Origin: a bacterium
GTDB taxonomy: Bacteria; UBA8248; JACPRG01; G963555815
NCBI GenBank assembly: GCA_965218795.1
Contig: OZ244653.1
Coordinates: 2,496,001-2,560,000, forward strand
DNA length: 64,000 nt
Direction: 5' to 3'
The first letter of the stretch is position 1, and each line of letters starts with the position of its first letter. A program made the translations under genes and the position numbers. Below are positions 1 through 64,000 of this stretch, in pieces. The notes under the pieces are model-generated. The model made no database searches. It had not been told where the DNA came from and was given only the letters and a program-made list of their open reading frames with translations.

Positions 1-352
1 CAGAAACCGGGACGTGTTGGAAGGAATGATCCAGGAGGTGATCGGAACCCGTACAGCGCATGAGTGGTTCGAGATCATATCGGTCGCCGGGGTCCCTTGC
101 GGCCCGGTCAATAACATCGATCAGGCCTTTCAGGATCCGCAGGTTCTCCACCGAAAGATGGTCGAGGAGGTGGACCACCCCGTCTCCGGGAAAATTCGAT
201 TGACCGGGCTGCCGGTGAAGTTCAGCGACACGCCCGCGGAGATTCGTCTGCCGCCTCCACTGCTCGGCCAGCACACCGACGAGATTTTGGGATGCCTTTT
301 GGGTTACGACGACAGCCGGATCGAGACATTGCGGAGCGGCGGAATCATTTGA
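1..352 (+). CDS. CoA-transferase family III (CaiB/BaiF), C-terminal part; runs off the window start
   Basis: GVPCGPVNNIDQAFQDPQ and PVKFSDTP...PPPLLGQHTDEIL are typical CaiB/BaiF C-terminal motifs; frame is open from position 2. Confidence 0.9.
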   Translation, partial: RNRDVLEGMIQEVIGTRTAHEWFEIISVAGVPCGPVNNIDQAFQDPQVLHRKMVEEVDHPVSGKIRLTGLPVKFSDTPAEIRLPPPLLGQHTDEILGCLLGYDDSRIETLRSGGII

Positions 353-607
353 GTGACGGGAACGGGGCACAGCCTTTCCGTCTTGCGCGCTTTTCGATAG
401 CAGGAGGAACTCTCGATAAAGGCGATTCGCGCCCACGAGTTCGACGGTCCGGACAAATTGATTTAGGGGCTGCCCTAGCTAAGTACGCGGTTGAGTGGAA
501 TTCGTCCATGTTTTCAATGGGTTAAGCAACTCCTGGCGGTTTCCACCATTGAAGCGTCATTCGCACTCCTTCAGGAAGAGGGAAAAGCTTTGTCGCGGGA
601 TGCCGTT

Positions 608-950
608 GAAGCGCGGCAAACAAGGTCATTGTGCCATGGCGCCTGTAGTCGTGGGTGACCCCTTCCACATCGCCCAAGCCCAAGGGCAGCAACGGCTGCG
701 TGCGTTCCAGAGCCTGGACCTGGCTCTTCTCGCCCACGTACAGCACCATGGCATGCTCGGACGGATTCAGATATAGACCAATGATGTCGCGTACTTTCTC
801 CACGAAGAAGGGACCCGTGGAGCGTTTGAAGTGCGTTTGTCGATGGGGCTGCAACCCGAAGGCACGCCAGATGCGATGCACCGTATCTTTGGATACACCC
901 GCCGCCTGCGCCATGGAACGCACTGTCCACGGGGTCTCCTCTGAAGGTGC
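608..950 (-). mobile_element. IS630-family transposase remnant (internal fragment)
   Basis: [30 protein letters not shown]...[13 protein letters not shown]...[13 protein letters not shown]...[16 protein letters not shown]; the first catalytic Asp reads as Gly (VGEKS); both ends missing. Confidence 0.88.
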
Positions 951-1277
951 GCAAGATAGTGGGGCCAGCAGGGTGCAGACCAAAGGACGCCTTTTAAAAA
1001 AATACTGCTTTTTGCCGTGAACCACATGAAAATTCAAAATAGACCACACCTGCAATTCCTGCAATCGTGGCGAACGCCATGCCCAAGGGCGTTCCAGGGC
1101 CGGTCGGCAGGCCGGCGAAGGGAGTGAGCGGGGCACACCGGCCGGCATCCCATCGAAAACGCCCTTGCTTTTCCTCACTCCGCAGAACGCTTGGGTTATG
1201 ATGATCATCTGCGTTTTTTCAAATCGTCTCGGTCTGAAAAGATTGCCGCAGCAGCACGGGAATAGGAGTTTCGAAAA

Positions 1278-1673
1278 ATGAAGATCACGCGGTTACAACA
1301 TGCACTGCTCCATGTGAAAAACCTCGAAGAGGCGAAGACGTTCTACAAGGAAGTCCTTGGATTCGAAGAGATGGAGCGGTGGTTGATCGACCCGGCGCGG
1401 GACGGGGCGTGGTTCAAGATCGGCGACACGCGACTTCATTTGGCCGTCTGGGAGGACCACGCCGCCCATTCAAACTCAGGCGAGCCCCCCGACGCCTGGG
1501 ACAACCACATCGCGTTTGAAGTGGACGATATCGAAGCCTGGAAGAAAAAGCTCGAAGAGAAGGGAATCGGCTACCTGCAGGGCGTCATGGGGGGCGAGAA
1601 AATGGCCCAAATTTATTTCAGGGATCCCTCGGGGAACGAAGTAGAGCTGATTCATCACAACGTGCCGATCTGA
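1278..1673 (+). CDS. VOC/glyoxalase family protein
   Basis: [39 protein letters not shown]; AGGAG RBS upstream. Confidence 0.92.
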
Positions 1674-1710
1674 ACGGTGTTCTCCTCATTCTATTGTGGG
1701 AGAAATGTCC

Positions 1711-2109
1711 ATGGCTCCGAAAGACATCATCTCACCCGCCGGTCTCGGCGAGCCAATCGGTCCATTTGTGCGAGGGGTTCGATCGGGCAACATCGTCGCG
1801 ATTTCGGGCACCAGCGCACTCTCTCATATCCAGGGCCCTCTGGATTCACGCGAGCTTCCCTCTGATTTCGAGACCCAGGCGCGTTTGACCTTCAAGAACC
1901 TGGAAGTCTCGCTCGAGGCGGCCGGACTCGGATGGGAGGACGTGATCAAGATGATGGTGATTGTCAAGCACCGGGAGGATTATGCGCGGATGAACGCTAT
2001 CCGAAAGGAGCTCTTTGAGAAAATTCCGATGGCCAGTACGACATTCGTCGCGGAACTTCTGCGTGACGACATGCTCATCGAGGTGGACGTCTGGGCCGTA
2101 TCACCGTGA
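1711..2109 (+). CDS. RidA/YjgF family protein
   Basis: ISGT, FETQARLTFKNL, NAIR, PMASTTFVAELL..DMLIEVD; carries Ser rather than the Arg usual in active imine deaminases. Confidence 0.88.
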   Translation: MAPKDIISPAGLGEPIGPFVRGVRSGNIVAISGTSALSHIQGPLDSRELPSDFETQARLTFKNLEVSLEAAGLGWEDVIKMMVIVKHREDYARMNAIRKELFEKIPMASTTFVAELLRDDMLIEVDVWAVSP

Positions 2110-2300
2110 AAGGGCTGTTACAGACGACAAAAAACCCGGTGAGGCCTTTTGGAGAGCAACGCGGCTCCTCATTTTCCCGGCGTCTGCTCGCTGCCGCAGC
2201 CAAGCTGAACGATCGAATCGTAACTCATTCACCCTTGCGCCCGGCGAGATCGAAGCAGGCCGTGCCTGCCCCAGCCCCCCCGGAAAACTCTTGTTCCGTC

Positions 2301-2333
2301 ACAACAGGGGGCCGCTTTGCGGCCCCCTGTTGT
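2301..2333. terminator. Perfect 15-bp hairpin between convergent genes, probable intrinsic terminator
   Basis: acaacagggggccgc-ttt-gcggccccctgttgt. Confidence 0.7.
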
Positions 2334-2414
2334 ACCAACCGCGTTCTTTTTTGCTCTGGACTGACTCACGAACCCCGGGACTCGAGAGGCAGACGCCCCC
2401 CTGCCCTGGTCTGT

Positions 2415-3593
2415 CTAGTTCAGCGTCTTCCAGTGGCCGTCGACCACCTTGAGGATGTAGGTCTTCTTTTCCGCATCATGGTGGTCGGCGATGCTGAAGG
2501 TGCCGGTGGGTCCCGTGTAGTTCTTGATCTTGGTCAGGCCGGCGCGAATCTTCTCCCGGTCGGACTTCAGGTCCCCCGGCTTGTTCATCACACCAGTAGA
2601 CTCGATGACCTTCGCGAGAATCAACAGATTCTCATACGCCTGAGCGGCCGTGAAGTGCGGGTCCACATCCCTCGAGACCTTCTTGTACTCGGCAAAGAAG
2701 TGCTTGAACTGGGGCGTCGTGCTGTCAAAGGTCAGCGTCGTCGTGGAATACGTCCCCTCGGCCGCTTTGCCGCCGATCTTGATGTACTGCGATTGGGATA
2801 CGTCGATGCCGCCATACAGCGCCGAGTTCATTCCTTGCTTGCGGACCTCCCGGGCGATCTTGCCGGCGTCGCCGTACCCCGAGGACATGATGATACCTGA
2901 CGGATTCTTCGCCCGCAGGCGCGTGATTTCACCGCTGAAATCCACATTGTTGTGCGGATAGCCGATGCTGTCCACGACCTTCACGCCGAGCTTTCCAAGA
3001 AGTTTGGGCAGGATCTTCGTCCCTGTGATCTTCATGACCGTGATGTTGTTGTCGTACATGATGGCCGCGCTCTTGATGTTTTTGTCTTTGACCCAGCGCG
3101 AGACGCTCAGCTTCATGGCCAACGGGGGAAAGATGGAGTTCCGGAATCCCCAGGGCTTCATCTTTCCGCGCAGTGGCGGGGCCGCCGAGGACGCCGAGAA
3201 CATGACTGTCTCAAACTCATTGGCGAGCGGAGCGACTGCCTTCACCTGGTTGCTCAGGAAGGGGCCGATCACGGCCAGGACCTTGTCCTGATTGACGAGC
3301 TTGCGGAAGCCGGCAATCGCTTGGGAGTTCTTGTTGGCGGTGTCGAAAAAAATCAACTCGACGGGCACACCCCCGATACCGCCCTTTTTCTTCAGATCGT
3401 TCATGGCGACGGTCAAGGCCTCTTTCTGATGCTGACCGTTATGCTTCAGCGGGCCGGTCAGCATTGTCAGTACACCGATCTTGACGGTCGGCCCTTCCAA
3501 CGCCACCCCGGCAACAGGAGAAAGCACCAGAACAATCGCGGCCAGACCCGCTGTCATGAACTGAAGAAATCGCCTTCCGGTTCGAACTTTCAT
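2415..3593 (-). CDS. Branched-chain amino-acid-type ABC transporter substrate-binding protein
   Basis: Signal peptide, VKIGVLTMLTGP, GGIGGVPVEL, VLAVIGPFLS, YTGPTGTFS; divergent from livGFHM. Confidence 0.92.
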   Translation of the reverse strand: MKVRTGRRFLQFMTAGLAAIVLVLSPVAGVALEGPTVKIGVLTMLTGPLKHNGQHQKEALTVAMNDLKKKGGIGGVPVELIFFDTANKNSQAIAGFRKLVNQDKVLAVIGPFLSNQVKAVAPLANEFETVMFSASSAAPPLRGKMKPWGFRNSIFPPLAMKLSVSRWVKDKNIKSAAIMYDNNITVMKITGTKILPKLLGKLGVKVVDSIGYPHNNVDFSGEITRLRAKNPSGIIMSSGYGDAGKIAREVRKQGMNSALYGGIDVSQSQYIKIGGKAAEGTYSTTTLTFDSTTPQFKHFFAEYKKVSRDVDPHFTAAQAYENLLILAKVIESTGVMNKPGDLKSDREKIRAGLTKIKNYTGPTGTFSIADHHDAEKKTYILKVVDGHWKTLN

Positions 3594-3744
3594 TTCCCTT
3601 CCCCCCCCTCATGGGTAGTCGATACCATCAGAGAAATCCGGTCCTTCGACCTCTGTTGATTCCTCTATCCGCCTCGTATATCGTGTCAAATCCTATCTCA
3701 CGATTATACCCTACTTAACTTCTTCCTTATGACAATGTTGACTT

Positions 3745-4509
3745 ATGGGAATTCTCAATATTCAGGGCCTGGGTAAATATTTCGGCCGGGTGGTGGCCCT
3801 GGAGGACGTGGACCTGGAAGTCCCGGAAGGAGGGATCTTCTCGGTCATCGGTCCCAACGGAGCGGGCAAAACCACCTTGTTCAATTGTATTACGGGCGTT
3901 TATCCCCCTGACACAGGGCGGATCACCTTCGACGGTGAGCTCCTGACCGGGTTAAGGGCCCATCGGCGGACCGCCCTGGGGATCTGCCGCACCTTTCAGA
4001 ACATTCGCCTCTTCGAACGGATGACTACGCTGGAGAACGTCCTGATCGGACGGCATTCCCGGACAAAGGCGGGGATCGCCAGAACCTTCTTACGCCGGCC
4101 TTTTCGCCCCCTGCGCGAAGAGGCGGAAAGCGAGCAGAAAGCCCGAGAGATCCTGGAGCGAATGGGACTCAAGCCGAGGGCGGAGGTGCCGGCCGGAAGC
4201 CTGGCCTACGGTGAGCAACGCCGCTTGGAGATCGCGCGCGCTTTGGCAACCGAGCCGAAACTTCTCCTTCTGGACGAACCCACGGCCGGGATGAACCCCC
4301 GTGAGACCCAGGATATGACGGCGCTGATCGCCCGGCTTCGGGACTTGGTGCCGACTATCTTGCTCATCGAGCACGACATGAAGGTCGTCATGGGAATCTC
4401 GGACTGCGTAACGGTGTTGAACTTCGGGAGCAAGATCGCCGAAGGCTCCCCTGCGGAAATCCAGGCCGACCCGGACGTGATCGAGGCCTACCTTGGTCGG
4501 GAGGAATGA
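3745..4509 (+). CDS. livG: ABC transporter ATP-binding protein, LivG type
   Basis: GPNGAGKTT, RTFQNIRLF, LAYGEQRRLE, LLLLDEP, VIEAYLG. Confidence 0.95.
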   Translation: MGILNIQGLGKYFGRVVALEDVDLEVPEGGIFSVIGPNGAGKTTLFNCITGVYPPDTGRITFDGELLTGLRAHRRTALGICRTFQNIRLFERMTTLENVLIGRHSRTKAGIARTFLRRPFRPLREEAESEQKAREILERMGLKPRAEVPAGSLAYGEQRRLEIARALATEPKLLLLDEPTAGMNPRETQDMTALIARLRDLVPTILLIEHDMKVVMGISDCVTVLNFGSKIAEGSPAEIQADPDVIEAYLGREE

Positions 4510-5232
4510 TTGGAACAGCGGCCGACAATGCTCTCGGTGAGCGATCTGTCCGCCTCGTACGGGAGAATTGAAGCCCTTCGCGGCGTCTCGCTTCAAATCC
4601 TGGAAGGGGAAATCGTCACGCTGATCGGGGCGAACGGGGCCGGCAAGAGCACACTGCTTCGCACCGTCTCAGGCATCCTCAGGCCCAGGGCCGGTTCCAT
4701 CCTCTTCGAGGGACAGACGCTCCCCCTGATGGCCCCGGAAAAGATCGTCCAGAAGGGCGTGATCCAGGTCCAGGAAGGACGGGGGATTCTCGGATACATG
4801 ACCGTTCTGGAAAATCTGGAACTGGGCGCCTACGTCCGAAAGGACCGGGAGGGAGTCCAGGCGGACCTGCGGGAGATCCTGGAGCGCTTTCCGATTCTCG
4901 AGGAGCGGCGGTATCAGCTGGGCTCCAGCCTGAGCGGGGGAGAACAGCAGATGCTCGCTATCGCCCGTGCACTCATGGGGCGGCCCCGGCTGTTGATGAT
5001 GGATGAGCCCTCGCTGGGACTGGCGCCCAAACTCGTGAATGAAGTCTTCTCCATCATCCAGGCCCTGAAGGAGGAAGGGAAAACAATCCTCCTGGTGGAG
5101 CAGAACGCCCGCAAGGCGCTCCAGTGCGCGGACCGGGGCTACGTCATGGAAACGGGGGAGATCGTGATGGAGGGAACTTCGGCGGAGCTGCTCAAGAGCG
5201 AGGGAGTCAAGGAAGCCTACCTGGGCGGATAG
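4510..5232 (+). CDS. livF: ABC transporter ATP-binding protein, LivF type
   Basis: GANGAGKST, LSGGEQQMLAIARAL, DEPSLGLAP, VEQNA. Confidence 0.95.
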   Translation: MEQRPTMLSVSDLSASYGRIEALRGVSLQILEGEIVTLIGANGAGKSTLLRTVSGILRPRAGSILFEGQTLPLMAPEKIVQKGVIQVQEGRGILGYMTVLENLELGAYVRKDREGVQADLREILERFPILEERRYQLGSSLSGGEQQMLAIARALMGRPRLLMMDEPSLGLAPKLVNEVFSIIQALKEEGKTILLVEQNARKALQCADRGYVMETGEIVMEGTSAELLKSEGVKEAYLGG

Positions 5233-5236
5233 ACGG

Positions 5237-6115
5237 ATGATACTTTTTTTCCAACAACTGGTGAACGGGCTGCTGCTTGGATCCACCTACTCGCTGGTGG
5301 CCATCGGATACACCCTGATCATGGGGACGCTGAACCTTCTTCACTTCGCCCACGGCGAGGTGTTCATGATGGGGGCGTTTTTCGGTCTCCTGGCGGTCCT
5401 GTTCTGGAATGTAAACTTTTACGTTTCCATCGTGATCGGGATGGTCGGGGCCGCGCTGGTAGGAATCCTGGTGGATCTGTTCGCCGTCCGGCCCATCCGG
5501 AAGGAGCAGCACCTGGCGCCTCTCATCTCGACCATCGGCGTCACAATCATCCTGCAGGAGGCGGCGCATTACTTTTCAGGCGGCGAGCCGTTGAGTTTTC
5601 CGTCGTCCATTACGCCCATCAACTTCGACTTCGGAGGCATCCGGCTCAACAGCGTTCAAATCACCATTTTTGGGATCGCTGTCCTGCTGATGTTCGTCCT
5701 TCACCTCTTCGTGAAGCAGACGAAAATGGGCAAGGCGATGCGGGCGACCGCGGAAAGCCCGACCACGGCGGCGTTGCTCGGAATCAGCGTGAATCAAGTG
5801 ACCGTCGCCACCTTCATGATTGCGTCGGCGCTGGCGGGAGCGTCGGGTGTACTGGTGGGACTGAGCTATAACGCCGTAACGCCGGGCATGGGGGTGCCCA
5901 TGGCCATCAAGGGTTTTGCCATCATGCTGTTAGGCGGGCTGGGGAACATCTACGGCGCCATGATCGGGGGCCTGATTCTGGGCGGAATGGAGATCCTGAG
6001 CGTTGGATACCTCGCGCCGTCCTATCGCGACGCATTCACCTTCGGCCTGATGATTATCATCCTGATCTTCAAGCCTTCGGGGATCCTGGGAGTCAGCCTG
6101 AGCCGGCGGGCCTGA
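5237..6115 (+). CDS. livH: Branched-chain amino-acid ABC permease, LivH type
   Basis: QQLVNGLLLGSTYSLVAIGYTLI, FAHGE, GKAMRA, GGLGNIYGA. Confidence 0.95.
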   Translation: MILFFQQLVNGLLLGSTYSLVAIGYTLIMGTLNLLHFAHGEVFMMGAFFGLLAVLFWNVNFYVSIVIGMVGAALVGILVDLFAVRPIRKEQHLAPLISTIGVTIILQEAAHYFSGGEPLSFPSSITPINFDFGGIRLNSVQITIFGIAVLLMFVLHLFVKQTKMGKAMRATAESPTTAALLGISVNQVTVATFMIASALAGASGVLVGLSYNAVTPGMGVPMAIKGFAIMLLGGLGNIYGAMIGGLILGGMEILSVGYLAPSYRDAFTFGLMIIILIFKPSGILGVSLSRRA

Positions 6116-6117
6116 AC

Positions 6118-6975
6118 ATGTTCAATCTCGACTGGGCGACCATCTTCCTGACCATGGGCCTTCATATCATCATGGCCCTCTCATTCTATCTCGCCTTCTC
6201 CTGCGGATTGATCTCGGTCGCGCAGGCGGGCTTCATGGCCATTGGGGCCTACCTGGCGTCCTGGATGACGGTGCAGGAGGGGTGGGAGTTCTACAGTGCC
6301 TGTCTTTTGGGAGGGATCGCCGCCGCGGTCCTCGGAACCCTCGCAGCCCTGCCCGCATTAAGAATCCGAGGGATCTATCTCCTCCTTCTCACCCTCGGTC
6401 TGAACGAGATTATCGTCGTCGTCTTCTACAATTTCGGTCCCACCGGCGGGGCCGAGGGTTTCTACGGCATGAAGGGATACACCAAGAACTGGAACGTCTG
6501 GCTGCTGGTGGCCGTCCTGTTGATCTTCTTCGACCGGCTGGAGCGCTCCCGGATGGGCCGGGCGTTCGAGGCCGTCCACGCCGACGAGGAAGCGGCTGAA
6601 CTCATGGGCGTCAACCTGACCACCACGAAAATTCAGGCGTTCTCCATCTCGGCTTTCATCGCGGGTATCGGGGGGGCGTTCTGGGCGCATTTCGCCCGTT
6701 CGATGGAGCCGGTGAACTTCAACGTATTCGTATCCATTGAATTCATCATCTTCGTCTTCGTCGGCGGAATGCGGACTTATTGGGGCGCTGTCGCGGGCAC
6801 CGTCCTGTTGTCGCTCCTCGACGAGATGATTCTTCGGAATATCACGATCGCCGGGGTCGAGTTGCGGGGCATCGCGTTCGGGGCCATTCTTGTGATCATG
6901 ATGATCTTCAGGCCGGAGGGCCTGCTGAACCGGGACCCGTTTGGATTTCTTCGCAAACGGCGGGCAATGGCCTGA
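6118..6975 (+). CDS. livM: Branched-chain amino-acid ABC permease, LivM type
   Basis: ISVAQAGFMAIGAY, LRIRGIYL, SRMGRAF, FRPEGL. Confidence 0.93.
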   Translation: MFNLDWATIFLTMGLHIIMALSFYLAFSCGLISVAQAGFMAIGAYLASWMTVQEGWEFYSACLLGGIAAAVLGTLAALPALRIRGIYLLLLTLGLNEIIVVVFYNFGPTGGAEGFYGMKGYTKNWNVWLLVAVLLIFFDRLERSRMGRAFEAVHADEEAAELMGVNLTTTKIQAFSISAFIAGIGGAFWAHFARSMEPVNFNVFVSIEFIIFVFVGGMRTYWGAVAGTVLLSLLDEMILRNITIAGVELRGIAFGAILVIMMIFRPEGLLNRDPFGFLRKRRAMA

Positions 6976-7030
6976 GCCCCGCCGGGAATCAATCGGCGGC
7001 TTTCACCGTCCGCTTCCATCCTGAGTGGGG

Positions 7031-7537
7031 ATGAATTCATCCCCCGGAGATCGCATTTTGCTCGAAACCCTGAAACGAGCCCTGCGAAGCACAACAGGAG
7101 ACGGGGATTCACCCAAACCCGCCGACCGGGAGGACGAGCTTCGCCTCGCCACTTGCGCTTTGTTGATCGAAACGGCAATGGCGGACGATGATCTCTCGGA
7201 GGAGGAATTCGACAAGGTTGTCCTGGTGATGCGCGAGCGGTTCCATCTTGACGATGGCGCCATTCACGCCCTGATCGAGACGGCGAGAGAGGAACACCGA
7301 AAGGCGACGGACGTCTGGTCCTTCGCGAACCAGATCAATGAAACGCTCACGCGCGGGCAAAAAATCGAAGTCATGGAAATGATCTGGAGAGTCGTCTACG
7401 CCGATGGCACGATGGACAAATTTGAAGATTATATGACGAAGAAGCTCCACCGCCTGTTGAGGATCGACCACGCCACCTTCATCGCCGCGAAACTCAAAGT
7501 CAAAAATGAGGTCGAGAACTCAACGCAAAATGACTGA
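7031..7537 (+). CDS. TerB-family (tellurite-resistance-like) protein
   Basis: LRLATCALLIETAMADDD, VMEMIWRVVYADG..DKFE. Confidence 0.85.
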   Translation: MNSSPGDRILLETLKRALRSTTGDGDSPKPADREDELRLATCALLIETAMADDDLSEEEFDKVVLVMRERFHLDDGAIHALIETAREEHRKATDVWSFANQINETLTRGQKIEVMEMIWRVVYADGTMDKFEDYMTKKLHRLLRIDHATFIAAKLKVKNEVENSTQND

Positions 7538-7747
7538 CCACCCTTCCGGACATTCTGTTCCATTCCGGACTCCCCGTTTTCAGCCCTCCGACTCGTTGCA
7601 AATCGCCCCTCTTTTCGATTACGAAAAGAAACAGGATGTCGCGTACTCCTCAAATTTTCCAAAGACCTTCAAGAACCCGTAAATCCCGCAAATTCACAGA
7701 CCGATAAAGCCCCCGACGGCAACTCGACACCACAGTGCAAGGCGAGC

Positions 7748-7937
7748 ATGACGATGCCGGAAATCAGCGGAACGACTTCACCCTGGGGTCCCCCCCAAGG
7801 CGGGGGCCGACGTCGATTACGGCTCCGAATCCTCCGAGCCTTCCCACTCGAAGGAGCCGAATCCGTTGGATTCGGTCGAGCCGGAGGTTCCGCAGGCGGA
7901 GCCCCGCAAGGGGAACAAAGTCAACTTCCCGGCCTGA
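7748..7937 (+). pseudogene. Possible small acidic/Pro-rich protein (~62 aa) interrupted by a +1 shift in a C7 run
   Basis: Removing one C from the run at 7790-7796 joins MTMPEISGTTSPWGPP to KAGADVDYGSESSEPSHSKEPNPLDSVEPEVPQAEPRKGNKVNFPA*. Confidence 0.35.
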
Positions 7938-7965
7938 GGCGGGCACAAGGAAGGAGGGGACGCCT

Positions 7966-9045
7966 TCATCGAAAGGGCCCCTCCTTCTTCGATAGCCGTT
8001 CGAGGGCCTCGAACGGATCTCTCTCCGCCTCCGCCGCGCGCTTGAGCAGGTCGACCATCCTCGGGAGGTCACGGCCGATGTCCTCGAAGATCCTTCGCAT
8101 CCGATCCCGGTCTTCAAAGTAGAGGCGAAACGAGAGGATATAGGCGTTGTTCAGTTCCACCGGAAGGCCGGTCAACTTCCGATCGAACTGAAGACGTTCT
8201 TTCAAGACGGGATGGCTCGATATATACCGCTGAAGGATTTCCCCCCGGAGCTTCAACTTCTCCGGTTCGGCGGTCTGCTCCCGGTATGCTGTAGCGAGGT
8301 CGGCGTAAAGCCGGTCCAGAATATCGAGAAATTCTTCCCCCTTCCTCAGTCTGAGCCGATACAGCCTCAGCTCCTTCGAGTTCGCTCCGAACCACTCTTG
8401 GAGAAATCGCTCCGTCCCTTTGCACTCCACCAAGACGGCCGCCTGTTCGTTGAACGAGGCAAACCCCTTGCGGAAGAAGGTCGCATGGACGGATTCATGG
8501 ACGAGGACCCCGACGAAGGCTCCGAGGTCTCTCCCCAGCATCCCCGGCACCACGGGGTCATCAAACCACCCCAGCGTGCTGTATGCACGGACCAGCCGGA
8601 CATTCGTATCCAGATCTTCCCCGTGAAGCCTGGATTCCTCGCCAACCGCGCGCTCTTTCGAAAAGAACCCTTTATAGGGAAGGCTTCCCACAATGGGCCA
8701 CCACCATTCATGACGGCGGAAACGCGTTCGCTCAGCGGCCGTGACGACATAAACCCTGAGATCCACCGGCGCATACTGGGTGTACGCCCCGCCCGGGCTC
8801 AGGCCGATCCGCCGGGAGAAGTCACGAACCTTGGAAATCCATTGGAGACGGTGGCGGACTTGCGGCTTCAGATCGGCCTGCGGGTCTTTCAGATATGCTT
8901 CGATCGGCCTCCGTTGCGAGAGGAGCCTTGCCTGATTGTACCCGAGCCGGAACAGATAGGGGAACGTGTCCAGCGCGCAACCGGACATGAGAATGACGCC
9001 TGAAGACCACACCACCCATCGAAAATATCGTTCGAAGCGTTTCAT
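7966..9045 (-). CDS. Putative zinc aminopeptidase, probable lipoprotein
   Basis: LMSGC lipobox-like motif, WWWPIVGSLPYKGFF, AYSTLGWFDDP, HESVH (HExxH), FNEQAA, LNNA. Confidence 0.9.
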   Translation of the reverse strand: MKRFERYFRWVVWSSGVILMSGCALDTFPYLFRLGYNQARLLSQRRPIEAYLKDPQADLKPQVRHRLQWISKVRDFSRRIGLSPGGAYTQYAPVDLRVYVVTAAERTRFRRHEWWWPIVGSLPYKGFFSKERAVGEESRLHGEDLDTNVRLVRAYSTLGWFDDPVVPGMLGRDLGAFVGVLVHESVHATFFRKGFASFNEQAAVLVECKGTERFLQEWFGANSKELRLYRLRLRKGEEFLDILDRLYADLATAYREQTAEPEKLKLRGEILQRYISSHPVLKERLQFDRKLTGLPVELNNAYILSFRLYFEDRDRMRRIFEDIGRDLPRMVDLLKRAAEAERDPFEALERLSKKEGPFR

Positions 9046-9096
9046 TCGGAACCATTTCTCAACCAGCTCGCCCGGGCCGATCAACCCTGCAAAAGC

Positions 9097-9129
9097 TTGA
9101 CATTGAGTGTCCGGTTCGGACACTATACT
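9097..9129 (+). promoter_or_regulatory. Sigma70-like promoter elements with an 8-bp palindromic operator, upstream of the methyltransferase
   Basis: TTGACA (9097-9102) and TATACT (9124-9129) with agtgtccg-gtt-cggacact (9106-9124); the 21-bp spacing is non-canonical. Confidence 0.45.
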
Positions 9130-9204
9130 TACATCAATAGCGTGGTTCCCGGACAAGATCATGGCACACAGAAGACAGAGACTCCGCTATCAGAACTTGG
9201 TGAC

Positions 9205-9919
9205 ATGAGTTCGGCGCACCAAAGAAAATCGCCCGACGGCATTGCGACCAGCGATATTATCTGTAGTGCGAAAATCGGTCTGAATGAAGAGATATTCCCA
9301 CATATCCTCGATTTGCACGTCCCTGCCGGATCGACTGTAGCGGATGTAACTTACGGGAAAGGGATTTTCTGGAAAAAAGTACCGCCGGGAATCTATGAGC
9401 TTATTCCGTCGGATATAGAGACGGGCGTTGATTGCCGTGATCTTCCATACGACAACGATTCCATTGAGCGCCGGCCCTTGCGTTGTTCTGGACCCCCCTT
9501 ACATGGAAGGATTCTACCGTTCCAAGAGGGCGAATCTTGCAGGCAGGGGGACGTATTCAGCATTTCGAGAGACATACTCGAATGGGAAGACTCAACGTCG
9601 AGGACCGAAGTATCACGCTGCCGTACTTGACCTCTATTTCAAAGCTGGCAGTGAGGCTTTCCGCGTACTCAGACCTTACGGCGTGTTCATCGTAAAATGC
9701 CAAGATGAGGTAAGTGCCAACCTTCAGCAATTAACCCATGTTGAGTTGATCAACGAATACACTCGGAAAGGTTTCTACGCCAAGGATTTGTTCGTTCTAG
9801 TTCGTTCCAATCGCCCCGCCGTCAGTCGCATCCTGAAACAAGAACATGCGCGCAAGAATCATTCCTACTTTCTCGTCTTCATAAAGACTAATGGTAGGAG
9901 CCCTCGGTGGAGGAAATAG
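9205..9919 (+). pseudogene. Amino (N4/N6) DNA methyltransferase, frameshifted
   Basis: Motif I VADVTYGKG in one frame; [28 protein letters not shown] in another; deleting 10 bp (9468-9477) restores [11 protein letters not shown]. Confidence 0.87.
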
Positions 9920-9923
9920 GCTC

Positions 9924-10509
9924 GTGGGCATCCTAGAAGACTGGGGAATTACAAACGACGATTTGAACATTCTCTTATCGGAACGGCCAAGCGTTCGAGG
10001 GGAATACAAACTTCAACGCAGTGTATTTTCGGACGCTAGAATTCATAAGCTGATTCGTTATGATGATGCATGATCGAAGTCGCTTGGCTGATTTCAGCTT
10101 TGAATATCAAGGTGAGCAAATCACCGTTGAAGTCAAATCTTTACAGACAAAATCGGTTCAAAACACTAATGGAGGATTTTCCGGCAGATGCCAAGTAGAT
10201 GCCAGCGACAGACGGCCTGTGACATTACCTGACGGGAGCATGCTTGAAACAACGTGCTTGCTTGCGGGAAGGTTCGACATCCTTGCGATAAATCTGTTCG
10301 AGTTTGGTCAAGAGTGGAAGTTTGCTTTCATAAAGAATGATGATCTTCCACACTCAAGATTCAACAAATATACCGAGTACCAGCGCAAACATCTTCTCGC
10401 TACCACCGTAAAGGTAACGTGGCCGCTAAACCCGCCTTTCCAGGGTGAGCCATTTCCTCTTTTAGACGATATTGTGAAGCAACGCCGACTAAGAAGGCAA
10501 TCATCATGA
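9924..10509 (+). pseudogene. Type II restriction endonuclease (PD-(D/E)xK), frameshifted
   Basis: GTG start after GGAGG; YDD|HDR joined by removing G10068; AD...VEVKS catalytic motif; adjacent to the MTase; AT-richer than flanks. Confidence 0.72.
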
Positions 10510-10545
10510 GTGATAGTGATAAGGACGCAAACGAAAAAAGCGCCG

Positions 10546-10656
10546 ATGCCGGAGCCAATTCCCGACACGCCCGAGAACGTGGCGAAGGCGATCCTGAATT
10601 CGCCGCCCAAGAAACGGGAAGACTGGGACGACTTGAAGCAATCGCCTCGCCAATAA
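10546..10656 (+). CDS. Small hypothetical peptide MPEPIPDTPENVAKAILNSPPKKREDWDDLKQSPRQ
   Basis: Read directly from the sequence, below the ORF-track cutoff; resembles short PEPIPDTPEN peptides I recall near IS1595-like element ends (unverified). Confidence 0.45.
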   Translation: MPEPIPDTPENVAKAILNSPPKKREDWDDLKQSPRQ

Positions 10657-10710
10657 CGTGCGCGATCACGCCTCTCGTCCGCGACACCCTGCATAGGCGG
10701 CGGCTTGGGC

Positions 10711-10729
10711 GCTATTGCATATAATTCCC
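10711..10729. mobile_element. Possible solitary IS1595-like terminal inverted repeat
   Basis: gctattgcatataattccc (reverse complement GGGAATTATATGC...) closes the AT-rich island and starts like the MITE end at 57677 (GGGAATGATACGC). Confidence 0.35.
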
Positions 10730-10764
10730 ATTCAACACCAGGAGAAAACTGAAAGGAAAATCGA

Positions 10765-11634
10765 TCAAGTCAGCCGCTGGCGGAGGTAAAAGGAGAGATA
10801 ATCCACGGCCGTGACCAGGATGAAGATAACGGAAATCAGCACCAAAAGCTGGTTTTGAAGGAAAAGGTGGATGGCGATGTGAAGCTTCAGCCCGATTCCG
10901 CCGGCCCCGATGATTCCCAGGATCGTCGCCGTTCGAATGTTGACCTCCCACCGATACAGCGTGTAAGCGAGTAATTGGGGGAAAGCCTGCGGAAGAACCC
11001 CATACAAAAAGATGGCCATCCGGCTTGCCCCGGTCGTCTGAAGGGATTCGACGGGTTGCGGATCGACGTTTTCCAACACTTCGGCGTAGAGCTTCCCGAG
11101 GACTCCTCCATTGTGCAGCCCGAGCGCCAACACGCCCGCGAATGGGCCCAAGCCGACGGCGAAGATAAAGATAATGGCCAGAACGACTTCCGGAATGGAC
11201 CGGAAGACGACCATGGTCATCCGAGCGGCCCAATACCCGCCGTAACGGAGCCATCCGGTCCAGGCAGCCCCTCTCTCCCGCTCGAAGAGCACCCCCCGAT
11301 ACATCAGATTTTCGGAGGAAAATCCCATCAGGACGAAGGCGATGACGACGGACAGAAGCGTTCCCATGATGGAAATGGCCAGCGTCTGAACCGCCGCCCA
11401 GACGGCCTCGCGGAGAAACGTCAGGCTGGTTTCAGGCGGCCAGAGACCCGCCACGAATTTCGCCATCTGGGACCGGCCTTCCGCCCCCAGCAGCTCGGCG
11501 AAATCAGCCTCCACCCCGTTGTAGCTCCAAACCAGGATGGCTGCGAGCAGAAACCCGCCGCCCCAGCTTCGCCACGAAGAGCGGGGCCGATGTCCAACGA
11601 AAGATTGGCCGGACAACGTTGTTGGAGGACTCAC
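10765..11634 (-). CDS. phnE: Phosphonate-type ABC permease
   Basis: RSIPEVV, VGLGPFAGVLAL, LGKLYAE, YRWEVNIR.ATILGIIGAGGIG; GTG start overlaps the upstream stop. Confidence 0.92.
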   Translation of the reverse strand: MSPPTTLSGQSFVGHRPRSSWRSWGGGFLLAAILVWSYNGVEADFAELLGAEGRSQMAKFVAGLWPPETSLTFLREAVWAAVQTLAISIMGTLLSVVIAFVLMGFSSENLMYRGVLFERERGAAWTGWLRYGGYWAARMTMVVFRSIPEVVLAIIFIFAVGLGPFAGVLALGLHNGGVLGKLYAEVLENVDPQPVESLQTTGASRMAIFLYGVLPQAFPQLLAYTLYRWEVNIRTATILGIIGAGGIGLKLHIAIHLFLQNQLLVLISVIFILVTAVDYLSFYLRQRLT

Positions 11635-12512
11635 AGCACCCGCCTCCGGACGTAGGCGCACAGACGGTCCACCAGCGTCACCATGATCAGCAGGATCAGG
11701 ATAAGGGTCAGGGTCTCCCGCTGGTTGAACATCCGCATCGAGATCTCGATCTGCTGGCCGATTCCTCCAGCCCCCACGAAACCCAGGATGGCGGCCGCCC
11801 GGATGGCGCATTCCCATCGATACAGCGCATAAGTCGTCAGGTTGGGAAGAGTCTCGGGCAGGAAGCCATACAGGAACGTCTTGAACCGGGAGGCGCCCGT
11901 CGCCTGAAGGGCCTCGATCGGCTGCGGGTTGACCCCTTCAAAAATCTCGGCAAAGACCTTGCCCAAAATTCCTCCGTAAGCGACGCCGATGGCCAATACC
12001 CCCGGAAATGGTCCGAGCCCGACCGCCCGAACGAAGATCAGCGCCCAGACGAATTCCGGCACCGCCCGGAAGACGTTCAAAACGGCTCTCGCCAGGAAAT
12101 AGGGAGCGGACCGAACGGCCCGCAGCGCCGGCCGGCCCTCGGTCTCCACGTCGTGGAGCACGCCGGTGAAGGAAAGATTGCTTGCGGCAAAGACCGCCAG
12201 GGGGAACCCGATGACAACGGCGAGCGCCGTCCCCAGAACGGAGATTTGAATCGTCTCAATGGCGGGGATGATGGTGAATCCGAGGAATTCCGCCGAAAGG
12301 TCGGGGGGGAACATCTCAGTGATGAACGAGATGAACTTCTCCCGCCCCTCGCCTAGAAAAAACTCCAGCGGACGAACCTCGGCGATTCGCCAACTGACGA
12401 CGACGGCTGCAAGGAAAACAAAGAACGCGATGAATTGAAATGCCGACCGAGGAGGCCTTTGGTCAATGGCCGCCGTAGACGCGGATGGGCTCACGCTCGG
12501 GAACAGCGGCAA
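11631..12512 (-). CDS. phnE: Phosphonate-type ABC permease
   Basis: FPPDLS, RAVPEFVWALIF, GLGPFPGVLA, YRWECAIRAAAILGFVGAGGIG. Confidence 0.92.
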   Translation of the reverse strand: MPLFPSVSPSASTAAIDQRPPRSAFQFIAFFVFLAAVVVSWRIAEVRPLEFFLGEGREKFISFITEMFPPDLSAEFLGFTIIPAIETIQISVLGTALAVVIGFPLAVFAASNLSFTGVLHDVETEGRPALRAVRSAPYFLARAVLNVFRAVPEFVWALIFVRAVGLGPFPGVLAIGVAYGGILGKVFAEIFEGVNPQPIEALQATGASRFKTFLYGFLPETLPNLTTYALYRWECAIRAAAILGFVGAGGIGQQIEISMRMFNQRETLTLILILLIMVTLVDRLCAYVRRRVL

Positions 12513-13296
12513 GCGATTCGAAGTCGCGCCGCGCCTCTTCCATTTTCGGTGGATACAGCCGATCGAGGTCGTCCGGGCTGACGTCCTCCGGCCGCCGATC
12601 GAACAGAATTCTTCCCTGATGAATCCCGATCACTCTGGGGAAATTGGCCAAGGCGAGTTCGACGCCGTGCAGGTTCATCGCCAGGGTCCTGTTCCCTTCC
12701 TCGCTCAAGCGAACCAAGAGCTTCACGATACCTTCGGCCAGTGCAGGATCAACCGAGGAAACGGGCTCGTCGGCCAGAATGACCGCGGGATCCTGAACGA
12801 GCACCCGGGCAATGGCCACCCGCTGGCGCTCCCCCCCGGACACCTCATCCGTCCGGGAAAAGAGCTTCTCGGGTATCCCGACCCGCGCCAGGACGTCGCC
12901 CGCCGTTTTCAGCTCGGTCGGATAGATCAGCGAGCGCAGGGCGTGCGCTACGCCCCACCCGCCGAGCCGCCCGGCCAGGACATTGTGAACCACCCGGAGC
13001 CGGCCCACCAGATTGTGATGCTGGTAAACGGTGCCGATCTTCCGCCGGGTCTCCCGAAGGGCCCGCCCCCGCAATCGTCCCACGTCTCTGCCGGCGATTC
13101 GATACTCGCCGCTTGTCGGTTTCAGTGTGCAGTTCAGCACCCGGAAGAGGGTTGTCTTGCCGGCGCCGCTCGGCCCGATGAAGGCGACGCGCTCGCCCGG
13201 ACGGATCTCCAGATCCATTCCATCCAGGGCGGGCTCCCCGGTCTTGAACCGCTTCGTCACGCCTCGCAGAGAAAACATGGAAGTCTCAGGCAGCAT
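12463..13296 (-). CDS. phnC: Phosphonate-type ABC ATP-binding protein
   Basis: GPSGAGKTT, VVHNVLAGRLG, SGGERQRVAIAR, LADEPVSSVDP. Confidence 0.92.
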   Translation of the reverse strand: MLPETSMFSLRGVTKRFKTGEPALDGMDLEIRPGERVAFIGPSGAGKTTLFRVLNCTLKPTSGEYRIAGRDVGRLRGRALRETRRKIGTVYQHHNLVGRLRVVHNVLAGRLGGWGVAHALRSLIYPTELKTAGDVLARVGIPEKLFSRTDEVSGGERQRVAIARVLVQDPAVILADEPVSSVDPALAEGIVKLLVRLSEEGNRTLAMNLHGVELALANFPRVIGIHQGRILFDRRPEDVSPDDLDRLYPPKMEEARRDFESLAAVPEREPIRVYGGH

Positions 13297-13473
13297 CGGA
13301 TTTCTCTTTCGGGACCCTTTTTGGAGTGGCAACGTGCCTCTGCGATTTCGCGGCGCCCATATCGCGCCTCAACCGGGCTTTAGAAAGGAACCGAGTGTGA
13401 TCTTGCCCTGCCGCCCGGCGAAAACAGAGCAGACCGCACCTGCCCACTCAAGTCTGGTTCCCCTGCAACCCCT

Positions 13474-14346
13474 CTAATTCTTCAGAAGCTTCGCGTCCCT
13501 GGCGGCGGTCTCGATCCCGATGAAGTCGTTCTCACGGGCCAACAGATAGCCCTTGGCCCGCTGGAGGTTCATGATCTTCCGGTGATCGGGATTGTTGTAA
13601 TCGAGATTCAGGAAGGCGCGGGCGATTTTGGTCATTAATTGCCGATCGAGATCCCCGCGGGCCGTCCAGTTATAGTTGACATATCCCGGCGTCGTCCAGA
13701 TGACCTTCACTTTGCTGGTGTCGACCTTGCCGCTCTTGACGAGTTTGTTCCAAACCGCCTCGTTGAGAGCGCCCGCCTGAACGCGGCCCGCTTCCACCCA
13801 TTTGACCGTGGCGTCGTGAGCACCGCTGAAGCTGAACTTGCTGAAATCGCGCTCGGGAATCAGCCCACTCTTGCCCAGGAAGTAACGGGGCATCAGATGG
13901 CCGGAGGTAGAGCTCACGCTCCCGAATGCGAACGTCTTGCCCTTCAGGTCTTTGAGACCGTTAACGCCTGAGTCCTTGTGCGCGATGAACTTGCTGTGAA
14001 AATTGGCGTCGGAGATCCGCATGACGAGCGGAACGGCGTTACCGGTTCGCCTGCGGGCCTGAACGTGCGTGAAGCCTCCGTACCAAGCCAGATCCACCTT
14101 TCGTGCCGCCAGGGCTTCCACAGTCGCGGCGTAATCCACAACCGGGAAGAACTTCACCTTCATGCCGATCTGATTTTCCAGGTATTGGACCAGCGGCTTG
14201 CTCTTCCGCTGGAGTTCGGTGGGCGCCTCGTCCGGAATGGCCGTGACACGCAGGACTTTCGGCGCATCCGCGAAGGCCTCCTGGGCGAACAACGCAAAAA
14301 GGCCGGCGAACAGAAGAAATTTTGTCGGGCGCAGCACTCGCTCCAT
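13474..14346 (-). CDS. PhnD-family binding protein, resembling the 'putative selenate ABC transporter' subfamily
   Basis: AIPDEAPTEL, DYAATVEA, LAWYGGFTHVQAR, FGSVSSTSGHLMPR, FSGAHDAT, GALNEAVW. Confidence 0.85.
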   Translation of the reverse strand: MERVLRPTKFLLFAGLFALFAQEAFADAPKVLRVTAIPDEAPTELQRKSKPLVQYLENQIGMKVKFFPVVDYAATVEALAARKVDLAWYGGFTHVQARRRTGNAVPLVMRISDANFHSKFIAHKDSGVNGLKDLKGKTFAFGSVSSTSGHLMPRYFLGKSGLIPERDFSKFSFSGAHDATVKWVEAGRVQAGALNEAVWNKLVKSGKVDTSKVKVIWTTPGYVNYNWTARGDLDRQLMTKIARAFLNLDYNNPDHRKIMNLQRAKGYLLARENDFIGIETAARDAKLLKN

Positions 14347-14560
14347 CTTGAGATTTCCCCCCTCTCAATCAAGCATTCCAAATCAATGTGAACGGGTAAG
14401 AGAATTTCCCCTCAGCCCATCGACTGATGTGTCAACGATTCCCAGTCGCGATTCAGGAAGTCTGAACGAGACTTACATCAAATCTATCGATAGTACAAAT
14501 TTAAAATTCCTATGCTATTCAAGCCTGTCATTAGAAAAATCGATAGGGCCTGTCTCAGCT

Positions 14561-15613
14561 TCACACTTTGAAACGAAACAGGATGACGTCGCCCTCTTGG
14601 ACGGTGTATTCCTTGCCCTCCTGTCTCAGGCGGCCTTGTGTACGGGCCTCCGGCCAGGAGCCGGCACTGATCAGGTCATCATAAGAAATCGTCTCTGCCC
14701 GAATGAATCCCCGCTCGATGTCTGAATGGACGGTCCCGGCGGCCCTTAGGGCGAACGAGCCCTTCCGGATCGGCCAGGCTCGGCTTTCCGTCTCGTTCAT
14801 CGTGAGAAAGGTGATGAGGCCCAGGAGGTCATAACTCATGGGTATGATGCGGTCACGGGAGAACGATTCCACTCCCATCTCCCTGGCGAACTCACCCGCC
14901 TCATCGCCCATGGACAGGATTTCGGCTTCCAACTCTGCGCAGAAGGACGTCCAGGCGATCTTCGGCTGCTTGAACCCGCTCTCTTGCTCCGGCGGAAGAT
15001 CGAATTTCCGGCTCTCCTCTCCCGTGTTGAAGACGACGAGCAGGGGCTTGCCGCTCAGAAAGGCATACCCGCGAAGCATCTTATCCTCTTCTTCGATGAA
15101 TTCGAGCACCCGGATAGGCTTTTCGGCCTCCAGCGCCTCCCGGCACCGGATCAGGAGGTCACGCTCGGGAAGCAACTCCTTCGTCCCTTTTTGAATGTCG
15201 ACATTAAGCCGCTCCAGCCGGCCTTCGACCACCTGAAGGTCGGCCACCATCAGATCCGCGTGAACGGATTCCCACTCGGCTACCGCATCCGGAACCGGCG
15301 CCCCGGGACCCTCGGGAAAAGCGCGGATGACGAGAAGAACGGCGTCGGCGTCGCGCACCCCGGCCAGAAACTGATCGTCCATCTGCCGGCCGCCCTCGCC
15401 CAAGGCCCCCAGGTCGACGTACTCGATCGCGGCGTAGCCCTTTTTCTTGGAGGAAGCCATCTCGGCCAGCCGGTCGACGCGTCCGTCCTCGAGATGGACG
15501 ACGCGATGCGTTCCGGCCCGCCCACCGGCGTGAAGGTCCACCCCGGCGCCGGTCAAGGCATTGAACACGGTCGTCTTACCACTTCCGGGTAGACCGATCA
15601 GAGCGATCTTCAA
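14561..15613 (-). CDS. ychF: YchF-like Obg-family ATPase
   Basis: GLPGSGKTTVFNALT, FLSGKPLL, AAGTVHSDIERGFIRAE, RQEGKEYTVQEGDVILFRF; TTG start after GAGG. Confidence 0.9.
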   Translation of the reverse strand: MKIALIGLPGSGKTTVFNALTGAGVDLHAGGRAGTHRVVHLEDGRVDRLAEMASSKKKGYAAIEYVDLGALGEGGRQMDDQFLAGVRDADAVLLVIRAFPEGPGAPVPDAVAEWESVHADLMVADLQVVEGRLERLNVDIQKGTKELLPERDLLIRCREALEAEKPIRVLEFIEEEDKMLRGYAFLSGKPLLVVFNTGEESRKFDLPPEQESGFKQPKIAWTSFCAELEAEILSMGDEAGEFAREMGVESFSRDRIIPMSYDLLGLITFLTMNETESRAWPIRKGSFALRAAGTVHSDIERGFIRAETISYDDLISAGSWPEARTQGRLRQEGKEYTVQEGDVILFRFKV

Positions 15614-15865
15614 TGGATTTCCTCGGATTTCCCGAATCCATGGATGATGGAGGGCATTTCGATCGGGGGCTTCTTTGGAAACAATACGCTTTCGCGATCT
15701 CGCGGTGCCCATGGGGCGCCGCTGCCGGGCTGTATGATGGAATCAAAAATCAATAACCCTCGCGCCCGGCGAATTTGGTGCAGGCCCCGCCTGCCCCCAA
15801 GATGTCTAAAGATAATCTCCTCTTTTCCCTTCCACGAGCAGGAAACCCATCAAGGCTTCCCCCCT

Positions 15866-16312
15866 TCAATATCGGCCGCTGAAGTAATCATCCAAAATCT
15901 GCGGGTGGTCGAAGCAGATGGACGAAGGCAAATTGTCCCGTGTGAACACGCCCACGCCTTTGGCGTCCGAGCCGGGCGTCGGCGTGCGGGGTCCCTGTCC
16001 CCAGACGCGGGCGATGAAGACGACTGTGATGTTGTGCTGGCGGGTGTCGCGCTTGGGATCGGAATAGGCGTGGAATTGGCGGACGAGCTCGACGATCAGC
16101 CCCGTCTCTTCTCTGGCCTCTCGGACGGCGGCATTCTCGAGGGATTCACCGTAATCCACATAGCCGCCGGGAATCGCCCAGCCGCGGGGAGGGTTCTCGC
16201 GCTCGATCAGGAGGACGGCGGGTCCCGCCTCCGGGGGTCCCGTGTCTTCCACCTCAATAATGACATCCACGGTCGGAAACGGATTTATGGGATGCTCGGG
16301 GGCGTCGTTCAT
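15866..16312 (-). CDS. NUDIX hydrolase
   Basis: Nudix box [24 protein letters not shown]; YSDPKRD; FDH. Confidence 0.95.
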
Positions 16313-16427
16313 CGTGCTCTCCTTGAGGCGTAGACGGCATTCTTGGAAGCGACCAACCCGATGCCCCCCAAACTACTGATAGGATAGATTCACGGTGGCA
16401 TGAATGCCAATTTCAGGAGGAGATTCG

Positions 16428-17237
16428 ATGGGGTTCGGTCGATGCGGACAGATAGGGTTTCCGGCCACACTTGCGCTGCTCCTTGCCATGAGTCTCCCCG
16501 GAACGGAGGCGGCCGAATCGGAGCCAACCCCCGTTTCCCGGTTTCCGATCCACCTCATGAACGGGAAGACCGGCGAGGCCGCCCGGCGGGTCTTGAAGGA
16601 CCATACTCTTTTCCGCGAGCGAAAATCGGCCTTCCGAAGCACGTCGAAGGTGTACGACTACCTTTTCAAGCGACTGCCGTTGGCCACCGACATGCTCCGT
16701 GTCCTCGAATTCTGAGGAAAGTATCAGATCGGCCATGGACCGGACGGCTCCTATACGATCGACTCGGGGACCGGCGTGAAGGGAAAATTTTGGATCCTCC
16801 ACGACGCCGATGGGCAAAAAATTCTTTACGGCGAAGGCGGATACTCGGGTTGGCTTATTCGCAACCTGGGCGGGCGCGCGACGGTTTCCGTGGCCTACAA
16901 GCCTGTTCAGGGAAAAGACGGTCTCGTTATGAAGAACCACATCATGGTGTTCGTCAAGATCGACAACGTGGTGGTGGATTTTCTGGTCAAGGCGCTGGAT
17001 TGGGCGATTCGCATCGTGGTCCGGAGTCAGGTGAATCAAGCCTCTTCATCCACGCGGAAGCTGGCTGAGGCCATCGCGCGGGAGCCCGGGAAGGTTTACG
17101 AAAAACTGCGCAAAAGTTCGGTCATCCCCCGGCCCTCCCTCAACGAGTTTCGGGCTCTGTTCCCGGGAGAAGATACCGCCTTCAGCTTCCCGTACCGGGC
17201 GCCGCGTGCTCCACGGCCGGCAACGGCTCACTCCTAG
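16428..17237 (+). pseudogene. Exported hypothetical protein interrupted by one in-frame TGA (16713-16715)
   Basis: ORFs 16404-16715 and 16776-17237 share a frame: ...RVLEF*GKYQIGHGPDG...; signal-peptide-like N-terminus. Confidence 0.7.
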
Positions 17238-18408
17238 ATCGGGCCTGGCTGGGCAGGCGAAAACTCAGCCAGGCGGCGATAAGCGAGGAGACCGTCACAA
17301 TCGTCAGGGTCGACTGAATCCCAAACTGATCGCCGAGCGCGCCTACGGCGATCAGCGCCAGGCTGCCTGTCCCGAAGGCCCCGCCCATCATCAGGCTGGA
17401 GACCAGGCCCGACTGGCCCGGGTGCATCTCCTGCGCCATGACCAGGTTCAGCGGACCCGACAGCATGAGGGTGATCCCTCCCAATACCATGAAGACTATG
17501 GAGATCCACCCTCGGGTGATCAGGAAGAGCGCGAGGCAGACGGAACCCAGCACCAGAGTGCTCCAAAGGAGACGCCGCCGGTCGAACCGGTCCCCCAGGT
17601 ACCCCCCCAGGAGCCCCCCGATCCCGCCTCCAATCAGATAACCGGAGACGGCCATGCCCCCCATCCAGTCGGATACATCCCGGGTCTTCATCAGGATGGG
17701 GATAAAGCCGGCGAAGGAGTTGTTCGTCACCGCGCGCAGGACGACGATCGTCCAGAGCAAAGAGATGGAGGGCAGGAGGCCCATCATGGATCCGAGAGGG
17801 GACGGAGGTTGAGCTTCTTTTGGCGCCCGTTCTTCCCGGACCGAGCCAAACTTGAAAAGCAATACTGAGATGACCAGCCCCGGGATCATGGAGATGTACG
17901 AATTTTGCAGCCCGAAAGCCGCGATGACGCCCAGGATCTCCAAGGGCCCGAGAGCCATGCCCAAGAAACCGCTCATTAAAAATATTGAAACGACCAAGCT
18001 GCTCCGCCGTCCTCCCGCCCGCCGGGCGAGGTCAGCCGCCGGGGGATGAAACGCCGCGGCCCCCACCCCACCCATGATCACCCACGGGAGCATCAGCTCG
18101 AAGGAGGGCAGGGCTCCCACTGAACCGATGAAGAGCGCGGTCACCAGCGGACCGCCGGCCAGCAGCCACCGTCCGCCCTTGCGGTCTGTCAGCCATCCGA
18201 ACACCGGCTGGCCGAAATTCGTGACCGTGAAAAACGCAGTGACCAGCCCGCCCGCTTCGGCAAGGGAGAGATCCCAGCGCGCAATGAAGTACGGCAGGAG
18301 AACGGCGATGAATCCCCCGTACGTATCCGTGATGAGGTGCGCAGCCGTCAGCAGGACGGCCCTCCTCATCTGGACGGCGCCCGCGGGATCGCTGTCAGGG
18401 CCTTTCAT
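17182..18408 (-). CDS. MFS transporter (Fsr-like)
   Basis: HLITDTY, QPVFGWLTDRKG, AAFHP, GGYLGDRFDRR; many TM segments. Confidence 0.93.
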   Translation of the reverse strand: MKGPDSDPAGAVQMRRAVLLTAAHLITDTYGGFIAVLLPYFIARWDLSLAEAGGLVTAFFTVTNFGQPVFGWLTDRKGGRWLLAGGPLVTALFIGSVGALPSFELMLPWVIMGGVGAAAFHPPAADLARRAGGRRSSLVVSIFLMSGFLGMALGPLEILGVIAAFGLQNSYISMIPGLVISVLLFKFGSVREERAPKEAQPPSPLGSMMGLLPSISLLWTIVVLRAVTNNSFAGFIPILMKTRDVSDWMGGMAVSGYLIGGGIGGLLGGYLGDRFDRRRLLWSTLVLGSVCLALFLITRGWISIVFMVLGGITLMLSGPLNLVMAQEMHPGQSGLVSSLMMGGAFGTGSLALIAVGALGDQFGIQSTLTIVTVSSLIAAWLSFRLPSQARSRSEPLPAVEHAAPGTGS

Positions 18409-18461
18409 GAAGGATCCTCATTGAAATCGCTCAGAAAAATGCCGGATGGATCCTCGAACCC

Positions 18462-19652
18462 CTATGCGCTCATCACGCCCGGATCGGGAACCTCTTTTCC
18501 CGCGTATACATGCTCTCGCGGCACCAGGACGCCCAGGCACGCGCAGATGAGCGGAGCAGCGATCACGCCGGTCAGCGTGATCGGGATCCCCACCCAATCG
18601 GCCGCGGCGCCGACACCGATAATCGCAAGGCTTCCCACGCCGTAGGCGAATCCCATCAACAGGCTGGCCAGAAAATTCGCGTGGGCCGGAAACATCTCTT
18701 GGGCCACGACGATATTAATCGGTCCGGATATCATCAGGAAGAATCCCCCGATGACGAGGAAAGCGATTGAAAGCACCCCTGCCGTGGCGACGAATACGCC
18801 GAGACAGGCCGCCGCCGCCAGCATGGTGACCACAATGAGGGTCCGACGGTTGAAGTGATCGGAAAGATACCCTCCAACGACGCCTCCCACGGCTCCGGCA
18901 GTCATGAAGATAGACAGCGCCAAGCCCCACGCCCAGACGGATGACCCGGAGGATTCCAACATGAGCGGCAGGAAGGTGCCGATGGCCTGGTGCGTAAAGT
19001 TTCTCAGGGCGACGATGGCCCAAAGGCCGGAGAGCGGGCACACCGCCGGCATCAGATCGGAGATCGGAGGCCGCCGGACCGCAGCCGCACGCTCCCCCAT
19101 GAAGGCGTACTTCCAGAGAAAAACGGAAACGACCACGCCGGGGAGAATCGTCAGGTAAGCCGAACCCAGTCCGAACCGAGTCACGACGGCCAGAATCTCC
19201 AGGGGCCCCAGCGCGACCCCCAGGAACCCTGACATGAGAAAAATGGACATGACCAGGGACCTGCGGTGCCCGCCCACACGGTACGCCAGTCCGGCGGCCG
19301 GAGGATGGAACGCCGCCGACCCCAAGCCCCCCGCCACCACCCAGACCAGAGCCCATTCAAAGCTGGGCAAAAGGGCCACCGACCCGACGAAGCAGGCGAT
19401 GACGAGGGGCCCCCCCGCCAGAAAAGCTCTTGCGCACCGACGGTCCGATATCAAGCCGAACAGGGGCTGGGCGAAGTAGGTGGCCGCCAGCAGGGCGGTG
19501 GCGAGTGCGCCGGCCTCTGTCAGGGAAATTCCCCACAGGGGAACCAGGAACGGAAGCAGGACTGCGATGAAGCCAAGGTACGTATCGGTCGTGAGATGGG
19601 TCGTGCTTACCAGAGCCACCTGACCCACCTGCAAGCGTTCGGCGCCTTTCAC
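18462..19652 (-). CDS. MFS transporter (Fsr-like), tandem paralog
   Basis: HLTTDTY, QPLFGLISDR, AAFHP, GGYLSDHFNRR. Confidence 0.93.
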   Translation of the reverse strand: MKGAERLQVGQVALVSTTHLTTDTYLGFIAVLLPFLVPLWGISLTEAGALATALLAATYFAQPLFGLISDRRCARAFLAGGPLVIACFVGSVALLPSFEWALVWVVAGGLGSAAFHPPAAGLAYRVGGHRRSLVMSIFLMSGFLGVALGPLEILAVVTRFGLGSAYLTILPGVVVSVFLWKYAFMGERAAAVRRPPISDLMPAVCPLSGLWAIVALRNFTHQAIGTFLPLMLESSGSSVWAWGLALSIFMTAGAVGGVVGGYLSDHFNRRTLIVVTMLAAAACLGVFVATAGVLSIAFLVIGGFFLMISGPINIVVAQEMFPAHANFLASLLMGFAYGVGSLAIIGVGAAADWVGIPITLTGVIAAPLICACLGVLVPREHVYAGKEVPDPGVMSA

Positions 19653-19682
19653 GAAAATCCCTTGATCAAGAAGGGGACCGTC

Positions 19683-20711
19683 TCAGGGGAAGAGCGGCTC
19701 GCCGGAAGGGGTCAGCAGGGCGGGTCGCAAACGGGAGACGCGGCGGACGGCGTCCACCAGCAGGGCCACCGTGGCTTTATCCCCTTGAACCCCTTCCTGG
19801 AACCGGCAGGTCAGCGGCGGGTCGCCATCGATGATGACCTCATCGATGGACTTCACGCCCGCGACCGACATGATGATATGGAGAAGAATGTCTTCCCTTC
19901 CGTTGCGCCAACCCACGGCCTTCTGGTCGATCCCGGCCACCTGTCCCGGCTCCACGCGAACGTGATCGGTCTCCATGAGTGTCTCGGCCACTACCGGATC
20001 GAGAGTCATCTCGACCGAATCCAGCTCCCAGCCGAGACCGTGGGCGATGAGCCCGACCGATTCCCGGAATCCCGCGTGCCCGAGCCGTCCCTTTTTCTTT
20101 TCCTCTGCGAACCGGTCGACCGTCATTCCCGACCCGATCTTTTTTTGTAGCGGGCCCCTGCGCTGGGTCGCGTCCACCACCCGATGGGCCAGCACGCGGT
20201 CGACCCGCAGGCAGCACCGGGCCACCTGCAGACAGATGTGGTCCATGACAAACCCCGGATTGACGCCCACGGGGAGAATAGCCCGATCCCGCGCGACGGC
20301 CTTCTCGTTGAGACGGCGGGCGACCTCGACCCCCGCGACGACGGGCGGATAGGCCAACTCTTCGGTGGAGGAAACGACATGGCAACCGTGATCGAGGATC
20401 TGGTGATATTGCGACTCCACGTCGGTCAGCCACGAGGAGGTGGTGTGGACGACGACCTCGGGCGAGACCTCTTCAAGCACCTTGTCCGCATCGGGACGCA
20501 TGATCACCTCGGAGGCCGAGGGGTCACCCAGCAGTTCGCCGACCGTCTTCCCGATCTTGCCGGGATCGATGTCGATGGCGCCCACCAATTCCAAATCGGG
20601 CTGAGTCAGAAGGTGCCGGGCCGTTGCCTGCCCGATGGGGCCCAGGCCGTACGAAACTACGCGAATCGCTCGATGGTTGGTCAAGTTTCCGGTTCTCCCT
20701 GTCTCCGGCAA
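19683..20711 (-). CDS. DapB-related NAD(P)-dependent amine dehydrogenase (2,4-diaminopentanoate dehydrogenase-like family)
   Basis: Rossmann YGLGPIG, VVSSTEELAYP, GVNPGFVMD, RRVVDAT-like HRVVDATQRRGPLQKKIG, GDKAT. Confidence 0.82.
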   Translation of the reverse strand: MPETGRTGNLTNHRAIRVVSYGLGPIGQATARHLLTQPDLELVGAIDIDPGKIGKTVGELLGDPSASEVIMRPDADKVLEEVSPEVVVHTTSSWLTDVESQYHQILDHGCHVVSSTEELAYPPVVAGVEVARRLNEKAVARDRAILPVGVNPGFVMDHICLQVARCCLRVDRVLAHRVVDATQRRGPLQKKIGSGMTVDRFAEEKKKGRLGHAGFRESVGLIAHGLGWELDSVEMTLDPVVAETLMETDHVRVEPGQVAGIDQKAVGWRNGREDILLHIIMSVAGVKSIDEVIIDGDPPLTCRFQEGVQGDKATVALLVDAVRRVSRLRPALLTPSGEPLFP

Positions 20712-20721
20712 ATCGTTTCCG

Positions 20722-21636
20722 TTACATGTGGAGGTGGCTCTGGGCCTGTTCCACGATATCGATTCCCACCATTTCGGACCAGGCGTTCAGGAGTCTGTCG
20801 GTGATCGGTCCGGGGATATCCGTCGGGAATTTCACACCGTTGATACTGCACGCCGGGAGGATGTTGGGCGTCGTGCCGGTCAGAAACGCCTCCTGGCCGG
20901 TCATTACATCGTACACCGTGTAATCTCCTTCATGGACAGGAATGTCCGCCTGCCCCGCCAGTTCGAAGACCGTCTCGCGCGTGATGCCCGCCAGGACGTT
21001 CCGGGTGGTGGGCGTATGAAGATCTCCATCCTGGACGAAGAAGAAGTTTGCAGAGCTGTTTTCAGCGACTGCGCCGTCCACGTCCAACATCAGAGAGTGG
21101 GCCTCGGGATCCGCCGCTTGAGCCTCGCGATCGGCGAGGATGTGGTTCATCTTGTTCGAAACCTTCGCCTTCGGGTCCAAAGCCTGAGGGGGATTACGGC
21201 GGATCGACGGCGTCACCAGTCGGATGCCTTCGGTAAAGGCCCTTGAAAAAGGCTTCAGGTTGAGATTGATGCAGTACGCCGCCACCGTCGGCCCCGGGCG
21301 AGGATTGTCATCCCGGCCCAGAATGCCGAGCCCGCGCGTGACGTTTATCCACAAGGCGTAGTCCTCTTTGGGGCCCAAGAGCGGTCGGTTGCGCTCAAGC
21401 ACCTCTTCGCAAACCTTCTCGAACTCGTCAGGCGTCTCCTGAATGTCCAGGCGGGTGTAGGCCATGGAGCGATACAGCCGATCGACGTGCTCGCGGAGCT
21501 TGAACGGCTTTCCCGCGAACGTCCGCGCAACGTCGTACACCCCGTCTCCCACCCGGAACCCCATATCGAACAATGAGACGTGGGCTTGACTTTCCGGCAG
21601 AAACTCTCCGTTCAGATATACGATTCGCTCTGTCAT
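20722..21636 (-). CDS. Class IV PLP aminotransferase (BCAT/D-amino-acid aminotransferase-like)
   Basis: YLNGEF, GDGVYD, HVDRLYRS, PKAK, ENSSANFF, LAGITR, EAFLTGT. Confidence 0.93.
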   Translation of the reverse strand: MTERIVYLNGEFLPESQAHVSLFDMGFRVGDGVYDVARTFAGKPFKLREHVDRLYRSMAYTRLDIQETPDEFEKVCEEVLERNRPLLGPKEDYALWINVTRGLGILGRDDNPRPGPTVAAYCINLNLKPFSRAFTEGIRLVTPSIRRNPPQALDPKAKVSNKMNHILADREAQAADPEAHSLMLDVDGAVAENSSANFFFVQDGDLHTPTTRNVLAGITRETVFELAGQADIPVHEGDYTVYDVMTGQEAFLTGTTPNILPACSINGVKFPTDIPGPITDRLLNAWSEMVGIDIVEQAQSHLHM

Positions 21637-21640
21637 CGTT

Positions 21641-23752
21641 TCACCGCCTTTCCGACGTCTCCCTCGTCAACGTTCCTCTCTCAGGAGACAGGTTGGCCAG
21701 TTGACGCACATGCACCCAGTCTCCCGGATCGGCGCCGAGCACCGTTCGGCTGTAGGCGTCGAGATAGACCCTGGATTTTGTAGTCTTCCCATTGCACGAA
21801 ACCCGGTCTATCGGTCCCACCCATGCCCGAAGGGGTGCCGGGTGGGTCCCCCACAACTCCACGAGCTCCCCCGGCCGCAGGCCCAGCCGGGAGGCCAATC
21901 CCCGCGGCACGAAACACAGTCTCCTGCCGTTCACCAACGCATCCGCTCCGATCACCTCGGCGTCCTCCACCCTGGCGCGGATCCCTCGGGCCAGGGCGCG
22001 CCGTTTCGCCGCCGTTCGGCGTCTGTCGATCTTCAAGCCGAGGCTTCCCCTCCTCTCCGTCTGGAAAACGACCCCGTACAATGCCTCCGCTTCTTTTCGG
22101 GAGATATAGCCAGACAAGACGTCGGCGGCAACATCGTCCACAGGCCGAGTCAAGGGATCACCGTAACCTCCTCCCCCCCCGGACAGCATGACCAGACGGT
22201 CTCCGTACTGGATCGGAAAATCATGAGTCTTTCCTGGGGTTGGGATGTGGACTTCCTTGCCCCCGCGGAGGATGACGGCGGCCGTGGGCTTCCCCAAATG
22301 CCCGCCGCGCAGGCCGTAGCTCGGCAAGACGGCCCGATCCGCCAGCAGGGAATAGGTTCCTTCACTCAGGATACGGACCTGCCGTTTGGCCCCGAGCCCG
22401 CCCCTCCTCCATCCGGCCCCGCCGGAGTCGATCCGCAGGGTGGAACATTCCATGCGGACCGGAAATTCGTTTTCCAGCGCCTCGGCCGAATGGATGCAGC
22501 GCGTGTCTCCCTCATCGAACGCGGCCAACACGCTCTGTCCGTCGGATTCGGTGTACCCACCGCTTCCGCCCTTGGGCCATTCGTAGTATACGAAGCGGCG
22601 GCCGGTCTCCCGGTGGGTCCCCCCCACCATGTTGTGGAAAACGGTCCCGTACTGATCCGCGGGGACGCGGTCAGGGATGGCCTGGGCGAGCGCCCCGAGC
22701 ACCAAGCCGGTGGCCCGCTTCTCCACCTCGCAACACCCACCGACGGGCGCCGGGTGCAGCGCATTGAAGACGGTTCCTTCCGGAACCACCACGTCGATCG
22801 GCCGGAAGCTCCCGTGATTGACCGGATGGTCCGGGTCCAGAAGCGTCTTGATAGGGATGAATACGCCGCTGGCCGTAACGGCGTAAGAACAGTTAATGGG
22901 GTGCTCCACCTGAGAAGCGGTCCCCGTGAAGTCGGCGACGATGGACCGATCCTTGATCTCCAAACGGACGCAGCAACGCACCGGAACAAAATTTCCATCT
23001 TCGAAGCTTTCCAGGTAATCCTCGTAAAAATACTCGCCCGACGGAATATCGGCAATCTGTGCGCGAGTACGTGCCTCGGCCCGTTCGATGGACTTCTTGA
23101 TGCAGGCGGCCAGCGTTGGGGCCCCGTAACGGTCGATGAGCTCCCCGACGCTTCGATCGGCCAGCTTACACGCCGAGAGGTTCGCGCGAAAATCCCCCCG
23201 GCGATCCTCCGGCAGACGGCAATTGGCGAACAGCAGATCGAGGGCCGAATCGTTGGGACGGCCGCCGTCGTACACCCGGATCGGCGGGATGACCATGCCC
23301 TCCTGATAGATCTCGCGCGCCGCGCCCGAAAGACTCCCCGGAACCATCCCGCCCACGTCCAGCCAGTGCGCCCGAACCGCGGCGAAGAGGAACAATTCCT
23401 TGTTTGCAAAGACCGGCAAGGCGACCATCACGTCGTTGAGGTGCGTACCCCCATAGGCCGGATCGTTCACCAGGAAAACGTCCCCCGGCCGAATGTCGTC
23501 ACCATATCGCTCCATGACGTCCTTGACGGACCACGACATGGGAAGGACGTGCATCGGCAGGTCCTCGGACTGGGCGATCAGCTCTCCCTTTGGATCGAAC
23601 AGCCCGCAGGAGAAGTCGTGACCCTGGCACACCACGGACGAGTAAGCCGTTCGAATGACCGTCACGCGCATCTCACGGACAACGCTCAGGAAGGCTTCGA
23701 TGATCACTTCCAGCGTAATCGGATCGATTTTTCCGATTCGGTCGGGACTCAC
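21641..23752 (-). CDS. Hydantoinase B/oxoprolinase subunit with a C-terminal extension
   Basis: DPITLEV, RTAYS, DFSC, NDPAYGGTHLND, HWLDVGG, QEG, DSGGAG..RGG, GGGGGYGDP. Confidence 0.93.
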   Translation of the reverse strand: MSPDRIGKIDPITLEVIIEAFLSVVREMRVTVIRTAYSSVVCQGHDFSCGLFDPKGELIAQSEDLPMHVLPMSWSVKDVMERYGDDIRPGDVFLVNDPAYGGTHLNDVMVALPVFANKELFLFAAVRAHWLDVGGMVPGSLSGAAREIYQEGMVIPPIRVYDGGRPNDSALDLLFANCRLPEDRRGDFRANLSACKLADRSVGELIDRYGAPTLAACIKKSIERAEARTRAQIADIPSGEYFYEDYLESFEDGNFVPVRCCVRLEIKDRSIVADFTGTASQVEHPINCSYAVTASGVFIPIKTLLDPDHPVNHGSFRPIDVVVPEGTVFNALHPAPVGGCCEVEKRATGLVLGALAQAIPDRVPADQYGTVFHNMVGGTHRETGRRFVYYEWPKGGSGGYTESDGQSVLAAFDEGDTRCIHSAEALENEFPVRMECSTLRIDSGGAGWRRGGLGAKRQVRILSEGTYSLLADRAVLPSYGLRGGHLGKPTAAVILRGGKEVHIPTPGKTHDFPIQYGDRLVMLSGGGGGYGDPLTRPVDDVAADVLSGYISRKEAEALYGVVFQTERRGSLGLKIDRRRTAAKRRALARGIRARVEDAEVIGADALVNGRRLCFVPRGLASRLGLRPGELVELWGTHPAPLRAWVGPIDRVSCNGKTTKSRVYLDAYSRTVLGADPGDWVHVRQLANLSPERGTLTRETSERR

Positions 23753-25797
23753 CGCCGCCCCCTTTCCAGGACCAGATTTCCGATGCGATCGACGACGCCG
23801 CGCCAGCCCGGCGGAAGAACGGTGGTCGAGCCTTCTTCCTCGACGATGGCCGGGCCCCTGAATCGGGCGTTCCGGCCCAGGCCGTCGCGGCGGTAGATGG
23901 CGGTCGGTACGAACCGGTCACCGAAATACACTTCGCGCTTCTCTCGGGATCGAGCCGCCCCACTACTCCCGGGCGGCAGGAATTCGGGCTTTGGAAGCGA
24001 CGCCGAAACGGTCACGCGATAGTTCACCACCTCTGTCGACTCCCCTTCGTCGCAATGCCCGTAGCGCTCGAGGTGCAGACGATGGAAGTCTCTCTCGACG
24101 TCTTCCGGTCTCTTCCATTCGGGATCAAAAGGCACATCAATCTCATACCACTGCCCAACGTAGCGCAACCCGACCCAACGGTGGAATTGAATCTCTTCGG
24201 ACGGTTCGTGACCGTAGGCCACGAGCTCGAGGCGACCCTCTTTTTCCAACTCCCCCAAGGTTTTCAACATCAGGGGGAGCGGAGTCTCCTTCGACGGCGA
24301 GAGCCGTGTCCGCACCAAGTTCCGGCTGTGGTCGGCGAGCAGAAGGCCCAGGGCGGAAAAGTTTCCCGGCGCCGGAGGAACGATGATCCGGCCGATGGAT
24401 AATTCCTCTGCAATGAATGCAGCGTGCATGGGGCCCGCTCCGCCATAGACCAGGAGGGCGAAATCCCGCGGGTCGAGCCCTTTCCCAACCGTGATCGCCT
24501 TGATGGCGCTGACCATTCGGACGACGGCGATCTCCACGATCCCTTCGGCGAGCCGGACCTCGTCCAGCGATGGAATCTGCCGGTTGACCCGTCGAATCGC
24601 ATCCCGGGACATGCGCCGATTGAGCGTCATTCCGCCCGCCTCCAGTGAATCCTGATTCAGGCGGTTCAGGAACAGGTTCGCATCGGTCACGGTGGGCTCC
24701 GTTCCACCCCGTCCATAGCACGCCGGACCCGGCTCGGCCCCTGCGCTCTTTGGACCCACGGCCAGCACCCCGCCCCGGTCCACCCAGGCGATGCTCCCCC
24801 CGCCGGCGCCGATTGTCTCGATTTCCATCTGAAGTGTCTTGTTGGGATAGCCATGGACCTCGCTCTCCGTCGTCATGGCGGGATTTCCGTCGCGGACGAG
24901 ACAGACGTCCGTGCTGGTCCCGCCCATATCACACGTGATGAGACGCTGTTCGTCCGTCATTCGGCCCAGATGGGAAGCCGCGGTCACGCCGCCGGCCGGG
25001 CCGGACAACAAAAGGTTCACCGGAAGCTTGGCCGCCTCGCCGGGGGAGATGACTCCGCCGCTGGACGTCATGACGTGCAGAGGACCGGTCACCCCTTCCG
25101 TTTCGAGTGTTTCCTGAAGACGCCCCAGATACCGTTGAATGGGCGGGGCCACGTAAGCGTTCAGGACGTTCGTGGAAAATCGCTCGTACTCCCTAAACTC
25201 TCGTACGACTTCGGCCGACGTGGACACGAAGACCCCCGGGTGCTCTGATTGGATCAGCGCACGGGCGCGGTCCTCATTCTTGGGGTTCGCATACGCATGG
25301 AGAAAGCAGACAGCCACTGCCTCGATTCCGTCCCTTTTCATCCGGTCAAAAAGCGGCTTGAGCTTGGCGGGCGTCACGGCCTTGGCGACACGGCCGCCCG
25401 CGAGGGTCCGTTCATCCACCTCCAGTCGAAGGGGGCGGGCAACCAGCGGAGGCGTTTTGTGGTAATCCAGGCGGTAGAGGACCATCCGGTTGGCCAGCCC
25501 GAGCTCCAGAACGTCCCGGAATCCCTTGGTGGTCAAGATTGCCGTCCGGGCGCCCTTTCCTTCCAAAAGGGTGTTCGTCGCAATCGTTGTTCCGTGAGTG
25601 AAACGCAGGATGGAGGCGGCATCGGCGCCGGCCTTGTTCAGTCCCTCCAGGATCCCCTGGGTCAAATCGCTTTGGACCGTGGGTGTCTTCACGGAATGCA
25701 GCCTGCGGGTATGATCGTCATAGACGACGACATCCGTGAAAGTGCCTCCGATGTCCACTCCAATCGTGAGACCGTTCATAGAATCATTCTTTTTCAT
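23749..25797 (-). CDS. Hydantoinase A/oxoprolinase subunit
   Basis: GVDIGGTFTD, HGTTIATN, REYER, LSGPAGG, DMGGTSTD, IGAGGGS, GPACYGRGGTEPTVTDA. Confidence 0.95.
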   Translation of the reverse strand: MKKNDSMNGLTIGVDIGGTFTDVVVYDDHTRRLHSVKTPTVQSDLTQGILEGLNKAGADAASILRFTHGTTIATNTLLEGKGARTAILTTKGFRDVLELGLANRMVLYRLDYHKTPPLVARPLRLEVDERTLAGGRVAKAVTPAKLKPLFDRMKRDGIEAVAVCFLHAYANPKNEDRARALIQSEHPGVFVSTSAEVVREFREYERFSTNVLNAYVAPPIQRYLGRLQETLETEGVTGPLHVMTSSGGVISPGEAAKLPVNLLLSGPAGGVTAASHLGRMTDEQRLITCDMGGTSTDVCLVRDGNPAMTTESEVHGYPNKTLQMEIETIGAGGGSIAWVDRGGVLAVGPKSAGAEPGPACYGRGGTEPTVTDANLFLNRLNQDSLEAGGMTLNRRMSRDAIRRVNRQIPSLDEVRLAEGIVEIAVVRMVSAIKAITVGKGLDPRDFALLVYGGAGPMHAAFIAEELSIGRIIVPPAPGNFSALGLLLADHSRNLVRTRLSPSKETPLPLMLKTLGELEKEGRLELVAYGHEPSEEIQFHRWVGLRYVGQWYEIDVPFDPEWKRPEDVERDFHRLHLERYGHCDEGESTEVVNYRVTVSASLPKPEFLPPGSSGAARSREKREVYFGDRFVPTAIYRRDGLGRNARFRGPAIVEEEGSTTVLPPGWRGVVDRIGNLVLERGRR

Positions 25798-25798
25798 T

Positions 25799-27826
25799 TC
25801 AAGAGAACAGCTTCCGCACCCGAAGTGAACCGCCGGCCTTGACACCCAAAACGGACCGTGCGACGGGATCCAAGACAACCCTCCCATCCGTCAGATCCGG
25901 ATCGATGGAAATCCATGCGCGCAGAGGAACCCCTTTTTTCGATTGAAGCTCAACGGTTTCCCCTTTTCGGACTTTCCACCGGGCAGCCAACGGCCGGCCG
26001 ATGGTACAGATCCGCTTCCCGTCCACGAGTCCTTTCGGATGATTCACATCCGCTTTGCCCACGAGGGCGGTCCATGCGCGGCGTAGACTCCGGCGTTTTT
26101 CCGCCGTTCGCCGGGGGTCGATTCCCCCTCGTCGATGAAAGACAATCCCGTAGTGCTCTTCCGCCGCCCTCCGGGAGATGTACCCAGCGGCCAGATCCGC
26201 CTCCACCTCGCGGAGGGACCGCCCCAGCGGGTCGCCGTAGCCCGCCCCGCCCCCGGACTGCATGACCAGACGATCATCTGCCCGGAGCGTCAGGTTCTGG
26301 GCCTTCCCGGGGGTGGACAGGCGGATTGCGCGGCCGTTGCGCAGAAAGTGCGCCTCCGTGGGACGCCCCGGACCTCCACCCTGAAGGCCGTAACTCGGGA
26401 GGACCGCCCGATCTCCCAACAGGGAATATGTCCCCGGACAGAGCAATCGCACCCGCCGCTTCAATCCGAGCCCGCCCCTCCATCGTCCCGCGCCCCCTGA
26501 GTCGGAACGCAACGCGGACTCCTCCACTCGGACGGGGAACTCCGTCTCCAACGCCTCCGCCGAATGGATGCACCGGGTGTCGCCTTCGTCGAAGGCCGCC
26601 ATCGCGCTTTGCCCGTCCGACCCCAGGTAGGCGCCGTTGCCGCCCTTGGGCCACTCGTAATACACGAAAGGCCTTTCCGTGCAGGGGTTCCTTCCGCCGA
26701 TCATGTTGTGAAAAGTCGTCCCATACTGATCAGCCGCCACCCTTTCGGGGATCGCCTGCGCGAGCGCGCCCATGACCAGCGAGATGACCCGCTTTCGGAG
26801 CTCCACAAATCCGCCCACGGGTGCGGGGTGAACGGCATTCACAATGGTTCCCTCCGGCACAATCAGATCGACCGGACGGAAGACCCCGTGATTCACCGGG
26901 AAATCCGGGTCGAATATCGCTTTGATCGGGATGAAGACCCCACTGGCCGTTACGCTCAGCGAGGCGTTGATGGGATGGGGGACCTGGGGGGCGCTTCCAG
27001 TGAAATCGGCCGTCATCGAGCGGCCATCGACCTTGAGGGTCAGACACCCACGGACGGGAACGAACCGCCCGTCTTCAAAGGTCTCGAGATAGTCCTCGTA
27101 GAAATACGTCCCCGGAGGAACCGTTTCGATCTGCTCCCGGACGCGCTCTTCCGCACGGCCGAGGGATCTCCGAATGCAGCCTGAAATCACGTCCAGAGAG
27201 TAACGGTCCAGGAGCTCATGCGTGCGCAGCTCGGCCTGCCTGCACGCGGCCAGGCACGCTCGGAAATCCCCCTTGCGGTCCTCGGGCAGACGGACGTTGG
27301 AGAAGAGCAGGTCCAGAGCGGCCTGGTTCGGACGCCCCTCGGCATAAGCCCGGATGGGCGGGATGATCACCCCCTCCTGATGGATCTCGGTCGCTCCCCC
27401 GGAAAGGCTGCCCGGCACCATCCCCCCGACGTCCACCCAGTGGACCCGGGTCGCCGGGACGAGAAACAATCGCCCCCCCGCAAACACCGGCATCGCGACC
27501 ATGACGTCGTTGAGGTGCGTTCCGCCCGAGGTTGGGTCGTTCAGGATGAAAACGTCCCCCGGCCGCATGTCCCCGCCGAACTTCTCCATCAGCGTCCGGA
27601 TGGACCACGACATGGGAAGGACGTGTCCGGGAAGGTCTTCGGACTGGGCTACGAGCTGGCCTTCCGTGTCGAACAGGCAACAGGAGAAATCGTGTCCCTG
27701 GCACACGACGGAGGAGTACGCCGTCCGGATGATCGTCACGCGCATCTCCCGAACGATGCTCAGGAGCGCTTCGACCACAACCTCGAGCGTGATGGGGTCG
27801 ATCCTCGTCCTTTTGGCCTTTGCCAC
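25799..27826 (-). CDS. Hydantoinase B/oxoprolinase subunit, second paralog, with a C-terminal extension
   Basis: Same motifs as 21641-23752 (RTAYSSVVCQGHDFSC, GGTHLND, HWVDVGG, YYEWPKGG). Confidence 0.93.
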   Translation of the reverse strand: MAKAKRTRIDPITLEVVVEALLSIVREMRVTIIRTAYSSVVCQGHDFSCCLFDTEGQLVAQSEDLPGHVLPMSWSIRTLMEKFGGDMRPGDVFILNDPTSGGTHLNDVMVAMPVFAGGRLFLVPATRVHWVDVGGMVPGSLSGGATEIHQEGVIIPPIRAYAEGRPNQAALDLLFSNVRLPEDRKGDFRACLAACRQAELRTHELLDRYSLDVISGCIRRSLGRAEERVREQIETVPPGTYFYEDYLETFEDGRFVPVRGCLTLKVDGRSMTADFTGSAPQVPHPINASLSVTASGVFIPIKAIFDPDFPVNHGVFRPVDLIVPEGTIVNAVHPAPVGGFVELRKRVISLVMGALAQAIPERVAADQYGTTFHNMIGGRNPCTERPFVYYEWPKGGNGAYLGSDGQSAMAAFDEGDTRCIHSAEALETEFPVRVEESALRSDSGGAGRWRGGLGLKRRVRLLCPGTYSLLGDRAVLPSYGLQGGGPGRPTEAHFLRNGRAIRLSTPGKAQNLTLRADDRLVMQSGGGAGYGDPLGRSLREVEADLAAGYISRRAAEEHYGIVFHRRGGIDPRRTAEKRRSLRRAWTALVGKADVNHPKGLVDGKRICTIGRPLAARWKVRKGETVELQSKKGVPLRAWISIDPDLTDGRVVLDPVARSVLGVKAGGSLRVRKLFS

Positions 27827-27872
27827 ACTCAGTCCTTTGTCATCTGCCGGAAGCGAACGAACCAGCCTCGGT

Positions 27873-28637
27873 TCAATCATCCAGGAAGGCAATCACCCGG
27901 CTGATGCAGCCGTCTCCACCAACCAGTTTCCAGGGGAACACGCCGATGTTACACCTCCGGCCCAGGACCCGATCGACGTCCCCCCCGATATTCTCGACAT
28001 GCGTGATGTTCTCAGCAAAGGGGATCCGGTGCATGCAGAAGCGGTTTTCGGGGGGGAACACTTCATCCACGGGCCGACCGGCTTTCTTCTCGAACGCCTC
28101 CACGAGGGCGGGCCGCCGTTTGAGGATGGCCCCGTTATTCATGGGGTGGTCAGGCGAGCCGCAGTCGATACCTATCCACTTGAAGCGCATCTGGACGATC
28201 CATTCGGCCAGCTCGACGCCACCGCCCGGCTGACGAAACAGATACTTCTCCTGATCGGGCTTTTTCCCGCAGGCAAAGTAATCATGCCAGCCGGTGTGAC
28301 AGATCACGATATCCTCCGGGCGAATCTCCGCCCGGAGGATGAGGTGCTCGGGCCGGATGATGTCCCACTCGCCCACGGAGTCGCTGACGTCTACGATGAC
28401 CCCCTTGCCGAAGAGCGTATCCAGCGGAATCGACGCAAGGTCGGCCCCCCCTTCGATGGCATGGTTTTGTGCGTCGAAGTGAGTCCCGGAATGCATGCTC
28501 GTTTCATAACGCTGCATAAAAGTCTGATTTCCCGCAACGCCCAGCTCATGAGTTGTCCGGACGACAGGCGGGTCCTGTCCAGGAAACGGCGGCGTGTCCG
28601 CACCCCACGGGTGGCTGAGATCGACGAGCGTCACCAT
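27873..28637 (-). CDS. Cyclase-family metal amidohydrolase (kynurenine formamidase/isatin hydrolase-like)
   Basis: VDLSHP, HSGTHFDAQNH, HTGW, GIDCGSPDHP, HVEN, GGDGCISR. Confidence 0.92.
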   Translation of the reverse strand: MVTLVDLSHPWGADTPPFPGQDPPVVRTTHELGVAGNQTFMQRYETSMHSGTHFDAQNHAIEGGADLASIPLDTLFGKGVIVDVSDSVGEWDIIRPEHLILRAEIRPEDIVICHTGWHDYFACGKKPDQEKYLFRQPGGGVELAEWIVQMRFKWIGIDCGSPDHPMNNGAILKRRPALVEAFEKKAGRPVDEVFPPENRFCMHRIPFAENITHVENIGGDVDRVLGRRCNIGVFPWKLVGGDGCISRVIAFLDD

Positions 28638-28857
28638 TCGTCTTTTCTTCCATTCAAGAGATGGAGCGAGTGGACAAGCAGAAGGTTAGCACATTCGGCA
28701 AACAAGAAAATGAACTGCAACCGTAGGGGACACATTGCAAATTGTTGACGGCCGATTGAACCGTTTGTTAGTTTGTCTTTGCCGATTTCTTGACTGCCCA
28801 AGGGATTCGATTCTCTCATCCTGCACCATTGAACGGCCGACGGGGAAGGATCTGGAC

Positions 28858-30300
28858 ATGTCGTTTTGCGACTTGAGGACGTTTCTGGGTGCCGTGGATG
28901 AACGGGGCGATCTCAAGAAGATCAACGGCGCCCATTGGGATCTGGAAATCGGAACCCTCTCCGAGCTCCTCATCGAGCGGCCCGCTCACCCCGCCCTGCT
29001 TTTCGACGAAATTCCCGGCTACCCCAAAGGCTACCGCGTACTCAGTAATTCGCTATCGACGATTCCCCGCACCGCCATCGCCCTCGGCCTGCCCGCCGAG
29101 ACCAACGGTCTCGAAGTTCTGGATCACTGGCGGAAAAAGATGAGGACCTTCGAGCCCGTCGCCCCCAAACACGTCCGGGAGGGGCCCATCCTGGAGAACG
29201 TCAAGCGCGACGGCAACATCAATTTGTGGGAGTTTCCGGCTCCGAAATGGCACGAAGCCGACGGCGACCGGATGCTGGGCACCGGCAGTGCCGTCATCCT
29301 TCGCGATCCCGACACCGGCCACCTGAACGTTGGCACCTATCGTCTGGCCGTTCACGACGAGCGGACCTTGGGCGTACTGATTATCCCCGGCAAGGACGGG
29401 GATCTCATCATCCGCAAGTATCACGATCGGGGCCAGAACGCGCCGGCGGCCATCACCTTCGGCCAGGAGCCCGCGGTCTTCCTGGCCGCGGGGACGTTCC
29501 TGCCCCCGGCCCTGGGTGAGCTCGAGTTCGCCGGCTGGCTGAAGGGGGAGCCCATCCCGGTCATCCACGGTGAGTTGACGGGACTGCCGATTCCGGCGAC
29601 GGCGGAGATTGCCGTTGAAGGAGAGATCCCGCCCTGGGACGTCGAGCGGCGCGATGAGGGTCCGTTCGGCGAGTGGACGGGATACTACGCGGGGGACCGC
29701 CTGCCCCGGCTGGTCGTCAAGGTGAACGCCGTGATGCACCGAAACGACCCCATCATCTACGGCGCCCCGCCGTTCCGCCCGCCGCTGGCCGAGCTGAGCG
29801 CGGTCCCGTTCTGGGCGGGATCGGCCTGGGAGACGCTGGATGCGGCCGGCGTCCCGGACGTCAAGGGCGTCTGGCAGTACGGAACGTCGAGCTTCATCAC
29901 GGTTGTAGCGATCCGACAACGCTACGGCGGTCATGCGAAGGCGGCGGGACTGATTGCCGCGGGCGCGAAGGGAGCGGAGTATTGCGGCCGCTGGATTATC
30001 GTCGTGGACGACGACGTGAACATCCTGGACATGGGCGAGGTCATGTGGGCTGTGGTCACGCGGGCCAAGATCCCGGACGACTACGACCTCATCCGGGACG
30101 GGTATAGCTCCGCCGTGGATCCCGGCCATCATCCGGAGGTCCGCCGGAGCACCGACCCCCGGGAGCTCACCGTGAATCGGTTCATCATCAACGCCTGCCG
30201 CCCGTTCGACTGGAAGGACGAATTCTCGATAGTCAACAAAGCATCTGAACAGATACGGGAGAAGATCTCCAAAAAGTTCAAGGATGTCTTGGGAGATTAA
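28858..30300 (+). CDS. ubiD: UbiD-family prFMN-dependent (de)carboxylase
   Basis: DLRTFL, PALLFDEIPGY, NVGTYR, PATAEIAVEG, EGPFGEWTGYY, IIVVDDDV. Confidence 0.94.
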   Translation: MSFCDLRTFLGAVDERGDLKKINGAHWDLEIGTLSELLIERPAHPALLFDEIPGYPKGYRVLSNSLSTIPRTAIALGLPAETNGLEVLDHWRKKMRTFEPVAPKHVREGPILENVKRDGNINLWEFPAPKWHEADGDRMLGTGSAVILRDPDTGHLNVGTYRLAVHDERTLGVLIIPGKDGDLIIRKYHDRGQNAPAAITFGQEPAVFLAAGTFLPPALGELEFAGWLKGEPIPVIHGELTGLPIPATAEIAVEGEIPPWDVERRDEGPFGEWTGYYAGDRLPRLVVKVNAVMHRNDPIIYGAPPFRPPLAELSAVPFWAGSAWETLDAAGVPDVKGVWQYGTSSFITVVAIRQRYGGHAKAAGLIAAGAKGAEYCGRWIIVVDDDVNILDMGEVMWAVVTRAKIPDDYDLIRDGYSSAVDPGHHPEVRRSTDPRELTVNRFIINACRPFDWKDEFSIVNKASEQIREKISKKFKDVLGD

Positions 30301-30528
30301 GGGCGTACCTGGGAAGACATGGGAATTGGTTTGAACCAACCCGTTCGGGCATCCGTCAAGGGTGCCGTCAAGTCCTATAGCCGGACGATCAAGAACGAGC
30401 GGGCCCTATGGCAGGGGCGGCTGCAGACCGGAATGTCGGTGGGCGGCTTTGAGCGAGACCCATCGGCCGTCCGACCCGGGGGCATTCCAGACTGGTACGG
30501 ACAATCTGTTCTGGAAGGAGACAAACGG

Positions 30529-31263
30529 ATGACGGAATTGACCGAAACCGAGCAGGGACAGGAGGTCCAAGTCCTCCGGGAGAAATTGATCCTGGCCCAC
30601 AAGATCCTGCTGGCAGCGGGTGTCCTGCAACAAAACCTGGGGCACGCAAGCATTCGTCTGCCGGGGGAGGACCGAATCCTTATCATGGGCCATCTTCACG
30701 AGGTGGGAAAAACCTTCGAGAACGCGAGAACCGACGACCTGAGCGTCATGGACCTTGACGGCAACCATATCGGAGGCGCGCTGGAGCCCCCCGGCGAGCG
30801 GTACAACCACTCCAGCATTTACAAGGTTCGGCCCGAAATCAACGCCGTCGTCCATTGTCATCCCATCATCTCCACAGCCTTCACCATTGCGAACCGCGAC
30901 ATCATTCCCGTCGGCCGGTTCGGAGGGTGCTTCCATCCGAAGGTCCCCGTCTATCCGAAATCCATTCAGGTGGAAACGCAGGAGATCGGAGATGAGATTG
31001 CCGAGGTGCTCGGGGATGCGCCCGCCGTGATGCTCAAGCATCATGGGGCCGCCTGCGTGGGGAAGACGATCGAGCAGGCCGTGGCTGTGGCCATCACATT
31101 GGAGGATACCGCGCGCTTCCTCCAGATCGCCAGCGCCCTGGGAACGCCCCAACCGCTGCCCCTGGACGAAATTGGAAGCGACAAGGCCCTCAAGCTGGAG
31201 CGCCCTTCGTTCTCTTCGAATCCCTGGATCTATTGGTCCGAACAGGTCGAAAAAGGGATATGA
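30529..31263 (+). CDS. Class II aldolase/adducin family protein
   Basis: GHASIR, PPGERYNHSSIYKVRPEINAVVHCHP, MLKHHG. Confidence 0.92.
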   Translation: MTELTETEQGQEVQVLREKLILAHKILLAAGVLQQNLGHASIRLPGEDRILIMGHLHEVGKTFENARTDDLSVMDLDGNHIGGALEPPGERYNHSSIYKVRPEINAVVHCHPIISTAFTIANRDIIPVGRFGGCFHPKVPVYPKSIQVETQEIGDEIAEVLGDAPAVMLKHHGAACVGKTIEQAVAVAITLEDTARFLQIASALGTPQPLPLDEIGSDKALKLERPSFSSNPWIYWSEQVEKGI

Positions 31264-31276
31264 CCACAATGCGCTC

Positions 31277-33565
31277 ATGAGTCGGGACAAGACGAACCTA
31301 TCGCTGATCGGCCGTCCCACGCCTGCATTGGAGGCCCCGGCCAAGGTGCAGGGACTGGCCGATTTCGTCACGGACCTCCAGCTGCCCGGGATGCTGCACG
31401 GCGCTGTCCTCCGGAGTCCCCACCCCCACGCCCGAATCGTCCGCGTAGACACCTCCAAAGCCGCCCGCGTCAACGGGGTCCGCGCGGTCATCTCAGGCCG
31501 TGACATCCCGAAAGTTCGGTGGGGGCACGACGTCCAAGACCAATCCGCTCTGGCTCTGGACCGCGTCCGTTTCGTGGGGGAGGAGGTGGCGGCCGTCGCC
31601 GCCGTCGACGAACACGCCGCCCGCGAGGCCCTGGAGAAAATCCGGGTAGAGTACGATCCCCTCCCCGCCGTGTTCACCATCGACGAGGCGATGGCCGAAG
31701 GCGCGCCTCGGCTCCAGGAAGACATCCCGGACAATATTCCGCAAGCAAAAAAGTTGCGGCGGGGTGACCCGGACGGGGGCTTCATGATGTCGGAGGCCGT
31801 TTATGAGAACGTCTTCGAGACCGCCATGCAGTATCAGGGCTACATGGAGCCTATCGGGACGGTGGCGGACGTCAGCCCTACAGGGAGGATCACGGTCTAC
31901 GCCGGGGTGCAGACCATTTTTGCGTGCAGGGAACGCGTGGCGGGCGCTTTGGGGATCCCTCTATCGCGGGTCCGGGTGATCCAACCCCACATGGGAGGGG
32001 CCTTCGGCGGGAAGTTGGTCGATGAGCCCAACGCCTCGCTGGCCGCCCTTCTCGCCCGGGCCGCGGGCCGTCCCGTCCGGCTGGTGAACAACCGGACCGA
32101 GGAGTTCCGCGCCGCCCGGCCGAGAGTGCCCATCCGCATCCGGATCCGCATGGGGGCGTCGTCGGAAGGAAAACTGCTGGCGAAAGATTCCGACATCCTG
32201 GGCGACGCCGGCGGGTACTGCGGCCGATGCATGAGGGTCCTCAACAACACCCTAGTCCGCATGGATAATTGCTACCGTATCCCGGCCGTCCAGGCCCGGG
32301 CGCGCGCGGTCTATACCAACCATCTTCCGACCGGCTCCTTTCGGGGAATGGGTAATCCCCAAATGGCCTTCGCGCACGAAGCCTGCCTCGATCACCTGGC
32401 GGATTCCTTGGGAATGGACCCGGTCGAGATCCGGATGAAGAATGCGATCCAGGAGGGAGACACATCGATTCACGGATGGAAGATCACCAGTTGCGGGCTT
32501 TCCGGCTGCATTCGCAAGGCGGCTGAAATCAGCGGGTGGAAGGAGAATCGAGGGACCCCGGACCGAAGGGATGGACCGCACAAATTACGCGGACTCGGGA
32601 TTGCGTGCGCGGTTCACGTCAGCGGAAACCGTTCGCACGGCGATTGGGACGGGGCGAATGCCGAAATCCGAATTCGGGAAGACGGCCGGGCGCATCTCGT
32701 GATTGGCGAGGGGGAGATCGGTCAGGGCGCCAATACGGTCCTTGCGATGATCGCCGCCGAAGCGATCGGCCTTCCCCTCGATCACATTGATCTTTCGCCC
32801 GCCGATACGGACCTGACGCCCCTGGGATACGGCGCCCGCGCCAGCCGTCTGACCTTCGTCGCCGGCAACGCCGTCCTCCGCGCGGCGGAGAAAGTCAAAA
32901 CCGAAATCGTCAACCTGGCGGCCGATGTCCTGGAGGCCTCACCCGAAGACCTCGAAATCCGGGACGGGAAGGTCTCTGTTTCGGGGAGCGGGGAGAAGGC
33001 GGTCACCGTCGAGACGTTGATCAAGGACTCTCTCTTCCGACCCGGCTGGGAGCCCATCGTCGCCAGTGCCACGTACGACCCCCCCTCGGCCATCCCCGAT
33101 GAGTCCAGATACGGAAATGTCTCGGGAGCCTACACCTTCACGGCCCAGATCGCCGAAGTCGAGGTCGACACCGAAACCGGATGCGTAGAAGTCCTTCGTC
33201 TCGTTGCGGCCGATGACATCGGAAGGCCCATCAATCCCCTGACGGCGGAGGGGCAGGTGGAGGGGGGCGTCATACAGGGGATGGGATGGGCGCTCTTCGA
33301 AAGGATAATCTTCGACGGGGGAGAAGTGATCAACGGAAGTCTGGGCGACTATCTCCTGCCGAAGGCGGAAGGGTCGCCGAGGGTCGAGACCGTTTTGGTC
33401 GAGACCGACGACCCCGTCGGCCCCTTTGGCGGCAAGGGAGGCTCGGAGACCCCCATCGATCCGACGGCCGCGGCCATTGCCAACGCTGTTTACCGTGCAA
33501 CCGGAGCGCGAATGACCACCCTGCCGATCACATCGGAGAAAATGTTGGGGGCTCTGAGGTCGTAA
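31277..33565 (+). CDS. Xanthine-dehydrogenase-family molybdopterin-binding large subunit (4-hydroxybenzoyl-CoA reductase alpha-like)
   Basis: LRSPHPHARI, MGGAFGGK, FRGMGNPQ, EIGQG, ASR, GQVEGG, GPFGGKGGSE. Confidence 0.93.
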   Translation: MSRDKTNLSLIGRPTPALEAPAKVQGLADFVTDLQLPGMLHGAVLRSPHPHARIVRVDTSKAARVNGVRAVISGRDIPKVRWGHDVQDQSALALDRVRFVGEEVAAVAAVDEHAAREALEKIRVEYDPLPAVFTIDEAMAEGAPRLQEDIPDNIPQAKKLRRGDPDGGFMMSEAVYENVFETAMQYQGYMEPIGTVADVSPTGRITVYAGVQTIFACRERVAGALGIPLSRVRVIQPHMGGAFGGKLVDEPNASLAALLARAAGRPVRLVNNRTEEFRAARPRVPIRIRIRMGASSEGKLLAKDSDILGDAGGYCGRCMRVLNNTLVRMDNCYRIPAVQARARAVYTNHLPTGSFRGMGNPQMAFAHEACLDHLADSLGMDPVEIRMKNAIQEGDTSIHGWKITSCGLSGCIRKAAEISGWKENRGTPDRRDGPHKLRGLGIACAVHVSGNRSHGDWDGANAEIRIREDGRAHLVIGEGEIGQGANTVLAMIAAEAIGLPLDHIDLSPADTDLTPLGYGARASRLTFVAGNAVLRAAEKVKTEIVNLAADVLEASPEDLEIRDGKVSVSGSGEKAVTVETLIKDSLFRPGWEPIVASATYDPPSAIPDESRYGNVSGAYTFTAQIAEVEVDTETGCVEVLRLVAADDIGRPINPLTAEGQVEGGVIQGMGWALFERIIFDGGEVINGSLGDYLLPKAEGSPRVETVLVETDDPVGPFGGKGGSETPIDPTAAAIANAVYRATGARMTTLPITSEKMLGALRS

Positions 33566-33769
33566 TCGCGTGAAAATCATCGGCTTGAGACGGGGCGGAG
33601 GCTTTCAAAACAGAGGCTGAGTATCCCCTTTCGCAAAGGGAACTCGAACCATCGATCTCGGCGCGTCAGCAGCCGTCGAACTATGCTATGTTGAATCGAT
33701 AAGGGAAAATTGCGCGAAATCAGCAGCCGGGAAATCCTCTGGTCATTCTGACCAGGCCGGGAAGAAGCG

Positions 33770-34762
33770 ATGGCGACGGTTTCAACCAAAGGGATGACCG
33801 AATCGGTTCTATGGCCGAGGCTTCGGGACTACTGGCTGCCCGTCGCCTTCAGCGAAGAGGTGGGCGACAAGCCCCTGCCCGTCCGACTGCTCGACGAACG
33901 CCTGGCCATCTGCCGCCTGGGCGATGAAGTTGCCGCCTTCTACGACCTGTGCATCCACCGGGGCACCCCCATCTCGCTGGGCCGGATCGAAAACGGCGAG
34001 GTCGTCTGCGCCTACCACGGCTGGTCGTACAATGCCGAAGGCCGCTGCACGCGAATCCCCTCGGTCCCCTCCGCGCACCCGATTCCCAAAAAGGCCTGCC
34101 TGACCCGGTACCGGGCGCAGGAGCGGTACGGGCTCGTGTGGGTTTTCATGGGGGAGGGGGAGCCTCGGGCGCCGATTCCCGCGTTTCCGCCCCTGGAGGA
34201 TCCGAGTTTCCACGTCATTTTTCGGGACAAACGGCATTGGGACTGCAGCGCCGCCCGGGCCATCGAAAACTTCTTCGATTTCGGACATTTCGCGTGGGTG
34301 CACGACGGAATCCTGGGAACCCGCGATCAACCGATCCCGCCTGAGGTCACGTTGGAAAGAGACGGCGAATACATCCGCTTCCAGGCCCATGAAAGACCCA
34401 ACTCCACTCACACCATTCCGCATGAGCGCAGGTACATCGTTTCCCGCCCCTTTTCGATTTACCAAAGGAAAGAGGAGCCCGACGGCAAGACGGAGGCGCT
34501 GATCTTCGTCTGTCAGCCCGTCAGCGCGGGTGAATGCTTCAGATTCATGTTTGTCGCCCGGAATTATGAAGGCGGCCCGTATGCGGGCAAAGAAAAAAAC
34601 TTTGCGCTCCAGGATTTGCTGGCTGAACAGGACCGTTTGATCGTCGAAAACCAGAGGCCCGAAGAGCTCCCGCTGGACCTTGCGGAGGAGCTTCACATCA
34701 AAGGTCCGGATGCCCTCGCGCTGGCCTACCGGAGATTCCTGGGAGATCTCGGCGTTGAGTAA
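33770..34762 (+). CDS. Rieske non-heme iron oxygenase (VanA/NdmA-like demethylase group), copy 1
   Basis: CIHRG...CAYHGW Rieske motif; ENFFDFGHFAWVH iron motif; EQDR; QRPEELPLDL; start may be the ATG at 33794. Confidence 0.94.
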   Translation: MATVSTKGMTESVLWPRLRDYWLPVAFSEEVGDKPLPVRLLDERLAICRLGDEVAAFYDLCIHRGTPISLGRIENGEVVCAYHGWSYNAEGRCTRIPSVPSAHPIPKKACLTRYRAQERYGLVWVFMGEGEPRAPIPAFPPLEDPSFHVIFRDKRHWDCSAARAIENFFDFGHFAWVHDGILGTRDQPIPPEVTLERDGEYIRFQAHERPNSTHTIPHERRYIVSRPFSIYQRKEEPDGKTEALIFVCQPVSAGECFRFMFVARNYEGGPYAGKEKNFALQDLLAEQDRLIVENQRPEELPLDLAEELHIKGPDALALAYRRFLGDLGVE

Positions 34763-35403
34763 GACCGGCTCCGTCCGTAACGACTCAAAGTAGAGGACTC
34801 CTTGATGACAACGGCCGGCACCAAAGGGATGACCGAATCGGTTCTATGGCCGAGGCTTCGGGACTACTGGCTGCCCGTCGCCTTCAGCGAAGAGGTGGGC
34901 GACAAGCCCCTGCCCGTCCGACTGCTCGACGAACGCCTGGCCATCTGCCGCCTGGGCGATGAAGTTGCCGCCTTCTACGACCTGTGCATCCACCGGGGCA
35001 CCCCCATCTCGCTGGGCCGGATCGAAAACGGCGAGGTCGTCTGCGCCTACCACGGCTGGTCGTACAATGCCGAAGGCCGCTGCACGCGAATCCCCTCGGT
35101 CCCCTCCGCGCACCCGATTCCCAAAAAGGCCTGCCTGACCCGGTACCGGGCGCAGGAGCGGTACGGGCTCGTGTGGGTTTTCATGGGGGAGGGGGAGCCT
35201 CGGGCGCCGATTCCCGCGTTTCCGCCCCTGGAGGATCCGAGTTTCCACGTCATTTTTCGGGACAAACGGCATTGGGACTGCAGCGCCGCCCGGGCCATCG
35301 AAAACTTCTTCGATTTCGGACATTTCGCGTGGGTGCACGACGGAATCCTGGGAACCCGCGATCAACCGATCCCGCCTGAGGTCACGTTGGAAAGAGACGG
35401 CGA
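33785..35403 (+). repeat. 584-bp direct repeat (33785-34368 and 34820-35403, offset 1035)
   Basis: Identical by eye from accaaagggatgacc to gaaagagacggcga; alternative-frame ORF translations across both copies are also identical. Confidence 0.95.
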
Positions 35404-35803
35404 CGAGCTCCGTTTCTCTGCCTCGAGACCGGCGAGCGAACATCATGCGGTCCACGCGGTCGATCACCGAAACAATTACCGGGTGATCCGCCCCTTCTCG
35501 ATTCATCAATGGAAGGTGGAACCGGACGGAAAAACGGAGGCTTTCTGCTACACGGTCATGCCCGTCTCGGCAGGCGAGTGCAACCGGTTTTTCATGACGG
35601 CCCGAAACTATGAGGGCGGTCCCTACGGCGGCGACCAGCACGCCGAGCTTCAGAACATCGTGGCGGAACAGGACCGCGTTATCGTTGAGAGCCAGAGGCC
35701 CGAGGAGCTGCCTTTAGACCTCACCGAGGAGCTGCACATCAAGGGACCCGACGCGCCCGCCCTCCAGTACCGAAAGATGTTGGGAGAGCTGGGCGTTGAG
35801 TAA
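34802..35803 (+). CDS. Rieske non-heme iron oxygenase, copy 2
   Basis: N-terminal ~195 aa identical to copy 1, diverged C-terminal domain; start may be the ATG at 34829. Confidence 0.94.
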   Translation: MMTTAGTKGMTESVLWPRLRDYWLPVAFSEEVGDKPLPVRLLDERLAICRLGDEVAAFYDLCIHRGTPISLGRIENGEVVCAYHGWSYNAEGRCTRIPSVPSAHPIPKKACLTRYRAQERYGLVWVFMGEGEPRAPIPAFPPLEDPSFHVIFRDKRHWDCSAARAIENFFDFGHFAWVHDGILGTRDQPIPPEVTLERDGDELRFSASRPASEHHAVHAVDHRNNYRVIRPFSIHQWKVEPDGKTEAFCYTVMPVSAGECNRFFMTARNYEGGPYGGDQHAELQNIVAEQDRVIVESQRPEELPLDLTEELHIKGPDAPALQYRKMLGELGVE

Positions 35804-35859
35804 AGCCCCGCCCACAGTCGTTTTGAGACGATCGACTCACCGAGGAAGGGACAGCGGCA

Positions 35860-37230
35860 ATGCCCTTCGATGATCCACGGGATTTTCTGGAGTATCTGGA
35901 GGAGCGGAAGGAGCTTCTACGAATCACCGATGAGGTGAACCCGGAATTCGATATCGGCGCCTACATCCGGAAGACCTCCGATCAGCAGGGACCCGCCCTG
36001 CTCTTCGAGAATGTCAAAGGGCACAATATGGTTGTCGTTGGCGGTATCTTCGCGACGCGACGGCGCGCGCTCATGGCCCTGGAAGCGCCTCGGGAGGAAA
36101 TCAACGATTTCTTCTTTGAAGGGATCATGAACCCCATCCCGCCAAGGCTGGTGGAGAGCGGACCTTGCAAAGAAGTCATTCTGAAGGGGGAGGACGTCGA
36201 TCTCGCTAACCTTCCGATCCCCATCTACGCCAAGGGAGACGGCGGGGCATTCATCACACACGGCGTCCAGATCAGCAAAGACCCCGATACGGGAACCAAG
36301 AATGCGTCCATCTACCGCATGCAGCTGCAAGGCAAGCGTCAGATGGGCGTCCTCTGTGAAGGGTACCACGACCTTTACCGCCAGTACGTCAAAGCCGAAG
36401 CGAAAGGGAGGCCCTTGGAGGTCGCCGTGGCGCTGGGAGTCGACCCGGTGGTGATGCTGGCCACGCAGGTTCGGGCAGGGTACGGTCAGGACGAAATGGA
36501 TTACGCCGGGGGGCTGAGACGCAAAGCGGTCGACCTGGTCAAATGCGAGACCGTGGATCTGGAAGTCCCCGCCGCCGCCGAGATCGTCATCGAGGGGCTG
36601 ATGATGCCTCACCATCGGGAGCCGGAGGGCCCGTTCGGCGAATACTCCGGCTACTACGGTCCGGCCCGGGAACGCCCGATTGTGGAGATCACGGCGATCA
36701 CCCACCGAAGGGATCCCATCTACCATGCGGGCCTGACGGGCGCGCCGATGACGGAAAACCATTTCCTGAAGGTCCTCCCGTATGAGATGACAATGTACAA
36801 GGATCTGAAGGCGGCCTTCCCGGGTATCCAGGCCGTCCACTACACGGCGGCGGGCTGCTGCGAGTACATGGTCTACGTCAGCATGGAGACCACCTTCCGG
36901 GGCGAGGGACGCAATGCTCTCATGGCCGTTCTCGGCCACGTTCTCCATCCGAAATACGCGGTCGTCATGGACGACGACATTGACATCTTCCAGGATGAGC
37001 AAGTGCTCTGGGCCATCGCCACGCGCGCCCAGCCCCGGGAGGACATCGTCGTCATCCCCAAGTACCCCAGCCCGGCGCTGGATCCGACGGTGCCCGAGGG
37101 GACGCTCGGATCGGCGATGGGCATCGACGCGACGCGGCCCTTTGGGGAGCCGTTCCCGGATGTCCCGGTGCATCCCGGCCTGGAGAAAATTCCCGACCTG
37201 GTCGCGATGGTCCGTGAGGGGACCGCGTAA
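35860..37230 (+). CDS. ubiD: UbiD-family prFMN-dependent (de)carboxylase, second (distant) paralog
   Basis: GPALLFENVKG, DGGAFIT, NASIYR, VPAAAEIVIEG, EGPFGEYSGYY, DDDIDI, MGIDAT. Confidence 0.94.
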   Translation: MPFDDPRDFLEYLEERKELLRITDEVNPEFDIGAYIRKTSDQQGPALLFENVKGHNMVVVGGIFATRRRALMALEAPREEINDFFFEGIMNPIPPRLVESGPCKEVILKGEDVDLANLPIPIYAKGDGGAFITHGVQISKDPDTGTKNASIYRMQLQGKRQMGVLCEGYHDLYRQYVKAEAKGRPLEVAVALGVDPVVMLATQVRAGYGQDEMDYAGGLRRKAVDLVKCETVDLEVPAAAEIVIEGLMMPHHREPEGPFGEYSGYYGPARERPIVEITAITHRRDPIYHAGLTGAPMTENHFLKVLPYEMTMYKDLKAAFPGIQAVHYTAAGCCEYMVYVSMETTFRGEGRNALMAVLGHVLHPKYAVVMDDDIDIFQDEQVLWAIATRAQPREDIVVIPKYPSPALDPTVPEGTLGSAMGIDATRPFGEPFPDVPVHPGLEKIPDLVAMVREGTA

Positions 37231-37288
37231 ACCCAACCGCATCGCAACATTTGGATTTTGATTCTTCACACGCCAAGGAGAGAACGAG

Positions 37289-38887
37289 ATGGCGGGCGCA
37301 TACGATGTGATTGTCATCGGCGCGGGGTCGAACGGCCTGACCCTGGCAAGTTACCTGGCGAAGGGGGGACAAAAAGTTCTCGTCCTCGAGCGGCTCCCTT
37401 ACCCTGGCGGGGGTGTCACCTCCCGGGAGATCATTCCTGGATTCACGACTTCCCCTCACGCCGTCAATCACAACTGGGTGCATACCGGACCCATCCGAAA
37501 GGATCTGGAGTTGGAAAAGTTCGGCTCCCAGTACATCTTCCCCGAGATCATTTACAGCCATATCTTCAGCGACGGACGAAGCCTGACCCTCTATCGGGAT
37601 CTCGAGTCGACCGTCGCCGAAATCGCAAAATTCTCGAAGAACGACGCGGCCCGATATCGCGACTGGATCCGGGAAAACGAACCAACGTTCGAATTCATCA
37701 CGCGGGCGACATACGCGCCGCCGCGGCCTTTTTCCAAACTCTTCGGATTGCTCGAAGAGACCCCGTCCGGCATGCGGGCCCTGAAGAACTGGCTCGGCAG
37801 CGTTGATGACGTAGCGGACGCCCTGTTCGAGGATGAATGCGTGAAGGTCTGGTTCATCGTCTATTGCAGCCAGACGGTCCAGGAACCCCACGCGAAAGGG
37901 ACCGGGCTGATCCCCGTCGCGCTGCTTGTCAACCAGCACCGGGCCGGCGGAAACTCTCTGTCGGTCGGGGGGTCCCAAAGCATGACGACGGCCCTCGTGG
38001 CCTGCCTCGAAGCGCACGGGGGCGAGCTCCGAACGGGTTGCCACGTCTCACGGATTCTGACGGATGGCGACCGCGCAACCGGTGTGGCCCTCTCGGACGG
38101 AACGAGGATCGAAGCCGCCCGCGCGGTCGTGAGCAACGCGGAGCCCCACCAGGTCTTTCAAGAGATGGTCGATGGAAAACACCTCCCGGAGGAGTTCAGC
38201 GACCAGATCCGCAATTTCCGGTTCGTCCACTTTACGATTTTCGGCCTTCATCTCGCCCTGGAGGAAAACCCCGTCTACCGATGCGAGGACGACGCGCCCA
38301 ACCAGGCATTCAACGCCCAGATTGGCATCGATACACAGGACGAAATCCGGAAGCACTTCTATGAGCTGAGCATCGGAGAACCGCCCGCCGAGCCCGGCTT
38401 TATGGTCCTCCACCCGACCCGCTACGATCCCTCCATCGCCCCCCCGGGCAAGCACGTCACGATCATCTGGCAATACGGCCCCTGTCATCCCCGGGGCGGG
38501 GACCAGCGTTGGGATGAGATCAAGGAGGAGTATGCGGACCTGTGCATGGGGGTCTACAAGCGGTTCACCAAGAATATGACGGACGCGTCCGTCATCGGCC
38601 GGTTGGCCTACACCCCGCTCGACATCGCCCGGGAGAACATCTCAATGGTCGGCGGAGACATGATCAGCGGTCAGACATTGCTGGACCAAGCCGGCGTCTT
38701 TCGCCCCTTCCACGGGTATCCGCCCTACCGGACGCCTGTCGATGGGCTGTACCTCTGCGGACCGAGCACCCATCCCCGAGGAGGATGTCACGGAGCCTGC
38801 GGGTACAATGCCGCCGGCGCCGTCGCCGAAGACATCGGGATGAAACCCTGGTGGGCCGGCACGGAGTATCCAATCCTGAAGAATTGA
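37289..38887 (+). CDS. Phytoene-desaturase-like FAD-dependent oxidoreductase
   Basis: YDVIVIGAGSNGL, VLER, GGSQSMT.AL, YTPLD, YRTPVDGLYLCGPSTHPRGG. Confidence 0.9.
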   Translation: MAGAYDVIVIGAGSNGLTLASYLAKGGQKVLVLERLPYPGGGVTSREIIPGFTTSPHAVNHNWVHTGPIRKDLELEKFGSQYIFPEIIYSHIFSDGRSLTLYRDLESTVAEIAKFSKNDAARYRDWIRENEPTFEFITRATYAPPRPFSKLFGLLEETPSGMRALKNWLGSVDDVADALFEDECVKVWFIVYCSQTVQEPHAKGTGLIPVALLVNQHRAGGNSLSVGGSQSMTTALVACLEAHGGELRTGCHVSRILTDGDRATGVALSDGTRIEAARAVVSNAEPHQVFQEMVDGKHLPEEFSDQIRNFRFVHFTIFGLHLALEENPVYRCEDDAPNQAFNAQIGIDTQDEIRKHFYELSIGEPPAEPGFMVLHPTRYDPSIAPPGKHVTIIWQYGPCHPRGGDQRWDEIKEEYADLCMGVYKRFTKNMTDASVIGRLAYTPLDIARENISMVGGDMISGQTLLDQAGVFRPFHGYPPYRTPVDGLYLCGPSTHPRGGCHGACGYNAAGAVAEDIGMKPWWAGTEYPILKN

Positions 38888-38903
38888 ACGAAGGAGGGTA
38901 CGG

Positions 38904-39641
38904 GTGGCATCGATTCAACCCTTCGAGATCCGGGTCAACGGCAATCCGGTTCCCGCGTATCTCGCCATGCCCGCCGAGGAAGGCCCCCACCCGGGCTTAA
39001 TCGTCATGTCGGAGATTTTCGGCGTCAACGAAAACCTCAAGAATGTCTGCATGAGACTGGCGGACCAGGGGTACGCGGCGGCGACGGTCGATCATTTCCA
39101 TCGTGAGGAAGAGTCCACCTCGCCCTTCGACCGACCGGAAATCGGGCTGGAGAAGCGTTCCAGGCTGAAGGACGTCGAGCTCATCGCGGAGATGCGCACC
39201 GCGGTCGATGATCTAAAAACCCTCGATGCCGTCAACGCCGATCGCATCGGCTCGCTCGGGTTCTGTCTGGGAGGACGCCTATCCTATCTGGCGGCCTGCA
39301 CGATTCCGGACCTGGCCGCCTGTGTGGTCTTCTATGGAGGGGGGATCGTCAATGACAGTCCAACGGAGAACATGCCGGTGCCCCCGGTCGAGATGACCGC
39401 GAACATCCGGTGCCCCGTGCTCGCCCATTATGCGGAAGAGGACCATACGGTCCCGCAGGAACACCTGGAACGAATCCGACAGGCCCTCAAGGACCACGGC
39501 AAAGAGCACGAGGTCATTCAGTACCCAGGCACCATCCACGGCTTCGCCAACGACAGCAAGCCGGACTCCTACGAGCCCGTGTCAGCCAAGCTGGCCTGGG
39601 AACGTACGCACGCATTTCTTGAAAACCACCTGAAGGCTTAA
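38904..39641 (+). CDS. Dienelactone hydrolase family protein
   Basis: EIFGVN, GFCLGG (Cys nucleophile), FYG, EED, YPGTIHGF, AWERT. Confidence 0.94.
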   Translation: MASIQPFEIRVNGNPVPAYLAMPAEEGPHPGLIVMSEIFGVNENLKNVCMRLADQGYAAATVDHFHREEESTSPFDRPEIGLEKRSRLKDVELIAEMRTAVDDLKTLDAVNADRIGSLGFCLGGRLSYLAACTIPDLAACVVFYGGGIVNDSPTENMPVPPVEMTANIRCPVLAHYAEEDHTVPQEHLERIRQALKDHGKEHEVIQYPGTIHGFANDSKPDSYEPVSAKLAWERTHAFLENHLKA

Positions 39642-39675
39642 AAGAACGATTGTGAGGCTCCTGCTTTGGTCCCCA

Positions 39676-39824
39676 TGTCATTTCTGAGCGAGGGGTCAAC
39701 GACTCGAGGTCATCGATCCTGGCGAAGAATCTTCTTCAACTCGGGGGGCATCCTCCAAAGCCGATGATTTTCGCGCTTGAGCGAATTCCGAACGAGGGTC
39801 GCTCACTCCTGTTCGGGATGACAG
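39676..39824. repeat. Degenerate REP-like palindromic elements
   Basis: tgtcatttctgagcga...gcgaagaatct followed by an inverted ...cgggatgaca end. Confidence 0.4.
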
Positions 39825-39913
39825 CGCTTTCGGTCCGTCTTTTGGGCATAACCCCATGCCAACGGAGTCCTTCCGCAGCCTTCCATGGACGGATCAGCCC
39901 GCCCGTGTCTTGG

Positions 39914-40015
39914 TTGAGCGTATTGGAGCTGGTCCAGGAACTGGGCAACGTCGCCGAGGCGTGTCGTCGGCGGGGCATGGGCCGCACGAGTTTCTACGAG
40001 TGGAAGCGGCGCTTT
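39914..40015 (+). mobile_element. IS481-like transposase N-terminal HTH remnant
   Basis: LSVLELVQELGNVAEACRRRGMGRTSFYEWKRRF. Confidence 0.8.
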
Positions 40016-40149
40016 ATCCAGTCGGTCTCAATTGCGTTGTTAGGCAGACTTCCGTTTACGAAACAGCCTCCTGAGCCCTTGAATCGCACCCACTATTAGA
40101 GCCAACCCCCCCCCTACAATTGCTCCTGCTAAACCTTTGTCGATCACTC

Positions 40150-40325
40150 TATTCCAGTCAAGAATCCCTTCGAATCGATCTCCTTGCGGTTGCTGTTGCG
40201 CCTGTGGGGATGTGGGCAAGGCGCGGAGCGGCTTGTCCATCATATCCACAGGCGACTCGCCGCGGTAGGCCTCGACCGGGGGTTTTCCGCCGAGCGCCGA
40301 GTGCGGCCTTTCGGTATGGTTCGGG
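40150..40325 (-). mobile_element. IS3-like transposase C-terminal remnant
   Basis: NHTERPHSALGGKPPVEAY, the end of an integrase core. Confidence 0.7.
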
Positions 40326-40394
40326 CGGTGCATCCGGGCGGGGACTTCTCTTTCGTGCTGGTGTTCGCCCGGTTCGCGGGGAACGCGGCCGGCG

Positions 40395-41030
40395 TCAGCG
40401 CTTTCGGCCGCGGCCGGGTTGGCCGGCCTCTCCCGTCAGGCCGGGCAAGACCGCAACCTTCTCGGATTCTTCGACGTAACGGACAAAAAGATATTTATCC
40501 TCGATCCCGTCGGTGAGCTTGTTGGGTAAGCCCTCTTCGGTTCCGGCTTCGATCTTGGCCACGATAAAGTGATGCCGGTCGGTGGTGAGGACTTCGTCCG
40601 CTGCTTCGCGCATCTCGCCCAAGCTCCGTACGCTCCGGGCCTCCGGAATTCCAGCTCCCAAGGCCATTCCCGCGATATCGAACTCGCCCGACGTGTGGCT
40701 GGGCATCCCGCCATTGCACTCGTACATCTCGTTGTCGAATACGATCACGCTCAGGTTCTTCGGCCGCCGGTTCGCCAGGGTGGCCAGGACGCCCAGGTTC
40801 AACAGGACGCTACCGTCCGTATCCAGGCAAATGACCCTCCGGTGGGGCAGGCCCAGCGCGACGCCGAGCGCGAGGGGGATATGGCAGCCGAGGGCCATCA
40901 GGTATAGATTGGCTCCCTTGGGCTCGGGCCGCGCGTTGAACCACTCGTTCTGGATTCCTCCGAGGGAAACGATGCAGAGTTCCTCCTTCAACCGGTCGGC
41001 GATGACCTTCAACGCTTCGTACCGCTTCAT
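40395..41030 (-). CDS. comE: TPP-dependent decarboxylase beta subunit (sulfopyruvate/phosphonopyruvate decarboxylase type)
   Basis: MKRYEAL, LALGVALG, DTDGSVLLNLG...DNEMY (TPP-binding motif); ATGA overlap with the alpha subunit. Confidence 0.8.
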   Translation of the reverse strand: MKRYEALKVIADRLKEELCIVSLGGIQNEWFNARPEPKGANLYLMALGCHIPLALGVALGLPHRRVICLDTDGSVLLNLGVLATLANRRPKNLSVIVFDNEMYECNGGMPSHTSGEFDIAGMALGAGIPEARSVRSLGEMREAADEVLTTDRHHFIVAKIEAGTEEGLPNKLTDGIEDKYLFVRYVEESEKVAVLPGLTGEAGQPGRGRKR

Positions 41031-41527
41031 TGCACGATCTCCCCGCTGAAAACGACCGCGACGTGATATTTCGAGTTGTCGGCCGTCTTGTAGGCGTTTC
41101 CGATGGCCCGCCGAATCTCCTCCTCCTTGCGTACGATCACGTACGGTATACGCATGGCCTGAAGGAGCGGCTCCATCGTCATCCCGTGCGGGATGGCATA
41201 CCATTGATCCTCGCCCACGTCCCCCCGGTAGCTCATCAGCATGACAACGGGAATCCCGTGGGTCAGACCCAGGCGGGAGAGCGATTCCGTCGCCACCCGA
41301 AGGCCCGAGTTTTCCATGATGATCGCGGCCCGCTTCCCCGTCAGCCAGACCCCCGCGGCGATGGAGGCGCCCTCTCCCTCGTTCGTCACGGGGACGTGCT
41401 CGAAATCGGCATCCGAGGAAACCTTCTCGTACACCTCCTTCAGATAGGAATCCGGCAGGGTGCAAACAATGCTCACCCCGGCCTCCTTCAATCCCTGAAT
41501 GACGAGCTCCGCGCAACCCTTCTTCAT
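41027..41527 (-). CDS. comD: TPP-dependent decarboxylase alpha subunit (sulfopyruvate decarboxylase type)
   Basis: LPDSYL, VTNEGEGASIAAG, MENSG, MLMSYRGDVGE. Confidence 0.82.
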   Translation of the reverse strand: MKKGCAELVIQGLKEAGVSIVCTLPDSYLKEVYEKVSSDADFEHVPVTNEGEGASIAAGVWLTGKRAAIIMENSGLRVATESLSRLGLTHGIPVVMLMSYRGDVGEDQWYAIPHGMTMEPLLQAMRIPYVIVRKEEEIRRAIGNAYKTADNSKYHVAVVFSGEIVQ

Positions 41528-41748
41528 TTTTCACCTCGCTCGGATGGGTAGCGTCCAGACCATCTCACCCTGATCACAGGAGGATATCCAGCGGCCGGGA
41601 ACGTTGTCAATTCGAGAATACCCGACTCTACGATCTTGGGTCGCGGGTCATTTTGGAGTTATGGATTCGCGGACTGGAAATGAAACCGGCCCGGGTCCTG
41701 TCTCGAGAAACCTCGAATTCCGCCGGATGTTTTCGGCCGGGGCATCCC

Positions 41749-41895
41749 GGGGGCAACGTATCGGAGCCTGCCCCTGCACGCATTTGGCGGGGGGTCTGCC
41801 GGCGGCGGGGCATGAGCCGCAGCCAGTTCTACGAGTACAAGTACCGCTTTCACAGACCCACGGGATGGAGGGCCTGTGTGACCTGCCCCCCTGAA
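41749..41895 (+). mobile_element. Second IS481-like HTH remnant, followed by an IS3-like end (tgacctgccccc)
   Basis: GNVSE..CRRRGMSRSQFYEYKYRF, broken by indels; tgacctgcccccc at ~41879-41891. Confidence 0.65.
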
Positions 41896-42143
41896 ACCGG
41901 CTATGTGGTGTGTGAATTGACTTAAAAGCGGTACAAATTTAGGAGACAGGTCACCTCGACTCGCTTGCCTTGCAGGTTGATCACCGACACGTTACTGGCC
42001 GGCTTTCGCCTCGAACGCCCGCCTTTGGCAGGAGGGATGTGGATGCTGGCTTCTTTCGACATGTCAGGCTGCCCTTTTGGGGCTTCACCCCTGCGGTGCG
42101 GAATCTGCGAAGCCATCTGCTCCAGGGGGTCGCTTCTTACGGG

Positions 42144-43121
42144 TCACCCTTTCTTGCCGGTCCGCAGTTGGTCCGCAATGACTGCGAAGACGATGATGGC
42201 GCCGATGACGACCATCTGGAGATAAGATGATACATTGATGAGATCCAACCCGTTGGATATGAGAGCCAGTGTGATCACTCCAAGGCAGACCCCCAAAACC
42301 GTGCCTTTGCCGCCTGTGAGTGCTACACCTCCTACGACAACGGCGGCGATGGATTCCAAGCCCAAGCCCGCTCCCGTCATGGGCTCACCCGAGCCTATCC
42401 GCGACGTGATCGTCACGCCGGCGATCCCCGTCAAGGTGCCGCAAATGACATAGGACAACAGGCGATAGCCCGTTACGTTGACCCCTGAAAGTCTTGCCGC
42501 TTCCGCGTTCCCGCCGATTGCATAAAAGTACCTGCCAAAGAAAAATTTTCTGAGGAGGAGATAGGTCAAAAGGAATGCAAACGCGGCGATCAGTGTGGGG
42601 ATAGGAAAGGGTCCGATATACCGGGTCCCCATGTAAAGAAAGGATTTCGGGAGCCCGAAGATAGGTTGTCCATTTGTGATGAAGAGGCCGGCGCCGCGTG
42701 CGGCGGACATCATCGCAAGTGTTGCGACGAAAGGGGACACACGAAAGATGGAAACGACGGTGCCGTTGATCAGTCCCACCAACGCCCCGCAGAGAATCCC
42801 GGCGAGAAAACCAACGGCTGTGCCGAATTCCAACGTCACAATGGATGTAATGACGCTGACCAGCCCAACGTTGGCGCCCACGGAGATGTCGAATCCGCCA
42901 CCGAGCATCGGGAACATCTGGGCGCATGCCACGATGGCCAGGAAAGCTCCCTGGCGGCTCACGTTCTGTAGATTCGTGAACGTGGCGAATCTGGGTTGAA
43001 GAAACGCAAAAAGGAAGAACAGAAGTATGATGAATAAGGGCAAGTAGCCGACATCGCCGAAGGAAAAGAACCGTTTGCTTCGGTCCAAGAAACCCGGTTT
43101 GACCTCCGGGTGGACAGTCAC
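42144..43121 (-). CDS. Sugar-type ABC permease (RbsC-like)
   Basis: GGFDISVG, VSPFVATL, GRYFYAIGGNAEAARLSGV, LESIAAVVVGGVALTGGKG. Confidence 0.94.
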   Translation of the reverse strand: MTVHPEVKPGFLDRSKRFFSFGDVGYLPLFIILLFFLFAFLQPRFATFTNLQNVSRQGAFLAIVACAQMFPMLGGGFDISVGANVGLVSVITSIVTLEFGTAVGFLAGILCGALVGLINGTVVSIFRVSPFVATLAMMSAARGAGLFITNGQPIFGLPKSFLYMGTRYIGPFPIPTLIAAFAFLLTYLLLRKFFFGRYFYAIGGNAEAARLSGVNVTGYRLLSYVICGTLTGIAGVTITSRIGSGEPMTGAGLGLESIAAVVVGGVALTGGKGTVLGVCLGVITLALISNGLDLINVSSYLQMVVIGAIIVFAVIADQLRTGKKG

Positions 43122-44656
43122 GAGGCCGCCTCCCTCATTGGGTCGAGCCCGTGGCCGAAGGCCAGGTTCAAAATACGCCTTTGCGTGGCCTCTTCCCGTG
43201 TCAATTCCCCTGCGATGCTCCCCGCATAGAAGACCAGAATCCGGTCGGCGATAGCGAGGCATTCCGGAATCTCCGAAGAGATGAGGATGATGCCGGCCCC
43301 CTGCTGGACCAGTTCCGCAACGAATTGGTAGATTTCAGCCTTCGCGCCGATGTCGATGCCGGCCGTAGGCTGATCGAAAATGAAACACTTCGCCTGCGTA
43401 GACAGTATCTTGGCCAGAACGACCTTTTGCTGGTTTCCACCACTCAGGTTTTGAACAACCGTGTTCACAGTGGGCGCCTTGATATTCAAGCGGTGTCTGA
43501 AGTCCTCGGATATTCGTTCTTCCTCCTTATCACGGAGCCAAAAGAACCGACTCAGGCGGCGGAGGATGGAAAGGGAAATGTTCTGCCTGACGGTTAAAAT
43601 ATTGATGACCCCCTCTCGTTTTCTGTCTGATGGGATGTAGCCCAAGCCCAGACGAATTCCTCTCCGGGGGGAGCCGATCTCCACCGGTTGACCCCGTAAC
43701 CTGAGCGTTCCCTTTTCCACGGGTTCAATTCCGAAAAGCGCACGGCCCAATTCCGTCGTTCCCGAGCCCACCAGTCCCGTGAGACAAACGATCTCCCCTT
43801 CGTGCACATCGAGACTGACATCTCGAAAGAATTTTTCGCGGCTTAGATCCCTGACTTCCAACAGGGGTTTTCCAATGGGAACCTTGATCTTTGGAAACTT
43901 ATCTTTGATATCCCGACCGACCATCATTCGAATGATTTCCGTCAGCTCGACATCGGCTATCGGCATTGTCGAGATGGTCTTCCCGTCCCGGAGAACCGTT
44001 ATCCTGTCGCCTATCTCCTTTGCCTCCTCCAGGCGGTGTGAGATATAGATAACCGAAACACCGCTCGCTTTGAGACGCCGAATCAATCCAAAAAGGATCT
44101 TAACTTCACGGTCCGTCAATGCTGAGGTGGGTTCATCCAGGATCAGAATGCGGACGTCGTTGACCAGCGCCTTGGCGATGGCCACCATTTGCTGCTCGCC
44201 GATGAGAAGGTTCTGCACAAGCGCGTTCGGGTCGAGGGGGTACTCAAGCCTTTCCAGCACCTCGCGGGTTCTGGCCAACTGGGTGGATTTCGCGGTCACA
44301 AGGGGAAGGGTCGCCAGCCCTCGTTCCCGGCCGAGAAATACGTTCTCCACAACCGTAAGTTGGGGGACTAGGGGAAGCTCTTGGTAGATTGTGAAGATGC
44401 CGAGATTCTGGGCGTGACGGGGATCTCTAATTTTAACGGGCTTTTCGCCAATGAAGAGCGTTCCCTCATCCGGACGGTGTGCACCCGACAAGACCTTAAT
44501 CAACGTGGACTTGCCGGCGCCGTTTTCGCCGACAAGGACATGCACCTCACCTCTGCGAAGATCGAAGGAGATGTGTCGAAGCGCCACGACGCCCGGAAAA
44601 CGCTTCGTGATCTTCTCCGCTCTCAACTGGGCGGGAAGAGGTTCGGAATTGACCAT
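43118..44656 (-). CDS. Sugar-type ABC ATP-binding protein, double domain (RbsA-like)
   Basis: KRFPGVVAL, GENGAGKST, LDEPTSAL, YISHRL, LSGGNQQKVV, ISSE. Confidence 0.95.
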   Translation of the reverse strand: MVNSEPLPAQLRAEKITKRFPGVVALRHISFDLRRGEVHVLVGENGAGKSTLIKVLSGAHRPDEGTLFIGEKPVKIRDPRHAQNLGIFTIYQELPLVPQLTVVENVFLGRERGLATLPLVTAKSTQLARTREVLERLEYPLDPNALVQNLLIGEQQMVAIAKALVNDVRILILDEPTSALTDREVKILFGLIRRLKASGVSVIYISHRLEEAKEIGDRITVLRDGKTISTMPIADVELTEIIRMMVGRDIKDKFPKIKVPIGKPLLEVRDLSREKFFRDVSLDVHEGEIVCLTGLVGSGTTELGRALFGIEPVEKGTLRLRGQPVEIGSPRRGIRLGLGYIPSDRKREGVINILTVRQNISLSILRRLSRFFWLRDKEEERISEDFRHRLNIKAPTVNTVVQNLSGGNQQKVVLAKILSTQAKCFIFDQPTAGIDIGAKAEIYQFVAELVQQGAGIILISSEIPECLAIADRILVFYAGSIAGELTREEATQRRILNLAFGHGLDPMREAAS

Positions 44657-44681
44657 TCGGCGCAGAATCCAGGACGTGTTT

Positions 44682-45749
44682 TCAGCGAAGTGGAACTCGC
44701 CAGTTCTTCGGTGGAAATTCGTTCTCTAAATCCAGGTTCTTCAGGGTCTCCGGCGTAAAACCCTCCATCGACGCATAGATGAGTCTCGGAACGTTTTTCT
44801 CACCGTTCAGAATATGGACCCCCATCCTGACGACCGCCCGCCCCGTGAGGATCATGTGCTTTGCGATGGCATAGTGAACCTGCCCCTCTCGCATAAAGGG
44901 AACAAGGGCCTGATCAAGGCTGGAGGCGGCTATCTTGACTTTCCCCTCGCGTCCCGCCGCTCGGATGGCGTCCGCGGCGCCCGCCGTGTCGGGGAACGCC
45001 ACTCCGATCACATAGTCGATCTTGGGAAACGTCTGGAGAAGGTTTTCCATGATTTTGGTTTGAACCGAGCGGTCTTCATCCGCCCAGCGCTCAGCCAAGA
45101 TCTTGACGTTGGGATGTTGTTTCAAAACGTCGCGGGAACCACGGGAACGGTCAATCGTCCACGTGGCGCCGGCGGGTCCGCTCAGCATAGCGACATTGGC
45201 GGGTTTTCCGGCGGCATCTTTCACAATCCACTCCGCGATAATCCTCCCCATCTTGTAGTCCTCAGACAGAACGGTGGTCGTCCATGACTTCGTGTCACTG
45301 GTCTGGCCAAGATTGACGACAGGTGTCCCCTTCTTTACGACTTCGTCCGTTACAGCGACGTTCCCCTTAAAGCTGATAGGACCGGAAATAATCAGATCCA
45401 CTCCCATCTGGTGGAGGTTTTCCATCTGAGCGATTTGTTTGCTGAGGTAGGGGTAACCTCCGGCAGTCAGGATGGAGACCTTGAGTCCAAGCTCCTCCGC
45501 CTCTTTGACAAGGCCATACGCCTGATCCACCCAATACGGGTCTTTCAGGTGAGGAAAGGAAACGCCGATGTGGTATGCCTTCTTGGGTGTTGGCCGGGTG
45601 ACTTGATAAGGGAACCTTTTGCCGCTGTCGTCTACGCCCTCCCATGCAAACTCCCCGCCGGTCTTGGTTTGTCCTTGCGCGACTCCCGCAACGACAGGAA
45701 ACAGGGCAAAAAGCGACGCGAATATGACCCAAAAGATTTTCCGTCCCAT
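44682..45749 (-). CDS. TorT-like periplasmic binding protein
   Basis: Signal peptide; FPHLKDPYWVDQAYG and AGGYPYLSKQIAQ resemble the TorT N-terminal signature (PHLKDSYW...AGGY). Confidence 0.8.
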   Translation of the reverse strand: MGRKIFWVIFASLFALFPVVAGVAQGQTKTGGEFAWEGVDDSGKRFPYQVTRPTPKKAYHIGVSFPHLKDPYWVDQAYGLVKEAEELGLKVSILTAGGYPYLSKQIAQMENLHQMGVDLIISGPISFKGNVAVTDEVVKKGTPVVNLGQTSDTKSWTTTVLSEDYKMGRIIAEWIVKDAAGKPANVAMLSGPAGATWTIDRSRGSRDVLKQHPNVKILAERWADEDRSVQTKIMENLLQTFPKIDYVIGVAFPDTAGAADAIRAAGREGKVKIAASSLDQALVPFMREGQVHYAIAKHMILTGRAVVRMGVHILNGEKNVPRLIYASMEGFTPETLKNLDLENEFPPKNWRVPLR

Positions 45750-46128
45750 CTTGCACCCCCTTGATGGTTGCCTGGATGGACCAGGGATTTCTCCGATATT
45801 CCCCATGTAGATATCCGGACGACTCGAATGTTTCTTGACCTAGAATCGCCCACACAGATTTTATGGGCTGAGAGCCTGCTCCAAGTCCTCTCATTTCGGA
45901 ATCATGTAACGCTAGCAGAAGAGTCTCAAATCTGTCAAATGTTTTTTCTTTAATGTTTTTTCTTTGAGGTCTGTGAACGACAACTCCCTCTCCCGGTCGG
46001 CCTCTAAGTGACTCCTTCAACGGCTCATTGGGCAGGCGCCGCGGCTGTCGCTGAGGAGTACGCGCGCTCCCAATAATCCCCCCAGGGGGAGTCCCGGGCG
46101 CCTTTCAAATAGCGCCCTCCGTTAGGCC

Positions 46129-46781
46129 GTGTCCACGCATCGGGCCTCAGACCGGAGCGAACTGGAAGACGATTTCCGACCGGGAAACGCGATTGAGAAC
46201 ATCCCAAAAATCCGACGTTCGACGGAAAGGCCTCGAGGGGAAGGCTCTCATCCCGGGGAGGATCGTGTCTCAGTCCAAGCAAGTTGGGATCCGCCGACTG
46301 AGGTGGCCGATTCGCAGACCTGTTACGGCAGGAATACGGCTGCCAATTCCTTCGCGTGCGTCGCCGTCGTTATCGAGGTGGATACGGAAACTGGAGGGGT
46401 CCGGCTGGTAGAGATTGTCGTGGCCGACGACCTCGGCCGAGCCATCAATCCGCTCACTTTCGAGGGCCAAATCCACGGAAAAATCACTCAGGGACTCGGC
46501 TTGGCCCTATTCAAGCATCCCGCGCTGGATAGCGGGCAGTTTGTCAATGGTTACTTGGCAGATTACACCGTGCCAAAGGCGGAGGGGCTGCCGAATTTCA
46601 CCTCCATCCTTGTGGAGTCCAACGACCGAACGGCTCCATCGGCGCGAAAGGCTGCTCCGAATGCGCCTTGAACGCTTGCGGTGTTGTGATTGCCAACGCC
46701 GTCTACGATGCTGTCGGCCTCCGTTTGAAGGACCTGCCTGTTACACCCCAGAAAATCCTGAAGGGACTTCGAGAGAAATAG
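46129..46781 (+). pseudogene. C-terminal remnant of a xanthine-dehydrogenase-family Mo subunit
   Basis: EVDTETG, ADDLGRAINPLTFEGQIHG, DYTVPKAE, then after a frameshift IANAVYDAVGLRLKDLPVTPQKIL*; paralog of 31277-33565. Confidence 0.88.
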
Positions 46782-46841
46782 GGGCGACGCAGAGGAGACG
46801 GGTTGGATGCATGGAACCGCAGAAAGGTCCCGGGTGAACAC

Positions 46842-47591
46842 TCAGGTCTCCCTGGCCTTCCGAGCCTTGGCGTACTCGTCATCGCCTTCCGTCCAGATGT
46901 TGATTAGCTCGTCGCTCTTCAAGACCCGGGCGAAACCCCGCCGCAAAGTGCGGATGGTGGACTCGTGGGCGTAGGGGTTGTCAGAAGAGACGCAGTCCTC
47001 GACAAACACGACGTGGTATTGCTTGAAGTATGCGGTGCGCGCCGTGGACTCACAGCAGAAGTTGGTCACCGTTCCGCAGACGACGCAGGTCTTCGTTCCG
47101 TGGTCGCGCAAGACATAGTCCAGATCGGTCCCGGCAAACGCGTCGTAGTTGTGCTTGCTGTCGATGATGCGCTCCCCCGCCTGTGGGGAGATTTCCGGAT
47201 AAATTTGAATTCCCTCGGAACCCTCAATCAGGGCGCCATCGCGGTGCGCATCCGAGAACTCGCGGAAATCGGCATAGCAGTCGGCGTTGAAGGTGATGGC
47301 GGTGTAGATGACCGGGACGCCAAGCCGGCGAGCGGCCTCGATCAACCTCTTGTTTCGGGGGATCTGCCGCAGGGCCTCGGGAATCCAGATGGGCGAGTTC
47401 GGGACGATGAAGTCGTTTTGGAGGTCCACCACAATGAGGGCGCACTCTTCCTTCAGGATCTCGAAAGCGTGATGCCGGTCGGTGTTGTAGTCTCCGTGCA
47501 AATTTTCGATGAGCTCCTTTTCTCCTTCGAAAAGCTCATCCGGCGTTCTGCCGAAGGTCTTCAGAAAGTCATTCACGACGTTTCCGCTCAT
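46842..47591 (-). CDS. Isochorismatase-family cysteine hydrolase
   Basis: ALIVVDLQNDF, KHNYDAFAGTDL, GTVTNFCCESTAR (D-K-C triad). Confidence 0.92.
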   Translation of the reverse strand: MSGNVVNDFLKTFGRTPDELFEGEKELIENLHGDYNTDRHHAFEILKEECALIVVDLQNDFIVPNSPIWIPEALRQIPRNKRLIEAARRLGVPVIYTAITFNADCYADFREFSDAHRDGALIEGSEGIQIYPEISPQAGERIIDSKHNYDAFAGTDLDYVLRDHGTKTCVVCGTVTNFCCESTARTAYFKQYHVVFVEDCVSSDNPYAHESTIRTLRRGFARVLKSDELINIWTEGDDEYAKARKARET

Positions 47592-47795
47592 CTGTGCCGA
47601 CCTCCTTATCAGGTTCGAAGCCTAGCTGCCTTCCTTGCCGCTGGTGCATGGAGTGGAGACGGGTAGATTACCCCACCTCCGGGTCAACCGCCGGACAGGG
47701 ATGTTGGAATGTGAGACCTGACCCTATCCGTGCGCAGGAACACAAATCGAAGATAGAAGGTCTGGTAAAACTTCGTAGATCATGGAAAGGAGGTC

Positions 47796-48488
47796 TCATA
47801 CCCCCAGGTATCTGGACTGAATGTCCTCCCGCTGCTTCAGCTGATTAGGCGGACCTTCAAATACAACCGATCCCTTGCTCAGGACATAGGCATAGTCGGC
47901 CACCTCGAGGGCCAGGGACAAGTCCTGCTCTACAAGCAGAATGGATTGCTTCTCCTTTTTCAGTCTTATGAGGGCTTGGGCGACTTGTTCCACGAGAAGG
48001 GGTGCCAATCCTTCGGTTGGTTCATCCATGAGGAGCAAATCAGGGTTGGTCATCAACGCGCGCGCAATGGACAGCATGGACTGCTCCCCGCCGGATAAGG
48101 TTTTGGCCCTCTGGCGCTTTCGCTCCAACAATCGAGGGAACAGCTCATAGACCCTGCCCAAGTCCCAGTCCCCGCCGCCGCGTTCCATGCCCAGGGTCAG
48201 ATTTTCGAGGACGGTGAGGGAGCCGAAGATCCGCCGCCCTTGGGGGACAATGCTAATACCCTGCTTGGCAATCTCATATGCGGGCCTGCCGGAAATGTCT
48301 TTACCCTTGTAGAAGATTGTTCCTCGGCGGGGGCGCGCGAATCCGACGATGGAACGAATCGTAGTGGTCTTTCCCGCCCCGTTTCTTCCCAATAGTGTAA
48401 CGACCTGTTCCGCGGCCACAGCCAGAGACACCCCCTGAAGCACGTAGCTATCGCCGTAATAGGTGTGAATGTCCCGGACTTCAAGCAT
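47796..48488 (-). CDS. livF: ABC ATP-binding protein, LivF type
   Basis: MLEVRDIHTYYG, GRNGAGKTT, LSGGEQ, DEPTEGLAP. Confidence 0.94.
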   Translation of the reverse strand: MLEVRDIHTYYGDSYVLQGVSLAVAAEQVVTLLGRNGAGKTTTIRSIVGFARPRRGTIFYKGKDISGRPAYEIAKQGISIVPQGRRIFGSLTVLENLTLGMERGGGDWDLGRVYELFPRLLERKRQRAKTLSGGEQSMLSIARALMTNPDLLLMDEPTEGLAPLLVEQVAQALIRLKKEKQSILLVEQDLSLALEVADYAYVLSKGSVVFEGPPNQLKQREDIQSRYLGV

Positions 48489-48493
48489 TCGCG

Positions 48494-50293
48494 TTACCTC
48501 GCTTGGCGACCCAGGTAGATTCTCCGGACTTCCGGATTGATTCGGATTTCTTCCGTGGTTCCTTCCGCCAGTTTTTCCCCGTGGTGAAAGACCAGAATCT
48601 TCTCGGCGACCTGGAAGGCTACATCCATGTCGTGCTCGATGATGAGGACGGTAATCTCCCGGTGCAGGGAACGGATCATCTCGACAATCGGGCCGACCTC
48701 GGCAGCGGAGAGCCCCGCGGTCGGTTCGTCGAGCAGGAGGACCTTTGGTTCGAGCGCCAGCGCCATGACCACTTCGAGTTGACGCTGGTGGCCATAAGAG
48801 AGGTGCCGGACCTCGACCTCGCGTGCGTTCCAAAGTCCAATTTGCTCCAACCAAACCCGGGCTTCCTGATTGACTACGTCAAGACGGTGCACCGCTCTGT
48901 GCATCCTGAACTTGATTCCTTTGAAGCTGATAAGGGACAGTCGCAAGTTGTCCAGCACCGTAAGGGTGGGAAACAGGTTCGTAATCTGATACGTTCGGCC
49001 CAGGCCCAAGCCGGCGCGCTGGTACGCCGGGAGCCGGGTGATGTCTCGTCCAAAAAGCAGAATCCGTCCTCCCGTTGGCCGCAGCGAGCCACTGATGAGA
49101 TGAAACAGTGTTGTCTTACCCGCGCCGTTGGGCCCCAGAATCCCAACCCGTTCGCCCGCGCGGACTTCCAGTGAGGCGTCCTTGACGGCCGATAGTCCCC
49201 CGAAGTTTTTCGAGATATCCTCAAGCTGGAGAACTGAATTCCCCTCTGTCGTTCTCCCATTGGACCCCTGGAGTTTTGGGGCGATTGGGTCAGGTTGAAT
49301 CAGTTGGGTGATTCCCTCGGCAGATTCGATCGGAATATCCAACGCCGGCAAATCGTTTCCTGTAGACTTCCGGCGTCTGGCACTGATCCAGCCCATGATG
49401 CCGTCGGGGGCGTATAGCACGGTGAAGATAAAGATAGCCCCTAAGACAATCAGCCAACGCTCGATGTAGATGCTCAGGAAATTCCGGAGGGCGACTATCA
49501 CTACGGCCCCGATGATAGGTCCAACCAGCGTCCCGGTTCCCCCCAGGATGACCATCAGGATCGCCTCGGCTGAGAGCGCAAGGGAAAGGTCCAGTGGGCT
49601 CACGAATCCATTGTAATAGGCGCTCATGACCCCTGCGCATCCGGCGAAGAGGCCGCAAACCACGAAGGCGATATATTTATGGAGCCATACGTTATACCCC
49701 AGCACCCGCATCCTCGATTCACTATCGCGAAGCCCTTGAAGGGATAGTCCAAATGGAGAGCGGACAAGGAGATACATAGGCACCGCCGCAACGAAGAACA
49801 GAACCAGGGCCAGGTAATAAAAACTGAGTGTGGTGCTAACGGCGGCGAAGGGCCGGGGGATGTCAGGCAAGCCGTTATAACCGCCGGTGAACGAGCCCCA
49901 ACGGTTGGCGACGCCCCAGAGGATCTCACCCAAAGCCAGCGTGATGAGCATGAAGTAAAGGCCGATCGTTCTTAACGCGACAAGCCCGAAAAGGGCGCCT
50001 GTCAGGGTACACAGGGCCAGGGCGATTGGGACCGCCCCCCACCATGGGAAGCCGCCTCGCACGGCAAGCAATCCTGCCGTGTAGGCCGCGACACCGAAGA
50101 AGGCCGCATGACCCAGAGAAGGCAGTCCGGCATACCCCATCAGGATGTCCAGGCTCATGGCAAAGATGGAGAAAATAACCATCAGGACCAGGATGTGGAC
50201 GTAGAAAGAGGGCAGCCACGGGGGGAGAACGACGGTGGCCACCAACAATCCGAAGGTGACGCCCATCCGCTTCTTGTCCCAGAGTGCGCGCAT
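48494..50293 (-). CDS. Fused LivM permease-LivG ATPase
   Basis: N-terminal SLGHAAFFG, SPFG.SLQG TM domain; C-terminal GPNGAGKTT, LSYGHQRQLE, LLDEPTAG. Confidence 0.93.
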   Translation of the reverse strand: MRALWDKKRMGVTFGLLVATVVLPPWLPSFYVHILVLMVIFSIFAMSLDILMGYAGLPSLGHAAFFGVAAYTAGLLAVRGGFPWWGAVPIALALCTLTGALFGLVALRTIGLYFMLITLALGEILWGVANRWGSFTGGYNGLPDIPRPFAAVSTTLSFYYLALVLFFVAAVPMYLLVRSPFGLSLQGLRDSESRMRVLGYNVWLHKYIAFVVCGLFAGCAGVMSAYYNGFVSPLDLSLALSAEAILMVILGGTGTLVGPIIGAVVIVALRNFLSIYIERWLIVLGAIFIFTVLYAPDGIMGWISARRRKSTGNDLPALDIPIESAEGITQLIQPDPIAPKLQGSNGRTTEGNSVLQLEDISKNFGGLSAVKDASLEVRAGERVGILGPNGAGKTTLFHLISGSLRPTGGRILLFGRDITRLPAYQRAGLGLGRTYQITNLFPTLTVLDNLRLSLISFKGIKFRMHRAVHRLDVVNQEARVWLEQIGLWNAREVEVRHLSYGHQRQLEVVMALALEPKVLLLDEPTAGLSAAEVGPIVEMIRSLHREITVLIIEHDMDVAFQVAEKILVFHHGEKLAEGTTEEIRINPEVRRIYLGRQAR

Positions 50294-50297
50294 GGCC

Positions 50298-51152
50298 TCA
50301 TTCCCTCCCCAGCAGGCCAGTCGGCCGCAAGGCGAGGATGAGGATCATGGGGGCGAAGAGGGTGAAATAAGAAAGCTCCGGGAAGAGGGCCTTCCCTAGG
50401 GAGTCGATAATCCCGACGAACAGGCTGCCCAGCACCGCCCCCCCCAGGCTCCCCAGGCCTCCGATGATGACGACCACCAGCGCCAGGGGCAGGACTTCGA
50501 AGTCCACCCCGGGGTAGGCCCCGATGTAGGCCGCGCCCACGGCCCCGCCCAGTCCCGCCAGGAACGCCGAGAAACCGAACATCAGGAAAAACAGCAGGCG
50601 GGTGTTGATCTTCATGGCGCGGGCCATCTCTTCATCGTCCACACACGCCCGGACGAAGGCCCCCACGCGCGTCTTTTCCTGAAAGAACCAAAGAAGAACG
50701 GCGACGGCGGCGCTGACGGCTATTACGAACAGCCTGTATTTCGGATAGTAGATGGGGCCGATTCGGGCGGCGCCTTGCAGCCATTGGGGAGAGGCCATGA
50801 CCATGGGCTCCCCACCCCAGATGACCAGCGACGCATCGGCGATGACGAAGGCGAGCCCCATCGTCAGAAGGACCTGCGGGAGGTCCTTCAGGTGAAACCG
50901 CTTGAGGAGGAACTCCTCGGTCAGACTTCCAATAACCATGACGGTCAGCGCCCCCAAAACCACTGCGAGCAAATAGCTTCCCGTCCATTTCACAACAGAA
51001 AGGGCCACATAAGCGCCCAGCATATAGAAGGAGCCATGTGCGATGTTGATGATCTTCATGAGACCGAAGGCGAGGGTGAACCCGCTCGACAGAAGAAAGA
51101 GGAGCGCCCCGAAGGCCAACCCGTTGAGCAGGTGCAGGCCCCAATACGTCAT
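50298..51152 (-). CDS. livH: Branched-chain amino-acid ABC permease, LivH type
   Basis: LNGLAFGALLFL.SSG.TL.FG, NIAHGSFYMLGAY, GGLGSLGGA, RPTGLLG. Confidence 0.94.
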   Translation of the reverse strand: MTYWGLHLLNGLAFGALLFLLSSGFTLAFGLMKIINIAHGSFYMLGAYVALSVVKWTGSYLLAVVLGALTVMVIGSLTEEFLLKRFHLKDLPQVLLTMGLAFVIADASLVIWGGEPMVMASPQWLQGAARIGPIYYPKYRLFVIAVSAAVAVLLWFFQEKTRVGAFVRACVDDEEMARAMKINTRLLFFLMFGFSAFLAGLGGAVGAAYIGAYPGVDFEVLPLALVVVIIGGLGSLGGAVLGSLFVGIIDSLGKALFPELSYFTLFAPMILILALRPTGLLGRE

Positions 51153-51384
51153 TTGCGTCGAGCCGCTCCTCTCTTCGACAATCGGACTGAAGGCGCAACG
51201 ATTTGGAACAGTAAGATGGCGGAACAGTCGATTTCAGAAGGCCGCCCTGTCATGCGCCGTGCTCCGTCTCTCGGGATCGGTTCCTTCCTCCGACGGCTTT
51301 GCTCCCCTGGAGGAATCGGGGTGATAGGTTCTTTCGGGAGTGAGCGGCGGTCATTGGACCTGCAAAAAGTCCCATCCCGCCGCC

Positions 51385-52143
51385 TCAATTCATATGGCTG
51401 CCCCCTTCGACCAAGAGGGTCTGGCCTGCGATGAAGTCGGACCCATTCGACAGGAAAAACAGGACGGCTCCCACCAAATCTTCTGGATATTGCCCCCTCG
51501 AGATAGCGCGCATGCCTAGCAACGGCGCTTCTTCTTCATCAAAAAGTTCACCCCGAACTTCAGCCATGCTATCGCTCCTCGTCAGGCCGGGACCGATGGC
51601 GTTGACGCAGATGCCGTCCTTGCCCATGGATCTGGCCAATACACGGGTGAGGGTGATCACCGCCCCTTTAGACACGACATAGTGTGGAATGTCCGTATAC
51701 CCCAAGAAGGGAGTCACCGATGCGATGTTGACAATTTTTCCTGAGCCTTGGGCTTTCATGTAAGGGTACACCGCCCTCGAAGCCAGCCAGACACCTTTCA
51801 CGTTCACGGCCATCACCGCGTCCCACTGTTCTGTCGTGACTTGATCGATTGGGCAGTATCGGACGTTTGCACATATGGCGGCATTGTTGACCAATCCGTC
51901 GATCCGGCCAAATTCCTCGTAGCCGGTTCTGGCCAACGCTTCCATGGATCTTTCATCGGTTACATCGGATTGAATATATATCGCCTCTCCTCCGGCACTG
52001 CGGATGTCAGCGACGGCATCTTCTCCGCCCAGAATGTCAGCGACGACAACTTTACCGCCCTCTTTGGCGATATTCCGGGCATAGACCCTCCCGATGCCCC
52101 GCGCCGCCCCAGTGACGATAACGACCTTCTTCTCAAGTCGCAT
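51385..52143 (-). CDS. Short-chain dehydrogenase/reductase
   Basis: TGAARGIG, VNNAA, YVVSK, VNAIGPG. Confidence 0.95.
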   Translation of the reverse strand: MRLEKKVVIVTGAARGIGRVYARNIAKEGGKVVVADILGGEDAVADIRSAGGEAIYIQSDVTDERSMEALARTGYEEFGRIDGLVNNAAICANVRYCPIDQVTTEQWDAVMAVNVKGVWLASRAVYPYMKAQGSGKIVNIASVTPFLGYTDIPHYVVSKGAVITLTRVLARSMGKDGICVNAIGPGLTRSDSMAEVRGELFDEEEAPLLGMRAISRGQYPEDLVGAVLFFLSNGSDFIAGQTLLVEGGSHMN

Positions 52144-52258
52144 GGTATCGTCCTCTCATGAGCCGAAATTGTCCCTTGGGCTTCCGGCGACCGTCAATTC
52201 CGCCGGGAGCCTTCGAAGAGCCATGGACCTTCTCACCGGATTGGAAAGCCCCTCCTGT

Positions 52259-53501
52259 TTATTTGCAATTCTTGCAAGGAGGGAAATCACGGGAATAGGG
52301 CGGGCTCTTCATGTATTCGCAAGGGTTGAAGGTCCAGAACTGGCTGACATTCGGGATGGAGTCAATCACCTCGTTGTCGAGTCCCTTCCCAGCTTTTTTC
52401 TTCACGACCTTTCTGATGTAAATCGTTTCGATTGGGTTGTTGTACTTGTCCAGACGGAGGGGGGAGCGCGGCGCGTCCCGCAAATCCACGGACTTCACCG
52501 CATCGATGAACTTGAGCTTGTCGGTCGGCAGGCCCGTTTTCTTCAGCGCGCGATCGAGCCAGAGGGCAGCCGTATACATCCCTTCCGCGTAATAAGAGGG
52601 GTCCTTCTGATAACGGGTACGAAATGCCTGGACGAATTTCTTGTTTTCCGGCCGCTTGAGGGTGGCCGCGTAGGAATGGGAGGTCAGAACGCCCATGGCT
52701 TCGCTGCCCATGTGCTTCAGGACGTCCTCGTCCGTCATGATGTTGGCACCGACTGATTGGAATCTTTGCCTTCAAGCCAAAGTCCTGATATGCCTTGAAG
52801 AATTTCGGGATGTGTGACCCCACCAGCAGACCAAAGACGGCGTCCACGTCCCGGCGGATCTGGCTGACGTAGGGCCCGTGGTCGGCGGCGTTCAGCGGAA
52901 CCCAGATCTTCTGAACCACCTTTCCGCCGGCCTCCTCGAACGTGCGCTGGAACCCGCCTACGCTTTCCCAACCGAAGGCGTAATCCTGACCCACTGTGAC
53001 CATTTTGCGGTAGCCCAGCTTCTTGTAGGCGTACTCACCAAAGGGGTGGTTGGTTTGGCTGCTCGTCCAGATCATGCGGACGATGTAGGGGCTCCGCTTG
53101 CGCTGCGTGAGGTCGTCGGCCGCCACGATGGGGAGAAAGAGAGGCACTTTGTTCTTGTGTGCGTAGCTCCGGACGGCGTAGCCCTCGAACGCCAGCAGAT
53201 AGCCAACCACAAAGTGCACCTTGTCGTTCTCGACAATCTTGCGCATCTTGGTGATGGCGTTCTGGGGTTTCGCTTCGGTGTCCTCCACGAAGAGCTTCAC
53301 CTTCATGCCGCCCAGCTTTCCGCCGGTCTGCTCCAGATACAGCTTGAAGCCCTCTACCATCTCCTGGGCGCTTTCCGCGACAAAGCCTGTAAGCGGTACC
53401 GGCAGACCGACCCGAAGTTCTTGCGCCGCCGCGGGTCCCGACACACCCGGCTAGGCACACAAGATAAATAGAGCGGCAAAAGTCATCATGATTCTTCGCA
53501 T
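52259..53501 (-). pseudogene. Branched-chain-type ABC substrate-binding protein with an in-frame TAG and a frameshift
   Basis: MRRIMMTFAALFILCA*PGVSG (TAG at 53451-53453); +1 shift near 52756 separates KIPI from VGANIMTDE; DYAFGWE and VSQFWTF motifs. Confidence 0.85.
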
Positions 53502-53575
53502 GGTTCGACCTCCCTCTTGTGCTCGTTCATTTGACTCATCAACCCACATCCTAACTGCCACAAGCCACTTTCTCT

Positions 53576-53974
53576 TTAGCTGTAATGGCCCTGGCCGATG
53601 ACAACTCCCGTTTCCATCATCGGGGCGTCGATCCGATTGTATTTGACGTTGTGATCCACCCCGGCCGGGATCCAGATCGCGGTGGTTTTCGTGAAGATGT
53701 AAAGCTCGTCGTTCAGAGGAACTTCGACTTCAAAAGACCCCTCTCCGCCGGCGAACATCAGGAGTTGCGGCTTGGGGTGGTGATGGATCTCGCAGGTTGG
53801 GTTCGGGTTGGGCAGCCCGGTTCTCCAGAAGATGTCGCAAAAGGCCTCGGCTTCAGGAACCAGCTCCGAGCTCATGTAGATTCGGAAAGGTTCCTCTTTC
53901 GGTTCTCCGTGATACAGGTATTCGGTGATGATCTTGGGTTCCGTGACAATGTATTTTTCATACTTGCGCGCCAC
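53576..53974 (-). CDS. Cupin-like hypothetical protein
   Basis: HHHPKPQLLMF and WIPAGVDH cupin-type motifs. Confidence 0.7.
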   Translation of the reverse strand: MARKYEKYIVTEPKIITEYLYHGEPKEEPFRIYMSSELVPEAEAFCDIFWRTGLPNPNPTCEIHHHPKPQLLMFAGGEGSFEVEVPLNDELYIFTKTTAIWIPAGVDHNVKYNRIDAPMMETGVVIGQGHYS

Positions 53975-54100
53975 CGTTCACAGCTCCTCATCAAGAGTGG
54001 AAGAAAAGGGATTTTTTCGATTCAAGTCCCCTTCATGAAAGCGAGACATCCTCAGACGATTGCCCTCGTTTCAATGTAATGAAGACACCCGGTGACAATG

Positions 54101-54496
54101 TCATTCCACAACTGCAATCGCTTCGATTTCCACGAGGAATCTTGGGTCTGCAAGTCCTTGAAGGACGCAAAGGGTATTGGCCGGGGGATGATTTTTGAAG
54201 CGCCTCCCCACGAGACCGCGCCCCTTTTGGGCATCCTCTTGCTTGACCACGTAGGTGGTCAGCTTGATAACGTCGTCAAAGGCCGCGCCCGCCTCTGCAA
54301 GGGCATCCCGAAGGTTGGACATGACCGACTCCCCCCGGGCCTCGAAACCTCCTTCTCCGACAAGGTTTCTCTTTGCGTCACCCGCAACCTGTCCTGCGCA
54401 AAAGACGATTCGCTGTGCGCCTTCTACAACGATGCGGTGGGAGTAGGCGCTGAACGGCGTGTGAAGGGTCTTCGGTTGAAGAATTGTCTTCTAGAT
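54101..54496 (-). pseudogene. RidA-family gene with a damaged start
   Basis: Frame reads KTILQPKTLHTPFSAYSH...FCAGQV...PPANTL..VQGLA-like LQGLADPRFLVEIEAIAV, preceded by atc-tag instead of a start codon. Confidence 0.75.
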
Positions 54497-54780
54497 GGGG
54501 TCACCTCTCTCGAAGATTAGCGTGAGGCAGCCGTTTGGTCTGCCGGAGAGTTTTTCAAGCGTATCAATCCAAATTTCTCATTTCCACTCGGGACAGACGC
54601 TGGACCCACAACTCATTCTCATTTGGAATCATTAGACTGTTCTCTACCGAACCTGTCAACTCCATGCTTACCGGTCTTTTCCGGGTCCGTTCCCTCCGCG
54701 CCGGCGGTTTGCACGGCGCCACGGAAATGGTCCAATATTATGGGTGGATTACATCCCTGAAACGATTGATGAGGCTCCCG

Positions 54781-57270
54781 ATGGTTTATGGACTCCGCGC
54801 CGATACGGTCTTTCGCGCGGTCATTGCGGCGATGATGGTCATGACGGCGGCGCACGCGACGGCGCAAGACGAGGCGGCCGACAGGGTTCCGTCGGTGGCG
54901 AGCCGCATTCCCCGCGCCACAGCGGAGGCGCCGCGTCCCGTCGCCGTGATCGACCGGCAGGATATCGAGATGTCGGGCATAACGAATGTCCGGAGACTGC
55001 TGCTGAGACGGGCGGTCTTTAACAGCTTCGGTCTCTACCGGCCGCTCGTCCTCGGAACCGGCCGGGCCGCGGTTCTCGTCAACGGGCGCCGCATCGCCGA
55101 CTCGACCCTCGATCTCGACACACTCCCCATCTCGGCCGTCGAACGCGTCGAGATCCTGGGTGACAGCGCCGCCGTCCTGCACGGCGGGCACGCCATCGCC
55201 GGCGCGATCAACATCGTGCTCAGGCGCGGTTACAAGGGCGTCGAGGTCCAGGTGAGCGGCGACCGACCGACCCAGCGGGGCGGCGATTCCGAACATGCGA
55301 GCGCCGTCTGGGGCGGTGCGCTCGGGCGCGGCCGTCTGACGATTGGTTTGGACCACTTCCGGCGGCAGGAGATCCGCGACGCCGACCGGGACTACAGCCG
55401 CGCCAAGTGGACGCCGGGTGGCCCGTTCTCCGAGACGCAGGGCGTCTCGGTCGGCGGCAACACGGTCTTCATCCGCACCGGTGCCGCCTCCTCGGTCGCG
55501 CGTCCCCTCGGCGACTGCAGAGAAAGCGTTTACACCGGCGTGCTCACCAATCCTTACGGTATCTCCGGAACGGGCTGCGGCTTCGCCTACGCCGATATCG
55601 CATGGCACTGGGAGCGAGTTGAGCGGAACGGCTTGTTCCTCAACGCCGATCACCCGCTCGGAGACAGCGTGGATATATATTTCGACGCCCGGGCCGCGCG
55701 GACCAACACCGCGTTTCGGTATGCTCCCTCGGTAGGCACCTTCGCCTTCACGAATACGCTCAACCAAAGACAGATCGTGGCCCACCGATTCGTCGGCCAC
55801 GGCAATCGCGACTGGCGGACGGAGCTGAAAGAATACGATCTCACGCTCGGCCTTCGGGGCCGGTTCGGCGACGGCATCGGCTATGACGCGCATCTCCGGT
55901 ACTATCGGCACGACGCCCTTGAGACCGGCGATACCTTCGTGAGCGAGAGCGCGATTCAGAAAGCCATCACCGATGGCCGCTATGACGTCGAAAACCCGTT
56001 TTCGACGGCTCCCGATCATCGGGCGGCGATTCGGGAAACCGGCCTCCACCTCAGCCGCGACCAGGTCACGGACCACAAGACGGCGCGCGCTTCGTTCGAC
56101 GGCGCGGCGTTCGCGTTCCGCGGCAACGATGTCCGCTGGGCCGCGGGCGCCGAGGTCGCGAACGAGGACTGGCGGGATATCTACGATTACCGGGACGTCG
56201 ACAACCGTTCCTACGAAGCGGGCGACGTGCTCGGGTCCGCCGGCAATTCAGCCTCCGGCCAGCGCCAGCGCTGGGCGGCATTCGCGGAAGTCTCCGTCCC
56301 GTTGCTCGACGATTGGGACCTCACCCTCGCCGGGCGGCGCGACGACTACGACGACGTGGGTGCGGCGTTCTCCCATCAGATCGCGAGCCGGTACCGGCTG
56401 AGCCGCAACCTCGCGCTCCGCGCGTCCTGGAGCGCGGGCGCCAGGGCCCCCAGCCTGCGCGCCCTGCACGCGCTCGAAACGCTCGACTATCCCTTCATTT
56501 GCGATACGAGCAATCTCGTCGGGACGCTCGCAGACTGCGACGAACTCCAGGTGCCGCGCGCGAGCGTCGGGAACCCGGACCTGAAACCGGACGAGGCAGA
56601 GAGTTTCAACTTGGGCGCCACGGCGAGCCTGGGATCTTTTTCCCTCAGCGTGGACTGGTTCCAGATCGAGCTCTCCGACGTGCCGCGCGAGTTGTCCGCG
56701 CAGGCCATCATCGATCTGGAAGCGGAAGGGAAGTTGCCGCCCAGAGCGCAGGTCGTGCGCGATGGCGGCGTGATCGCACGGATCGATAGCCCGTTGTACA
56801 ACAGCGGGGAAGTCGACGTTGCGGGTCTCGACTTTCGGGCCCGCGCCGGCTGGGAAACCGATTGGGTGGATATGACCCTCGACGCCAATTGGTCGCGCCT
56901 GACCCGGTACGAAAGCCGTGTGGCCGGTAGGAAGGACCCGGGCGACTATCCGCGCGACCGCGTCCATACGTCGCTTCGCGCGACCCGGGGCCGCGTCACC
57001 GCGAACTGGAGCGTCCACGCGGTCTCGGGCTATCGGAACGTATTGAGAACCGCCCGCTACAAGGCGTGGGTGGGGCACGATATCACGCTCCGCTATCGCT
57101 ACGCGTTCGGATACGGTGGGCTGGAATTTGTCGGCGGCGTCCTCAACGTCGGCGATCGCGGCCCGTCCACCGACCCCACCGCCCCCGGCCTGGAGAGCGC
57201 GGCCTTGACGCTCGATTCCTCCCTGGGACGCACGGTGTTCCTGACCGCCAAGTTCTCGTTCCGTTTGTGA
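54781..57270 (+). CDS. TonB-dependent receptor
   Basis: Signal peptide, plug VLVNGRR/LPISAVERVEIL/AGAINIVL, GNPDLKPDEAES, terminal GRTVFLTAKFSF. Confidence 0.92.
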   Translation: MVYGLRADTVFRAVIAAMMVMTAAHATAQDEAADRVPSVASRIPRATAEAPRPVAVIDRQDIEMSGITNVRRLLLRRAVFNSFGLYRPLVLGTGRAAVLVNGRRIADSTLDLDTLPISAVERVEILGDSAAVLHGGHAIAGAINIVLRRGYKGVEVQVSGDRPTQRGGDSEHASAVWGGALGRGRLTIGLDHFRRQEIRDADRDYSRAKWTPGGPFSETQGVSVGGNTVFIRTGAASSVARPLGDCRESVYTGVLTNPYGISGTGCGFAYADIAWHWERVERNGLFLNADHPLGDSVDIYFDARAARTNTAFRYAPSVGTFAFTNTLNQRQIVAHRFVGHGNRDWRTELKEYDLTLGLRGRFGDGIGYDAHLRYYRHDALETGDTFVSESAIQKAITDGRYDVENPFSTAPDHRAAIRETGLHLSRDQVTDHKTARASFDGAAFAFRGNDVRWAAGAEVANEDWRDIYDYRDVDNRSYEAGDVLGSAGNSASGQRQRWAAFAEVSVPLLDDWDLTLAGRRDDYDDVGAAFSHQIASRYRLSRNLALRASWSAGARAPSLRALHALETLDYPFICDTSNLVGTLADCDELQVPRASVGNPDLKPDEAESFNLGATASLGSFSLSVDWFQIELSDVPRELSAQAIIDLEAEGKLPPRAQVVRDGGVIARIDSPLYNSGEVDVAGLDFRARAGWETDWVDMTLDANWSRLTRYESRVAGRKDPGDYPRDRVHTSLRATRGRVTANWSVHAVSGYRNVLRTARYKAWVGHDITLRYRYAFGYGGLEFVGGVLNVGDRGPSTDPTAPGLESAALTLDSSLGRTVFLTAKFSFRL

Positions 57271-57676
57271 AGCAGGGCCGCGTGTCGCCAGCCGGCGCCT
57301 TCGCGCTGAACTGGACATCGGCGGAGGCCGGCTCGGGGCATCCGGTGGCGGAATGGGTCGACAGGGCCGCGTTCGTGTGCTCTGGAATTGCGGCGATTCG
57401 CTTACGATATGCTTACGACCGACCGGGTGCGGCCGGCGGGTTGGGAACCCGGCAATCGTCGAAAACAGGCTCCGCAAGATCGGTGCCCCGCCGCCCCATC
57501 TTCTTGAACTGGCTGCCCACGCTGAATGTAGCGGGGGGTTGTTTTTGCCGTCCCCCTACACACGACGCTCGTAGCCTATTAGAGATAACTCTTCGGATTC
57601 AGTGGCACGGGGCTGGCGCGCCTCCCTCCGTGACTTTTGCATCTCAAGACCTCTGCATCAGTGAGTCCGAATTTTT

Positions 57677-57897
57677 GGGAATGATACGCTTGACGAGCCA
57701 GGCTTTTTTCTGGATTCCCGCTTCCGCGGGAATGACAGGCTGTTGTGCGTGGATCTCATTTGTCATTCCCGCGCAAGCAGGGATCCACCTCGAGGGAGAA
57801 ATGGACTTACGCGGCGCCTGACGGTCTCGAGGCGAGGTACGGGTCCACGGGAATCTCCGGAGAATGATACCCCTGGCAGGTCAAGCGTATCATCCCC
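57677..57897. mobile_element. MITE with 26-bp terminal inverted repeats and an 8-bp target-site duplication
   Basis: IRs 57677-57702 and 57872-57897 match at 23/26; gaattttt at 57669-57676 and 57898-57905. Confidence 0.8.
57711..57787. repeat. Inverted pair of REP-like palindromes inside the MITE
   Basis: tggattcccgcttccgcgggaatgaca and tgtcattcccgcgcaagcagggatcca. Confidence 0.8.
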
Positions 57898-58078
57898 GAA
57901 TTTTTCAAACCGAAAGAATCAAAATGATCCTTTACCCGCGTTTTTCGCTGGTGTCTGAGACGGGCTCCTTTTGTATATACTGGACCATCCACGATGATGT
58001 CCCCGGGCGTTATGGGGTCCGACCCGATTCCCGCCGTTACGGAGCAACCCTTGCGCTTCCCCGAAAGGATGACGACCG

Positions 58079-59110
58079 ATGAAGGAAAGCGACCTCTGGC
58101 CGCTGTTGCGCTCCTATTGGCATCCGGTCGCGCTGTCCGCCGACCTGAAGGATGAGAAGCCGCTCGCCGTTCATCTGCTGAATGAGCGTCTGGCGGTCTG
58201 CCGGCTCGGGGGGCGGGTGAAGGCCTATCACGATCTCTGCATCCACCGGGGGACGCCCCTGTCGCTGGGCTGGGTGGAAGGTGAGAACCTTGTCTGCGCC
58301 TACCACGGATGGGCCTATAACGGCGACGGGAAGTGCGTCCGCATCCCGTCGATCCCGACGGAGCACCCGATCCCCAAGAAGGCCTGTCTGACGCCCTTCC
58401 CGGCCCGGGAACAATACGGTCTGGTCTGGGTCTGCCTTTCGGATGAACCCGTCCACCCCATCCCCGACTTTCCGGAATACGACGATCCCGAATACCGGCT
58501 CTTCATGATCCAGAGGAAACGGTGGAAGGGCGGCGCGGCGCGCGTCATGGAGAACTTTGTGGACCTGGGGCACTTTGCGTGGATCCACGACGGCATCCTC
58601 GGGGACCGGTCACAGCCCATCACTCCGGAGGTTCACATGCACCGGGAAGGAGAGATGTTGCGATTCTGGTTCGACAACATCCCGGACAAGACCGCCCCGT
58701 TTATCCATCGCCGCAGCTACCGCCTCTACGCGCCTTGGACACTCCACATGCGAAAGGAAGAAGACCGGGGCAAGGCCAAGGTGTTCCTCGCTCCGCACAC
58801 GGCTCACTCGTCCAATGAGACGACGGAATACATGGTCGTTGTCCGAAATTATGATTTGGACGCTGCGGACGTCGTTCATGGGCCGGTGATCATCAAGGAC
58901 AAGGAGATTCAGGCCGAGGTGATGGATGATTCCGTCGAGGACCTCTTCCAACTCCATGACCTCCTCTTCGAGCAGGATTTCGAGATCGTCGAAAAGCAGC
59001 GGCCCGAGGAGCTCCCACTCGACTTGGCGGAGGAGCTTCACATCAAAGGCCCTGACGCCATCGCCCTGGCCTATCGGCGCATGCTGGGAGAACTGGGCGT
59101 GGAGACGTGA
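58079..59110 (+). CDS. Rieske non-heme iron oxygenase, copy 3
   Basis: CIHRG...CAYHGW, ENFVDLGHFAWIH, QRPEELPLDLAEELHIKGPDA; clear paralog of the 33.8-35.8 kb pair. Confidence 0.94.
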   Translation: MKESDLWPLLRSYWHPVALSADLKDEKPLAVHLLNERLAVCRLGGRVKAYHDLCIHRGTPLSLGWVEGENLVCAYHGWAYNGDGKCVRIPSIPTEHPIPKKACLTPFPAREQYGLVWVCLSDEPVHPIPDFPEYDDPEYRLFMIQRKRWKGGAARVMENFVDLGHFAWIHDGILGDRSQPITPEVHMHREGEMLRFWFDNIPDKTAPFIHRRSYRLYAPWTLHMRKEEDRGKAKVFLAPHTAHSSNETTEYMVVVRNYDLDAADVVHGPVIIKDKEIQAEVMDDSVEDLFQLHDLLFEQDFEIVEKQRPEELPLDLAEELHIKGPDAIALAYRRMLGELGVET

Positions 59111-59252
59111 GGACGACCGGTTTCCCGGGTGATGAAGAGAAGCTATTCTTCAAGGGGAAGTTGATACGGAGAAAACTCTCATCCGCGAAATGGCCGGCGC
59201 GCAAGTGCCCAAAAGGCGCCCCGGCATCTAATCCGAAAACAGAGAGGTGCGC

Positions 59253-60005
59253 ATGACGCTCCAAGGGAAAACCGCCATTGTGACGGGGGCCGCATCGGGT
59301 ATCGGCCGGTCGACGGCCATCCGGTTCGCGCAGGAGGGGGCCAACCTGACCATCGTCGACATGGACGGACCGGGATTGGCGACGGCCGCGGCGGAATGCG
59401 AGCAGGCCGGCGCCAAGGTGCTGGCCGTTGAGAAAAATGCGGCCGATTTTGATGAAATGGATCGGTTCGTGACCGAAACCAATAAGACCTATGGCGGGAT
59501 CGACATCCTCGTCAATACCATCGTCTTCCGCATCCGAAGTCCTTTTCTGGAGGTGAAGCCCGAGGATTTCCGGCGGGTTCTCGAGGTCAACGTCACGAGC
59601 TATTACTTCCTGACGCAGAAGGTCGTCCCCTCTATGATCGAACGGGGCGGAGGCAGCATCGTCCATATTGCTTCGCAGCTCGGCTACGTCGCCATCCCCG
59701 ATTATTCTCCGTACTGCACGTCGAAGGGGGCCATCCTCAACATGACCCGCGCGCTCTCCTATGAACTGGCCGACCGGAACATCCGGGTGAACTCCGTCGC
59801 GCCCGGGCCCACGGACACTCCGGGGATCAACAAAGGGTTTCAGGAAAACCCGCAAGCCCTCGAAAACCTGTTGGCGGACGTCCCGATGAACCGGCTCGGG
59901 AGGCCGGAGGAGATCGCGAACGTCTGCCTGTTTCTCGCCAGCTCCGCCGCCAGTTACATCACGGGCCATAACCTGGTGGCGGATGGAGGATACGTGACCC
60001 ACTGA
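59253..60005 (+). CDS. Short-chain dehydrogenase/reductase
   Basis: TGAASGIG, YCTSK, IRVNSVAPG, ITGHNLVADGG. Confidence 0.95.
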   Translation: MTLQGKTAIVTGAASGIGRSTAIRFAQEGANLTIVDMDGPGLATAAAECEQAGAKVLAVEKNAADFDEMDRFVTETNKTYGGIDILVNTIVFRIRSPFLEVKPEDFRRVLEVNVTSYYFLTQKVVPSMIERGGGSIVHIASQLGYVAIPDYSPYCTSKGAILNMTRALSYELADRNIRVNSVAPGPTDTPGINKGFQENPQALENLLADVPMNRLGRPEEIANVCLFLASSAASYITGHNLVADGGYVTH

Positions 60006-60015
60006 TTGGGCCCGG

Positions 60016-61263
60016 ATGAGCAGAACCCGACGCTTGGAGGGAATCATGGCCGATTCCGCATTCAATGAGGCATGGGCATCCCACACCTTCAGGGCATCCG
60101 ATTTCATGGAGGAGATCTGCGCGCTCGGGCCCCGCTTCATGGGTTCCGAGGGGGAGCGCAAGGCCCGCGAATACCTGTTGCGCGAGTTCAAGAATCAGGG
60201 TCTGGAAGAATGCGAAGCGGAGGCGATGGATTACCTCGGCTACCGGACCGAACGCGCGGCAATCCACGTCGCCTCCCCCGAAGCCTTCTCCATTCCCTGC
60301 GATGATTTGGGTCTGTCGGGGCTCACGCCCGAAGGGGGAATCGAGGCCGAGCTGGTTTACGCGGGTGAAGGAGAAGACGGTGATTACGCCGCACTTGCCA
60401 AAGGGGGGGGAGGCTGCATCGGAAAAATCGTGCTGGCCGACGCTTTCAAGTCCTACCAGGCCGTTCCCCGGGCGGAGGAAAACTGGGCCGTAGGTTTCAT
60501 CCTGGGGACCCGGCTGGAAGAGGAAGCCGTTCGGGTCGGAGTGACCAACCTGTCCGGCGTTCCGGGCAGGATCCCCGCCGCCGCCGTGGCTCCCTCACAA
60601 AGCCGGCGGCTGCAATCCCTCCTCGAAAACGGGCCCGTTCGTGTGCGGCTCGAGGTCACGGGCGAATACAGGGCTGATACGTCCCAGATCATCAGCGGGA
60701 CGGTCCCGGGGACCGAGACCCCCGAAGAAACCGTATTCGTTATTTCACATTTCGACAGTCACCGGATGGGTCCGCATGCGGCGGACAATGCGGCGGGGTG
60801 CGGGGCATTACTCGATGCAGCCGGATTCTTTCAGGGCGCTCGGCCTCGCCGGTCGATCCGGTTCCTCGGCTTCCCGGGCGAGGAGTTCGGTTTCCTGGGG
60901 GCCAGACGGTATGTTGCCCGTCACGCGCAGGAGATGAGCAGGGCGAAAGCGGTCGTCAACCTGGACGGCATGATCTGCTGCAAGGAGGGCCGAACCAACG
61001 CCGAATACACCGAAGAAACGCAGTCCCTGCTGGAACGGGTTGCGGAAGAGCACGGGATCCCGATAACCCAATGGTCCTGCCCGCCCCATGCTTACAGCGA
61101 CCACTATGAATTTCAGAAGGAGGGCGTTCCGGTCGTGTGGTTCTTCGAGTTGGACGATTATTATCACACCGAGCTGGATGTTCCGGAGAACATCGATAAC
61201 AACCGGTTTGAGAAACACACGAAGGCTTATGCGGACGTCATCTGGTCGCTCGCCCAGGACTGA
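60016..61263 (+). CDS. M28-family metallopeptidase with a PA domain
   Basis: GPRFMGSEGE, GKIVL, SHFDS, AADNAAG, GEEFGFLG, NLD, SDH, YHTELD. Confidence 0.92.
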   Translation: MSRTRRLEGIMADSAFNEAWASHTFRASDFMEEICALGPRFMGSEGERKAREYLLREFKNQGLEECEAEAMDYLGYRTERAAIHVASPEAFSIPCDDLGLSGLTPEGGIEAELVYAGEGEDGDYAALAKGGGGCIGKIVLADAFKSYQAVPRAEENWAVGFILGTRLEEEAVRVGVTNLSGVPGRIPAAAVAPSQSRRLQSLLENGPVRVRLEVTGEYRADTSQIISGTVPGTETPEETVFVISHFDSHRMGPHAADNAAGCGALLDAAGFFQGARPRRSIRFLGFPGEEFGFLGARRYVARHAQEMSRAKAVVNLDGMICCKEGRTNAEYTEETQSLLERVAEEHGIPITQWSCPPHAYSDHYEFQKEGVPVVWFFELDDYYHTELDVPENIDNNRFEKHTKAYADVIWSLAQD

Positions 61264-61412
61264 TTTTCCCGGGCGTCCCGCAGATACGGAAGCCGCCGAT
61301 TGACCAACCCCCTTCGTCCGGCTCACGGGCGATGCGAAGGTCGTCCTTCCCGGTATCCGATTTCCCCGTAGACTTGATTCGGACTCCGAAAGAGCAGAAA
61401 GGGGTTACCGGC

Positions 61413-61810
61413 TCAGGGGGAAACGCTCCGGGAGAGCCTGGCCTCGGCTATGCGATCGCTCCCTTCAATCAAAGCGGCCGTCCGCATGTCCAGCCGATCT
61501 CTTTGGGAACGAAGAAGCGTCCGCTGGAATGCGCCGGTCAAAATTCTGTGTAAGCGTTCGTTGATCTCCTCCAGCGTCCACATGTAATTCTGGGTCCCCT
61601 GCACCGACTCAAAGCAGGAAACCGTCTTGATGGTGGTGGGGTGTTGGCGCCTTCGGCGACTATCTTGCACTGAATCCGCGGCGCGTTCTCCTCGGTGATC
61701 TGATTCTGGATGGCGGCCGGAACGAAAACGTTGCACGACAGCTCCAGCAACTCCTCGTTGGTCCCCTTCTCGCCCGTCGGATGAGTGTCCAGCGTCTTGT
61801 GCTCTTTGAT
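61413..61810 (-). pseudogene. Glu/Leu/Phe/Val dehydrogenase C-terminal remnant
   Basis: [23 protein letters not shown]...IVAEGAN, then after an internal deletion and shift [16 protein letters not shown]...DMRTAA. Confidence 0.85.
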
Positions 61811-62214
61811 GATGAGCGTCCGTGCATCTTTTTGAGCGATCGGGAAAAGGGACCGGGCAACTGAACCGCAGACAGGTTTTTCCTTATCATCTGTCCGAGA
61901 CCACCTACAACCCACCCCCAACTTCTTGAAAATGACGGACTTTTCCACTCCCCAGAATATGCAATGAGCGTACCAGGAACGATTGTGGATGAATTTTCAG
62001 GGGACTTACATATGAATGAAACGAAGATTGCTTTTTATCACCCGGTCTGTCAGCATACCGGGCAATTCTTTTCTTTCGTGCGGCGGGGAGTTGCGATGGG
62101 CTTGGTCTCTCCAGCCTTCAACGGCCGAATATCCCCTCTTGGGATGGACGCCTCAAGGATTTCTTCGGAATGCGAAAGAGGGCGGCACTCTCATCCCAGG
62201 AGGAAATTCTTGAA

Positions 62215-62733
62215 ATGAATTCACGACTCCAAAGGGTCGCGCAATGCTTGGCACTGTCCTCCTTCATCGTCTTCGCCGTTGCGGCGGCCCGGGCGGAAGT
62301 AGAATCAGACGTCGTCGCCGTGGGGAAAAAGGTTTCCTTCGAATATTCGGTGTCCGTTGAGGGCAAGAAAAATATCCTCGACAGCAACATTGGAAAGCCT
62401 CCCCTCACGTACACCCAGGGCTCCGGAAACGTCCTTCCGGCCCTGCAGACAGCCCTTCTTGGAATGAAAATCGGAGAAACAAGAGATGTCACATTAAAAT
62501 CCGAACAAGCTTATGGCGCCTTCGACCCGAAGGCGATCATCGAGGTCAAAAAGTCTCTCATCCCCGAAAATCTTCAAGAAAAGGGGCAGGAGTTGGTCGG
62601 CCCGGGGCCCTCGGGCGATGTTCGAAGGTTCAAGGTGCTCGAAATCAAAGAAAATACCATCGTCCTCGATTTCAACCACCCCCTTGCGGGCAAATCCATT
62701 ATGTTCAAGGTGAGAATTGTCAATATCGAGTGA
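62215..62733 (+). CDS. FKBP-type peptidyl-prolyl isomerase (SlyD-like) with a signal peptide
   Basis: VSFEY, PLTYTQG, LPALQTAL.GMK.GE, AYG, LDFNHPLAGK; no His-rich tail. Confidence 0.92.
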   Translation: MNSRLQRVAQCLALSSFIVFAVAAARAEVESDVVAVGKKVSFEYSVSVEGKKNILDSNIGKPPLTYTQGSGNVLPALQTALLGMKIGETRDVTLKSEQAYGAFDPKAIIEVKKSLIPENLQEKGQELVGPGPSGDVRRFKVLEIKENTIVLDFNHPLAGKSIMFKVRIVNIE

Positions 62734-62784
62734 ATTCAATTCCGAAAATTGCCGCCGATTCGATTCATGGTTAAGGAGTCGTCC

Positions 62785-63231
62785 ATGGCTTTCGCGGATA
62801 CCAAACGACTGACCACCCATGGTGCAAAATTGATGATGGCGGCCGCTATCTCCAGGGCGGAGGAGTTCGGCATCGCCGCAACCATCGCCATTGTTGATGC
62901 GGGCGGTCACCTCATCCTCCTGGAACGCATGGATGGGGGCCGTTTCCACACAGTCCACTCTTCTATCACCAAAGCCGCCTGCTCTTCTTCGAACAAGCGG
63001 CCGACGACAACCCGCGGCGCTCAGGGACAAGTCCTGGACACCGCGCACGCCCTCGGCTTGGCTCTGGCGGCGGGTCCGTCCCGATGGACGGCGATGGAGG
63101 GCGGATTCCCGATCATCGTGGACGGGGAATGCCTCGGCGGGATCGGAGTGAGCGGTGGAACCTGGGAGCAGGACGAAGAGATCGCCAAGGCCGCCGTCGA
63201 AGCCGTCGGGGCGGGCTTCCAGATTGCATAA
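62785..63231 (+). CDS. GlcG/HbpS-family heme-binding protein
   Basis: IAIVDAGGHL..LERMDG, KA, GGFPI, GGIGVSG...QDEEIA. Confidence 0.92.
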   Translation: MAFADTKRLTTHGAKLMMAAAISRAEEFGIAATIAIVDAGGHLILLERMDGGRFHTVHSSITKAACSSSNKRPTTTRGAQGQVLDTAHALGLALAAGPSRWTAMEGGFPIIVDGECLGGIGVSGGTWEQDEEIAKAAVEAVGAGFQIA

Positions 63232-63537
63232 ATCCGGCTCGATCTTCACTCGACAACGGCCTGCAATTCTCATTCCTCTCAAATGACTGATGGATACAAC
63301 AAACGGCAGAATCAGAATCTGCAAACGGTGGTTGTGAAGGCTTCTCACAACCGGGTGGGAGCGAGAGCCGGAGGCAGAACCGATTGGGTCAGGGGATCGA
63401 ATCGGTTACAATCTTGTCACTTCAAGTCAATCCGAACATCCCTCACTTCCTCTCTGGAAACATGTACGGGAAGATAGTAATGAATACGGAAGATCCATTG
63501 TCCGACACGTTGTAGTCCCCGAAAGGAGAATCACGTC

Positions 63538-64000
63538 GTGAAAAAAGGAAGAACATTACTCGTCCTGATTGCCGCCCTGGTCTTACTCGCCGCCGGTGCG
63601 CCAACGGCATCGGCCGAATACCCTGACAGGCCCATCCAGTTCATCATCCCCTTCGGAGCGGGGGGTGGAGCCGACATCGAGGGCCGGCTTCTCGCAAAAG
63701 AGATGAGCAAGGTTCTCGGCGAGCCGGTGGTCGCCGTCAACAAGCCGGGCGCGGGCGGGGCGGTCACTTACACCTACGTCAAGAACGCCAAGCCCGACGG
63801 ATACACAGTGGCCTGGAATTCCACTTCCATCCTGACGACAACGAATATCGGCAATGTGAACTTCACGCACGATGCCATGGATCACGTTGGACGCGTCGAG
63901 TTCCAGCCAATGCCCTTTGTCGTGCGGGCCGACTCCCAATGGAAGACGTTCAACGACTTCGTGGCGGATTGCAAAAAAAACCCCGGCAAGTACAAGGTCG
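63538..64000 (+). CDS. Tripartite tricarboxylate transporter substrate-binding protein (TctC/Bug), partial
   Basis: Translated by hand from GTG 63538: signal peptide, YPDRPIQFIIPFGAGGGAD, VNKPGAGG, KPDGYT; runs off the window end. Confidence 0.92.
   Translation, partial: MKKGRTLLVLIAALVLLAAGAPTASAEYPDRPIQFIIPFGAGGGADIEGRLLAKEMSKVLGEPVVAVNKPGAGGAVTYTYVKNAKPDGYTVAWNSTSILTTTNIGNVNFTHDAMDHVGRVEFQPMPFVVRADSQWKTFNDFVADCKKNPGKYKV

Follow-up and report, generated by a model that had tools for sequence, protein, structure and literature searches.

The window analysed here, a 64,000-nucleotide stretch of bacterial DNA, contains two back-to-back gene arms that together span ~22 kb, the left on the minus strand and the right on the plus strand (Table 1). 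All 16 open reading frames (ORFs) named in the first-pass annotation are present at the coordinates and with the families given there (Pfam; NCBIfam), and the gene starts were refined. HyuA starts at ATG 25797, a choice supported by stops upstream in G001, a genome of the same genus; that of the amine dehydrogenase was shifted to TTG 20684 in view of a stop that precedes this codon in G001. Ald2 starts at ATG 30529, preceded by GGAGG.

Both arms look like catabolic operons. Gaps between genes are -4 to 53 nt in the left arm and 13-58 nt in the right arm, except for two of 228 and 204 nt, which split the latter into up to three transcription units. The 220-bp gap from which the arms had been said to diverge was confirmed. 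Alignment with the G001 intergenic region, which carries a ~180-bp insertion, revealed one conserved block (GTTGAC ... GTTTGT-TA-GTTTGT), the remainder being diverged. No sigma-70 consensus site was called in this gap, and no regulator was found for the cluster. The short HTH ORF beyond the right arm is matched weakly, at its N-terminus only, by the IS481 model NF033577 (20.8 bits, E 2.3e-4); it may be what is left of an IS481-type transposase and mark the boundary on the right.

Table 1. Features of the two-armed locus (positions within the window).
Feature	Position	Strand	Assignment
MFS transporter 1 (MFS1)	17182..18408	-	PF07690, E 4.4e-34
MFS transporter 2 (MFS2)	18462..19652	-	PF07690, E 2e-26
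Amine dehydrogenase (AmDH), 2,4-diaminopentanoate dehydrogenase family (DAP_DH-type)	19683..20684	-	DAP_DH_C, E 1.3e-31
Class IV (BCAT / D-amino-acid type) aminotransferase (AT4)	20722..21636	-	PF01063, E 5.9e-47
HyuB2, hydantoinase/oxoprolinase B subunit	21641..23752	-	PF02538, E 1e-171
HyuA, ATP-binding hydantoinase/oxoprolinase A subunit	23749..25797	-	Hydant_A_N + Hydantoinase_A + Hydant_A_C
HyuB1, second B subunit	25799..27826	-	PF02538, E 2.6e-173
Cyclase-family metal-dependent amidohydrolase (Cyc)	27873..28637	-	PF04199, E 1.6e-34
Divergent intergenic region, 220 bp	28638..28857		Conserved block ~28744-28777
UbiD1, PhdA-clade prFMN decarboxylase	28858..30300	+	Three UbiD Pfam domains
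Ald2, class II aldolase-fold protein	30529..31263	+	PF00596
MoL, molybdenum-hydroxylase large subunit	31277..33565	+	Ald_Xan_dh_C, MoCoBD_1, MoCoBD_2
Rie1, VanA-type alpha-only Rieske oxygenase, NdmA/SxtT clade	33770..34762	+	Rieske + VanA_C domains
Rie2, VanA-type Rieske oxygenase, tandem paralogue of Rie1	34802..35803	+	Nucleotide identity to Rie1
UbiD2, HmfF-clade prFMN decarboxylase	35860..37230	+	Three UbiD domains; TIGR00148
CrtI/CrtO-like FAD oxidoreductase	37289..38887	+	DAO + Amino_oxidase domains
DLH, dienelactone-hydrolase-family hydrolase	38904..39641	+	PF01738, E 1.1e-52
Short HTH ORF	39764..40099	+	HTH_29, E 5e-5
TPP-dependent decarboxylase-like protein (phosphonopyruvate / sulfopyruvate decarboxylase type)	40395..41534	-	TPP_enzyme_C

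UbiD1 matches 7PDA, the phenazine-1-carboxylate decarboxylase PhdA (PMC10850782), over its full length (389 bits, E 2.2e-115; next solved UbiD, 142 bits). UbiD2 is closest to PtHmfF (6h6v; 343 bits, E 2.2e-101; VdcC, 237 bits) and scores above the cut-off of TIGR00148 (415 bits). In alignments, both retain the N-x-x-x-Y-R and E-G-P-F-G-E motifs, whose role is presumably that known from Fdc1. Scores for AnInD (indole) and HudA/PA0254 (pyrrole) are far below these, which does not support the suggested link to UbiD members that decarboxylate indole-3- and pyrrole-2-carboxylate. Ald2 is probably a decarboxylase, judging from its top solved relative, Mlr6791 (2z7b, 5.6e-17), and from NF053537, 3,4-dihydroxyphthalate decarboxylase (99.4 bits; cut-off 200). 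The TPP gene (TIGR03297, 111 bits; cut-off 312) can probably be counted with the right arm, since its neighbourhood is conserved in another genus: its orthologue (73%) adjoins Ald2 in G004.

The top solved relative of MoL is the alpha subunit of 4-hydroxybenzoyl-CoA reductase (4-HBCR; 1rm6, 7.8e-131), followed by CoxL, 6-hydroxypseudooxynicotine dehydrogenase, quinoline oxidoreductase and nicotinate dehydrogenase. MoL is an orphan: within 4 kb of this large subunit there is neither a Fer2_2 nor a FAD_binding_5 gene, and the closest genes for 2Fe-2S and FAD subunits are ~75 kb off. For its 70 MoL genes, the genome offers 28 small-subunit and 25 FAD-subunit genes; 43 of the MoL genes have neither within 4 kb, and five small-subunit genes have no MoL within that distance. 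MoL would have to draw on an FAD/2Fe-2S scaffold common to several enzymes; in Sulfolobus, one M/S scaffold is documented to be shared by different L subunits (PMC4726530).

Rie1 retains the Rieske (CxH...CxxH) and non-haem iron (DxxHxxxxH) motifs and is closest to NdmA (6icp; 1.1e-49, 173 bits; phthalate dioxygenase, 86 bits), with SxtT and SxtDIOX (2.2e-42) in second and third ranks. Rie2 is 100% identical to Rie1 over nucleotides ~25-600 and ~60% identical over the last 400 nt. Solved relatives of the FAD oxidoreductase are all distant (best CrtI, 4dgk, 1.6e-16; NF045689, 249.5 bits against a cut-off of 1000), and DLH has two copies in the genome.

In the left arm, the hydantoinase genes lie in the order B-A-B, with AT4 directly 3' and the amine dehydrogenase after it. 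The closest solved relatives of HyuB2 are N-methylhydantoinase (7hk5, 1.5e-80) and CapB (6yra, 7.5e-78); its matches to N-methylhydantoinase and caprolactamase reach ~1e-80, whereas those to ketone carboxylases range from 1e-38 to 1e-19. HyuA scores 483.5 bits with the CapA model NF050156 (cut-off 1000). The Hyu proteins belong to the branch of ATP-dependent lactam/hydantoin hydrolases and not to that of the carboxylases. HyuB1 and HyuB2 are 63% identical, and both end in a barrel domain that occurs in no other protein of the genome, a detail not covered by the first-pass annotation. In HyuB2 (~21644-21990) it was modelled as a double-psi beta-barrel (DPBB), which is CDC48-N-like and matched VCP-like DPBB domains.

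Every NCBIfam match of AT4 falls below its cut-off, and the amine dehydrogenase, a single-copy gene (one tblastn match), scores 243 bits with NF040740 (cut-off 400). The two adjoining MFS transporters are 49% identical to each other, and each has a 76% identical orthologue in G001. The cyclase carries the metal motif HSGTHFDAQNH. It had been compared with isatin hydrolase, which is absent from its solved-structure matches; kynurenine formamidase gives a weak match (4cog, E 9.6e-8; TIGR03035, 39.8 bits against a cut-off of 223).

Only G001 and a metagenome contig of 19.5 kb (~95% identical), which bridges both arms over 19800-32304, were found to keep the full arrangement. In G001 it is spread over three contigs, with orthologues of 75-87% identity: Ald2-UbiD1 <> Cyc-HyuB1-HyuA-HyuB2; HyuB2-AT4-AmDH-MFS2-MFS1, then YchF and PhnD; and Rie2-UbiD2-FAD-DLH. 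No intact cluster was found outside the genus, and the 22 kb does not hold up as one conserved unit. In the sister genus (G004, G006), cluster genes occupy at least five separate loci on two contigs, in other company, so physical linkage of the arms is not required.

Two modules persist in this sister genus. The first combines MoL, a CrtI-like flavoenzyme, Rieske, UbiD2, DLH, Ald2 and TPP genes; in G004 (C5:388-408k) it reads UbiD' (36%)-MoL (73%)-FAD' (34%)-Rie (77%)-UbiD2 (79-87%)-DLH (69%)-Ald2 (72%) <> TPP, and the G006 contigs agree with this order. Its UbiD and FAD slots are held by non-orthologous paralogues, which suggests that these functions are needed there. The second, HyuB1 (73%)-SBP-HyuA (75%)-HyuB2 (77%)-AT4 (81%), with AT4 immediately after HyuB2, lies in both genomes beside the same PhnD/ABC genes (in G006, YchF is present as well). 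Single genes are found elsewhere, on a different contig from the Hyu module: the cyclase orthologue (80%) in an SDR-Cyc-M20 operon next to genes for protocatechuate dioxygenase, the FAD orthologue (70%) alongside an SDR and a regulator of the YheO type, and the UbiD1 orthologue (75%), frameshifted in both genomes, beside an AFOR gene. In G003, no other cluster gene lies in the 20 kb around the MoL orthologue (71%), and these queries found no Cyc or UbiD1 orthologue (best matches 47% and 48%).

The co-occurrence in the cluster is less remarkable than it looks, because the genome holds 70 MoL, 40 UbiD and 22 HyuA paralogues, in addition to 19 Rieske genes. Some of the 146 family units in 5.17 Mb should lie close together anyway. 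The cluster is the only 22.5-kb interval of the genome with at least four of the five expanded families; when placed at random, all five coincided 27 times out of 2000, a test biased by the choice of families from the cluster itself. UbiD-MoL is the only pairing enriched genome-wide (12 of 40 UbiD genes at most 5 kb from a MoL; random mean 5.1, maximum 13 in 1000 shuffles), other pairings being near random expectation.

The region could with about even likelihood be a genus-specific composite catabolic locus, joining at least two independently conserved modules and single genes, and not one ancient 22-kb cluster. It would serve ring-shaped, probably nitrogen-containing acids and lactams. The proposed N-heteroaromatic catabolism is upheld insofar as the nearest relatives in the right arm (PhdA, HmfF, NdmA/SxtT, Mlr6791) act on N- or O-heteroaromatics, although the indole and pyrrole enzymes originally named are not the nearest. 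The presence of Rieske oxygenases and the absence of a CoA ligase weigh against a route of the anaerobic indoleacetate type.

That the whole 22 kb is devoted to one N-heteroaromatic substrate, which a single pathway would decarboxylate, hydroxylate on the ring, open as a lactam and strip of its nitrogen, appears rather unlikely. Divergence from one region with a conserved block and the arrangement kept in G001 and on the bridging contig favour it, and the enzyme logic fits: Mo-hydroxylation could give a lactam, an ATP-dependent lactamase could open it and the aminotransferase could take the nitrogen. Gamma-lactamases of the Hyd type are predicted to take part in indoleacetate metabolism (PMC5214803). 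However, the dispersal in the sister genus and the missing G003 orthologues speak against a single pathway, and three decarboxylases with two Rieske oxygenases suggest several related substrates.

The right arm may instead serve an N-free aromatic acid (phthalate, hydroxybenzoate or methoxybenzoate), beside an unrelated lactam or amino-acid route in the left arm, adjacency being due to genome saturation. The nearest NCBIfam names, PhtC (99 bits), phenylphosphate carboxylase beta (280), VdcC (354) and 4-HBCR alpha (605), the VanA_C domains, DLH, the paralogue numbers, the near-random pairings other than UbiD-MoL and the dispersed arms are consistent with it. Yet all those scores are below cut-offs, the solved structures rank the heteroaromatic enzymes PhdA, HmfF and NdmA first by the margins given above, and the five families coincide rarely at random, with the bias noted; this combined reading is unlikely. 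Biosynthetic tailoring of a heteroaromatic natural product, with the UbiDs (whose reactions are reversible) as carboxylases and SxtT-like Rieske hydroxylases, recalls the biosynthetic SxtT and SxtDIOX and the NovR and TqaM matches of Ald2, but is highly improbable, as the 16 ORFs include no NRPS, PKS, terpene synthase or ATP-grasp, and the importers, aminotransferase, amine dehydrogenase and ATP-driven ring-opening hydrolase point to breakdown.

In the composite locus, the right-arm module (MoL, the CrtI-like flavoenzyme, NdmA-clade Rieske oxygenase(s), UbiD2, DLH, Ald2 and the TPP gene, with UbiD1 in this genus) would trim and activate an aromatic polycarboxylate or N-methylated acid, probably an N-heteroaromatic one, in the presence of oxygen. 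The two prFMN UbiDs and the class-II-aldolase-fold decarboxylase could account for as many as three non-oxidative decarboxylations; the Rieske pair could hydroxylate or N-demethylate, and the Mo enzyme could hydroxylate next to the ring nitrogen, yielding a lactam-type product. Precedent exists in the breakdown of the N-heterocycle lumazine (PMC12391406), where a Mo-dehydrogenase acts with a UbiD. The left-arm module (HyuB1-HyuA-HyuB2-AT4, with cyclase, amine dehydrogenase and two MFS transporters in this genus) would import a cyclic amide and open it with ATP via an unusual hydantoinase/lactamase-type hydrolase of alpha-beta-beta' composition; transamination or oxidative deamination would then take away the amino group set free. 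Gene content, close packing, conserved modules, nearest relatives and intact catalytic motifs are observed, whereas all substrates, the sequence of reactions and any passing of a lactam from right arm to left are inferred.

As had been stated at first reading, the combination matched no described cluster in the literature searched. That both arms serve one pathway in this genus is a tentative proposition, falling somewhat short of even likelihood. The locus comes from an uncultured bacterium, in whose family the enzyme families of the cluster are hugely expanded, and in this genus it would join their modules for the breakdown of ring-shaped, probably nitrogen-containing acids and lactams.

The description of the cluster gene by gene in the first-pass annotation was borne out by ORF listing and Pfam searches, with the named families found in 16 of 16 ORFs. 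NCBIfam models agree with these families, and no catabolic enzyme of the cluster reaches a named equivalog. The left arm (minus strand) encodes, in order of transcription, a cyclase (Cyc), HyuB1, HyuA, HyuB2, a class IV aminotransferase (AT4), an amine dehydrogenase of the 2,4-diaminopentanoate dehydrogenase type (AmDH) and two MFS proteins (MFS2, MFS1). The right arm (plus strand) comprises UbiD1, a class II aldolase-family protein (Ald2), the large subunit of a Mo-hydroxylase (MoL), two Rieske oxygenases (Rie1, Rie2), UbiD2, a CrtI/CrtO-like flavoenzyme (FAD) and a dienelactone hydrolase (DLH). Both arms originate from a gap of 220 bp. Several gene starts, listed in the table, were revised with the help of start codons, ribosome-binding sites and, in the orthologous DNA of G001 (a genome of the same genus), stop codons. 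With these starts, the left-arm genes are spaced from a 4-nt overlap up to 53 nt and the right-arm genes by 13–58 nt, with the exceptions of 228 nt (UbiD1/Ald2) and 204 nt (MoL/Rie1).

Within the gap, a block reading GTTGAC ... TGAAC-GTTTGT-TA-GTTTGT, which contains a direct repeat, is conserved in G001, while the rest of the intergenic region has diverged; the block may be an operator or promoter element. A scan for promoter-like sites (4 versus 3.4 expected) and terminator-like sites (10 versus 17.7 expected) was uninformative. No riboswitch is among the three Rfam matches over 15000–42500, all of which lie below the gathering score. Near-identical DNA is present in many sequencing runs, among which no RNA run is listed; run X20, whose RNA status is a guess, holds a few contigs of 150–210 nt on HyuB2, HyuB1, MoL and DLH, identical or with one mismatch.

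Positions of features in the window, elsewhere on the contig of the same genome (C1) and in loci of the sister-genus genomes (L009, L011, L022)
Feature	Position	Strand	Remark
ORF between YchF and the cluster	15644–16333		
ORF between YchF and the cluster	16400–17068		GC3 0.43
AmDH	20684	minus	revised start
HyuB2, C-terminal extension	21644–21990	minus	
HyuA	25797	minus	revised start
HyuB1, C-terminal extension	25802–26150	minus	
HyuB1	27826	minus	revised start
Gap between the arms	28638–28857		
Conserved block in the gap	28744–28777		candidate operator or promoter element
Ald2	30529	plus	revised start
MoL	31277	plus	revised start
Rie1	33770–34762	plus	
Rie2	34802–35803	plus	
TPP-decarboxylase-like gene	40395–41534	minus	
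ORF matching MoCoBD_2	46129–46671		180 aa
Isochorismatase-family hydrolase	46842–47591		
TonB-dependent receptor	54535–57270		
VanA-type Rieske oxygenase	58079–59110		third in the window
UbiX-sized PF02441 frame	C1:1275870–1276376		218 aa
Fer2_2 and FAD_binding_5 subunits nearest to MoL	C1:2446756, 2449942		
UbiD and orphan MoL	C1:4014519–4018591		divergent
UbiD and orphan MoL	C1:5134930–5138639		adjoining
UbiD and orphan MoL (G004)	L022:14450–18140		
UbiD1 orthologues (G004, G006) and UbiD2 orthologue (G004) in two pieces	L009:16521–17959, L011:11143–12584, L022:10123–11480		pieces in different frames

Only seven species genomes represent the order, and 51 the phylum. In G001, three contigs jointly give the arrangement of the cluster at 75–87% identity. 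The first carries Ald2-UbiD1 diverging from Cyc-HyuB1-HyuA-HyuB2, the second HyuB2-AT4-AmDH-MFS2-MFS1 followed by two diverged unassigned ORFs, YchF and PhnD, and the third Rie2-UbiD2-FAD-DLH; the MoL-Rie1 stretch is absent from this assembly. A public metagenome contig of 19.5 kb with ~95% identity bridges the arms (19800–32304), with only the UbiD1/Ald2 spacer replaced. In a run labelled as sponge metagenome, a relative of ~95% identity covers the whole stretch. The two ORFs that separate YchF from the cluster match no family. With their counterparts in G001 they share only 37–46% identity, compared with 72–86% for the neighbors, and the one nearer to the cluster differs in GC3 from the cluster genes (~0.75–0.8).

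In the sister genus g4 (G004 and G006) the same genes are distributed over several loci. The right-arm locus of G004 carries on one strand a UbiD (36% identity), MoL (73%), an FAD paralogue (34%), one Rieske oxygenase (77%), a frameshifted UbiD2 (79–87%), DLH (69%) and Ald2 (72%), and runs toward a convergent gene orthologous (73%) to the TPP-decarboxylase-like gene of the window; contigs of G006 match this arrangement. The UbiD and FAD slots of this module are held by non-orthologous paralogues, which suggests that these functions are required there. The Hyu locus lies elsewhere and consists of HyuB1 (73%), an SsuA/NMT1-type binding protein, HyuA (75%), HyuB2 (77%) and AT4 (81%). It adjoins the same PhnD/ABC genes, together with YchF in G006, and is followed by IS transposases in G004. 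The cyclase orthologue (80%) belongs to an SDR-Cyc-M20 operon beside protocatechuate 3,4-dioxygenase genes, the FAD orthologue (70%) is accompanied by an SDR and a YheO-type regulator, and the UbiD1 orthologue (75%) lies beside an aldehyde:ferredoxin oxidoreductase gene. For UbiD1 in both genomes and UbiD2 in G004, the orthologue aligns in two parts that lie in different frames; these are either frameshifted pseudogenes or assembly errors.

Since the right-arm module and the Hyu-AT4 core are each kept across genera and the rest is scattered, the 22 kb are best described as a composite. To judge from the sequences compared, UbiD1, Cyc, FAD, AmDH and the MFS genes have joined the two modules in this genus. 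The co-occurrence check proposed with the first-pass annotation has accordingly a divided outcome: both arms stand together in G001 and on the ~95% metagenome contig, but in the sister genus the modules are separate and the other genes dispersed. Farther away, the MoL orthologue of G003 (71%) has no other cluster gene beside it in the 20 kb compared, and the best Cyc and UbiD1 matches of this genome reach 47–48%. G002, a small genome of genus g2, has no match for MoL, UbiD2, FAD, HyuA or Cyc; UbiD1 and Ald2 are missing from both G002 and G005, and relatives of these two occur in 0 of 42 genomes of the main family of the phylum. A search for loci related to HyuA yielded only the same-genus contig and paralogous A-B pairs of 39–40% identity (2 of 46 genome-contig and 2 of 94 metagenome-contig candidates).

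Both UbiD proteins carry the UbiD_N, UbiD and UbiD_C domains above the Pfam cut-offs. UbiD2 passes model TIGR00148 (415 bits, cut-off 244.85), and UbiD1 falls just under it (238.8 bits). Alignments reveal the motifs N-V-G-T-Y-R in UbiD1 and N-A-S-I-Y-R in UbiD2, each with E-G-P-F-G-E, in which the catalytic arginine and the two glutamates (E-x-x-x-x-E) presumably play the roles of R173, E277 and E282 of Fdc1. The best solved relative of UbiD2 is PtHmfF (6H6V, 343 bits, full length), a 2,5-furandicarboxylate decarboxylase, followed by VdcC (237) and AnInD (177). H296, R304 and R331 of PtHmfF, which bind the distal carboxylate of FDCA, align with His, Tyr and Glu in UbiD2. Among solved structures, 7PDA ranks first for UbiD1 (389 bits, E 2.2e-115, full length; runner-up 142 bits); it is the phenazine-1-carboxylate decarboxylase PhdA of Mycolicibacterium fortuitum (PMC10850782). 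The catalytic motif is kept over this full-length alignment, but no phenazine-specific partner genes were recognized with UbiD1, and two more paralogues of the genome, 45–47% identical to UbiD1, are equally PhdA-like.

MoL contains the hammerhead, MoCoBD_1 and MoCoBD_2 domains and aligns over its full length to 1rm6_A. Its solved relatives are, in order, the alpha subunit of 4-hydroxybenzoyl-CoA reductase, CoxL, 6-hydroxypseudooxynicotine dehydrogenase, quinoline oxidoreductase and nicotinate dehydrogenase. Cognate 2Fe-2S (Fer2_2) and FAD (FAD_binding_5) subunits are not found beside MoL, the nearest lying ~75 kb away. In the GAOR isozymes of Sulfolobus, one M/S scaffold serves different L subunits (PMC4726530); by analogy, such a shared scaffold could be the simplest way for the orphan MoL to work. 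Elsewhere in the window, an ORF whose match to MoCoBD_2 is confined to the final ~110 positions is probably what remains of another MoL gene; it is adjoined by an isochorismatase-family hydrolase, whose likeness to RutB and biuret amidohydrolase lies below the cut-off.

Ald2 has Mlr6791 (2z7b) as its closest solved relative, presumably the 3-hydroxy-2-methylpyridine-4,5-dicarboxylate decarboxylase of vitamin B6 breakdown, and matches the PhtC decarboxylase model under its cut-off. Rie1 possesses the CxH...CxxH and mononuclear iron motifs and the alpha-only VanA_C catalytic domain; its solved relatives are NdmA (6ICP, 1.1e-49, 173 bits) and SxtDIOX (2.2e-42), then SxtT and NdmB. The Ndm enzymes (6ICP, 6ICL) and SxtT/SxtDIOX are likewise alpha-only VanA-type oxygenases, and NdmA/NdmB, like Rie1/Rie2, form a paralogue pair differing in the substrate-binding half. 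However, the 173-bit score of Rie1 is moderate, and specificity is not readable from such a match; an NdmD-type reductase or an NdmC/E gene is not among the 16 ORFs by Pfam. The DNA of Rie1 and Rie2 is 100% identical over ~575 nt of the 5′ halves and ~60% over the last 400 nt, a pattern consistent with a recent conversion between the genes across the Rieske and iron-site half, the substrate pockets having diverged. As an orthologue specific to Rie2 exists in G001, the duplication predates this conversion. A third VanA-type Rieske oxygenase and a TonB-dependent receptor are encoded farther along the window.

HyuA and HyuB domains are present in the left arm. HyuB2 matches N-methylhydantoinase (7HK5) and CapB (6YRA) at ~1e-80, Apc delta at 2.3e-38 and Acx alpha at 5e-19, and from these scores the enzyme is of the hydrolase type; a ketone carboxylase is out, hydrolases scoring ~40 orders of magnitude better. 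As in caprolactam breakdown by CapAB (6YRA; PMC8453981), which belongs to the same hydrolase branch, an aminotransferase gene follows. However, the aminotransferase here is of class IV, and the CapA and CapB equivalog scores (483 and 313/288 bits) are far under the cut-offs of 1000. Hyd hydrolases are usually encoded by a hydAB pair (PMC5214803), whereas three genes in the order B-A-B are found here and are kept in G001, G004 and G006. HyuB1 and HyuB2 are 63% identical, and CapB forms the dimeric core of an (alpha-beta)2 enzyme (PMC8453981). From the B-A-B order, the two B paralogues and the CapB dimer, a heterodimeric beta-beta′ core can reasonably be inferred.

A further difference from CapAB and hydAB is a C-terminal extension of ~100 residues on both HyuB proteins, found in no other gene of the genome. 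Its AlphaFold model, built from eight orthologous sequences (mean pLDDT 68, ~84 in the core), matches the double-psi beta-barrel of VCP/CDC48 N-domains (Foldseek E 1e-7, target TM 0.75–0.84). A word-based homologue search with the HyuB2 C-terminal region, too insensitive for this purpose, recovered only its own cluster (1 of 1777 candidates). A profile of the barrel domain retrieved 305 representatives at E ≤ 0.001 among 1.84 billion proteins; 15 of these were scanned, giving 14 Hydantoinase_B proteins or fragments with the C-terminal domain and one CDC48-type protein. The barrel-HyuB fusion therefore forms a small but wider subfamily. In a rather unlikely but conceivable reading, one HyuA would operate with a core made of two unlike HyuB subunits, and the CDC48-N-like barrel at the end of each would recruit a partner or a bulky substrate.

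The cyclase retains the motif HxGTHxDxPxH as HSGTHFDAQNH and is labelled only "cyclase family protein" in the ESM Atlas. Its likeness to kynurenine formamidase is slight (TIGR03035, 39.8 bits versus a cut-off of 223; 4cog, 9.6e-8), and isatin hydrolase, to which it had been compared earlier, is not among its solved matches (4cog and 1r61 only).

The genome (G000) is a single contig of 5.17 Mb with 60.5% G+C. According to tblastn, it contains 70 MoL, 40 UbiD (41 matches by Pfam search), 22 HyuA, 21 HyuB, 19 VanA-type Rieske and 12 CrtI-like FAD paralogues; AmDH (1), DLH (2) and Ald2 (4) are low-copy. The 2.1-Mb genomes of genus g2 lack these expanded families. Partner subunits of the Mo enzymes amount to 28 Fer2_2 small and 25 FAD_binding_5 medium subunits. 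No small or FAD subunit lies within 4 kb of 43 of the 70 MoL genes, that of the cluster included, and five small-subunit genes likewise lack a MoL over that distance. FAD/FeS pairs that stand alone occur, for example, near C1:1806437/1807537. Both PF02441 matches of the genome lie outside the cluster, one in the UbiX-sized frame and the other in a 452-aa, CoaBC-sized frame.

Twelve of the 40 UbiD genes are located within 5 kb of a MoL gene (random mean 5.1, maximum 13 in 1000 trials). Apart from the obligate HyuA-HyuB, this is the sole pairing enriched genome-wide among those tested, the rest deviating little from expectation at 5 kb. UbiD and an orphan MoL also stand together at two other places on the contig and at one in G004, a recurrence that hints at a repeated two-enzyme unit. 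At least four of the five expanded families meet within 22.5 kb at this locus only; all five came together in 27 of 2000 simulations with random placement, a figure that flatters the locus because the families were picked from it.

Among described systems, the nearest logic is that of the lumazine/pterin cluster I; next come furoate breakdown by hmf genes, caffeine N-demethylation and caprolactam breakdown, each having at most two to three gene types in common with the locus. The hmf furoate cluster combines a UbiD with a Mo-hydroxylase large subunit (HmfABC), as at this locus, but the CoA ligase and the HmfB/C-type subunits are missing here. In cluster I of Cupriavidus sp. LA-1, a Mo hydroxylase and a prFMN UbiD act on an N-heteroaromatic ring, and in some lineages with lumazine-type clusters only the Mo-binding subunit is encoded in the cluster (Doi et al. 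2025, PMC12391406). Cluster I also encodes an amidase-signature isomerase, a pterin deaminase and a UbiX of its own, all three absent here, whereas the present cluster has in addition Rieske oxygenases, another UbiD, a decarboxylase of the class II aldolase fold and the ATP-dependent Hyu hydrolase. Searches of the literature on this gene combination returned no description of it.

The anaerobic indoleacetate pathway, with which the first-pass annotation compared the locus, is unlike it. This iaa pathway of Aromatoleum/Azoarcus, the subject of work by Ebenau-Jehle in 2012, is reportedly CoA-dependent and oxygen-independent. The 16 ORFs include no AMP-binding or CoA-transferase domain and do include two oxygen-dependent Rieske enzymes. 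The likeness consists in the pairing of a Hyd-type gamma-lactamase, predicted for indoleacetate metabolism (PMC5214803), with oxidation of an N-heterocyclic ring. Of the earlier interpretation, the notion of catabolic modules for heteroaromatic acids or cyclic amides is favored, while the 22 kb as one unit give way to a genus-specific composite and the iaa-type route is unlike the locus.

The reading of the locus as a composite, particular to this genus, of two conserved modules that break down heteroaromatic acids and cyclic amides is held with about even confidence; cooperation of both arms in one pathway is somewhat more doubtful. The solved relatives point to heteroaromatic, mostly N-containing, carboxylates and to cyclic amides, as resemblances of moderate score rather than assignments, and the right arm may instead act on carbocyclic aromatic acids. 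It is rather unlikely, though conceivable, that in this genus the two-HyuB barrel hydrolase is wired to the right arm in an aerobic route not described before for polycyclic N-heteroaromatic acids. In that case, carboxyl and N-methyl groups would be stripped from phenazine-, quinoxaline-, pteridine- or purine-type acids. The orphan Mo subunit, seated on a FAD/FeS scaffold that it shares, would turn the stripped acids into lactams, after which nitrogen would be mineralized.

Clusters of Mo-hydroxylase, UbiD and amide hydrolase genes break down stable N-heterocycles (nicotinate, lumazine, furan- or purine-type acids), and few such routes have been worked out. The locus offers a concrete enzyme set for one more: PhdA-like and HmfF-like UbiD proteins, an NdmA-like Rieske pair, an orphan Mo subunit and a three-gene hydantoinase. 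With 70 Mo large subunits and 40 UbiD in 5.2 Mb, the lineage appears to be specialized in such chemistry. Sponge symbionts carry large coxL-family expansions, averaging 29 per genome in Tectomicrobia, with mostly unknown substrates (PMC8941161). Loci like this one could make the question of those substrates experimentally tractable.
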